From Rhizaria sp. SCN 62-66 (taxonomy: Eukaryota): a stretch of DNA of 44,370 bases. The stretch lies in assembly GCA_001724265.1 (NCBI GenBank), contig MEDY01000254.1:1-44370 (forward strand). Direction: 5' to 3'. This document shows, piece by piece, positions 1 to 44,370 of this stretch (position 1 is the first letter of the stretch; each line of letters opens with the position of its first letter). The notes under the pieces are model-generated. The model was not told where the DNA came from and did no database searches. It saw nothing but the letters and a program-made list of their open reading frames with translations. A program made the position numbers and the translations under genes.

Positions 1-1
1 C

Positions 2-70
2 TGGCGCGGCGGCGCGCGCTGGTTTGAGGCGCCATCGGTGCTAAAGAAAGAGTTCGTCAAGCTTCGTTGA
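2..70 (+). CDS. Possible 3' end of a gene entering from the left edge (WRGGARWFEAPSVLKKEFVKLR*)
   Basis: GC-rich open frame ending in TGA at 68-70, shortly before the switch to AT-rich intergenic sequence. No recognisable motif. Confidence 0.3.
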   Translation, partial: WRGGARWFEAPSVLKKEFVKLR

Positions 71-311
71 GGAGGGGGTGGGACCGCGCGTCTTCGTAGA
101 TAGATACTCCAGCGCGATAATGCAATTATAATCATAAACAGAGTTGAAAAAACAAGTTTCATACATGATATCAAAAATCTGTTTCATTTAACGGATGTTT
201 GACAAAGTTGTATGGCTATTTAAAACCGCCCCTTCCAGGCGCGTTTTTGCGTTTTTCATAAACCTCTACATCAGGGGTATGTACTTACAGTAAATAAAAT
301 GTTACTTTAGC

Positions 312-335
312 ACTAGTACTAGTACTAGTACTAGT
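312..335. repeat. Palindromic microsatellite (ACTAGT)4
   Basis: Four perfect tandem copies of a self-complementary hexamer in intergenic DNA. A (GTAC)3 run also lies at 435-446. Confidence 0.9.
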
Positions 336-669
336 ATCAATTATGCAATTACACAACGCCATGAAGACCATCTACATAACGCCCCTTAATGGAATATGTT
401 AACGGGTTTGACTGGTAGCCCATAGCTTTTTACAGTACGTACGTACGGTTTTGTGCGGTTTCACCAGTAAAATAAACTTGAAGTTTAGCTTGACAACTGA
501 TTGTCGCAAAACCGTTTTGTGGTGAAACTGGGGGACGAGGTGACCCTCTCAAAAAGGCAGTGCAGATCTCATACAAACGATCGTAATATCACGTCTCTTC
601 AATTTGAAAACGTAATAACCCATATAATTGATTTTATTTTTCAATTTGATTTGCCTTATACATGCAGTT

Positions 670-2238
670 ATGAGCACCAACGACGATTTTTCCCAGTCGG
701 GCGGGTCGACGCCTCAAAGCGGTAGCAACAACAAAACACGCGTCGTCATCCACCTCGTCGGCAGCACTCCTGGCAGTGGCAAGGCTATGATCATCCCACC
801 TAACGCCACCCTCGCGGACGTTCTTGCGCGCGCCACCGCCAAGCTCATCCCTTCCGGCGCAAACAACGTGACTGACAAAGATGCCTCAGCATCATCATCA
901 GAAGCGTCATCATCAGCAGCATCCTCAGCGGAGTCCACAGTCGCACTGCGCCACGTGTACACCGTTACGGGCGCCGAGATCACGGACGCAGAGGAGATTA
1001 TGCCCGACGATGTGCTCTTTTTCTCCTCCGCCTCCGCGTCGCACCTCGCCCCTGCGCCCGTGTCGCCCCTCTTCGCGCCGCCCGCCGCCGCCGCCGCCGC
1101 CGACAACAACAACAACAACAACAACAACAACGACGATCATGGCAACGTTATGAACAACGGCAGCAGTCTTGCTTCCTTGTCCTCCTCTGCTGCGCCCCCG
1201 CAGTACAACGACAACAACTTTGGTCCCGCAGAGGGCATTCCGTCCCCTGCACCCGTCAACAACAACAACAACAACTCCTATGACAACGCCGCCGCTGCTG
1301 CCGCCGCTCCTGCTGCTCCTGCTGCTGCTGCTGCTGCTGACGCGCCGCCCGCCGCGCGCGAGCCCGGCGTGCTGCGCCTGTTGGCGTCGCACGCGGCCGG
1401 GCTAGCGACGTGCGCCTACTCGACGGCGGCGGCGTATCTGAAGCAGTCCGGTCCGGCCGCCGTCCGCGCGGGCCTGCCTGAATGGGAGGCGCGCCTTTTC
1501 CCCCTGCTCGCCTCGGCGACGGCGCAGTCGGGCCCCGCGCTCGACTGGGCCGACGACCAGCTGCTCGCCGCGCGCGCAGGCTTCCGCGCTGCGCGCGCCG
1601 AGTTCCTGGCTTCCGAGGCCGGCCGCAACCTGCAGGCGTCGCTCGCTGCGCTCGCCGCCGCGGGCGCAGACGCCGCCTCTCGCACTACCGCCGCGGGCGC
1701 CGCCAGCGCCGAGGCCTTCTACGACACGGCCTCGGAGGCCTTCGCGACTCTGCGCGCGCGTGGCCAGGAGGGCGCCGTGGCGGCGGCGGAGCACCTGGCT
1801 CTGGTCAAGGAGAAGCTCGGCCACGCGTGGAACGAACAGCTCGCGCCGGCCGCGCGGGGCGTGTACGACATCTGGCAGGCGCGTCAGGCCGCCGCGGCGT
1901 ACGCAGAGGCCCAGCGCGCGCCGTTTGCAGGCGTCGCAGCCGGGGACGCGCGCCGCTACGGGCTCTCGCCCAACGCCGCTAACGCCCATAGTAGCGGGGC
2001 GGGGGACGCGATGGAGCGGGAGTATGCCGCGGTGGCCGCCGCGGCGGTGGCGGAGGTCTAGCAGCGCGACAGGCTCGCCGCGCGCAACGCCGCCGCCGCG
2101 GCTGCCGCGAGCAACAACAACAGCAGCAGCAATGGCAGTATTAGGGCAGTGAACGGCAATGTCAGTGGCGCTGGCGCCGGCGCTGGCTGTGTGAAGATGG
2201 GTGATGACGACATCGAGAATGAGCTTGATCTTGACTGA
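670..2238 (+). CDS. Protein with an N-terminal KHA-like (ubiquitin-fold) domain and low-complexity Ala/Asn tracts; ~522 aa, one internal TAG (2059-2061)
   Basis: RVVIH..GKAMIIP..TLADVLARATAKL...VYTVTGAEITDAEEIMPDDVLFF resembles the KHA pattern (GK.I.LP.SL.ELL..A..K...GAEIDD...I.DGD.L). ATG at 670. After the TAG the frame continues for 58 codons with the same composition (QRDRLAARNAAA...DDDIENELDLD) to TGA at 2236-2238, near the GC drop. Confidence 0.65.
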
Positions 2239-2778
2239 GCGTAGTCAGCTGAAGCGTGAGTGACACGCTTTTGAGTCAAAAGAAGCCTGGCATGCCTGCT
2301 CCGAAGCCTTCGGTGCTAAGTCATTATTGAATCTGAACGAACGCAATATGTATTGACGTGATAATGCTTCAGGGCCATGTAGGTTTTTAATCAACACTTT
2401 AGTAACAAAATGTGAGAGATATAGCACTAGATGAGATCATACGTATATAGCCACTTCAATTATTAAGATTAGACAAGTAATATTGACTTTGTCATAGTAC
2501 GCTCCCCTAAGTTTAACCCGAGATGTATCTTCACCCGAGTTAACTTAATACAACCAGTTTTTAACTTGTTTTATCCAAGATAAGTAAGATACAAATGTAT
2601 TATTATTAAAAATAATGCTCATGAAGAGGAAGTCTACAGACAAACTGTGACTTTGCTCTCTGGATATGTGCCGAGCTGCGCTTTGTTTTCATTTATTCAT
2701 CTTCTCTTGGCGTCGTCTTCTATCTGTACACACAAAGCCCCAGCCAGCCAGTCTGGCGGTCATCAGCGGACACAGCGC

Positions 2779-3540
2779 TTAGAGCTCGGACTTAAGATCG
2801 CCCGCGGCGGCCGCGGCGGCGAGCGCGGCCTCGGTGGTGGCGGCGTCGGGCGTGGGGGTGCCGGGGGTCGCCGGCGAGGCCGCGCCGGTGAGGGCGGCGT
2901 CGGCGGCGTCGGCGGGCGCGATCTGCTCGGGCGTGAGGTCGGGGACCGGGAACGAGCGCGCGGTCTCGGCGTCGGTCAAGCCCTCCTGCAGCGTGACGAC
3001 GCGCTTGGGGTGGTAGAGGTTCGAGCGGGGCACGTTGAAGCGGCGCAGCAGGTCGACGATATCGTCCTCGGAGGTCTCCCACGAGAAGAGGACCTCGACG
3101 TTGGTGTGCTTGGGGTCGTAGAAGTTGGGGTCCTGCTCGAGGTTAGTCAGCATCTCCATAATGTGGTCCTTGCTCATCGTGTAGTCGATGACGAAGTCGT
3201 CGTAGTCCTTCTTGTCGGTGAAGAAGTGCACGCGCGGGGTCCCGCCCGCGAGCTTGGTCACCAGGGTCGGGTAGTACGGCGCGTGCTCGTGCACGAAGAT
3301 GCGCGCGCCGGGGAACTTCTTGCGCAGCTTGCATGAGTCCTCGGCGAGCATAAGCACGTAGGGGAACTCCACGCCCGCGGGGGGCTGCACGGCGCGAACG
3401 GCCTCGGCAGTGGTGGGGTCCACCTCGTCTGCGTCGTAGTCGTCGGACTCCTCCATCGATGGCTGCGCGGAGGCAAAGAAAGCGGGGGCGAAACTCATCA
3501 GGACAACACTCAGCGCAAACAGCAAGGTAGCCAAACGCAT
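2779..3540 (-). CDS. Sep15/SelM-family thioredoxin-like ER protein, Cys-containing homologue (253 aa)
   Basis: Hydrophobic signal peptide (MRLATLLFALSVVLMSFAPAFFASAQ). EDSCKLRKKFPGARIFVHEHAPYYPTLVTKLAGGTPRVHFF parallels the SelM/SelF core. C-terminal KSEL is a KDEL-like retrieval signal directly before TAA. Confidence 0.65.
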   Translation of the reverse strand: MRLATLLFALSVVLMSFAPAFFASAQPSMEESDDYDADEVDPTTAEAVRAVQPPAGVEFPYVLMLAEDSCKLRKKFPGARIFVHEHAPYYPTLVTKLAGGTPRVHFFTDKKDYDDFVIDYTMSKDHIMEMLTNLEQDPNFYDPKHTNVEVLFSWETSEDDIVDLLRRFNVPRSNLYHPKRVVTLQEGLTDAETARSFPVPDLTPEQIAPADAADAALTGAASPATPGTPTPDAATTEAALAAAAAAGDLKSEL

Positions 3541-4032
3541 AAATCAACCTGTGACAGAAAACAAATGGCGAAATAATGAGTGTGGAAGCGGGAATGGTGA
3601 GGATTTAAACGCAAGATACTTTTGCTGAGGTGGCAATCATGCTCCGTGAGAAACCGGCGATTTATGCACATAATAATGGAGTTTAGCTGTGTTTTAAATT
3701 AAAAACATAAGTAACAACATCTTGGGTACATTCTTTTAAATATGAAACCCTCTATTCTCTGTTGTTCGAGGCTCAAAAGTAGTTTTTGGAAACGCATTTC
3801 GGCCTTTTACTCCTCGTCTCCTGTCTGCCCCGAACCTTCTGCCCCTAGGGTCAACGCAAATATGAGTGCACTGGTATATTTAATCTATCAAATGTAAATA
3901 TTGAACAATGACATTTAATCTTTCAAACACATTCAGTCTTGCAAACATTTGTATTAAAATCAAAAATACGGAGGTAGTGCGTAATAAAGTTAGGTCATAA
4001 TCTTACCAATCCATATCGTCAAAACTCACACA

Positions 4033-7000
4033 TCACGGTCGATTCTTCGGTGCGCTGCTCTCTGCTCCGCATATTGATGTTATCGTCTCCGCCGCGGCAG
4101 CAGCCGCAGCAATATCTTCCGCAACCGCGGCCGCCCTTGCTGTCACTGCCGCGCATACAGCCGTCGCGTGCTCTTCCATATCAGTGTGCGTGCGCTTTGG
4201 TGTTGAATCACCTGTTACTGTCCGAGCAGCCGCTGCCGCGGTGGATGTCGCCGCCGCAGTTCCACTTGCAGCGTTGGCCCCGGCGTGATACTCGCCCGAG
4301 CCGCGCGCGGAAAGGAACGCCAGCGAGCGCCGCGCGGTACAGGAGCTGTCATGGCTGAGCTCCTGCTCGCCGGGCGCGGGCCCAAGCGAAGCCCACTGCC
4401 CCGGGTTGGGCACCGCGCAGCCGCAGCGGCCGCGCGGAGGGGCTCCGGCAGAGGCGACTCTGTGGCGCGAAGTGAAGAAGAACACCTCAGGCAGGCAGTA
4501 TGATTGCGCGCCGGCGTCGCGTGGCAGCGCGCTCTTGGTGTAAGTCAGCACGCGCGCAAGCTCGCCCGCTTCGGCCTCACTTGCCGTCCCCGACGCAATT
4601 GCGGAAGAGGTCTCCGCGGCCGCTACAGACTGGGGGGACGTGCTGCAGGTCCCGCATGGCAGCGCCGCGCTGCTGACACGGTACACTGCCACATTTGCCG
4701 CTTCTGGCACTCGCGGCGGCCTGCGCCGTGGCGTGTGCGGCGCGGGCTTCAGAGTCACAGGTGCCGCGCTGTCTGGCTCCAACAGCGCTGCAGCTGCAAA
4801 GTCCATGTCGGCACTCTCAAGACTATCGCTGCTGTCCCGGCTGCGCGTGCTGTGTTCGCTGTCGCTGCCCTCGACCGGCCCAGCTGTTGTGGCCGCGACG
4901 CCCAGTGGGCCCTTGCGCAACAACTCACGCAGCTGCAGCCGCGTCGGCAGCGCGGTTCCAGCCAGTGTCGCTGTTTCGGTCGTCACTAACGCGCAGCCTG
5001 CTGCGGCTACCGTGTCGGGCGCGTCTTCAGTGACCGTGTACAACACGCGTTGATTTGGCACTGCGACCGCTGAAGTTGCTGTTGCCGTCTGGGAAGTCCC
5101 AGTCGCTACGGTTGGAAATGTAAACACGTGCGCAAGTGAGTGCTGAAACACTGGGGGCGCGAGAGCAACGCTTGAAAATCGCGCAAGCTTGCTTGATTCT
5201 GAAACAGCTACTGTTGAAGAAGTAGTACCTGCTGAAGTTGGTGCCGGCGCAAGGCCTGCAGCAGAGCGCATGCGGTGCTCAGCGCGCTCCAGCTGTGTGG
5301 CTGTGGCGCAAGCGGCGCTGTCGCTGACCGACGCAGCGCGGGCGCGCGCTGACCTTTCGATCTCGAGATCCTCGCTTTCATCATCCTCGTCAAGATTACC
5401 GTTCGCACGAGTTGATATCCCCATCGAGGGTGGCTTGGTGTCCGACGTTGAGAGCGCACGACGCCGCGGCTTGCGCGGACCTGCAAGTGCGCGTGCACTT
5501 GGTGGGCGCGGGGTCATTGCAAAAAGGCTGTCTGTATCTGATGCGTCACTTTGCGACTGTGAGGACAGTCCACCACCTGATTCAGATGGCCTTAGTCCTT
5601 TCTTTGGTGTTGGACTGACAGCGCGCGCCGGACTTGTGTCGATGTGAAGTTGTGGCTGCTTACGCAATGGTGTATGAAAGCGGCAAGCATTCTTAGCAAA
5701 GCGACATAGTGCAAGCCAAACGCCGTTTGTCCAGCCGAAGCCAGCCTGGCACGTGTACTCTCCACCACCAGCGGCCGCAGTTGGCGCGCGCACGTCGTAC
5801 TTCTCTGGCATTACACCGCGCGCAAGGAAGAAGAGCTTCGCGTGGAACAAGTAACGCCGCGCGGCCAAGTCAACAATCTGCGCGCTCAGCAACGCGCGTG
5901 TTGGTGGATACGGCGGCGGCTGCAACGGATTTGAGTGTGGGATAGTGACCGTGGGTACTGCTGCGATGTAATGTTGCGATTTCTCTGAAGGCGCCACTGC
6001 TACACGGCGTGTGTGAACGCGCGCTGCAATCGTGCCGACAAGTGACGCAGCGGCCACGGTTACCCACGCTGGCTCGCGTCGCAATCCAACACCGGTAGGA
6101 TCGAGATCCAGCGATGACAACGTTGACACACTCACAACATCTGAGGGCATATCGCGGCTGTTGTGGGCTTCGTCATTGATTAGAGGCAGTTGTTGGCGAG
6201 CGCGATCAAAAGCCTTTGCAACGCGAGCGCGACGACGGCTCCTTGTCGCTTCGCGGTAGCGCCACAGCGCGGCTCCAAACTCGGTTGTTGTGGCGCTGCG
6301 CAGGTCAACTGCAGTAGTCGCGTGGATTAGCCCAGCGTCGTGCGCATCCCACGGCAGCGTTCTCGCAGCAACCAGCGGTGCGCGGCCGTCGCCCGGCAGC
6401 AACAGCGGTGTGGCGTGGGCAGCACATGGTGGTGCAAACAAGTCATGCAAACGCGCAGCTGCCAGCAAAATGTCGTCGTCGACATCTGAATCTTCGTCAT
6501 TGTCAGCTCGAAAGTGTGCGCTAGCAATGTCTAAAAAGCCTTCAGGCAAAAATGCGAGTACAGATGCGTTTGCTGTAAGACCTGCATCCTCAATAGTAGC
6601 GCGCGCAGTAGTGGGCATGCTCAGAGCAGATGCGATTGCACGATGGTTTTGATTGTCCTTTTGACTGTGTGCATGAAAGCGCATGCCGGCTGTGTACGGC
6701 GCTGCAACGCTGGCCGGTCGCGCAAATGGCACACGAAGCGGCGGTCCGACTGCATCAAACATAACCTTCTCAGTGGATGACCACTGCGACGTGTCAACAT
6801 CACAGTTGTCAATAGACGCATCTGAAGTAGCAACAGATAAGGCGGAATCATTTGCAGCGGCGGCTTGAAGTGCATGCACGTCGGACAGCAGCGCAGGCGT
6901 CACTGCAAGGGGGCGTAATAGTCCCTCTGCGCCGCTTTTGGTCATCAGCACCTGCGTTGCGCCGCGCACACGCCGCGTCAGCACGAGCTCCAGATTCTCC

Positions 7001-10000
7001 GCACCGGTGCGTGGTGTCATGTTTAGTACGGCTTCAACTGCAGCAGCAGTTGCTGGCGCGCCCTCGCCGCAACGCCGCAACGCAGCAAGCAGCTCAGCTC
7101 CGCGGCCAGGCGCGGGCGGCGGTACTGGGGACGCTGCGGGCCGCGCGCGCAGGCGGCGGAGGGCGGCGTTTGCGGCTCGGGCAGCGTCAGTATACTGTGC
7201 GAGTCCGGCTGTGGCAACCCACGCTAACGGCGGCCAACCATTGGGCGCCTCCCACTGTAACTCTGACGCAGCAGCAACGGTGGAAACCGTGCTAGGTGCT
7301 ACTGAGTTCTCAACAGAGTCCATGTTTGCGTTCTCTGTGCTTGCACGGCGCGAATACTGCGGCGCAACACCGGCAGCAGCGCGCGCAAATGCTTCTGCCT
7401 CTGTGCGCATGCGCGCGCGCTGTTCACAACGAAGACGAGCAACAAGTCCTGACGGCGGTGTCCAAGTGGCCGCAAAGCCGCCTCGGTGCAGGAAGCGTTC
7501 GAACAGCACGCCGGTCACGCGCTGTGCCTGCGCCGGCGAGGCAACACGCGTGAAAAGCGGAAACGCTCCCGCCAGCGTCCACACATGCGTGCGGCGGCGG
7601 CGAGTGCGGAGATCAAAATCGAAGTAGTATCCCAGCAGTGGGTCCCACATGTACGTGTTGATGAGCCGCGCACGTGCTGCAGCAGCACGCCGTGCCTCAG
7701 CTGCGCCGTCTATTAGCGCGTCACGCGGGTCCGCGTCCAGTGCGCCAGGACTGCGTCGATGCTCACCTTTTGTTGGTGGAGCGCTTGCCTGGGCGCTGGA
7801 GTTAGCGCTTGCGTTGCTAGAATTAGCAGCTGCAAATGTTGCTCCAGCAGAGTCAAGACGCGCATGCAACGCATGAACAGCGGCTGCAGCAGCTACGACA
7901 CCAGCGCGGTCGATGACTTTCTCCGTGTCAGCAACGAGCCGCGTAAAGGTTGAGCCTGCGTCAAGAAAGGCCGCCAGCACATCCATCTCGAGAGTTAACA
8001 CGTGGAACTGTGTGCTGGCCGTCTCAGCCAGTGCTGCGTAAGCCAGTTCCGTTGCATACAACAAGCAGTTGAGATCGACCGGTAACACGCTCGAGGTTTC
8101 CAGATCAGCCAGCGTCGCGTTGGTACCAATTTTTTCAAGATCACTTTTTGCAGCAGCAACTTCTGTTGCAAGTGTGTCTGGCGACGGAGCGTCTAGCGGG
8201 GGTGCTGGTCGCAACGGGGCAGCGGGAAACCAGCGCGAACTAAAATCCCAGCCAGACTCGCACGCAGCGCGTGTGTTTGCGTACAGTGCCGCGCGCCGCC
8301 TGGCGTCGAAGCTCGGACCGTTTTCCGTCGCCTTTGCGGTTGCAGCAGAGGGGTAACCTGGAGGGTATGAAAGAGCATCGTTTAAGTAACGCAACGGTGC
8401 ATCGTCACTCGATTTGTGCGTTGTGCTAGCGCCTGCAGCAACATTAGTGTCAGCGTTAACATCTATGTTTTCTTTGTTGTCAGCGGTGTGAAATGGCGGA
8501 AGCTCCCCGCTCCACAGTCCTGCAAGCGCGCGCAGCTCCGCGTGAATGCGATCCGCAACACCGCGGCGCAGCGCGCAGGCAACATCGGCGCCCCAGCTCT
8601 CCGGTCGCGGGCTCGACGGCACAGCATCATCCCAGTACCTATTCAGTATACCGTACCGCACGCGCCGCCCTGCGCGCCGGCGCAACGCGTGAGCCACTGA
8701 CGCCGCCACTGCCTCAGAATCTGCGTGATTTTCTTTGCCACCCTTAATTGCAGCCGTAGCATTAGCAGAGGCTGCGTTGCGGCGAGCGCGAAAGGTGTCT
8801 GTCCAGTGGTGTGTAAGGCGTGCGTCAATGTCAGTAATACACACCGCGCGCGAGCTAGCCCAGTATGCGCCCATCTTAACTTCGCGCGACGCTATGCTTT
8901 GTCCGCCGGCCCCCGTTGCTGCACTTGCCTCAGTTGCCCACGCGCTTAAGTTGGCACGGTCACTTATGCCGCCGGCTGCTTGCCGTGCCGGATGCGGAAC
9001 TATTGGTGCGGGTGTCGCCATGAGAGTGTCAACAACATCGATATGCAGCGACGGGCACAGATCTGACACATTAGGCAAGCGCCAATGCGACGACGAAATG
9101 CGCGCACGTCGACGTTGCGACGCAGTCTTTTTAGTTTTTGCCGTAGTGCACTAGTCACACAGTTGAGGCGCCCGGCTGTGCTCTGCATCGACCACTGCGT
9201 TTACTGTTGCGACAGCCTCTGCGGGTGTGAGCGCGCACTTTGTCACTGCAAATACAGCATGCTCCAACTTGTGTGAGTGTTGCGTCTGCCCAGTCTTCCC
9301 AGCTGTAGCCGGGTGATGGCCACCCTTCCTATGCTCATCAAGCGTGCAGCGCACAAACGGGTTCTCGTTTGACCGTGGAGCTGTAAAATCAAGGACAAGC
9401 GGGCCGCGTGCGTGCTCATTGCCGCGCAGTGCGCAGATTGCCGCGTCGGGCACACCGGGCCCCACAGCCGCGCTGCAGTTAGAGCACCGCACGCGAGCTG
9501 CAGCAGCACGCTCGTAATAGTCGCGTGGCACGCTGATTACGGGTTCATCAAGCTCGCGTGTCATGCGCAATCGCATGGCACGTGAACTCCTCTCATTGAT
9601 GTTGTTTGTATCGCTTTCACTGTTTGTATCAGAGTCAGGGTCAGAGTCAGAGAGCCAGGTGTCGTCTTCTGAGGGTGGGTCTAATGGCAGTAATACGGCA
9701 CGGCGGAAACCCACTGTAGGAAGCACAAACCGCAACTCGTACTTGCTCTCATGTACCTCACTATTGTTTGCGCTGTTCTTTTTTATGTGTACGCGTGAGC
9801 CTGAACGACGAACCCATACTGGCGCAAGCCTTGTTGCGTCCTGCAGCGCACCTGTAAAAACCGTGCCAATTAGGCGGTCTGCGCCCTGTGTCCAAAAGGT
9901 TCCCTCCATGGCAGCAGCCAGCACGCCAACTTCGGCCACTGTATGCGCAGACGCGTGTTGGCCGAGCAGCTGTAACAGTAACGCCAGCACAGGCGGCTGT

Positions 10001-13000
10001 GAGCGAGTCAGGTAGTACGTGCGGTTTGCCGTCGGTGCAAAGCCGCGTGTGCGCAATAGCTGTGCTATGCAGTCAGCTACGTTGCGAGCCGCCGCTAGTG
10101 ACTCCTTGCGTTCGCGTGCAAGCAGGCCAAGACACGCAAAATAACTGTCCCAGTAATACATCTCGTGGAAGCGACCGCCGGGCACTGCAGGAAATCATGC
10201 AAAACAAGTTTGAGATCATACTCACATATGTGAGTTTAATATTTTCCAAATAAAAAAAGATGAGATAGAAATATAACGTTAAACAATTGAGTGTAGTGAA
10301 AACTATCATCATATTTTGATGTGGATGCGTTTGCGTACCAATGTAAGGCCGAGCAAGTGGAAATAACGACCCACGCTGAAGCTGCCGTGCACTTTCTCGC
10401 GCAGCTGTAGCGCCACCACTTGCTTCGAGCGCGCGTTCCCATGCACCAGGCTTATCTGCATGTGTGCTCGCACCCACACTGGCTGCGCTAATGTGCTATT
10501 CTGTGGTCTGGTCAACCTCACTTTCGTGGCTCTCCTTACTTGTGGACTTTAGGCCACGTGCGGCATGTCCCGGCGGCGGAGGCATCCCCAGATGTGCAAC
10601 AGGATCAAGATCAACTCGCTTAGTCACTCCGACGCCAGACTCAGCGTCGATGTCCATCTCTGCCTCACTCTCAATCAGGCGGGGACTTTGCGCTGCGGGG
10701 CGCACAGTCCAGTGCGCGCGCAGCAGCTGTCGCATCCGTCCTTCGCGCGCCAGCGGCGACCGCGGGGGCGCACGCATCAACGCCTGCAGGCCGCCAGCAG
10801 CTGCCGCCACGTCCGCGTCCTCTTCAGCTTCAGCCGCGACATCCGCGTCAGCCTCTGCCAGTGAGCTGTTCGCGGGCACCGCTCTGGTCGCTATGACCGA
10901 GGCGGGAGTCGAGGTCGTGAGGTGCAATGGCGGGGCTGAAGGTGCGCGCCGCGGAGATGGAGATGGCAGCGGTAGCAAACCGAACATTGACGCCGCACTC
11001 TTGCTGCTAGTAACGCCAGTGCTTGGACGAGCAACACCGCCGCGCTCTGCCAGTGCAGCGCGCACGTATGCTCGCGGCTTGCCATGGCCGGTGCGCTGCG
11101 TCTGCTCTTGTTCAAGCTTTAACTGTTGTGACTTTTGCACTGCTTCATTCTCAATCTCGCGCAAATTTGGGTGTGCATGTAACGGAGGCAGTGGTGGTAG
11201 CTGCGGCTTTGCGGTGCGCTGAGCCGGGGTTTGTCCTTGTTCTGGGATCTGAGACTGCGCTAGAGCTTGTGGGTGCGTCTGTGCTTGGCTTGGCGCATGT
11301 GTTCCGCTGCTGGTACTGTCACCTGTACTATGAACATGTACATGCCCCACCACAGGCTCAGGGCACTTGAAAAGAGGGTTGGCCAATGGCAGCGGCGCAG
11401 GCGCAGTTGTAGGCGCGCAAGCCAACTCGAGCGTGTCTGCAGCCTCTGTTGACTCATGCGCACTGCTGCTGCTGCTGTGAGGACGATCTGAGCTGCGCGA
11501 GCGCACCAAGTAAACCGGCGCTTCTACCGTCGTGGCCGCCGTTGTCACAGCATCAGAGTCAGCTGCGACACCCTCGTCAACATCAATGGCCGTCTCAGCG
11601 TCCTGTGCAGCGCTTGCAAGAGCGCGCACCGCCGTGTCGTAGCGCGCATCAGCGCGTTTTGCGCTCTCCGCCGCGATTACCGCGTCGGTGCCTACGTCTG
11701 TGCCTGTCTGAGGCCTGTGTGCTGCGTCGTGCGCAGCTGCTGCGACCGCAGACGAGCGCGAGAGCGAGTGCCAGAGGGACTGGGCGAGCGACGGCCGCCG
11801 CGACAGTGAGACCACAGGCGACCGAGACAGTGACCGCGACCGGGACCGGGACCGCGACCGCGATTCTCCGCGTGACTGCGAGCGCGATTGCAGACGCGAG
11901 TGTGACGGCGAGTGCGCAATCGGCGAGTGCAGCGGCGACGCAGACGGAGAGGACAGCTCCGACTCCGACTGTGACGCAGAGTCGGACTCGGACTCGGACG
12001 GCGATGGCAGTGTTGACTCACCGTGAGCACTTACAGCGCCTGCAGGCTTGCGATTGCCTGCGTTTACGTCAACGCTTGCTGCGCAAATACCAAGACGCGG
12101 GTCAAGTTCAAACGCGCGCGCGCACGCCTTTGCGTCTGCAGCGGCCGCGCGCGCTGCACTTTCGGCGTCTTCGCCTGGCGCCAGACCCGCGGCGCGCTGA
12201 AGCACGCGCGCACAGGCCAGCGCCGACGGAGACCGCGACCGCGACCGTGGACGCGGCTGCGCTGGTGTTCGTGACTGTGGTTGCGAATGCGCTTTTGAGC
12301 CGTTTGTGTGCGTTTGCGTCTGCGCGCGTGCGTCTGGAGGCAGCTCGTACGGCGCAAAGGCGTTTGCGAGCAACCGCGCTCGCAGTCGCGCTTTGGCAGT
12401 GTCTGGCGCTAGGGCAGATGCGGGCGCAACGCGAGCGCATTCTTTGCCGCGCTCCGCCCTGATGCGCGCGCACACAGGCCCTTCGACACCGTCGTCGCAT
12501 GCAAGTGCAGCCTCGTCCTCGTCCTCTTCAAGTGCGCACACCGGCAGGGAGCCATCACCGCTATCCTCACCGTGACCGCTTACTGTCACAGATGTGTTTG
12601 CGCTCGCGCTGCCGCCGAAATCTGCGCGCTGCGTGTAGGTAAGAAAGCGCTCGCCGCGCGGGTTGCGCGAGAGGCGCGCCCACATGAACTCGACGTGGTC
12701 CGCCATCCCGGGCAGCGCAGGCGCTAAGTCACCTGCGTCGTCGCCCTCTTCCGTGGTGAAATGCGCAAACGCAAAGCGACGCAGCGGTCCGCGTAGACGC
12801 GCACAGAGAGCGCGGGCGCGGCGCAGCACTTCGGATGCGGCGGAGGCACTTGCAGAGTCGCCGAGACCAGAGTCGCTTGAGCAGTCTGTGTCAGCAGCTG
12901 TAGTGCTGTTTGCATTGTCAGCAGGCAACAGTGAGTGAGAAAAAACCGATTTCGCGTGCATTAGAGAGCTCTTTATGGAATTGCTGCTTTTGCCGTTGCT

Positions 13001-13385
13001 TTTGTTGTTGCTGCTGCTGTTTTCGGTTGGTGTAGGGACAGAAAGCGAGCTGCTGCCAAGGTCGTTCTGTTCGTTGGTGTGGCTGGTTTGCGCGTTGCCA
13101 TCTGCGCCACTTGCGTCAAGATCTGGGAGCAGCGCTGGATCGGCCGTTTCCAGCGCGCGCGCAATACGAGCGAACGTCAGTGCACGCAGGTCAGGATGCG
13201 CGATGTACAGGCGGCGCAGCGCGCATAGCATCTCGCGCGGCGGAGTCAGACACCGCGCATCGACAAACGTCTTGAAGTCGCGGTACACGCCTGCAAGCTG
13301 GACGGCCTCAAACAGCAGGCCGCCGGTTTGCGTTACGTGGCTGTGGGACGTGATCTCCACAGGCTTCAATGCGTCGGCTTTGTGC

Positions 13386-13418
<33 letters not shown>

Positions 13419-13615
13419 CGTGTGTTGGTGGTGTCAGAGTCGGGGGTCAGGGGTTCGTTGAAGAAGTCAGCGAGAGCGTTTGACGTAATGGGTCCACCCC
13501 GGAGCGCATCGACAAAAGCTGTTGAAGCGCAGGCCGGTGCGCGCACAGGGGCGTTCATGGGGGCCGGCTGCGGCTGGGGCTCGGGTGACGAGGAGGCTGA
13601 TCTCTCCGAGCTCAT
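4033..13615 (-). CDS. Trehalase, glycoside hydrolase family 37; ~3,140 aa; exons 13615-10339 and 10184-4033; internal TAGs at 10498-10496 and 9153-9151
   Basis: GH37 motifs occur in the correct order across four ORF-track fragments: VQLAGVYRDFKTFVD; SLFPLARPYI|VPGGRFHEMYYWDSYF (restored by splicing); NRTYYLTRSQPP; LNRYWD..PRPES; AACESGWDFSSRW; PVDLNCLLY; QWEAPNGWPPL; EKYD; GGGEYTCQAGFGWTNGV. Fragments are in frame across both TAGs. Ends in TGA. Confidence 0.9.
10185..10338 (-). other. Spliceosomal intron in the trehalase gene (154 nt, phase 1)
   Basis: GTACGC...CTGCAG and AT-rich. Removal rebuilds the conserved PYIVPGGRF motif. Confidence 0.9.
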
Positions 13616-14391
13616 CCACACCTTAACAAAATGCTGAGACAAACGTTTGGAATAGTTCAGTAGGAGAATCAAAGATAAATTAGTGGGGCAAATATAGGGC
13701 CCACTTGAAGAGTTGTTGGGACTTCAGATATTTTGATGTAAAGTGGGGACACGCGAAGAGGGAATCTCACAGTCCCTTGATCTGCCGAATTGATTCTCAG
13801 AAAAGCGCATACTGATACACCATCAAATTCATCTGACACATAATTAACGGTTTCAAATATTCTGATTTTGTCAATATCCTCTTTGTAGCTGCAAATACAT
13901 TTATAATGTTCCTATGACTCACTATGCAGTGTTAATCGGCATGACGACAGCAGCCTCCCGTTCCACCACAGTGCCAGTCCAGCGGCCAAGTCAGCAAATC
14001 ATGAATTCGCCCTATGTGAAGGCTATCGCTTCCTATAGAAACAACTATTTTGATATAATCTTGCCAGATTTTATTTATATCCGTTTTCAACAGTCAGGTT
14101 GCTGTCGACGGATTTTGACTGCACGAATCGCCTCTTTTAAATGGCGTCGGTCTACCAAGCTGACTTCAGAAGATTCTTGTTTCGCCCATATACCCATCAA
14201 GATAACTACTTTACCGGAAATTGTGGGTATATATGTGCTCTATGCTTACTCCGATGCCTCAAAGCGCACTCTATTTCTCTTTTTTTATTTTCTTTAGTGA
14301 CTTTGCCGCGAGGTCGCTCCACCTCGACTGGCTCCTCGAGCACGTGCAACTCGACTTGGTTTCTCTGGTGCGGCTCAAGGCTGCTAACACA

Positions 14392-17300
14392 ATGCTCCGC
14401 CTCTCAGCCCGCGTCCACGCGAGCCTCACGGCACGCTATACCGCCGTGCTGCCCGCCTTTGTGCCCGTCGCAGCCCTCCATACGCAGCGCCAGCTCGCCC
14501 CCGGCAACGACTATGGAGCCCGCAGCACTCGCAACGGCCTCCTCTTGAGCGCCGCCCCCGGCCCCCGCGCGCGCCCGCCGCCGCTGGTGGCCCCGCTGTC
14601 GCGTTTTTCTTCTTCTTCCTCTGATCCCACGGGGACGGACAGCGTCATCCGCCGCAGCATCGTGTCCACCAAGCGCGTCTTCCAGGCAGCCTTCTCCTCC
14701 GCCGCCCCCGCGATGGCCCCCAATGCCTCCGCTGCTGCTTCCACTGCTGCAGCCTCTGCTGCTGCTGCTGCTGCTACGACGGCAACATCAGCCCCAATAT
14801 TTGCCTCTGCCAACTCTGCGAAAGCCAGTGGTGTCACGCCGCCCGCTGCCGACGACGTCTCGCCACTCAACGGTGAAGTCGCCACTGCCGGCCCGTCTGC
14901 TGACTCCTCCAAGACTATCGCGAACGCCTATACCAGCGCCAACTCCGCCGCCGTGTCGGCCTCACCCAGCGGCCCCAGCCCCGTGACGGCGGCGTCGCTT
15001 GTTTCGTCCCTCTTTTCGTCCTCGACCTACGGCTTCGACGGCAAATCGGCGGCCGAGCTCTACGAGGCCGCCGCCGCCGTGTCATCCGCGTCCCTCGCGC
15101 AGCTCACCTCGCAGTCGTCGCTGCCCTGGGCTACGCTGCGCCTTGCGCTCGACGCCTTCCGCGTCTCGGTGCGTCGCGCGGAGGACTACTACGGCTCTCA
15201 CGGTGCGCAGGGCGTGCTGTCGATCAGTAACTACGCTCAGCTCCTCGTCGGGCTCGGCGAGCTCGCCGGCGTCGGCCGCAGGAAGCGCGTCGACGACTGG
15301 CACATCAAGGAGGTGCCCGCGGCGCGCGCGGATGTCGAGCGCCTGGCGGCCTACGCACCCATTGCGCACGCGGCGTACAAGGTTCGTCCTGCGCTTTCTC
15401 TCCTCATTCGCACACGCTATATCGCGTTACAGAACGCATTAAACTCACTTAATTTACACTATTTACACTCATGTTCTGTATTCTCTATGTTTGTTTTTTA
15501 CTGCGATTGCGATATAGAACACCGCGTCCGAGTTCGTGGTCTCGTGCGCGGCCGAGGGCGCGGACGTGACGGTGTTGCACGCAGACCCGGTGGGGCCAGC
15601 CGACAGGCCCTCGTTTTTTATTCTCAGAGTACGGACTGCGATGCGAACAATAATATCGATCGCGATTTCAACTGCGTGATAATATAGTGAATTTGGCGCG
15701 TTTTTAATGGATATAACATGAAAATAACGAAATTAAAGCTGTATTCACAACTTCACCCTTCAACTCACTCTTCTGCCGAATGTTGTCACTCTCTGCTTTG
15801 CCTCGCGCTTTATACTCAGAACAACCTGACGGGTGAAGTCGTGGTGACGTTTCGTGGCACACAGAGCATTGGCGACCTGGTGACGGACCTGGTCTCGTGG
15901 CCCGCTCCCTTCCTGGACTCGTACGCGCACGAAGGGATGTCGCGCGTCACTGCGATGCTGCAGCCCGCCGTCGTGGCCGCACTGCTCCACCACCTGCCGC
16001 CGCTCATGGGACTGCGCCGTCGCGACGGGCGCTGGCACCTCCCCACACAAACTGGGAACAACAGCAACAGCGACGACAACAACAATAATAATAACAACAA
16101 TGGTGGCAACAGCGCGACCGCTGAGGCGAACGGCACTCTCGACCCCGACGACATCCACCTGCACAGCAACGGCGGCGGCGCCGGCAGTCACGCTGACACT
16201 GAGCCTCACCCCGGCTGGGCGACGGCGGTCGAAGCCCTGGCCGACCCGACGCTGCCGCTGCCGCCAATCGTCTTCTCGGGCCACTCGCTGGGCGCCGGCG
16301 TCGCCGCCTGCATGGCGCTGGCCGTGCGACACCCGCGCCTCCCCGCGCCGCCGCAGGCGCCGGGGGCCGCAGGCGTGCAGTCCGCGGAGGAGATGGAGGC
16401 GGCGCGCCTGGCGGCGCTCACCGAGGTCTTCATGGCGCGCCTGCAGCCGCAGTGCGTGCTGCTCGCCACGCCGGCCTGCGTGTCGCCGCGGCTGGCGGCG
16501 CGCGCGCACGAGTTCACGCTCTCGGCCGTGTGTGCTGATGACCTGGTCCCGCGGCTGAGCGAGTTCACCATGGCCGATCTCATTCTGCAGCTGCACAAGC
16601 TGGGCCACGCGCGCGAGTCAGACTCTACCACCGCGACCGCGACAACGACGATGACAACGACTACAACCACGATGTCGCAGTCTAAGTCGTCGCGAGACTT
16701 GCTCTCGACCGTGCCCGAGGCCGCCATCGCGCCCGACAACATCCCTCATACCGCCGCCGGCTCCGCTGCGGCTGCTTCGCCTACGCCCGCCACCGGGACC
16801 GGGGCCGAAAGCGCGGGCGGGTGGCGGCTGGGCCGCAAGATGGAGGACGAGGTGGGGCGCATGCTGCAGCTGTACCAGACGAGCGTCACGCAGCGCGCAG
16901 GCGCCTGGTTCGAGCGCGACTCGCGTCAGCGCAAGGAGAAGGAGAGCCTCACCGCCGCCGCTGCCGCTGCCGGCGCCGCCACTGCTGCCTCAGCCGACTC
17001 CGTCCCTGCGAACGCCGGCAGCAGCGCCGCGCTGGCGCCCGCGGCCCCGCGCGCCGGCGCCGTCAAGGGCGGCGGCAAGGGCGGCGTGCTGGGCGCGCTG
17101 TCGGTGGCCATGCCTACCGCAGTCAGCGCGGTGAGCGCGCTGACCAAGTCGATCCCGGCCGGCTGGAACGGCGCCGTCGGCGCCGTCGGCGACGCCGTGT
17201 CCGGCATTCCGGGCGCAGTCAAGAGCATTCCGGGCGCCGTTAAGGGCGTGATCCCGGACGCGGTCAAGAGCCTGCCCGGCGCTGTGAAAAGCTTTCCTGG

Positions 17301-20300
17301 CGCGGTTAAGGGCAAGCTGCCGCCGCTCGTGGCCGCGCTCGCGCCCGGACTCGCGGGCGCTCGCGCCGGAGCGCCACAGCTCACCGAGTCGACCGCACAG
17401 TCTGCCACGGCTGCGGCGACGGCGACAGCGGTGACGGAGACTGTAACTGCGACGGAGACGGAGGCGGGGACTGCAGTCACGGCGACCAGGGCGACCGCGA
17501 CCGTGACCGTCGCCGTGAACGACGCGGCTGCTACCGCTGACGACGCTGTCGCTGACAGTCAAACGCGGGCGCAGACGCGGGCGGCTGAGACCGAGGCAGA
17601 GGCGCAGAGAGAGGCCCCCCAGTCAATGAAGTCGCTTCTGATGCAAGTCACGCAGTCCACCGCCGCCTTCGTCGCCTCGGTCCGCAAGTCCAACAGCGCG
17701 CGCGCCGACGCCCTTGGCGCCAGCGCGAGCAGTGGCTCGGGCAGCAGCGCCAGCGCCAGCGGCGCCAGCGGCACCCGCAGCAACGGCAGTGTAGACGAGA
17801 GCTTCAGCGCTGAGGAGCGGGCCGCGGCTGAAGACGGCAGCGCCGAGGCGGGCCGCGCCATGCGTGCCGCGGCCGATTCGCTCGCCGGTGTGCTGGCGCG
17901 GCTTAATGTGGCGCTGCGGGCCGCGAATGAGCGCGACGACAAACTCGCCCACTCCGCGGCCGCGGAGGCTGCCGTCGCGGCTGTCGCGGCAACGCAGACG
18001 CACGCAGTCGTTGCAGACGCTGCAGGCGGGGCTGACGCACACGCTTTGACCACGCCTGGGTCCACCAGTGCGAGTGCTGCGGCATGGACGCCCCCGCCCG
18101 CCGCGCAGCTGATGATCAATGGCGTGCCCTTGCCCGTTTCGGCTGTGGCGACCATCACGTCGCCCGCGCTGCGCGAGGGCCAGCAGGGCGCGCTCTTCCG
18201 CCGCGCCGCCGCGCGCGCCGCCGCCGCGCTGGCCGCGGATGACGCGCGCGCGCGGGTGGCTGAGCTGCGCGCCGCCGCCGCCGCCGAGGCTGCGGCCGCG
18301 CTCGCAACGCACGGGGACGCGTTCGGCGGCGACGGCGCGGTGGACCTGGCCAGCGTCGCCGCGGTGCGCGAGGCCAGCGCGCGCGCGGACGAGGCGCAGG
18401 CCGCCGCGGAGGCCGCCGAGGCCGAGGCCCTGCGCGCGGCGCAGCTCGAGGACGACGAGGTCTTCGTCAAGGGCGCGTCTGAAGTGCTCGCTCATCCTTT
18501 AGTGGTCGACGCTTGCGCCACCGCTGCTTCTGGCTCTGGCTCTGGTGACGGAGCGAGTTTCGGCGCCGTGGCCGTGTCCCTGACCGACGCGGACGCGGTT
18601 GACTGGGACGCCGCGTTCGTCGACGGCAAGTACGATCCGTACGCGGCCGGCGAGCAGGGCGCCCGACTTGCGCGCACCGCCGCCGCGGCCGCCGCTCGCG
18701 CCGCTGGCTCTGTTGCCGAGGCAGAGACGGCGGCGCTTGAGGCCGTCGCGGACACGGCGGACCGCGCGGTCGCCGCGCTCGAGAGTACGCACGCGCGCGC
18801 GCGGGCCGCCGTCGAGGCCACCGCCGACGCCGCAACTGCGACCATCGAGACGCAGGCCGCGCGCGCCGCAGCCCGCGTGCGCGCCGCAGCCGAGGGACTC
18901 GCCGCGCTGGCTGCGGCCGCCGACGACGCGCAGACGCCTGTGCCGGTGCCCGCACCGCTGCAGCGCGCGCTGGGCGAGTACGCGGCGTCGCTGGCGGCGA
19001 CGGCGGATGAGCTGGCGGCGACTCCCGAAGCGGGCCGCGAGGCGGTCGAGACTGCGCTGGGTGCGGTCGCAGAGTCCCTGACGAGCACCGTCGCCGCGCT
19101 CAGGGAGTCGGTCGAGCGCTCGCGGCGCGCGGCGTCCGAGGCTGCCAGCGATGCCGCTGCGCGGGTCACGGCCGCCGTCGGGCAGTCCGCCGAGGTCGTG
19201 GCCGAGAGCGCCGGCGAGCTGGACCGGCAGAGGCTGGCAGTGGCTGTGGCAGGCACGCGGTCCGCGGCGTCGGTGCTGATGAAGCTCGACCTGGTGGCCA
19301 AGCAGTCGTTCGAGAGCAAGGCGCGCGGCATGATCACCACGCTCATGGAGCGCACCGGCGCCGAGAGCAGCAGTAACGACAGCGGCCAAGGCAACAGCGT
19401 TGACGCGAGCGGCGGGACCCTGCAGGAGCCCGACACAAGTCCCGCGGGGCAGGCGGCGGCCGGGCTTGCGGCCATGCGCGCGCGCGAGCCAAGGGACTTC
19501 ATGCTACTGGAGCCGGTGCAGCCGCTGGGTCGCGCGCTGCCGCACCTGGACGACCACCGCAAAGGCTACGACGACGACAACGAGGATGAGAATGGTGAAA
19601 AGGGCGAGAACAGCGTCAGGCGCAGCGTGGTGCCGTGCGCCAAAGAGGAGAGCGCGCGCGAGGCCGCCGCCGAGGCCGCGCGCATCGGCGCCTGCGCCGT
19701 GACCGCCGAGGCCGCCGCAGCGGCGCGGTGGACGCGCGGCGAGCGTGAGAACCTGGCCCATAGTGACAAGGTGGGGGCGCCGTTGATGACACCGCTGCGC
19801 GTCTCAGCCTCGGGGCTACAGCTGCTGCTGACGCCCTCGCACGTCGTGTACCTCAAGCGCATGCCGCCCGACGGGACGCCGCTGCCGATGGAGTCCGCGG
19901 CCGCCGCGCGCCGCCGCCGCGCCGCCAAGGCCGCGCGCGCAAGCACGATCGCGGCGGCCAAGGCTGCTGCGGCGGCGGTGATGCCGTGGCGCGCGCGCAG
20001 GGCAGACACGGCCGCGGCAGAGGCGGCAGAGGCCGCGGGACAGAGCGGCGCGAACGTGGGCGCGTCCGCGCAGAGCAAGCGAGCCGCCGAGCGGCAACAA
20101 GAGGAGGAGGACGACGAGGACGAGGACGAGGTCGAGCCGCTGATCGGGTTCGACGCCAACAACGTGCAATGGCAGGCTGTGCGCCGGTCGCCGTACGACT
20201 TCTCCGAGATCATCGTGTCCGAGACGATGCTAACGGACCACCTTATCAGCCGCTACAAGAACGGACTGGGCGCCGTGCTGCGCCGGCCCAACCTCGCAGT

Positions 20301-20367
20301 CACCGGCATCGCCGCTCCCGCCGCCGCTGGCTCCGAAGGCGCTGGCCAGACTGGGAAAAAGAAGTGA
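14392..20367 (+). CDS. Class-3 lipase (diacylglycerol-lipase-like alpha/beta hydrolase); ~1,880 aa; exons 14392-15381, 15518-15628 and 15820-20367
   Basis: AHAAYK; PSFFILR|NNLTGEVVVTFRGTQSIGDLVTDL; AHEGM; nucleophile elbow FSGHSLGAGVA; DDLVPRLS (Asp); EIIVSETMLTDHL (His). The Arg/Ser/Leu-rich N-terminus resembles a mitochondrial presequence. The start is uncertain, since a possible acceptor at ~14297 could bring in an upstream exon. Ends in TGA. Confidence 0.85.
15382..15517 (+). other. Intron 1 of the lipase gene (136 nt, phase 0)
   Basis: GTTCGT...GATATAG and AT-rich. Joins AAYK to NTASEF in frame. Confidence 0.8.
15629..15819 (+). other. Intron 2 of the lipase gene (191 nt, phase 0)
   Basis: GTACGG...ACTCAG. 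Joins PSFFILR to NNLTGEVVVTFRGT, the usual lipase-3 strand pair. Confidence 0.85.
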
Positions 20368-20725
20368 GCGAGTCGATTTCGCAACTGATATTTATAGCAA
20401 TTTCTTATTTCATACATATTTCCTATTTGATTCTTTCCACAATATTATTTAAGTGCCTTGACGATGTCTACCCCAAGCTGGAGCTCGAAAACAGCTCAGG
20501 AGCCGTTGACAGTTACCAAACGTCTCTTTAAACTGACCCCCCTTCCAGATACCATATTCTGTCCGTCTATGTTCACAACAACTCGCTATTTCAAAACTTT
20601 GTAGCTTTTTGCACTAACAGGTAAATAGACATTCTTTATAAAGACTTCCTTAGGCTCCACCAGCACTAGAGGTTTCTTCGTCAATCCCCTTCAACTCCAG
20701 GAGCCACCTGCTCTGCTCGGGGCTC

Positions 20726-23700
20726 ATGAGCGCCCAGTCCTCGCACTGGTCCGAGGCGGGGGCCTCCCCATCGCGCGAGGCCGCCCTCTTCTCCGAGGTT
20801 GGCCAGCCTGATGACGCGCGCAGCCGCGAGTTCGTGGCGCGCAGTCAACGCAACTCGATGCACGTCCCCAAGACGTCTCGCCACCCGCCATCGTCCACCA
20901 TCACCGCCGCCGGCGGCCGCGGGCTGCCTTGGGCCGGCACCACGGCCGTCGACCGCCTCTCGCGGCCCTCAGTCGCCGCGCAGGCGCTCGCGCAGACGCT
21001 TCCTGCCCGCTCCCGCGGCGCTGGCGCCGGCGCTGGTCTCTCTGCTGCGCCCTCTACTTCGTCGCTGCTGTTGCCGTCGCCGTCCTCGGCGACGCTAACG
21101 CGCGGCATCACCTTTGCGCGCGCAGACCTGAAGCAGCAGGCCGTGGATCCCGAGGTTCAGGGCCTTGCGTCGCTTATCACCGTTTCCCGTGCGCCCTCCC
21201 GCGGGCCTCTCCCGCGGGACCGCGCCGCCGGCGCACTCAGCTCTACCTTCTCAGCCACCTACGGCAACGGGCCCATTGTCGTCGACGCCACGGGCGCCGC
21301 GGAGGGCTCCGGTGGCCTCTCGCGCACGCTGCCCCCGCGCGCCGCTACCACCCGCGGCGGCTCCTCTGCGCGCCCCGCCTCCGCCTCCGCAGCCAGCAGC
21401 TGGAACGGATCTGGCACCGCGCATGCGGGGAGCGACGCCGACCCCGAGAGCGCGCTGCAGCGGGGGCTCGCCGCGCGCCGCGGGCGCAGGCCCGGCTCGG
21501 CCGCGACCGGCGCTCCTGGTGGCGGCAGCGGCGTGCTGGGCCAGTCGCTCGCATCCGCGCTCGCACTCACATCGAATAACACCGATAACTCTCGTAACGG
21601 CTACTACGACGACGGCATCGGCGTTCACGGCGGCGACGACGATGACGACGAGGGCGGGCTGTCCCGCGGCGTCACCCTTAAGCCCGCCACCGCGGGGGGC
21701 GGCTCCCGCACCGAGCGCGCGCAGGCTGCACTGGCCGCCACGGTTCGCTCGCAGCAGCCCAGTGCGCCGTCGAGACAGCAGCAGACGGGCCCGCCGAGCG
21801 TGGAGGAGCTGGCCAGGCCCGCGGCGCTGTCGCGGACGGCGCGGCTGCAGCAGCAGGTGCTGGCGCGGGAGCTGGCCAAGCTGCAGCAGCAACAGCAGCA
21901 GCAGGAGCAGCAGCAGGGCCAGCAGCAGCAGAGCGACTCCGCGGCCCCCGCGCAGGGCGAGTCCGAGGCTGAGGCCGTTGCCGTGGCCCTGGCAACGCTG
22001 CGCCGCGCAGCGACCTCGCGCGCGCTGGCCGCCGACCCCAAGCTGGGCCCGGCTCTCGCCGCTGTGGCCGCGGCGCCGCTGCCGCCGTCGCTCGAGGCCG
22101 CCGTGCAGCGCAGGCTGGCTGACCCGGCGGGGCTGCGCGGGCCGCGCACGCAGGCCGTTGCCGTCGCCGCGGCCAAGCTGCCCGCGCGCCCCACGAGCGC
22201 CAGCGCAGCCGGCGCGGCCGGCGCGAACTACCTTGCAGCGGCGAGCAGCAGTGTGAAGAGACTGGAGAGCGAGACGGGCACGGGCGACGTCGACGTGATT
22301 GCCGTCGCGGCACACATCGGCACGCCCGCTGAGGGCGCCACAGCGCTGCCGCTGCCGGCGCCGCTGCCGCAGACGCTGGCCCAGACCCAGGCGCAGTCGC
22401 TGCCGCTGCCGCGGCCTGTGTCGGGCCGCCCTGTCACGACCGCTGCGGTGGCCGAGCCCAGCTCATACCGCCCCACCGCCGCGGCCGCACGCCCAGTGGG
22501 CAACACTCCTGCAACGGCTGCGAAGTCCGCATCCGCAGCGAAACCACCCGCCTCCACTGCGCCCGCGGTCGTGGCGGCGGCAGCGGCTATGGACGCCGTG
22601 GACGCGCACGGCGCCACCGGCGACGTCGAGGTCTCTGCCGCGGGCGCGGGCGCGGCGCCCTCTGAGACCTCGCTGGCCCCCGGCGGCGCCGTGCGGCTGC
22701 CCGCTGCAGACCCGTCGGCTCCGCGCCCCGCCGCCAATGTTGCTGCGGCGGCGAAGACGGTGGCGAAGGCGGCGGCTCCGCCTGTGGCTGCACGCCCCAC
22801 CGCAACTGCTGCGGCTGCTGCCGTGGCTCCAGCCGCTGCTAAGACCACAGCGCGTGCTTCAATCGCTCCCACCACCATCGCCACTGCTGCTCCTGCTGCA
22901 ACATCGTCACGCGCTCAGACACAGCCCCAAACGCAGTCCCAGGCTCGCGCCCAGCTGCAGCCGCAGCATTCGCAGTATGACTCGCACCCGCTGACCGTGA
23001 TGGACGGGGACGAAACGGGCGACATCGATCTCGCGTTCGGCGCTGCGCCCAGTGAGACCGCTTCCGTCGCCGCCGCTGTCTCGGTCACCGCCCTGCCCGC
23101 TGCCCCAATTGCAAGCAGTAAGCCCGCGACACAGCCGCAACCGCTGCAGCAGGCCACTCAGCAGCAGGCCACTGCGCGCACTGCGGCCACCCCTGCGACC
23201 GCGACGACGGCCCGCTCGACGCAACAGCAATCCGCCACCAAGCCCGTGCTCAAGTCCGCGGCTCCCGTCACCGCTCCCGCCGCTGCTGTTGCTGCCACCG
23301 CCTCGCCCGACGCCGACGCGACGCTCTTCCACGGCGACCGCACCGAGGACACCGGCGACGTGGACGTCACGGCGCGCGCCGACGCGGGCGTGGCACTGCC
23401 GACGGGCGCCGCGGACGTGGCGCCGCTGCCCGCGCGCTCACTCGCGCTGCTGCCCGCCTGCGCGAAGCCGCTGCGCAGCGCCGCCGCGGGCGCAGCGCGC
23501 AACAGCGGCTCGCTGCGCCCCGCCGGCGTCTCAGCGGCGGCTGCGGCAGCGGTGGCGCGCTACGAGGCCGGCGACGACGAGGATGAGGAAGAAGAGCAGG
23601 AGTTCACAGCCTCGCACCGCGGCATCAGCCTCGCCGCGCCCGCCGCCAAGCCCACAGCCGCTGTCGCCAAGAAGTCGTCTCCGGCGCTGGCCGAGACCGC

Positions 23701-26700
23701 CCGCTCTACCGCCGCCGCCAAGCCCGTCGCCGCTGCTCCCGCCGCTGTTGTGGCCAAGACGGCCGCTGCGGCCGAGGACGAGGAAAAGACCAGCGGCGAC
23801 GTGGACCTGGCGGCCCCCACCGCGCTCGCCGTTGCCGCAACGGTTGGCGCAAGCTTCTCTGGCACACCCGCGCGCTTGCCAGCTGCCGCTGGCGTCGGCG
23901 CTCGCTCGAGCAATCAGCGCGCGCGCTCCGCTGCCGCTGCTGCTGCTGCTGTTGCAGTTGAGGAGCAGAAGGATGCTGACTACGACGACTACAACGACGA
24001 CTATGACGACTTTGTGGTGCATGACTGCCGTAGCGACGCTGCTGCCGCCGCGCTTGCGGACACCGTCCCCTCGTTGCAGTCTAAGCCGCAGTCTCAGCCC
24101 AAGCCGCAGCCGCAGTTGCAGTCGCAGGCTGGCGACGGCGACGGCGACGTCAACGCTGCGGCCGACTCCGCGACCGGCGACATCGACGTGTCGGCTTCGC
24201 ACGCGGGCATCTACGCGCCCTCGACCGCGCTGGCGCTGGGACCCCTGCCCGCGCACGCCGCGCTGCCCCGCGGCACGCCCAGCTCCAGTGCGCCTGCCTT
24301 CGCCCCCGCTTCTACGGCTGGCTTGAAGGCGGCCGCGCAGAGGCCCGCCGAGCTGCCGACTGCGCGCGCCAAACCCGCTCCTGTCGCGCCGATCATTCCT
24401 GCCGCTGCCGCTGCTGTTGCCGCATCAATGGCTGCCGCCGCTGCGCAGGCGACGACTCCGAAGTCTGCGGCGAAGCCCTCAGTCGCCCCTATCGTCACTA
24501 GCCCGACGGCGAATGCGGTTACGACTGCACGCGCCCCCGCGGCTGCCAGTTCGACTGGCGGCGTGACCGAGCTGGACAAGGCCAAGGACACCGGCGACGT
24601 CGACCTGGCCGCGCCCACCGCGCGCGCCGTGTCGGCCACCGCGCTCTCGGGCAAGCCGCCGGCCGTAGATCTCTCGCAGTTGCTTACGGCCAAGCTTGCA
24701 GATACTAATGCTGCTGCTGTGAAGCATGTCGCTGCCGCCATTAAGCCTGCTGCAGTGCCCGCACCTGCTGCCGCCGCCGCTGCGAAGCCTGCGGCAAAGC
24801 CCGCGCCCGCGCCGGCTCCCGCCGCGTTCGCGTCCTTCAGCGACGACAACGCCGACGACGACGACAACGACGAGAACGACGGGCGGTCCGCGCTGGACGT
24901 GACGGCGCTGAGCGACGCCGAGATCTACGGCAACGACGGCGACGAGGCGCAGCCCGCGCGCTCCGCCGCGGCCGCGCTGGACGACAGCACCGCGACGGGG
25001 GACGTCGACTTAGCGGCGGCGAACGCACTGGCGGTGTCGCCCACGCCGCTGCCCGCCAAGATCGCCAACAAGCCCGCTCTTACCGCCGCTGTCCCGGCCG
25101 CTGCTCCCGCCAAGACGGCTAAGACTGCGGTGGCGGCGACGGCTCCTGCGGCAGTCACGCGCGCCGCCGCCACTGTAATCGCGCCCACTGCTGCTAAGCC
25201 TGCAGTTGCGGCCGCGCCAGTTGCCGCTAAGGCTGCGACACGCCCCGTCACCACTGCTGCTGCTGCGCCCGGTGCCGCCACGCGTGCGCCCGCGTCTGTG
25301 CCTATGCTCTCGGTCGACGCCTCTGGCGCGACCGGCGACGTCGACACCGCAGCCGCCGCGGGCCGCGCGCCGTCCGGCACCGCGCTGCCCGCCGCGAAGC
25401 TGCCGCTGCTGCCCGCAGCCTCTGCTAGCGCCGCCAGCAAGCCCGCTGCCGCGCCCGCTGCTGCTGTGTTGGCGTCAGCGCTCGCTGCGCCCGTTCATTC
25501 GTCTGGCAGCCGCGGCGTCGACGTATCGGCAGCCGCGCGTCCTACCAAGCCCGCGGTTACTGCTCCTGTCGCTGCCGCTGCGTCGTATGCGCAGCCGCAG
25601 CTCGCTATCGAGGACGAGGCGGGCACCGGCGACCTGGATCTTGCGGCCCCGCACGGCGCCGCGCCCTCGGGCACTGCGCTCGCCGCCGCAATGTTCCCCG
25701 CGGCGACGATGCGGCTCCCCGCGGCGCCGGTCTCCAAGGCGCCGGTCAGCGCCGCGCCTGCGCGCGCACAGACCCAGTCGAAGCCCGATGCTGCGGTCGC
25801 TGCTCCTATTGTTGCGCGCGCTGCCGCAGCGCCCGTTGTGCCCCGTCTGGCCATCAACCCAGCCGCCGCCGATGCCCCTGCCTCTGCGGCGACGCGTCGC
25901 GTCTCTCCCAAGAACCGCAGCAGCAGCGGTGCCAATGCGGCAGCCCCGCTGGCGACCTCGCGCGGGCTGGAGACGGCGCGGGAGTCTGCCCGGGGCGAGT
26001 CCGCGCGCGGCGACACGCTGCGTACGGTGCTCGCGGCGAGCCAGTGGGCGGCCGAGGCCCAGGAGCAGCTCCGCGCCGCGGCCCCCGCGGCCGCCGCGGA
26101 ACTCGAGTCATCGCTGCGCAGCGCGCGCGTCGAGGCGCCCGTGTCGGAGCCCATGGCGCGCGCGCTCGCGGACGCGCAGATGGACCGGCTGTGGGCCACG
26201 GGCGCCGCGCTGGCCGGCGCGAGCGCAGCCGAGGCCGACGCGGCCGTGAGCACCGACGCTGAGGCGCAGCTGCAGGCGGCCATCGGCGGCATCGAACACA
26301 TCCTCGCCGGGCTCCGCGCGCAGGTCCGCGGCAAGGGGCTTGCGCAGACGCTCCCGCCGCCCTCCGCCGCCGGCTCGAGCTCCGCAGTTACCGGCGCTCA
26401 GCAGCAGCAGCAGCTGTGGGCGCCGCAGGGCACGGGCGACGTGTCGGCAGCGTTGGTGCCAGCGCTACTGCACCGCGTCAACGACCTGGGCGACGACACC
26501 GCACAGGCCGTGGCCGCGGCCGAGGCCGTCGCGCGCCGCTTCGGCGTTGCCGCGCCGTAGGCCAACTGGGACCACTTGACCGCGCCCGAGGACGCGGCGG
26601 CGTCGGCGGCCATGTATGCCGCGCGCGACAGCGTGCCGGAGTATCAGCGCGCTTTTGAGCGCACGCGCGCGGCGCTGCGGGCGCAGGAGCAGGGCATTCT

Positions 26701-26845
26701 GGAGCGAAAGGTGCTGGCGGAGCAGGTCAAGGGGCCGATGCCGTACTGGTGGGAGCTCAAGACGCCGGCCTTCGGCGACGAGGCCGCGCGCGAGAAGGCT
26801 TTCGGCGGCAAGAGCACGCAGACGCAGGGCGGCGCGCGCGAGTGA
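20726..26845 (+). CDS. Uncharacterised, largely disordered Ala/Pro/Thr-rich protein with ~11 TGD[VIL]D repeats; ~2,040 aa; internal TAG at 26558-26560
   Basis: A 1,944-codon ORF continues in frame past the TAG (FGVAAP*ANWDHLTAPED...) into the track ORF 26576-26845 (GPMPYWWELKTPAFGDEAAREK). It ends in TGA where GC content drops. Confidence 0.75.
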
Positions 26846-27653
26846 AGTGGAGCTAATTCCCCACGCTATGTATTATTTTTACACTAGTTTGTGTTTGTGA
26901 ATCGTAAACGATTGCATCGGCCGTCATTGTGCAGCCGAACGACGTTTGCATTGCAGTTTTTGTCTTAAAAGTCTACAGAATGTGGTTCCTGGAGCTACAA
27001 ACAATACACACTCAGATTTATTATCTGCAACACAATATATGTTCTCATTTTATTGACTAAAATGATGTTATTATTGCTACAGATGTTGATATTGCTGCAT
27101 ATTCAAGTCATTTAACGGAGGCGTGACAGCCGTTTTTCGCAAGGCTCATGGGCGCGAGCCAACCCAGACGAGGCAGGTGCTGACTCATACCCTGGCGCAT
27201 TCTGAAAATGGTTGCAGCTGCCTGGAAAGTCCGTTAATTAGAGTTTTGACCGCAGATTACCAATTTAAGCTGTGGGATGTACTTGATATTTTAAGCTTCT
27301 CTTCCGAACAGTCTGATCTAGAGGAGGAAAAGACTCTGATATTACACCCATTAACGACTGTCGATGACGCAATGAAGCCGGAAAAAAACCGCTTTCTGTG
27401 CTCTTTTTCTGCATGCTAGGCGCGCATTTCGCTCCTAAATGTTGCCTGTGTGGTATTTTCTTGTTTGGAATTTGCTGTATTGATATAGAATTTCACCTCA
27501 TCACTTCCCGACATCCCCACAACTCCTTGCGATGCTTCCACCTGCTTCTCCCTTTCTTCAACTTGTCCCTTCGCCACACACGTGCCCTCTGCTTTTTTTC
27601 AACTCTCACTTTATTTATGGCGTTTTTATTGTACTTTCTTAGATTTCGGCGCG

Positions 27654-30600
27654 ATGATCGGCACAGGGTACGCCCCGTTCGATCCGCAGAACCAGCAGAA
27701 GTCTGGCTTCGCCCCGCCGCCCGCAGCCACCAACCCCTTCCAGCCCCGCGGACCTGCTGCCCCCAGCGCGCCCCTCGCCGGCTTCCCCGCGCCCGGCGCC
27801 GCATTTCCCATGCCCGGCATGCCCGCGCCCGCCGCTGCCCCCGCTGCTGCTGCCGGTGGCGCTGCCGCGTCCCCCGTGAACCCCTACCTCAACACCGGCG
27901 CGCTCCCCCCGATGCCTGCCTTCGCCGCGCCCGCGCCCGCGCCCTACACCGCAGGCGCGCCCTACGGCGCCCCCGCCGCGCCCTATGGCGCCTCTGCCCC
28001 CTACACGCTTCCCGGCCAGCCCCCCGCCGCCCCTGCGCCGCTGCCGCAGCAGAAGCCGCTGCCGCCGTCGTATCAAATGCCGTCCCAGCAGCCTCCCCAG
28101 CAGTATCCGCAGCAGCAGCATCAGCAACAGGCGGTGTCGCCGACCGCGGGCGTTGTGCACGCGCTGTCTGCCGCGGCGGCCACCGGCGGCGGCGTCTACG
28201 CGACGTCCTACGCCGCGCCCGACCTCCACGCGCGCTCCAACAGCGGCCACAGCACAGGTCACACTGCGTCGGGAGCGGCCTCGCCGCTGGGCGCAGGCTT
28301 CCTGGCGGGTTATACCGGCGGCGCGGGCTCCGGCACGGGCGGCGCGTCGGGGCAGAGCTCCCCGTTTGCGCGCAGCCACGCGGACCCACTGCCAGGGCTG
28401 GGCTCGCCCGCCGAGCTCGCGCAGGCCTACTCGGGCGGCGCGGGCGGCGTCACTGCCGGGCACAGCAACAACGACGCGCGGCAGGCGCGCGCTGAGACGG
28501 CCGAGGCTAAGCGTGTCTTCACCGCGGCCGTCGGCGGCGCGCTAGCCGTGGCCGCCGTGGCCGCTCTCTGGGCGATGGCGTCGCTGGGCTTCAACTCGGT
28601 GTACCTGGTGCTCACGCTCGCCGTCGTCGCGGGCTCTCTCGTGTACGTGCTCGACGTCTTCCGCTGGGCCATGGCCTTCGAAAGCTACCACCCCGCCATG
28701 CGCACCGTTGCCGAGGCCATCAAGGAGGGCTCGGAAGGGTATCTGACCACTCAGTACACGGCCATTGGGCGCGTCGCCGTGGCCGTGGCCTCCGGGCTCG
28801 CGCTGCTGTACCTGTTCCGCACCAACCCTTTCGAGGGCGAAGTCCCGGCCACGCTGCTCGCGCTCTGCATTGGCGTGTCCTTCCTCCTGGGCGCCGCATG
28901 CTCCGCCGCCGCGGGCTACATCGGCGTCTGGATCTCAGTCCGCGTCAACGTGCGCGTCGCCGTCGCGGCGTCGCGCTACTCCTACGGCGACGCGCTTCTA
29001 CTCTGCTTCCGCGGTGGCGCGGTCTCCTCGGCGCTTTCAGCGCAGCTCTGCATCTTGGGCGTGGCCGTTCTGTACCTGCTCGCCAACACGGCCTTCGCAC
29101 AGTGGTTCGGCATCCCGCCGCAACACGTGCCCACGCTGCTCGCCGGCTACGGCTTCGGCGCCGCCTTCGTCGCGCTCTTTATGCAGCTGGGCGGCGGCAT
29201 CTACACCAAGGCCGCCGACGTGGGCGCCGACATGTGCGGCAAGATTGAGGCCAACATCCCCGAGGACGACGCGCGCAACCCGGCGGTGATCGCGGACCTG
29301 GTTGGCGACAACGTCGGCGACTGCGCGGGCTCCATGGCCGACGTCTTCGAGTCCATCTCGGCCGAGATCATTGGCACCATGCTGCTGGGCGCCACGCTTG
29401 TTACGGACGCTTTCAAGCACGCGCCCGCCTCGGCTACGGCCGCGCTGCTGCCCGGTGCTGCCGACACCGCGCTGCACCGGTACATCCTCTTCCCGCTCGC
29501 CGTGCACGCCGTCAACCTGCTCGTCTCGGCCGTCGGCATCGCCTCGGTCAAGGTCAAGGGCTCCGAGGACGCGCTCGTGCCCATGCAGGCCGGCTACGCG
29601 CTGTCCTCGGGCCTTGCCGCGGTGCTCTTCTCCCTCATCTCGTACCTCATGCTCGACGTGCCCGTCGCGCCGGGCGCCTGGTGGCGCTTCGCGCTCTGCG
29701 GCATCATCGGCCTCGCCACGTCGTTCCTGCTCATCGCGGCGACGCAGTACTACACTGACTCGAAGCACGCGCCCGTGCGGCGCATCGCGGCGGCCAGCAC
29801 TTCTGGCCACGGCACCAACGTTATCGCCGGCATCTCTGTCGGGCTCGAGTCGTGCCTGCTGCCTGCGCTCGTCATCACCACCGCGCTTCTCAGCTCCTAC
29901 GGCCTCGGCTACGGCTCCGGCCTGCCCCCCGTGCAGGCGGGCATCTACGGCGCTGCCATCGCCACCATGGGCATGCTCTCGACCGCGGTGTACGTGCTCG
30001 CCATGAACAACTTCGGCCCCATCGCCGATAACGCGGGCGGCATTGTCGAGATGTCGGGCTCTGCCGCGGCCGTCCGCGAGATTACCGACCGCCTCGACTC
30101 GGTCGGCAACGTCACCAAGGCCGCCTCCAAGGGCTACGCTGTTGGCGGCTCCGCGCTCGCGTGCTTCGTGCTCTTCCAGGCGTACTTGGACGAGCTTGCG
30201 ATCATCACTAAAATGCCGATCATCGTCAACCTTGCGCGCGTCGAGTGCATGTGCGCGGGCATTCTGGCCATCGCGATGATTTTCGTCTTCGCCGGCTGGT
30301 CCATGGACGCCGTGTCGACCACCGCGCAGCAGGTCGTTCACGAGGTGCGGCGCCAGTTCGCCACGCGCCCAGGCATCATGGACGGCTCGCAGCGGCCCGA
30401 CTACGCGCGCTGCGTCACCGTCGTCACCGAGGCCTCGCTGCGCCAGATGGGCAAGCCAGCCGCGCTGGCTCTGCTGTCGCCCATCGTCGTCGGCCTCGTG
30501 TTCAAGGCCGTGGGCGCGTACATCGGCGCGCCGCTGTTGGCCGTCGAGGTGCTGGCTACGTTCCTGCTCTTCGGCACGCTCACGGGGCTACTCATGGCCG

Positions 30601-30815
30601 TGTTCATGGACAACGCTGGTGGCGCCTGGGACAACGCCAAGAAGCTCATCGAGAGTGAGGGGCTCAAGGGTACCGACCAGCATAAGGCCGCCGTCACGGG
30701 CGACACGGTCGGCGACCCGTTCAAGGACACCGCGGGCCCCTCGCTGCACGTCATCATCACCACCATGTCCATGACCGTGCTCGTGCTCGGTCCCATGTTC
30801 CTCGGCGCCATCTGA
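27654..30815 (+). CDS. Membrane-bound H+-translocating pyrophosphatase, K+-independent (type II, AVP2/VHP2-like); ~1,050 aa
   Basis: GGGIYTKAADVGADMCGKIE..IPEDDARNPAVIADLVGDNVGDCAGSMADVFES; FGPIADNAGGIVEM; LDSVGNVTKA (Lys at the K+-independence position); NAGGAWDNAKKLIE; HKAAVTGDTVGDPFKDTAGPS. Many transmembrane helices. Ends in TGA. The first in-frame ATG follows a possible acceptor at 27642. Confidence 0.95.
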   Translation: MIGTGYAPFDPQNQQKSGFAPPPAATNPFQPRGPAAPSAPLAGFPAPGAAFPMPGMPAPAAAPAAAAGGAAASPVNPYLNTGALPPMPAFAAPAPAPYTAGAPYGAPAAPYGASAPYTLPGQPPAAPAPLPQQKPLPPSYQMPSQQPPQQYPQQQHQQQAVSPTAGVVHALSAAAATGGGVYATSYAAPDLHARSNSGHSTGHTASGAASPLGAGFLAGYTGGAGSGTGGASGQSSPFARSHADPLPGLGSPAELAQAYSGGAGGVTAGHSNNDARQARAETAEAKRVFTAAVGGALAVAAVAALWAMASLGFNSVYLVLTLAVVAGSLVYVLDVFRWAMAFESYHPAMRTVAEAIKEGSEGYLTTQYTAIGRVAVAVASGLALLYLFRTNPFEGEVPATLLALCIGVSFLLGAACSAAAGYIGVWISVRVNVRVAVAASRYSYGDALLLCFRGGAVSSALSAQLCILGVAVLYLLANTAFAQWFGIPPQHVPTLLAGYGFGAAFVALFMQLGGGIYTKAADVGADMCGKIEANIPEDDARNPAVIADLVGDNVGDCAGSMADVFESISAEIIGTMLLGATLVTDAFKHAPASATAALLPGAADTALHRYILFPLAVHAVNLLVSAVGIASVKVKGSEDALVPMQAGYALSSGLAAVLFSLISYLMLDVPVAPGAWWRFALCGIIGLATSFLLIAATQYYTDSKHAPVRRIAAASTSGHGTNVIAGISVGLESCLLPALVITTALLSSYGLGYGSGLPPVQAGIYGAAIATMGMLSTAVYVLAMNNFGPIADNAGGIVEMSGSAAAVREITDRLDSVGNVTKAASKGYAVGGSALACFVLFQAYLDELAIITKMPIIVNLARVECMCAGILAIAMIFVFAGWSMDAVSTTAQQVVHEVRRQFATRPGIMDGSQRPDYARCVTVVTEASLRQMGKPAALALLSPIVVGLVFKAVGAYIGAPLLAVEVLATFLLFGTLTGLLMAVFMDNAGGAWDNAKKLIESEGLKGTDQHKAAVTGDTVGDPFKDTAGPSLHVIITTMSMTVLVLGPMFLGAI

Positions 30816-31236
30816 GCGTTGCAGTAACTGCGGCAGTGATGACAGAGGTAGTGAGTACTGCGCGATGAATTCGACTTCTACGCGCACTTGTTGTACTTCC
30901 TACGGTTATATTATAACAAAACTCAATGGACTAACGAGAACTGACTCGTGACGTGATGTTAGTTTGTTTTTGCTAGAGAAGCGTTTAGCTGCAGGGCCTG
31001 CGTACTGGAGGGGTGTTTGTGCATCGATATCGACCACTCTTTGATGCTCAATAGTTTCATTTGTTATCGTCTTGTAGCTATGACGCGCATGATATGTCTT
31101 TGAATATCGTTATGATGAAATAAAACACTATTTTTCGCTACCTCAACTCTACTCTTTTTACGACAACTTCATTTGTATTGTTGTGATTGTTTTCAGTGAA
31201 TAAATATTGCTTACCGTTTACAAGCTCTTTGCAAGT

Positions 31237-34200
31237 TTACACGGTGATCGAAGTGACCTTGTCCTGAGCCATATTGTCCAGGTTCGCAAGCACGATCTGG
31301 CCGTCAAGCAGCGCAACCAGGTCGTCCTCGCGCGCCACGCGCTCCAGCTCGCTGGCCGTGGCCATGCGCGGCGCGGGCGGCACCAGCGCGCTGCGGTTGG
31401 CGAGCACCTCGCGCACGACCGCGCGCGCGCCGCCGACGGAGCACGCCAGCGTCGCGCAAGGCAGCAGCGTCGCGCGCACCCACGGGCCCACGGTCGCCGC
31501 GCCGGCGCCGGCGGCCGCGGTCTCCGCGCGGGCGGCGGCGGTGGCCACGGCGCTGTGGGGCACCGCACTCGCGTACAACACGGTCGCGGTCACCAGGTCA
31601 ACCGGCGCAGCGCTCGCACTGCCGTTCGCAGTGGCACCGGGCCACTGAGCGCCGGCGCAGGTGACAGCGTCGGCGGCCACACGCGCGAGCAACCACCAGG
31701 CCAGCGCAAGCACATCCGACGCCGCGCCAGAGCTCGCAACAGCGCCGGCGCGCGCGAGCACGGTGACCTGGATGGAGCAGAGCGCGCGGGGCAGCGCGAG
31801 TGCGCGCGCGGTAACGAGCAGCGGGCCCGCGCACGAGGGCAGCACGGCGGCGAGCGCGGCGGCGCGGCGCGGCGCGGCGGCGGCCACGGCGACTTGCACG
31901 GCGGCGGGGACCTGAAACTCCCACAGCGCCTCGCGTGGCAGCGCGGCCACGGGCACGACCAGCAGCGGCGCGTGCGCCGTCAGCCGCGACGCCACGCGAT
32001 GCGACGACCGCACCACGATCGCAGCGGCACCGTCCGTCTGGCTCTCAGGCGCAGACGCAGAATGGAGAGCGGCATCTGCGAGCGCGAAGTCGGCTGCGAG
32101 CGCGGCGCCAAAGGGGAAGAAGAGCGCGGTCTCGTCCGTGTCTCGCGCAGCGGGCGAGTCCTGCTCCGGGTCATCCTCCTCCTCCGCCGCAGCGGCCGCG
32201 GCGGCAGCACCCTTGCGCACGAGCCGTCCGTTGCGTCCGAACTCGAACAGGTCCTCCTCGACCTCCTCGTCCTCGGCGCCGTCAACGGCGGCGCTGCCGG
32301 ACTTGCGTGCGCGCGGGAAAACGCGGCCCGTGCGCGCGTCGCCCGCCGCGCCGCTTGCGTCGCCCAGCAGCAGCCGCGCGGCCGAGTGCAGCTCCTCCGC
32401 CGCGCACGGCGCGTCCTCCGCGTCTTCCTCCGGCTCACAGTCACCCGCATTCTCATCCTGCTCTTCGTCGTCGTCGGCATCGCGGACCTTGCTGGCGCGG
32501 GCAGCGGCGCGCATCGTCAACGCAAGCGCGCGGGCCGCGGGCGCGGGCTGGAGCAGCGCGGGCTGCGCGAGCGCGGCCTCCGCGACAAAAAGCAGCCCGG
32601 CGACGCAGCCGTTGCGCAGCGGGCCGCGCAGCGCGCCGCGGGCGACGGCGTGCGTGTGCTGCGCGGCGAGCAGCAGCTGCGCCAGCGCCGCGGGCTCCAG
32701 CGCCATCTCGGCCGCGCGCAGCCCGATCTGGCCGGCCAGGAAGCACAGCGCGCCCGCGGCCGTGCCCTGCGCGTAGGGCCCGATGTTGGCCGGCGCCCAG
32801 GCCGAGCGCGACTGCACGTGCAGGTAGGACGCGCCCGCAGCTGCGCGCCCGCGGGCGAGCAGCGCGCTGCCAGCAACACAGCTGCTGCTGCTACTGCTCG
32901 TGTTATCGCAGCTCTGCTGCTGCAGCTGCTGCAGATGCGCAGTATTGTTCTTGTTGGCGTCCACGAAGCCCTCGAGGCTCCACGGACCGTGTGGCAGCCC
33001 GTCCTCGGCGGAGGCGGCGGGCGGAGTGCGGTCGGCGGCGCTGGCTTCGGCGCGCGCGAGCCCAACGCAGGCGCGCGCGGGCGGGCCGCCGCCGAAGAAG
33101 CGTGCGTAATGCCTGTTGGCCGCCGCGAAGCCCGATTCGGCGCCCGCGGCGGGCGCGCGCAGGGCCGCGGCGGGCAGGTACAGCGACGTCGCCACGGTGC
33201 GCACGGCAGCGTCCACAGCCTCGCTTGCACTATCGGTCGCCGAGGCGGCAGAAGTGACTGTGGCGGCCGGGGGCAGTGAGGGCGCGACGAGCGCGTGCGT
33301 GATGTGCGCGACGGCCTCGGCGCTGGCCGCGGCGGCGGCGGAACGCACCGCAGGCAGCTGCCACGCGGAGACGACGCCGGTGCACTCAAGCTGCGCGTCC
33401 GCGCGCACGGCGAAGCGCGGCAGCAATTGCACAGAAGCGGCAGCCTTTTCAGTCGCCGTAGACGCGAGAGCGGGCAGAAGCGCGCGCTCGGCCGCCAGCG
33501 CCGGGGCCAGCTCGCTCTGGACCTCGTCAGCGTCAGGAGCAGTGACTGGCTCTTCCGGTTGCTGCTGAGCTGCAGCAGCGGTGGTGGTGTTCTCGGGCCA
33601 GCCGAGCGCGGCCGCAGCGGTGACGTCCTGCTCCGAGAGCGGCTCGACGCGCCAGCGCACTGGCACCGCGCGCCAGATGTCGTCGCGCGTGGAGCCGACG
33701 ATGTTCCACTCGTCGACGACGAGGCGGCCGCGCGCGAAGAGCCGCGGGCAGAAGAGCGTGAAGGTCTCGTACTCGCCGCCCTCACCGCACACGCTGACGC
33801 CGATCTCGTCGTTGAGCGCCTCCAGCTCGGGCCGCAGGTCGCCCAGCTCGCGCGTCATGTGTTTCTGCGTGAGGCCGTAGGCGGCGACCTTGACGAGCAC
33901 GGCGCGCAGCCCGCTGGCGACAATCCGCGCGAGCAGCGGGCGCTGCGGCTGCTGCCAGAGGAAGGCCAGCGGCACGAGCCCCAGGCGCGCGCACACGAAC
34001 TCGACGCGCGCGCGCTGGTAGGTCGACAGCACGGCGCCGCACGAGACGGCTTGCACGTCGGGCTGTGCAGCGAGCACGGCGCGCAGCAGCAGCTCCAGGT
34101 CCTCGATCTCGTCCTCCAGCGCGGCTGACAGCGACTACGACGCTGTGCTGTCGGCGGCGGCGGAGGCAGAGGCGGCGCTCGCGTGGGTCGTCGAGGCGGC

Positions 34201-34677
34201 GTCGGACTCAACGGTCTGAGACTGTGGCGGCGGGTGTGACCTGTGGCTGCTGCTGTTGTCGCCGTCGAGCGGGGGCAATGCAACGGCGCCCGTGGCGGCA
34301 AGCTCGCGCGTGGCGGGCGCGGGGACGCGGTAGTAGAAGAGCGAGCGGTTGGCCGAGGCGCCGGCGATGACGCGCTTGTAGAGCGGGACGCCGACGCACT
34401 CGGCGAGCGAATCGACGAGCTGGTGCCCCACCGTCTGGAACATGAACGAGTTCAGCCCCATCGACGCCGACGGCGGCGGCTGCAAGTTCGCCAGAGCGAC
34501 AACCTAAACAGATCAGGATCAAAGATTTGAAAGAAGATTATGAGCTCCAGTGCATATATGAAGCTAAAAGAAAGGAAGAGTGGGTGAAGATAGTCGTACC
34601 TCATGGCCATGACGCATGCATTCAAGCAAGTTGAAGCAGCTGTCCTTGCCACCACTGATCAAGCCGACAACTTTCAT
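31237..34677 (-). CDS. DPH6: Diphthine--ammonia ligase with C-terminal YjgF/RidA-like domains; ~1,114 aa; exons 34677-34600 and 34503-31237; internal TAG at 34137-34135
   Basis: MKVVGLISGGKDSCFNL..GHE|VVALANL; SFMFQTVGH; DEIEDLELLL; GAVLSTYQRARVEFVCARLGLVPLAFLWQ; VCGEGGEYETFTL; YjgF-like segments GPPARACV, LHVQSRSAWAPANIGPYAQ and LPREALWE. Ends in TAA. Confidence 0.93.
34504..34599 (-). other. Intron in DPH6 (96 nt, phase 0)
   Basis: GTACGA...GTTTAG. Removal gives the conserved GHEVVALANL. Confidence 0.9.
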
Positions 34678-35209
34678 TTTCTATGGAGCTTGTAGAAAAG
34701 GCAACAAGTAAGATCTAGTGGTAGTGCTGGGTAGTTTGCCGAGTGTGACTTTAGGAGAGAAAGGGAGTGCAAAGTGGCGTACGGCGAGTGCGAATAGACT
34801 AATGTGACGTGTGAGCGTGGCACTATAATTACAACAATGTATAAATATAACATAAAAAGTTGCATAAATCAACTCAAAGGTTGTACTGACGATGAGACAG
34901 AGGCAATGCCGACGCATTCATTCAGGCATTCCCAAGTGACCGTGGGCGGCTGGAGCTCGAGCCGGAGGTGAAGCAAATCTTAGGAGACGTGTCGACGTCG
35001 CCCCATCGACACTAACATCTCCTCATCGTCTATTGTGGTAACCGTAGTAATGACCGTGTAGCTTATTTCTTTTATTTACTGCCTTTTTTTTTACACGCGC
35101 TTCTGCAGCGTTTTAGGTCACTCTAGGACAGCTTGTTTGAACCTCCTCATTTAACAGCTACTCCCCAGTCTCTTGCTCTGCCTTCGCGCGTCTTGCCGCG
35201 ACTCCTGTG

Positions 35210-38200
35210 ATGCGCCCGACCGCTCTGGCCCGGGGGGATGATCCTCTCTCTCTGATGGCGAACGACCGTCTCCAGCAGCAGCAACAGCAGCAACAGCAGC
35301 AGCAGCAGCAGCAGCAGTGCGCATACGGGTCGCTGCCCGGCAGCATGGTCGCCGCCCCGGGCGCGCAGACGCCCAACACCACCGCGGGCGCGCCGCCCCA
35401 GTTTGCGACGGCGCAGCCGAAGCTGTCCGTGCCTCCCCTGGGCCTGCGCCCCGCGGCTGGCGAGGCCGCGCCGATCCGCCCGCTCTACTCGTCGACGCAG
35501 TACGCGCCGGGCTCCAACGCGCTGCCGGGACTCTCTGCCGCCGCCGTCGCAGGGGTCGCACCGATTCAGTCGCGCGTGAGCCTGCTCGCCTCGGGCAGCC
35601 GCGGCCCGGGGCTGAGCGCGGCGGGCGACGCCTCCCCTACGGTAGGCTCGCCGCCCTCCGTGACCGAAGACGGCGTGCTGGACCTCCGCGCCGCTGAGCG
35701 CGCGCTCGAGCAGCGCAAACTTGCGCAGCAGCAGCAGGCGCAGAGCAACGCCGCGACCGGAGGGTCAGGCTCCGGCGGTGCGGGCTCCGGCGGCAGCGTG
35801 GGCCAGCAGCAGCAGTACCCCGCGCCCCTGCAAACGGACCCGGTGCCCTTCTCGCTCTACCCCGTCCCCGCGGCGCTGCAGACCTACTATGCGGACGACT
35901 CCGAGGGGCCCGCGGCGGTGGCGGGCGAGCAGCGCGTGCTGCACCTGCACCGCATCCACCACGTGGCGCTGGCGTCGGGCCGCGAGACGCTGGGCGACCT
36001 TATCGCGACCTCGTACCAGCTCGTCTTCGTACCGTACAAGGAGCAGCCACCCACGGTGCGCGGCGGCGTGCAGATGTACCCCATGTCGCGCACGGTTTCG
36101 ATCCCGCTCAACAACATCGAGGCCTGGGTGATCGACAAAAAGTCGGCACGGCCCGTCGCGCGCGTCGGCGAGGCCGCCATGTGCGTCGACATCCTCGGCA
36201 AAGACGCGCGCCACATCCGCATCGGCTTCGAGTCGGCGCAGGACGCGCAGTCGGCCACGGCCACCATCATGGCTTACATGTATCCCACTAGCACGCGCTT
36301 CCTCTTCCCGTCCTGCCTGCGCGCGCCCCCGCCCGCGGCGCCTGCGCACCTCGACGGGTGGAAGCTCTTCAGCCCCGCGGGCGAGTTCGCGCGCATGGGG
36401 CTGCCCAACAAGGCCTTCGCCGTGGGGCCCTACAACGCCGACTACGCGCTCTGCAGCACGTACCCCGAGGTGCTGTGCGTGCCCGCCGAGGACGTGCTGT
36501 CACCCGCGCAGCTCGCGGCCTCGGCCAAATTCCGCTCGCGCCAGCGCCTGCCCGTGCTGGTGTGGAAAAACCCCCATGGGTACCAGACCATCTGGCGCTG
36601 CTCGCAGCCGCGCATCGGGCTTGTCTCGTCGCGCTGCGCGGAGGATGAGGCGCTGCTAGACTACGTGACCAAGAGCAACAAGTGGGCCGAGGCCACGGTG
36701 ATCTTCGACGCGCGGCCACGCATGAACGCCGTGGGCAATCAGATCGCGGGCAAGGGCGTCGAGTCTGAGTCGACGTACACGACGTGCCGCGTGCGCTTCA
36801 TGGACATCCACAACATCCACGCCGTGCGCGACAGCTACAAAAAGCTCTGGCGCGCCGTTCTCTACGCCAAGACGGAGCTGCAGTATCTCACCGAGGTCGC
36901 GCAGTCTGGCTGGTTCGCGCACATGACGTCGATCCTCTCGGCCGTGCATCAGATGGTGGCATGCATCGACCGCGAGCAGCAGTCGGTCGTCACGCACTGC
37001 TCTGACGGCTGGGACCGCACCTCACAGCTCACGGCGCTGACGAAGCTCTGCGTGGACCCCTACTACCGCACCACGCGCGGCTTCATGGTGCTCGTCGAGC
37101 AGGAGTGGCTATCCTTCGGGCACAAGTTCTACGAACGCATGGGCCACGGCGTGCGCGAGCTCCACGACCAGCGCTCGCCGGTCTTCATCCAGTTCCTGGA
37201 CTGCGTGTACCAGTTGACGCGCCAGTTCCCGCGCCACTTTGAGTTCACCAGCGAGTTCCTCGCCCAGGTCGCCGTGCACAGCTACTCGTGCCGCTTCGGC
37301 ACCTTCCTGTGCAACTCCGAGGCCGAGCGGCGCCAGGCCAAGCTCGCCGAGACCACGCCCTCGCTGTGGACGTTCCTTCTGTGCTCGCCGCAGGCCGTGG
37401 CGGGCCATCTCACCAACGCCGCGTTCTCGCCCAGCGGCCGCGGTGACAACGTCGGCATCAACGAGGCCTGGCCCGTGCCGCTGCCCATGGGCTCCTTCCT
37501 CGCCTCCGCCGCCGCCGCTGCTGCGAATGCTGCGCCCGCTGTTGCTGCAGTGGCTGCGGCCCCTGTCGTGGACGAGAACGACTCGATCGCCCAGCTCCCC
37601 GCGCCCACCATCCCCGCCGACGCAGACTCTGCCGACGCCAACGCTGGCGCTAACACTGACTCAAACGCTGTCGAACCGACCAAGTCTGCCGCCAGCTCCG
37701 CTCCCGCGACCCCGGATGTCGTCGTCGACTCCAGCGCCGTTGCCACCATTAGTGCCAGCGCCAGCGCCAGCTCTGCCGAGAGCGCCGACGCTGACGCCGA
37801 CGCCGACACGGAGGGCAAGAGCCCCGAGACGGCGGTGTCCGACTGCGCGCTGTCATGCAGCGAGTCGCAGCACCTGGTGGCCGTGACGGGCCCCGGCGGT
37901 GTGGCCGGGCTCATGACGCCGCCGCCCGGGCTGCTCGGCGCCGGACACTGCGGCGGCGACGCGCTCGCGCTCGCACTCGCTTCCCCCGCCATCAACGCCA
38001 GCGCCAGCGCTAGCGCCGAGGCGGAGGCGGAGGCGGAGGCGGCGACGGCGGCGAGCGATGCCGCTGAGAAGGCTGACGAGCAGGAGCAGAATGCCGACTC
38101 CTCTGCCCCTGCTGCTGCAGCTGCGCCCGTGACGGCTGCGGCCGCGCTCGCCGCCGCGGCTGCGTCTGCGTCGTCGCCGTCTCCCGTCGTCTCCCCCGTC

Positions 38201-38653
38201 CCCGCGCCGACGACCCCGTTCGCGCCCGCGGCCACCGCAGCGGCAGCCGCCGCACCGGAGCCGGCCAAGGGTCTGTTTCCGCGCCTGCTGGGCGACGCCT
38301 ACACCCACCCTCTCTCGCGCGGCACTGTACTCTACCCGTGCGTCTCCCCACGCGCGCTGGCCGTGTGGCCCGAGTTTTGGCTGCGCTTCCAGAAGGAGGA
38401 CGCGGCGCTGCTCGGCGGCGGGCCCGGCGCGGTTTTCCCGGGCGGCGGCGCCACGTGTGCGTCGCTGCTCGACACGCGCGCGCGCGTCGCCAACGCGCAT
38501 CTGCACTGGGCGCGCTCCGTCGCCAGCGAGGCCAAGGCCGAGGCCGTGGGCGCGCAACAGGAGCTCGCCCGTGTCAGCGCCGAGCTGGCCGAGAGGGACC
38601 GAGAGGTCGAGCGCCTCCGCGCCGCGCTGCTCGCCGCCGGCATCCAGCCTTGA
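35210..38653 (+). CDS. Myotubularin-family phosphoinositide 3-phosphatase, catalytically intact; ~1,147 aa
   Basis: PH-GRAM-like region (GDLIATSYQLVF...DILGKDARHIRIGF); GWKLF; NADYALCSTYP; FRSRQRLPVL; RCSQP; DARPRMNA..N..GKGVE; NIHAVRDS; active site HCSDGWDRT; DPYYRTTRGF..LVEQEWLSFGHKF; SPVFIQFLDCVYQL; FGTFLCNSE; C-terminal coiled coil. Start is ATG 35210 or 35255. Ends in TGA. Confidence 0.95.
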   Translation: MRPTALARGDDPLSLMANDRLQQQQQQQQQQQQQQQCAYGSLPGSMVAAPGAQTPNTTAGAPPQFATAQPKLSVPPLGLRPAAGEAAPIRPLYSSTQYAPGSNALPGLSAAAVAGVAPIQSRVSLLASGSRGPGLSAAGDASPTVGSPPSVTEDGVLDLRAAERALEQRKLAQQQQAQSNAATGGSGSGGAGSGGSVGQQQQYPAPLQTDPVPFSLYPVPAALQTYYADDSEGPAAVAGEQRVLHLHRIHHVALASGRETLGDLIATSYQLVFVPYKEQPPTVRGGVQMYPMSRTVSIPLNNIEAWVIDKKSARPVARVGEAAMCVDILGKDARHIRIGFESAQDAQSATATIMAYMYPTSTRFLFPSCLRAPPPAAPAHLDGWKLFSPAGEFARMGLPNKAFAVGPYNADYALCSTYPEVLCVPAEDVLSPAQLAASAKFRSRQRLPVLVWKNPHGYQTIWRCSQPRIGLVSSRCAEDEALLDYVTKSNKWAEATVIFDARPRMNAVGNQIAGKGVESESTYTTCRVRFMDIHNIHAVRDSYKKLWRAVLYAKTELQYLTEVAQSGWFAHMTSILSAVHQMVACIDREQQSVVTHCSDGWDRTSQLTALTKLCVDPYYRTTRGFMVLVEQEWLSFGHKFYERMGHGVRELHDQRSPVFIQFLDCVYQLTRQFPRHFEFTSEFLAQVAVHSYSCRFGTFLCNSEAERRQAKLAETTPSLWTFLLCSPQAVAGHLTNAAFSPSGRGDNVGINEAWPVPLPMGSFLASAAAAAANAAPAVAAVAAAPVVDENDSIAQLPAPTIPADADSADANAGANTDSNAVEPTKSAASSAPATPDVVVDSSAVATISASASASSAESADADADADTEGKSPETAVSDCALSCSESQHLVAVTGPGGVAGLMTPPPGLLGAGHCGGDALALALASPAINASASASAEAEAEAEAATAASDAAEKADEQEQNADSSAPAAAAAPVTAAAALAAAAASASSPSPVVSPVPAPTTPFAPAATAAAAAAPEPAKGLFPRLLGDAYTHPLSRGTVLYPCVSPRALAVWPEFWLRFQKEDAALLGGGPGAVFPGGGATCASLLDTRARVANAHLHWARSVASEAKAEAVGAQQELARVSAELAERDREVERLRAALLAAGIQP
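35273..35317 (+). repeat. Coding CAG/CAA repeat (Q15) in the myotubularin N-terminus
   Basis: 15 consecutive CAR codons, none of them TAG. Confidence 0.9.
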
Positions 38654-39139
38654 GCTTGAAGCCTTGAGCTTGAAGTGAGCGAAAGCCCAAAAGTTTGCAC
38701 AATGATAAGAGTGTGGCTTGTTGTAGAGTAGAGTGACGGGTGACTGCAGTCTTTTGTTGTTTTTATTTTTTCAAAAAACTGTTCTATCACTCAAATTTTA
38801 TGTTTTCTTTGACTAATTTGTTGCATGTACGTACTACGACTGGGAATGGTTTCCTTCATTGTATGATGGGTTACGAGAGGCCAGTTGAGAATAGTTACAT
38901 GCTGACAGTACAGCGACACTTTGTACATCCTACCACATAAATAAGTGAATTCACTATCACATGTACAGAAAATTTCATATAACATTCGTTAAATTTCAAA
39001 TCATAGATGAAAGAAACTTCTAAAGTGTATTTTCTTGCGAAAGGCACAATGTGTGCTATAATTTAGACAGCCAAAGGCCGTTATTCGTCATCTCTGGCCC
39101 CGCGTTCTTTTCCCATTCAATGTGCTTAGCGTGCATCCT

Positions 39140-42100
39140 TCAGCGGACGAACTTCTTGTTCTTGTCCGCGGCCTTGAGCTTGGCGACCATGCTCGAGATG
39201 TCGCTCTTGTCCTCGGCAGCGCTCGTCGCCTTACTCACCGCCGCGCCGGGGGCCTTCGCCGCGTTGGACGCCAGCTTGCTCTTGCGCTCAGCCAGTGCGA
39301 GCTCCTGCTCCTTGGCGCGCTCGCGGCGGCGGCGCTGCGCCTCGGCCAGCAGCTCCTCGGCGCCCTGCGTGGCCTTAAAGCCCGTTGCTGTGGGGTCGAT
39401 CGCGAACGCAGGGTCCTCAAACACGGCCGCGAAACGGTCGTCCTTGACGTTGACGCGGAAGCCCTCGTCGTCGCCGCCCACGGACACGCCCGCGGCGGCC
39501 GCCTTGCGCGCGCGCTTGACGCGCTGGCTCATGTCGATCTCCTCGTCGTCGTCGCTGCCCGACTCGGCGGCGGCGACGGCCGCGGCAGCCTTCTTGACGC
39601 GGAGCGCCTCGGCGATGAGCGCGTCCTCGCGGTCACGGTTGCGAACGACCTTCTTGGCCTCAGCCTTCTTCTTGTCGCGCTGCTCCTTGAGCAGCGCCTT
39701 GAGCGAGTAGCCGCCGCGGCGCGCGTCGGCAGCGTCCGAGTTCTCGCCAGAGTCGGAGCCGTCCGAGGCGCCAGCCATCATCTCCAGCCGCGCGCGGTCC
39801 GCCTCGCGCTTCTTCTTGGCCGCATCCTTGGCGCCCTTGCCGCCGGCGTCACTGTCGTCGCCGGAGGATGACGAGGCCCCGGCGTCGGCGAAGGTCGCGC
39901 GCTTGCCGCCCTTGCCCTTCTTGCCATCCTTGCCGTCGGTGTCGCCATCCTTCTTGCGCGGGTCGACGTAGTTCCCGTCCTTGAAGGCGTCCTTGAAGAA
40001 CTCGTCGTTGGGGTCATAGTCGATCGCGTCGTCGTCGTACAGCGAGTTGGACTCGTGGCGCTTGCGCACCGCCGCAGCGCTACCGCTGCCGCCGCCGTCC
40101 TCGTCGTCGTCGTCGTCGCTGCCGCCACCACGGCGCGCGCCACCGCGGGGCGTCTTGAGGTAGATGGCACCCTGGCGACGCTGCGCGTCCTCGGCAGCGG
40201 CCTTCTCCTTGCCGCGCTTGATGGCTGCCTTCTTCTTCTCCTTCTTCTTGTCCAGGAAGGCCTGCCACTGCGACTTGGCCTCGCTCTGCTGCGTCGCGCG
40301 GTCCTTGTTGCCCGCGTTGGCGGCGATGCGCTCCGCCGCCATCATCAGTGCCGGCTGGAACACGATCTCGGCGCCGTCAGACTCGGACTCGGACGCCGAC
40401 TCGGTCTCCTCGCTGTCCTCGTCGCTGTCATCGCTGTCATCGTCGCTGCCGCGCGCGAGCGCCTTGTTGGCCTTCTTGATGGTGGCCGCGCGGAGCTTGT
40501 CCTTCTCGCTGCGGCCGCCGCGCACGTCGTCGAGCAGCGCCGCAAACGAGGCGCGCGCGCGCCGCTTGAGCAGCACCGTCTTCTTCTTCTTCGGCTTCAG
40601 CCCGCCCTCGCCGTCGGCATCGCTGTCACTGTCGTCGGTGTCGCTACCTTTGTTCCCCGTGCCGAGCTTGCCGCCCTTCTTGCCGGCCTTCTTGGCGGCC
40701 TTGGCGTCGGAGTCCTCCGAGTCGGACGAGGTGTCGGCGTCGTAGTCGGTCACGGGCACGTCGGTGCCCTCGGCCTCCTCGTCGACGTCAGAGGCCATGA
40801 ACACGTCCAGGTCGGCGGCGTCGTAGTCGGCCTTGGTGAAGGCGCGGCGCAGCTGCTTCGCGCGGCGCGGGTCTTCGCGGTCCCACGTGCACTGCACGCG
40901 GCTGTGCTGCAGCGCCGTCGTAGCGAAGGATGGCGCCATGTAGCCCACAGGCAGCTTGGTCGCGTCGTCGCGCAGGTCCGCCTCGTCGAAGGCGTGCTCC
41001 TTAGGCACGAAGCGCATGTCGATGATGTTGGCGGACCGCATGAACTCGAGTCCGTCGGCCTCGCGGTATACGTGGAGAGCCGTCGCCGCAGAGTCAAAGG
41101 TGCACACGGCGAAGAAGTAGCGCAGCTTGCGCAGCTCGTAAGCGCGCAGCTTGGCCTGGTCGATAGACTCGTCGCCCTCCTCGCGGTCCTGTTGCAGCGC
41201 CAGCGCGTCCTCGTCAGAGTCGACGTCGTCATCCTCGTCCTCGTCCTCCATCGCAGCACCGGCGGCAGCGGCGTCGTCGTCGTCGCCGCCGTTGGCGTCG
41301 GCGACGCGGCGCAGCTCGCGCTCAACCTCGTCGTCGTCGATCTCGGAGCCGATGTCGTCCTCCTCCTCGTCCTCGTCGTCGTCGTCGCTGTCGTCGCTGC
41401 TGTCGCCGCCGGCGGCCTTCTTCTTCTGCTGCTTGGCGGCCTTAGCCTTGGCCTTGGCCTCGGCCTTGGCGTCGGCGGCGGCCGCGGCGGCGGCCTCGGC
41501 GGCCTCGCGAGCCTGCGCCTTCATGAGGCGCTTGTGCACCTTGCTGTCGCCCTTCTTCTCGCCGTCACCGTCCACGGCGGCCACGGCGGCGGCGGCGGGG
41601 GGGGAAGGCGTGGGCGCGGCGGTGGCGGACTTGGAGAAGAGCCCCGAGGGCCCGAAGCGCGCCTCGTGCGCCATATGCTCCTTGCCGAACTGCGACGCGT
41701 ACACGGCGACGCGCTCCACGCGGCCGTTGGCGGGCAAGAACGAGGCGACCACGGCCAGGAGATCGGTCGCGCGCAGCTGCTCCCACTCGAGGTTCACCAG
41801 CGCGAGCCGCGGCGTGGGCTCCGAGGTCACGCCCGCGGAGGCGCCCGCGATGCCGCCGTGCAGCGTGTCGCCGTCGCCCGCCGCGTCGTCCGAGTCCTCG
41901 GAGTCCGCGGAGTCTGAGGCGGCGTCGGAGATGTCGCCGTCGGTGCCAATGTCGGTCGAGTCGGAGCCGATGTCGGTCGAGTCCTCCTTCTGCTCCTCGT
42001 CGTCATCCTCACTGTCAGTCTCGGCCTTCTTGGAAGACTTGGAGGACTTGGCGACAGTCTATTTGTCGGACTTGGCGGTAGCGGGCTTGGCGGACTTGGT

Positions 42101-42361
42101 AGGCTTCTTCTTGTTGTCGTCGCTGTCCTCGTCGTCCTCGTCTTCGGCGGCGGCGACGGAGAGCTTGTTCTGCACGTTGCGGCTCTTGAGCTCGACCTTG
42201 CGGCCGAACTTGTCAAAGGCGCCGCCCGTGGAGAAGTCCTTGTCCTTGATCACCGTCTCAAAGCGGCGGTCGACCACACCGCTGCTTTTCTTCTCTGTCA
42301 TCCGCTTAAAGCGCGGGTCAGACTTGGCATGGCTGAAACGGGGATCGTTGAAGCCAGACAT
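39140..42361 (-). CDS. ESF1: Nucleolar pre-rRNA processing protein ESF1; ~1,073 aa; internal TAG at 42061-42059
   Basis: N-terminal DPRF...DPRF...VDRRF...DKDF...DKFGR; TPRLALVNLEWEQLRATDL; VAVYASQFGKEHM..E...GP; KLRAYELRKLRYFFAV; DGLEFMRSANIIDMRFVP; TTALQHSRVQCTWD; NUC153 motif DDRFAAVFEDPAFAIDPT. The two ORF-track pieces join in frame through the TAG plus 76 open codons. Ends in TGA. Confidence 0.92.
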
Positions 42362-42735
42362 GTCCTTCTGTCAAAGCACGCAGCGTGAGAGAAAAGAAAG
42401 GGTTCACCGGAGCATAAGAAAGCAGGATTTCAGGTGAGTAAAAAAATAAAAACAATACAAAACTAGAAGAAATCCCAAAAAACCCAATTATAGAGTCAAT
42501 GTACGATTGTAGATAAAGATATCTGCATTTTCCGTGAGGCACTTTTTCTGTTTCGAGAGGCTCGGTCGGTCAGGTTCGTGAAAATGGGCAAAATTGCTTT
42601 CCGCTCTCGCCCAGTCACGAAAAGTAACGGTAAGAGGTCGTTTTGTTGAGGCTAAAAAGCACTGCAACAGACTGTTCGTTCCGCTTTTGACAGCACTTTA
42701 AAGAGGAAACTTTTAGTTTTGTAACTAGTCACATC

Positions 42736-44004
42736 ATGTCTGGCCGCAACCAGTATGGCGCCCAGTCCCAGCAGGACAACGAGTCGATCTACTCGCTGAT
42801 CAGTCGTCCTGAGGAAGTCCAAGCCCGCCCGGCGATGTACCGGAGCCGCTACCCGCCCACGGCACCCCCCACGGCGTCCACTTTCCGCCAGGGCCCCACC
42901 TCACAAGCCCAAATCAGCAACATCGCCGGCGACTACGACGACCAGGAGGCCCACAAGCGCACTGGCGCCCTCTTCGGCCCCAAGGAGTCGGTGCAGCCCG
43001 ACCCGTCCTCCTACCTCAAGAAGGGCACCCGCACCCTCTCTCTGCAGAAGAGCGCCGCCAAAGGTATGTTCTAGACCTTGCTTAGTTTATTCCCCTCTTC
43101 TTCTCTTTCTTCTCTCGTCTCTTCTGGCAAGCCTTATGGCTTGCGAGGTGTCCAAGCACCGTTTCACTTCTTGCTCTATCTTATCTTGTTGTTTCTCGCT
43201 CTGTCGTCCGCGGTCCGCTTGCTTCTTCGCGACATGCGTCTTCTCAATGTTATTTGGCTCTGCTTCTTACCTCCTTGTCCGCTTGCTTTTGCATTCTCGC
43301 TTCTTCTACTCTTTCCTGCCACGCCCAACAAACTTCACATCTCGCCTGCTCTACACTGCTCAACACTGCTCTCCGCACCCCTCACAGCGTCTCTGCAGCA
43401 GTCATCGTTCCACTACGAAGACCGCCGCAAGGAGATGGTCGACCTGACGCCCAACGCCGCCGCCGCGGCCGCCGCCGCCAAGGCTGCGCAGGGCCACACG
43501 GGCTCCCGTGGCCAGCCCCGCAACTTCATCGCCGAAAACACGCTGCGCGCGGTCAAGCTGCGCCCGCCGGCGCCCGTGGTGCGCGAGGCCGACGTCGACT
43601 ACACCAAGAAGGCGACGTTCGGCAAGGTGCCCGCGTACCTGGACACGGTGCGCGACAACATCGCGCGCGAGAAGGAGTACATCGCCCACATGATGGCCAC
43701 GCGCGCGTCTGCGCAGCACGCCGCCACGCAGCGCCAGGCTCCGCAGGTCGTGCCCATGCCCGAGGAGGAGCGCCAAGCGCTGTTGGCCGACCTCAAGCGC
43801 AAGTGGGAGCAAGTCAACACGCAGTACCAGCGCATGACGCACATCGTGAACCTCGACACCACGGGCAAGGTGCGCCGCAAGGAGGAGTGCGAGCAGCAGC
43901 TGCAGCAGCTTGAGAAGAGCATCGAGAAGCTCTCTAAGCGCAACGTCTACGTTGCCGCGGACGACTACGGCTACCAACAGCAGCAACAGTTCCAGTCCTA
44001 CTAA
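42736..44004 (+). CDS. ENKUR: Enkurin, an axonemal protein; ~314 aa; exons 42736-43063 and 43388-44004
   Basis: ESIYSLI..E......MYRSRY; FGP.....PDPSSYLKKG; RNFIAEN; YTKKATFGKVPAYL; EEERQALLADLKRKWEQVNTQYQ; DTTGKVRRKEECEQQLQQLEKSIEKL. Ends in TAA. Confidence 0.88.
43064..43387 (+). other. Intron in the enkurin gene (324 nt, phase 1)
   Basis: GTATGT...TCACAG and pyrimidine-rich. This acceptor keeps the frame, whereas the two CAG sites just downstream are the wrong phase. Confidence 0.85.
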
Positions 44005-44072
44005 GCAAGCGTCCGCATTAGAAGCAATGCTTCGATATGCTGACTGGCAGGCAAACTTCACTGGTAACTAGC

Positions 44073-44100
44073 TCTCTCTCTCTCTTCCTCTCTCTCTCTC
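44073..44100. repeat. Interrupted (CT)n microsatellite downstream of enkurin
   Basis: ctctctctctctcttcctctctctctctc. Confidence 0.8.
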
Positions 44101-44370
44101 TTTTCTTTCATTTCGTCTTTGTTTCAATATTTTTTGTTGTTTCTTGTTCTTTTCATCAATGTACCGGACGGCCTACATAGTTCCGCGTCGCAATCATACA
44201 TAATCACTCATCTTTATCACATTGAATCGTTATGAACAACGTGACTGGGCTGATAAATGCACTGTAAATGTATGTACCCCCGATGTAGAGGTTTATGAAA
44301 AAACGTGTTTTCCGCGATTTTCGCGCCTTGGTGCGCACTTTTCTATTTCACTACGAGCGAAATAGTCCAT

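Follow-up and report, generated by a model that had tools for sequence, protein, structure and literature searches.

We found that UAG very probably specifies an amino acid in the nuclear code of the organism behind the window (the whole 44,370-nt stretch of DNA analysed), with UGA (mostly) and UAA as stops; the source would be a GC-rich, intron-poor flagellated eukaryote of activated sludge or wastewater, probably a cercozoan. If UAG is indeed read as sense, this GC-rich wastewater protist represents a rare new case of an altered nuclear genetic code. Six in-frame TAGs were confirmed in five genes, namely g1, trehalase (two), g5, DPH6 and ESF1 (Table 1), and the coordinates and strands that the first-pass annotation had given for them (2059, 9153, 10498, 26558, 34137 and 42061) were all verified. 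Its further claims that no gene model ends in TAG and that no TAA or TGA lies inside a gene also held: the ten models terminate with TGA (seven) or TAA (three), and the nine CDS stretches examined (11,858 codons) carry six TAGs, zero TAAs and zero TGAs in frame, giving an internal UAG frequency of 0.51 per 1,000 codons. Moreover, the 90 nt past the ten terminal stops had a GC content of 0.30-0.53 and those past the six TAGs 0.52-0.73, and it is past the TGAs at 2236 and 26843, rather than past the TAGs, that GC-rich coding sequence gives way to AT-rich non-coding sequence. Collinear conserved blocks were identified on both sides of five of the six TAGs; the evidence at 2059 is codon bias and composition only. 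The core reading that had been proposed, UAG as sense with UGA and UAA as stops, was thus borne out by an orthologue with Glu at 26558, by the collinear blocks at four other sites and by the GC drops past the TGAs.

Table 1. Features of the window that bear on the reading of UAG.
Feature	Coordinates	Strand	Remarks
Gene g1	670..2238	+	522 codons + TGA; no Pfam family
In-frame TAG, g1 codon 464	2059..2061	+	Codon log-odds +0.53 upstream, +0.47 downstream; GC3 0.90, 0.80
Trehalase exon 1	10339..13615	-	N-terminal motif, 718-codon insert, TAG 10498, SLFPLARPYI segment
In-frame TAG, trehalase codon 1039	10496..10498	-	TreF-type HMM blocks each side
Trehalase intron, inferred	10185..10338	-	154 nt, GTACGC..CTGCAG, GC ~0.30
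Trehalase exon 2	4033..10184	-	Contains TAG 9153; terminator TGA
In-frame TAG, trehalase codon 1436	9151..9153	-	Pfam PF01204 each side
Gene g5	20726..26845	+	2,039 codons + TGA; GD[VI]D-type repeats; conserved C-terminal domain after TAG
In-frame TAG, g5 codon 1945	26558..26560	+	Orthologue P0307 alignment; GC3 0.88 upstream, 0.90 downstream
H+-pyrophosphatase	27654..30815	+	No TAG; TGA end; used for lineage placement and codon-bias training
DPH6 exon 1 (MKVVGLISGGKDS...)	34600..34677	-	PF01902 profile positions 1-23, E 8e-4
DPH6 intron, inferred	34504..34599	-	96 nt, GTACGA..TTTAG; 3' TAG is the splice acceptor, no codon
DPH6 exon 2	31237..34503	-	Terminator TAA
In-frame TAG, DPH6 codon 149	34135..34137	-	Codon log-odds +0.23 and +0.76
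Myotubularin-like phosphatase	35210..38653	+	No TAG; TGA end
ESF1 CDS	39140..42361	-	1,073 codons + TGA
In-frame TAG, ESF1 codon 101	42059..42061	-	Codon log-odds +1.06 and +0.97
Enkurin-gene intron	43064..43387	+	324 nt, in frame; sole in-frame stop TAG 43072; control for read-through mimicry

The TAG at 26558 is the strongest single site for UAG as sense and, judged from the alignment, appears decisive. A phmmer search of 1.84 billion representatives matched three proteins to g5 (P0307, P0309 and P0308). P0307, a 556-aa JGI protein from another metagenome, aligned unbroken over query residues 4-232, spanning the TAG, with 138 of 231 residues identical (60%; BLASTP E 4e-72). The TAG column stands between identical flanks, AAP-X-ANWD in the window against AAP-E-ANWD in P0307, and the P0307 residue is Glu. 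P0309 (35% identical) likewise spans the site, and a more distant homologue has Pro in this column. Downstream of the TAG lie 25 invariant columns, so that an intron or a true stop there would remove conserved residues. The alignment also bears on the alternative that the TAGs never meet the ribosome, either because RNA editing changes them or because they sit in short in-frame introns that went unrecognised, which we consider quite improbable: the identical flanks are separated by precisely one residue in the orthologue, and any intron would therefore take out conserved residues.

Codon log2-odds and GC3 were scored over 40 codons on each side of each TAG, using a codon-bias model trained on TAG-free genes only, the H+-pyrophosphatase gene among them. 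The claimed frame scored best on both sides at four of the six sites, and introns and sequence past true stops scored negative in that frame. The coding-type composition reported across the TAGs was confirmed at 2059, 26558, 34137 and 42061 (+0.23 to +1.06 log2-odds per codon, GC3 0.80-0.90), where both sides are exon-like, whereas the four introns had a GC3 of 0.19-0.52 and negative codon scores; this argues against hidden introns at these sites. The same claim failed at the trehalase TAGs 9153 and 10498 (-0.28 to -0.58, GC3 0.40-0.55), whose intron-like scores favour the intron alternative. Nor does the frame past 10498 stay open until a TGA or TAA, as had been stated: after 52 codons it meets the AT-rich trehalase intron. 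For TAG 2059, codon bias supports a sense reading, as does the fall in GC past the later TGA, AT-rich non-coding sequence beginning at 2241.

Conserved domains frame the remaining TAGs. Upstream of the ESF1 TAG lie the start Met and 12 invariant N-terminal columns (including D6, R8, F9, P16, R17, F18, D31, R33 and F34), and downstream the conserved sequence runs from T183 onwards through RRM_ESF1 and NUC153. The PF01902 profile is collinear along DPH6, with positions 1-23 in exon 1, 36-70 before the TAG and 70-203 after it, and the TAG at the join. As had been anticipated, truncation at these sites would cost core domains, namely RRM_ESF1 and NUC153 in ESF1 and diphthamide synthase profile positions 70-203 in DPH6.

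Trehalase was resolved as one spliced CDS of 3,141 codons with eight collinear HMM stretches. Around TAG 9153, PF01204 was independently above threshold upstream (96.6 bits, profile 122-255) and downstream (125.4 bits, to 507). Around TAG 10498, the TreF-type HMM matched residues 63-320 upstream (positions 41-155) and residues 1071-1196 downstream (positions 150-270); the exon segment directly past this TAG contributes 21 bits to the HMM score, and the splice product lacking the 154-nt intron beats the 355-nt alternative by 21 bits. The trehalase inserts have no other in-frame stop in 1,107 codons, compared with 26 and 64 stops in the other two frames. We regard the two trehalase TAGs as weaker sites for UAG as sense, since codon bias in this gene is slight (weak throughout, with no local signal at 9153 or 10498) and short in-frame introns are possible there, the loose in-frame GT..AG candidates around the two TAGs numbering 65 and 89. 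A 57-nt in-frame candidate intron (GTAAGG..GCGCAG, 10539-10483) encloses TAG 10498.

A reading frame that stays open past a TAG does not by itself prove a sense codon, because two more in-frame TAGs (43072 and 15685) sit in introns. The enkurin intron is in frame with TAG as its sole stop, so that an intron can mimic read-through in this organism; its 324 nt are skipped, with GT..AG ends, in cDNA contigs that come from runs X2 and X3, and its codon score was -0.13 at a GC3 of 0.52. An inferred 438-nt lipase intron has TAG 15685 and a TGA in frame. The existence of such in-frame introns favours the intron alternative. So do the counts of loose in-frame GT..AG candidates, which ranged from 65 to 106 at the four sites that were tested, and the fact that every TAG site falls within sequence inserted relative to homologues. 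However, when donors resembling those of the four recognised introns were used, four of the six sites had no in-frame candidate containing the TAG; 9153 had one poor candidate, and 2059 had 40 in a test that is unconstrained at that site, with no conserved block downstream. Moreover, no joint skipping a TAG site was present among the 15 of 98 joints listed, which further argues against introns. The spliced enkurin cDNA indicates that the organism was transcribed in X2 and X3, and none of their pieces listed spans a TAG site. An X1 contig covering 34102-34585, the sole site-spanning RNA-library contig among those listed, has TAG 34137 unaltered; it includes the DPH6 intron and may thus be DNA or pre-mRNA.

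Assembly or sequencing errors, a pseudogene contig or a nonsense-bearing haplotype could also place TAGs in genes, and we hold this to be extremely improbable. We detected no frameshift in the 11,858 codons of CDS, which are likewise free of TAA and TGA; open frames reach 1,705 codons, and codon bias is strong. Compared with the window, the pieces listed for X1 and X4 deviate at about 0.1% of letters (3 of 4,145 and 5 of 5,531, with one divergent X4 piece omitted), and the X1 piece keeps TAG 34137; both runs are possibly the source of the window itself. P0308 is an ORF of 77 aa, namely the post-TAG fragment of g5 in the window itself, and was called on six contigs from three sources, which fits TAG 26558 being reproducible across assemblies. 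The first-pass annotation had further argued that decay or error would not produce only one stop type. This argument proved weak, since 67% of single-base nonsense paths lead to TAG under the window's codon usage and six TAGs out of six have a chance P of ~0.09. The sequence source, metagenome-type assemblies, also leaves room for artefacts.

Alternatively, UAG may be an ordinary stop subject to leaky or programmed read-through, or may have a dual meaning, sense internally and stop near 3' ends, which we judge improbable. Like viral and cellular cases of programmed read-through, the window has a stop codon within a continuous reading frame. UAG is very rare, C follows TAG at two of the six sites, C being the leakiest context, and the lack of TAG among ten terminators is weakly informative in so small a sample (P ~0.1 if TAG makes up about one fifth of stops, the fifth being an assumption), all of which could accommodate read-through. 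However, the triplets after the six TAGs (CAG, CAC, TGC, GCC, TCG and ACT) vary as had been listed, and no stable structure was found in the 120 nt downstream of the TAGs (z = 0.64, 1.49, -0.98, -0.42, 1.44 and -0.28; none of the six below -2 against shuffles), in agreement with the view that no programmed-readthrough context is shared. In addition, the essential housekeeping genes ESF1 and DPH6 would lose core domains unless read-through were efficient, and five of the ten genes would require it, which to our knowledge far exceeds the known frequencies of programmed read-through.

With UAG taken as sense, the amino acid has to be sought from one informative site. Each of the six TAGs occupies a poorly conserved linker or insert, and none is at a hyperconserved column; 26558 alone has a close orthologue (Glu) beside the distant homologue with Pro, and the other five are in unalignable linkers. 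On this alignment Glu is the leading candidate at about an even chance, with Gln rather unlikely and the remaining amino acids together equally so. We propose that a tRNA with anticodon CUA would decode UAG and that eRF1 would no longer recognise UAG efficiently, the analogy being with all characterised cases of stop-codon reassignment known to us. Such a tRNA could have arisen from tRNA-Glu(CUC) or tRNA-Gln(CUG) via one anticodon change. The 44-kb window holds neither a tRNA gene of any kind nor an eRF1 gene. The reassignment may be recent, mutation bringing UAG back into genes at tolerant sites; the rarity of UAG and its occurrence so far only in poorly conserved linkers fit such a history. 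TAA ends three of the ten genes and is never in frame, so UAA is not reassigned. A coupled UAA and UAG code (NCBI tables 6 and 27-31) was ruled out on the same counts.

The source organism is probably a cercozoan (Rhizaria), as suggested by a single-gene tree. In a quick ML analysis of H+-pyrophosphatase (30 rows, none of them sainouroid), the window, P0058 and L004 formed a clade sister to Mataza and Paulinella (SH-aLRT 95). L004 is the nearest relative for which a contig was usable (pyrophosphatase 70% identical); it terminates this gene with TAG followed by AT-rich sequence, and the code change is thus not widely shared.

We then compared the window with known codes, as described in the respective reports. 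In Rhizaria sp. exLh (Sainouroidea), nuclear UAG encodes Leu and UAA and UGA are stops, with 384 UAGs in 71 genes, 82 of 86 at hyperconserved Leu positions, and 56 UAA against 15 UGA terminators (PMC5304391). exLh is a rhizarian, as the window's organism probably is, and both cases were found via in-frame UAGs in conserved genes, with UAG alone reassigned (very probably so in the window) and UAA and UGA kept. However, UAG is abundant and genes mostly end in UAA in exLh as reported there, whereas the window has six UAGs in 11,858 codons and seven TGA against three TAA ends; the window is also GC-rich, and its single informative column shows Glu rather than Leu. Furthermore, exLh is a sainouroid, while the window's pyrophosphatase groups with Mataza and Paulinella in the tree described above, which had no sainouroid sequence. 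UAG alone is likewise reassigned, to Gln, in Iotanema spirale, where UAA is a stop and UAG codons are scarce as in the window (PMC5304391), and in Hartmannula sinica as well as Trochilia petrani, which keep UAA as a stop (PMC11687900). As these reports describe them, Iotanema is a metamonad and the other two are ciliates, none being cercozoan, and the window's one aligned site shows Glu, with Gln possible. In Oligohymenophorea sp. PL0344, UAG encodes Glu, as it may in the window, UAA encodes Lys and UGA is the sole stop (PMC10553269). Unlike that ciliate, the window's organism is no ciliate, and its TAA ends three of ten genes and never occurs in frame. Blastocrithidia nonstop, with UAR as Glu and UGA as Trp (PMC12153298), is comparable as a non-ciliate flagellate that reads UAG as Glu; all three stops are reassigned in that organism, whereas TGA and TAA are clean terminators in the window.

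The coding stretches of the window were GC-rich, whereas its introns and intergenic regions were AT-rich; GC ranged from 53 to 75%, with long reading frames on both strands. Pfam assigned six products, namely a trehalase (PF01204), a class-3 lipase, an H+-pyrophosphatase, DPH6 (PF01902), a myotubularin-like phosphatase and ESF1, the last with the RRM_ESF1 and NUC153 domains. An enkurin-domain protein is also encoded, which points to a flagellated eukaryote as the source. The first-pass annotation had reported six in-frame TAG codons, and all were confirmed at their positions and with the following bases it had given. As it had also claimed, none of the ten gene models ended in TAG (seven TGA, three TAA), and the nine CDS stretches, 11,858 codons in all, contained six in-frame TAG versus no TAA and no TGA.

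Coordinates of the TAG codons, genes, introns and other features discussed in the text
Feature	Position	Strand	Detail
TAG in g1	2059	+	
Small gene	2779-3540	-	253 codons
Trehalase gene	4033-13615	-	about 3,141 codons
TAG in trehalase	9153	-	codon 1436
TAG in trehalase	10498	-	codon 1039
Trehalase intron	10185-10338		GTACGC..CTGCAG
Candidate intron around TAG 10498	10539-10483		57 nt, GTAAGG..GCGCAG
Trehalase block, HMM positions 41-102 and 85-155	residues 63-320		
Trehalase block, HMM positions 150-270	residues 1071-1196		across splice junction
Trehalase block, HMM positions 269-557	residues 1587-2589		
Lipase intron, inferred	15382-15819	+	438 nt, GTTCGT..CTCAG
Adjacent in-frame TAG and TGA in lipase intron	15685-15690		
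g5 gene	20726-26845	+	2,039 codons
TAG in g5	26558	+	
g5 tail identical to P0308	26615-26845	+	77 residues
N-terminal extension of H+-pyrophosphatase	27654-28630	+	about 330 residues
TAG in DPH6	34137	-	
DPH6 intron	34504-34599		GTACGA..TTTAG
TAG in ESF1	42061	-	codon 101
Enkurin intron	43064-43387	+	324 nt, GTATGT..CACAG, in frame, 50% GC

For the TAG of gene g5, the 241 residues around it, with the TAG itself entered as X, were compared with 1.84 billion representative proteins, of which three matched within the E 0.001 threshold. One of them, P0307 (JGI, 556 residues, from a 3,281-nt contig), matched query residues 4-232 in a single stretch (BLASTP, 138 of 231 identical, E 4e-72), and it reads DRFGLAAP-E-ANWDAL where the window reads RRFGVAAP-X-ANWDHL. 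The identical flanks within a single-stretch alignment indicate that the TAG stands for exactly one residue. P0309, which was 35% identical, likewise spans the site. The third, P0308, is the window's own tail 3′ of the TAG, called as a separate ORF by standard-code gene finders on six contigs from three sources. Moreover, the 94 codons 3′ of the TAG carry 25 invariant columns, including KGP.PYW.ELK, at a GC3 (GC at third codon positions) of 0.93, and AT-rich non-coding sequence starts only past TGA 26843. A true stop, an intron and a pseudogene at this position were each ruled out by the P0307 alignment, the conserved tail and the composition. As judged from sequence, 26558 is the decisive site. 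We also noted that g5 matches no Pfam family, that P0307 is labelled 'Meckel syndrome type 1 protein' by JGI, and that a C-terminal domain, KGP.PYW.ELK..F..E.AR, is common to g5, P0307 and P0309. Reading the g5 translation by eye, we counted at least ten GD[VI]D[LV]-type motifs (e.g. TGDVDL) with Ala/Pro-rich spacers.

The first-pass annotation had further held that truncation at the TAGs of ESF1 and DPH6 would remove their core domains, and this was borne out. In ESF1, the TAG is preceded by the start Met and by twelve N-terminal columns that are invariant in an alignment of eight ESF1 proteins, and it is followed by more invariant columns and both Pfam domains. No close ESF1 relatives were found; the best homologues showed 46-52% identity, and this over the RRM only, so the TAG column is uninformative. 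For DPH6, the PF01902 matches were collinear, with profile positions 1-23 falling in exon 1 (E 8e-4), positions 36-70 in the 122 residues 5′ of the TAG (E 0.016, below threshold alone) and positions 70-203 in the sequence 3′ of it (E 2.9e-19). We then scored 40 codons on each side of the TAGs by frame-specific log2-odds trained on TAG-free genes only. The claimed frame was clearly the best at ESF1 (+1.06 upstream, +0.97 downstream) and at DPH6 (+0.23 and +0.76), and GC3 at these flanks was 0.85-0.90. A contig from a poly(A) RNA library, covering 34102-34585, carried TAG 34137 unchanged; given that it also retains the DPH6 intron, it is no proof of mature mRNA. This comparison with contigs of public runs covered the window beyond its first 24 kb, and among the pieces listed none crossed 26558 or 42061. 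Gene g1, which belongs to no named family, scored +0.53 upstream and +0.47 downstream of TAG 2059, with GC3 of 0.90 and 0.80, and its low-GC stretch begins at 2241, directly past TGA 2236 and not past the TAG. By our estimate, its 58-codon open extension would arise by chance with P about 0.37. Codon bias and composition thus give moderate support for 2059 as a sense TAG.

The recognised introns served as controls. Among the four, splicing was seen for the enkurin intron only, which was skipped with GT..AG ends in cDNA contigs from two runs of one sample. The sole in-frame stop of this intron is a TAG. Because a spliced, in-frame intron can have TAG as its only stop, a frame that stays open through a TAG is insufficient evidence here. 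The enkurin intron had a codon score of -0.13 and a GC3 of 0.52, which set it apart from the flanks of the four strong TAG sites. When the search was limited to donors resembling those of the recognised introns, no in-frame candidate containing the TAG was identified at four of the six sites; one poor candidate appeared at 9153 and 40 at 2059, where no conserved downstream block constrains the frame. The inferred lipase intron also has a length that is a multiple of three, with both lipase exons in the same frame and an in-frame TAG and TGA side by side within it.

We then considered the two TAGs of the trehalase. Eight collinear stretches of the spliced protein were matched by an HMM of six TreF-type homologues, and the positions of codons 1039 and 1436 relative to these blocks place both TAGs within lineage-specific inserts inside the catalytic domain. 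The Pfam trehalase family was found above threshold on either side of 9153 independently, and the segment 3′ of TAG 10498 (…GSLFPLARPYI, then VPGGRF over the junction) was required for the family match. The N-terminal motif matched P0193 (BLASTP, E 1e-8). The N-terminus was covered by the TreF-type HMM and not by an HMM of 60 calcium-binding-type trehalases; Pfam found no family at E up to 10 in the N-terminal ORF or in the 52-codon exon end, and phmmer against PDB returned only a low-complexity SR-protein match (E 1.6). The inserts contained no further in-frame stop in 1,107 codons, whereas the two alternative frames had 26 and 64, showing that the inserts are under open-frame constraint. Coding-type composition, which had been claimed across all the TAGs, was found at 2059, 26558, 34137 and 42061 and not at 9153 and 10498, where the 40 codons on either side scored like introns. 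Codon bias in the trehalase is slight throughout (GC3 0.51-0.73 versus 0.85-0.92 in neighbouring genes). Both are weak points of these two sites, as is the possibility of a short in-frame intron around each TAG: loose in-frame GT..AG candidates numbered 65 and 89, and one of these, a 57-nt candidate enclosing TAG 10498, was picked out by eye. A 355-nt intron that removes TAG 10498 was also modelled, and it gave 99.3 bits against 120.3 bits for the 154-nt intron. We consider 9153 and 10498 probable sense TAGs. The catalytic domain as a whole is laid out in at least eight collinear blocks, and the lineage-specific inserts are of low complexity, open in frame and up to 718 codons long.

The first-pass annotation had argued that random decay would not produce only one stop type. 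This argument turned out to be weak, because, with codons as rich in GC3 as here, 67% of the single-base changes that create a stop give TAG, so that six of six nonsense codons would be TAG by chance with P about 0.09. Likewise, assuming that a fifth of stops would normally be TAG, a set of ten terminators would lack it with P about 0.1. Random damage is argued against by the 11,858 codons without a frameshift or another stop, in strongly constrained frames. Programmed readthrough was also addressed: the six downstream contexts differ, as had been noted from the sequence, and no unusually stable fold was predicted in the 120 nt downstream of any site (z -0.98 to +1.49). ARAGORN identified no tRNA gene in the window, and self-BLAST of the 121-nt flanks identified no paralogous copies of the six sites. 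Taken together, these results show that UAG codons occur within coding sequences whose translation has to continue past them. The earlier reading of UAG as a sense codon is supported for this locus, and we regard such decoding as very probable.

Public runs containing the window sequence are labelled activated sludge or wastewater, and ENA and Logan assemblies hold a protein identical to the window's H+-pyrophosphatase, on contigs of up to 44,431 bases. The best named matches of this protein were rhizarian (Mataza, foraminifera, Lapot, Paulinella and Plasmodiophora), and a JGI metagenome protein on a 6.9-kb contig, P0058, was 78% identical. A scan of genome contigs with the pyrophosphatase gave bacterial pyrophosphatases only (38-40% identity), and a metagenome scan gave seven loci, the best being L004, a 74.9-kb JGI contig of 53% GC whose pyrophosphatase is 70% identical to that of the window. 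In a quick maximum-likelihood search on the H+-pyrophosphatase alone (30 rows), the window joined P0058 first and L004 next, each with support 100, and the cercozoans Mataza and Paulinella formed the sister group of this trio (SH-aLRT 95). Given a single gene and a quick search, the organism is probably, rather than established to be, a cercozoan. The window's pyrophosphatase has a Pro/Ala/Gln-rich N-terminal extension before its Pfam domain; over its whole length, P0058 has about 100 residues fewer.

The L004 pyrophosphatase ends in …LGPLFVSRVS-TAG, followed by AT-rich sequence, and one of six complete frames on that contig is TAG-terminated. No other gene common to L004 and the window was found, so L004 yields no orthologous TAG columns. 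If UAG is sense in the window's organism, the TAG terminator in L004 suggests that the change is younger than their split. Positions 1-22379 of L004 carry long, intron-poor frames without synteny to the window.

Site 26558, with Glu in P0307, is the sole site informative for the amino acid. GAG and CAG are each one base change from TAG, and among known UAG reassignments Gln is the commonest, with Glu, Leu and others also existing. Weighing these reassignments together with the P0307 identity near the TAG (about 72% over 18 neighbouring residues by our own count), we give Glu about an even chance; Gln is considerably less probable, and so are the remaining amino acids taken together. By analogy with characterised cases (e.g. 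PMC5304391, PMC10553269 and PMC11687900), UAG would be read by a tRNA(CUA) one anticodon change from tRNA-Glu(CUC) or tRNA-Gln(CUG), and eRF1 would have lost efficient UAG recognition. We tentatively propose, at somewhat under even chances, that a GC-rich cercozoan from wastewater recently turned UAG alone to glutamate with UGA and UAA still stops, after the split from L004 and independently of the UAG = Leu change in exLh.

Nuclear code changes are rare outside ciliates, and few cases are known in which UAG is altered with UAA still a stop. To our knowledge, no NCBI table has UAG as Glu with UGA and UAA as stops. Our literature search, covering articles and not supplements, found no such code, no report of this organism and no UAG reassignment in Cercozoa besides exLh. 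UAG and not UAA was reassigned to Leu in the rhizarian exLh and to Gln in Iotanema (PMC5304391), and in three events to Leu, Gln and Gln in phyllopharyngean ciliates (PMC11687900); in PL0344, UAG encodes Glu but UAA encodes Lys (PMC10553269). The window resembles exLh, Iotanema and the phyllopharyngean events in that UAG is sense and both UAA and UGA remain stops. However, it differs from them in its very low UAG usage, GC-rich genome and mostly TGA terminators, as well as in its probable lineage and, possibly, in which amino acid UAG encodes. If true, the reassignment to Glu would be young, of low usage and at an early stage, and, if confirmed with both other stops retained, it would constitute a new code variant. 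A further case would test the coupling of UAG and UAA and show whether Rhizaria altered the code more than once, and a non-ciliate with rare UAG in a GC-rich genome would make the order of terminator loss and suppressor tRNA gain testable. In practice, standard-code callers already split genes of this organism in public databases, as for P0308. Finally, we noted a small TAA-terminated gene at 2779-3540, whose product has an apparent N-terminal signal peptide (MRLATLLFALSVVLMSFAPAFFASA).

Follow-up and report, generated by a model that had tools for sequence, protein, structure and literature searches.

In-frame UAG and terminal UAA: a probable split nuclear code on a contig from a GC-rich eukaryote

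The stretch of DNA analysed here, referred to throughout as the window, is 44,370 nucleotides in length. It comes from a GC-rich eukaryote and carries ten of its nuclear genes, with a coding GC3 of approximately 0.9. Seven of the ten genes end in TGA, three in TAA and none in TAG, and the reading of the genetic code presented below was drawn from these ten genes, a small sample of approximately 12,500 codons. The introns recognised in the window are rich in AT or CT and their codon scores are strongly negative, in contrast to the surroundings of the in-frame TAGs described below. No tRNA genes were found within the window and an Rfam search of the window yielded no matches. Three genes that terminate with TGA are located as follows.

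14233-20367, plus strand: class-3 lipase gene, TGA stop.
27654-30815, plus strand: H+-pyrophosphatase (H+-PPase) gene, TGA stop; used as a control terminator and as a marker for placement of the organism.
35210-38653, plus strand: myotubularin-like phosphatase gene, TGA stop, with no internal TAG.

The TAG-TGA at 15685-15690 of the class-3 lipase gene is intronic. In the H+-PPase gene, the Pfam H_PPase match extends to the end of the profile (position 645 of 645) and stops eight residues ahead of the TGA. The three genes that end in TAA do so at these positions.

2779-2781, minus strand: TAA terminator of the gene (3540-2779) for a secreted protein of Sep15/SelM-like type, whose sequence ends ...GDLKSEL.
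31237-31239, minus strand: TAA terminator of DPH6 (diphthine-ammonia ligase; gene 34677-31237, with a 96-nt intron at 34599-34504).
44002-44004, plus strand: TAA terminator of the enkurin gene (gene 42736-44004, with an intron at 43064-43387).

These coordinates, as reported in the first-pass annotation, were found to be right, and each TAA closes a long GC3-rich frame. The same annotation had described a loss of GC-rich codon usage at the TAA of DPH6 and enkurin; the loss is in fact seen in all three genes, where GC3 falls from 0.80-1.00 before the TAA to 0.33-0.73 in the 15 codons after it and the codon score passes from positive to negative. The extension from each TAA to the next TGA was ranked by codon score, in bits, against windows of the same length inside coding regions, a null distribution in which the 1492 codons of the score's own training set are included. 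The 29-codon extension of the Sep15-like gene scored -28.2 bits, with only 0.03% of 9038 coding windows as low or lower, and the 12-codon extension of enkurin scored -17.2 bits, with only 0.11% of 9225 coding windows as low or lower. The 59-codon extension of DPH6 (GC3 0.41) scored -116.2 bits, below all 8708 coding windows. The next TGA had been placed 13-31 codons past the TAA, a range that holds for the Sep15-like gene (30) and enkurin (13) but not for DPH6 (60), in which two TAGs, at +33 and +53, lie downstream of the TAA and before that TGA. In the enkurin gene, 20 residues separate the end of the Pfam Enkurin domain from the TAA.

The motif KSEL had been reported directly before the TAA of the Sep15/SelM-like gene, and comparison with a homologue bears this out as a protein end. 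A single homologue, P0010, was obtained among 5.8 billion clustered proteins; it is 52% identical to the window protein and stops at the same point with KTEL. The two proteins share the K[ST]EL ending, though the 60-residue linker preceding it is non-alignable. This ending would be a candidate ER retrieval signal of the KDEL type. KDEL-like ends of ER-localised human proteins include KTEL, QSEL and RTEL, while KSEL occurs nowhere in the main text of the same report (PMC2140024). The N-terminus of the window protein is hydrophobic, with a Kyte-Doolittle mean of 2.04 for residues 3-24 vs -0.38 for the rest, and the 253-aa product ending at the TAA has been recorded from 3 contigs.

The name given to this protein, SelM-like, fared less well and is weakly supported: no family profile matched at its cut-off, and what stands in favour of the name is a match below that cut-off together with leads from the ESM Atlas. 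A Pfam search with the window protein yielded no match at E<=1, and P0010 scored 19.8 bits against Sep15_SelM (PF08806), under the curated cut-off of 26. Sep15_SelM clusters were nearest to the window protein in the ESM Atlas, with a score of 0.84 that is a lead only by the tool's own grading, and one structural row gave a TM of 0.79 by row and 0.32 by query, likewise a lead only. The Sep15/SelM redox family is marked by a CxxC or CxxU motif. Neither form of the motif is present in the aligned stretch of the window protein and P0010, which reads EDSCKL in both, with a single Cys. An AlphaFold model built from the two-row alignment had a mean pLDDT of 37, too poor to use, and a profile search of the genome contigs with the Sep15-like alignment gave no match.

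Six TAG codons lie in frame within five of the genes.

2059-2061, plus strand: in-frame TAG in ORF1 (670-2238), with the TGA stop 59 codons on.
9151-9153, minus strand: in-frame TAG in the downstream part of the trehalase gene, within an open frame of 2053 codons that has Pfam matches to Trehalase.
10496-10498, minus strand: in-frame TAG in the upstream part of the trehalase gene; the ...SLFPLARPYI segment, which leads up to an intron, follows approximately 50 codons later.
26558-26560, plus strand: in-frame TAG in ORF5 (20726-26845), with the TGA stop 95 codons on.
34135-34137, minus strand: in-frame TAG in DPH6, at a loop of the diphthamide synthase domain that has conserved blocks on either side; GC3 0.83 before and 0.87 after.
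42059-42061, minus strand: in-frame TAG in ESF1 (gene 42361-39140, TGA stop); GC3 0.87 before and 0.83 after.

When GC3 was taken over 30 codons on each side, four of the TAGs had values of at least 0.83 both before and after. That of ORF5 is flanked by a GC3 of 0.93 on both sides, with codon scores of 1.64 before and 1.12 after, and that of ORF1 is the weakest of the four, with GC3 of 0.87 before and 0.83 after and a codon score after the TAG of 0.27. The two TAGs of the trehalase gene offer weaker support owing to the weak codon bias of that gene. The high-GC3 genes contain four TAGs in 9346 codons and the trehalase gene two in 3146, an overall rate of approximately 0.5 per 1000, and none of the six sites falls on a conserved residue. 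A six-frame scan for stops with coding-grade scores on both sides returned six TAGs, one TAA and four TGAs, of which three TAGs, the sole TAA and all four TGAs are antisense to genes. Since the antisense shadow frames of GC-rich DNA confound such a scan, it is usable only in gene frames, where the stops with coding sequence on both sides are the three TAGs of ORF5, DPH6 and ESF1, with no TAA and no TGA.

Conserved protein parts flank the TAGs of DPH6 and ESF1. The DPH6 codon is preceded by the conserved motif FMFQTVGH and followed by DE[VI]EDL, one Pfam domain spanning both, and the coding sequence around the ESF1 codon is uninterrupted, with the N-terminal region upstream and RRM_ESF1 and NUC153 downstream in the same frame. 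A gene caller using the standard code had broken DPH6 at the TAG into two proteins, P0147 and P0001, each recorded from 5 contigs, which shows that the break is no one-off assembly error. No close relative of DPH6 was found among the best 150 of 2522 matches in a search of 1.84 billion representatives; beyond its own two fragments, the nearest relatives among those 150 were P0002 and P0140, at 37% identity. The C-termini of DPH6 orthologues were compared in an alignment of eight sequences, the tails of which are not conserved, and the comparison is therefore uninformative on the TAA.

No internal TAA occurs in the gene frames over the approximately 12,500 codons. This absence carries no weight, because the GC3 bias leaves just 1.41 internal TAAs expected if the codon were synonymous with TAG, for which P(0)=0.24. 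The base after the stop codon was also compared: a purine follows nine of the ten terminators (TAA 3/3, TGA 6/7) vs two of the six in-frame TAGs (Fisher p=0.036), the other four having a pyrimidine at +4. A pyrimidine after a stop codon is a context that favours read-through.

The collapse of coding signal at the three TAAs, the K[ST]EL end kept in the homologue and the purine-following context support UAA as a true terminator in these three genes. UAG is supported as a sense codon in the window, not a terminator, since TAG ends none of the ten genes and sits inside coding sequence, with conserved protein parts on either side in DPH6 and ESF1. TAA ends genes where the coding signal stops and TAG lies inside coding sequence; the two codons are therefore read differently, and the first-pass inference that UAG and UAA are uncoupled holds in the window in both its halves.

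The affinity of the organism was approached through the H+-PPase. In a single-gene tree the window sequence groups with rhizarian sequences, which points to Rhizaria on the strength of one protein. An H+-PPase that is 80% identical to that of the window, P0012, was used to scan metagenomes; of the 80 loci returned, the best reached 49% identity and none lay on the contig of P0012, and hence no syntenic relative was obtained. Aphelids had been entertained as a source on the idea that Amoeboaphelidium is a UAG case; this was rejected, the literature giving UAR = Gln for it and the H+-PPase leading to Rhizaria.

Split nuclear codes for UAG and UAA were believed nonexistent until 2017 and are now described from a handful of lineages (PMC5304391; PMC11687900). 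The rhizarian exLh (Sainouroidea), as described by Panek et al. in 2017, reads UAG as Leu and stops at UAA and UGA (PMC5304391). The window resembles exLh in the sense use of UAG and in termination at UAA and UGA, and the grouping of its H+-PPase with rhizarians is a further likeness. The two differ in extent, the same account giving 384 in-frame UAGs in 71 genes of exLh whereas the window has six in ten genes, and in stop usage, with 56 UAA vs 15 UGA in exLh (PMC5304391) and seven TGA vs three TAA in the ten genes of the window, where coding GC3 is near 0.9. In Iotanema spirale UAG is given as Gln and accounts for approximately 8% of Gln codons, with UAA as the main stop (PMC5304391); the reassignment of UAG only and the low use of UAG are shared with the window, but Iotanema is a metamonad, and the main stop of the window is TGA. 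Also described are UAG = Ser in Scotinosphaera, UAG = Gln or Leu in Protocruzia tuzeti and phyllopharyngean ciliates, and one ciliate in which UAA = Lys and UAG = Glu (McGowan et al. 2024, PMC11687900). Codes of the Scotinosphaera and Protocruzia type belong, in that account, to green algae or ciliates, from which the window differs in gene structure and in the affinity of its H+-PPase. A literature search for cercozoan or rhizarian UAG codes found none besides that of exLh among the papers it covered.

We consider it likely that the organism uses a split nuclear code, with UAA and UGA as its stop codons and an amino acid assigned to UAG. Termination at TAG may instead be leaky, short of full reassignment, a possibility that arises from the rarity of TAG and from the pyrimidine that follows four of the six. 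The same two features, six TAGs in some 12,500 codons and a read-through context at four of them, would also suit an organism with the standard code, in which TAA is a normal stop and the in-frame TAGs represent missed introns, read-through, RNA-edited sites, pseudogene lesions or errors; that no TAG falls on a conserved residue fits this as well. Such an organism would, however, have accumulated six premature stops among ten neighbouring genes, all of them TAG and none of them TGA or TAA, and would end no gene in TAG despite a GC-rich genome. The surroundings of the TAGs are unlike the recognised introns, and the break in DPH6 is seen on 5 contigs, all of which makes the standard code decidedly unlikely. 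The UAR = Gln code of ciliates, hexamitids and ulvophytes (NCBI table 6) shares with the window a sense TAG, but has TGA as its sole stop, and the three proteins would then extend past their TAAs to the next TGA. The lack of internal TAA could be explained under an ordinary UAR code by GC bias alone, and GC3 is still 0.73 over the 15 codons past the Sep15-like TAA. The three extensions are nonetheless non-coding in composition (-28, -116 and -17 bits, with a GC3 of 0.41 in DPH6), the K[ST]EL motif would become internal although P0010 ends exactly there, and the purine after all three TAAs matches that after six of the seven TGA stops. We find this explanation barely credible.

A code with a sense UAG and a UAA that usually terminates, yet carries a position-dependent sense meaning in some genes, would be of the kind described for Blastocrithidia nonstop, where UAR = Glu, UGA = Trp and UAA also serves as stop (PMC12153298, PMC12152300). 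Such dual use of UAA is thus already in print, and termination at UAA despite a sense UAG is a likeness to the window, with which a rare sense TAA is also compatible at an expectation of 1.41. Set against this, the gene frames hold no internal TAA, and UGA, a sense codon in the published description of Blastocrithidia that leaves UAA as the sole terminator, ends seven of the ten window genes. We regard an ambiguous UAA as unlikely. The split code, with UAG alone reassigned, is a kind of code already known from exLh, Iotanema and some ciliates, and the organism of the window is probably a further case of it. More tentatively, it could be an undescribed GC-rich lineage of rhizarian affinity in which the reassignment of UAG arose independently of that in the AT-biased rhizarian exLh, with an amino acid possibly beyond Leu, Gln or Ser; the first-pass remark that the window cannot distinguish a known lineage from a new case stands.

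By analogy with the known biology of such codes, UAG would be read by a tRNA with anticodon CUA or by an efficient near-cognate tRNA, and eRF1 would have lost or weakened its recognition of G at the third position of the codon while keeping that of UAA and UGA. Each added case of a split code helps to show how eRF1 ignores UAG yet keeps UAA. The choice of code also matters for annotation, since standard-code callers split genes at TAG, as in the recording of DPH6 as two proteins, and a ciliate-type table applied to this organism would wrongly extend the genes that end in TAA. On the more tentative reading of an independent reassignment, the low use of UAG, at approximately 0.5 per 1000 codons, would mark codon capture at an early or weakly used stage, with UAA and UGA both retained as stops. 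A GC-rich genome with very rare UAG would give a useful view of early reassignment.

The window is GC-rich eukaryotic nuclear DNA, with G+C at third codon positions (GC3) of approximately 0.92 in Pfam-supported coding stretches against an intergenic G+C of 0.41. Once TAG is read through, ten genes with few introns are resolved across the whole window:

670-2238, plus strand: ORF1
3540-2779, minus strand: Sep15/SelM-like, putatively secreted protein (Sep15-like)
13615-4033, minus strand: giant trehalase
about 14233-20367, plus strand: class-3 lipase
20726-26845, plus strand: ORF5
27654-30815, plus strand: H+-pyrophosphatase (H+-PPase)
34677-31237, minus strand: DPH6
35210-38653, plus strand: myotubularin-like phosphatase
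42361-39140, minus strand: ESF1
42736-44004, plus strand: enkurin

No tRNA genes or Rfam matches were found in the window. ORF5 (2039 codons, alanine-rich, without a Pfam family) carries ten copies of the motif [ST]GD[VIL][DES][VLT], spaced roughly 100-150 residues apart. The trehalase gene, of approximately 3150 codons, has very large inserts separating its Trehalase Pfam segments. With a GC3 of 0.57 and a negative codon score it stands apart from its nine neighbours, all of which have GC3 values of 0.77-0.92. Two introns apparently flank a mini-exon at approximately 15520-15600 in the lipase gene (15383-15840, plus), the mini-exon lying in a different frame. Exon 1 of DPH6 (34600-34677, minus; 26 codons, MKVVGLISGGKDS...) uses codons far less GC3-rich than the rest of the gene.

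Seven of the ten genes end in TGA, three in TAA and none in TAG. Reading of the Sep15-like, DPH6 and enkurin frames bore out the TAA ends that the first-pass annotation had identified at 2781-2779, 31239-31237 and 44002-44004, respectively. That annotation had placed the next in-frame TGA 13-31 codons downstream; this holds for Sep15-like (30) and enkurin (13) and fails for DPH6 (60). A log-odds codon score was trained with 1492 Pfam-supported codons as the coding set and intergenic trinucleotides as the background. In 15-codon blocks, scores upstream of each TAA were positive (0.5 to 2.2 per codon). Past the TAA they became immediately negative in DPH6 and enkurin, in agreement with the earlier claim that TAA coincides there with loss of the coding signature; in Sep15-like this followed one ambiguous block, a pattern also seen past the H+-PPase TGA. 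The extensions from TAA to TGA scored -28.2 bits in Sep15-like (29 codons), -116.2 bits in DPH6 (59 codons) and -17.2 bits in enkurin (12 codons), values equalled or undercut by 0.03% of 9038, 0 of 8708 and 0.11% of 9225 coding windows of the same length, respectively. These comprised all such windows inside high-GC3 coding regions, the training stretches included, which somewhat flatters the contrast. A purine directly follows nine of the ten terminators, all three TAAs among them, compared with two of six in-frame TAGs (Fisher p=0.036). This base is G after six terminators, usually as GCN, and a pyrimidine after four of the six TAGs. A (TC)n-rich tract lies at approximately 44070-44110 (plus), soon past the enkurin stop.

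The Sep15-like protein has a hydrophobic N-terminus, as is typical for a secretory leader, and ends in KSEL. Retrieval signals of the KDEL type function only at the C-terminus, and translation beyond this TAA would therefore abolish the putative signal. Its only homologue in the clustered protein collection, the metagenome protein P0010 (52% identity over the domain), ends in KTEL at exactly the same point; the Ala/Gly-rich linker of P0010 could not be aligned, and the terminal match persists regardless. Judged by sequence comparison, the KTEL end lends independent support to TAA as the end of the Sep15-like protein. Raykhel et al. 2007 (PMC2140024) list KTEL, QSEL and RTEL among the KDEL-like C-termini of human proteins located in the ER; KSEL is absent from the main text of that paper. 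Orthologue tails were unhelpful for DPH6, as its C-terminal third is unconserved in an alignment of eight sequences.

In-frame TAGs with a GC3 of at least 0.83 in the 30 codons on each side occur in ORF1 (2059), ORF5 (26558), DPH6 (34137) and ESF1 (42061); the trehalase gene, with its weak codon bias, holds another two. The ESF1 TAG is embedded in a continuous stretch of coding text, with the N-terminal region upstream and the RRM_ESF1 and NUC153 domains downstream, and that of DPH6 occupies a loop flanked on either side by a conserved block of the same domain. A standard-code gene caller had split DPH6 at this TAG into proteins of 108 and 946 residues, each recorded from five contigs, so the codon is not a single-assembly error. 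Of the remaining TAGs in long frames, one is the DPH6 intron splice acceptor and one each falls in an intron of enkurin and of the lipase, the second lipase intron containing an in-frame TAG-TGA pair (15685-15690). Three others precede start codons, one upstream of ORF5 and two upstream of the H+-PPase gene. The introns that were recognised are rich in AT or CT and have codon scores far below zero, in contrast to the surroundings of the four TAGs. A six-frame scan, its counts limited to gene frames on account of antisense shadow frames, yielded three TAGs, no TAA and no TGA with coding-grade flanks. Close relatives of the TAG-bearing genes were sought and none recovered, and none of the TAG sites coincided with a conserved alignment column.

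These data support termination at TAA and the absence of termination at TAG. The proposal that UAA is still a stop, uncoupled from UAG, is upheld by the drop in coding score past TAA, the K[ST]EL end and the purine after the stop. No internal in-frame TAA occurs in the window genes, an absence without weight, since synonymy of TAA with TAG would predict only 1.41 of them (0.35 + 1.06; P(0)=0.24); the expectation derives from the A-ending to G-ending ratios of two-fold purine pairs, 0.087 across the nine genes of high GC3 and 0.53 for trehalase. Occasional sense reading of a mostly terminating TAA, a dual use reported for Blastocrithidia, accordingly keeps a low probability here. The rarity of TAG and the frequent pyrimidine after it leave some room for leaky termination in place of full reassignment.

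Comparison of the H+-PPase identified a metagenome relative, P0012, at 80% identity; the next-best named relatives were all rhizarian at approximately 58-62% (Mataza, five foraminifera, Lapot, a Bigelowiella/Norrisiella cluster and Plasmodiophora). In a 42-row tree the window H+-PPase and P0012 paired with an SH-aLRT of 100, nested in a 27-row clade (SH-aLRT 99) with every named rhizarian, Percolomonas and one crustacean-labelled record. Being drawn from a single gene, the apparent rhizarian affinity offers a lead but falls short of placing the organism. The nearest named matches of DPH6, a chytrid and green algae, were uninformative on affinity. A Pro/Ala/Gln-rich N-terminal extension of approximately 330 residues (27654-28634, plus) precedes the H+-PPase Pfam domain, and P0012 carries a comparable one. 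Two records of the window H+-PPase, P0011 and P0304, differ between assemblies by one residue (His or Tyr), which suggests allelic or strain variation.

The first codes known to reassign UAG alone and retain UAA and UGA as stops were reported in 2017, from Iotanema spirale (UAG = Gln) and the rhizarian exLh, which is associated with insects (UAG = Leu) (PMC5304391). Phyllopharyngean ciliates, Scotinosphaera and Protocruzia tuzeti have been added since (PMC11687900). Within the literature covered, full-text searches found no rhizarian or cercozoan UAG case besides exLh. The probable code of the window, with UAG as sense and UAA and UGA as stops, works like the codes above. It differs from exLh in UAG usage (six in ten genes, against 384 in 71 genes) and in its main stop, mostly TGA where exLh has mostly UAA (PMC5304391). 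As codes of this type are already known, the window most likely represents one further example of them.
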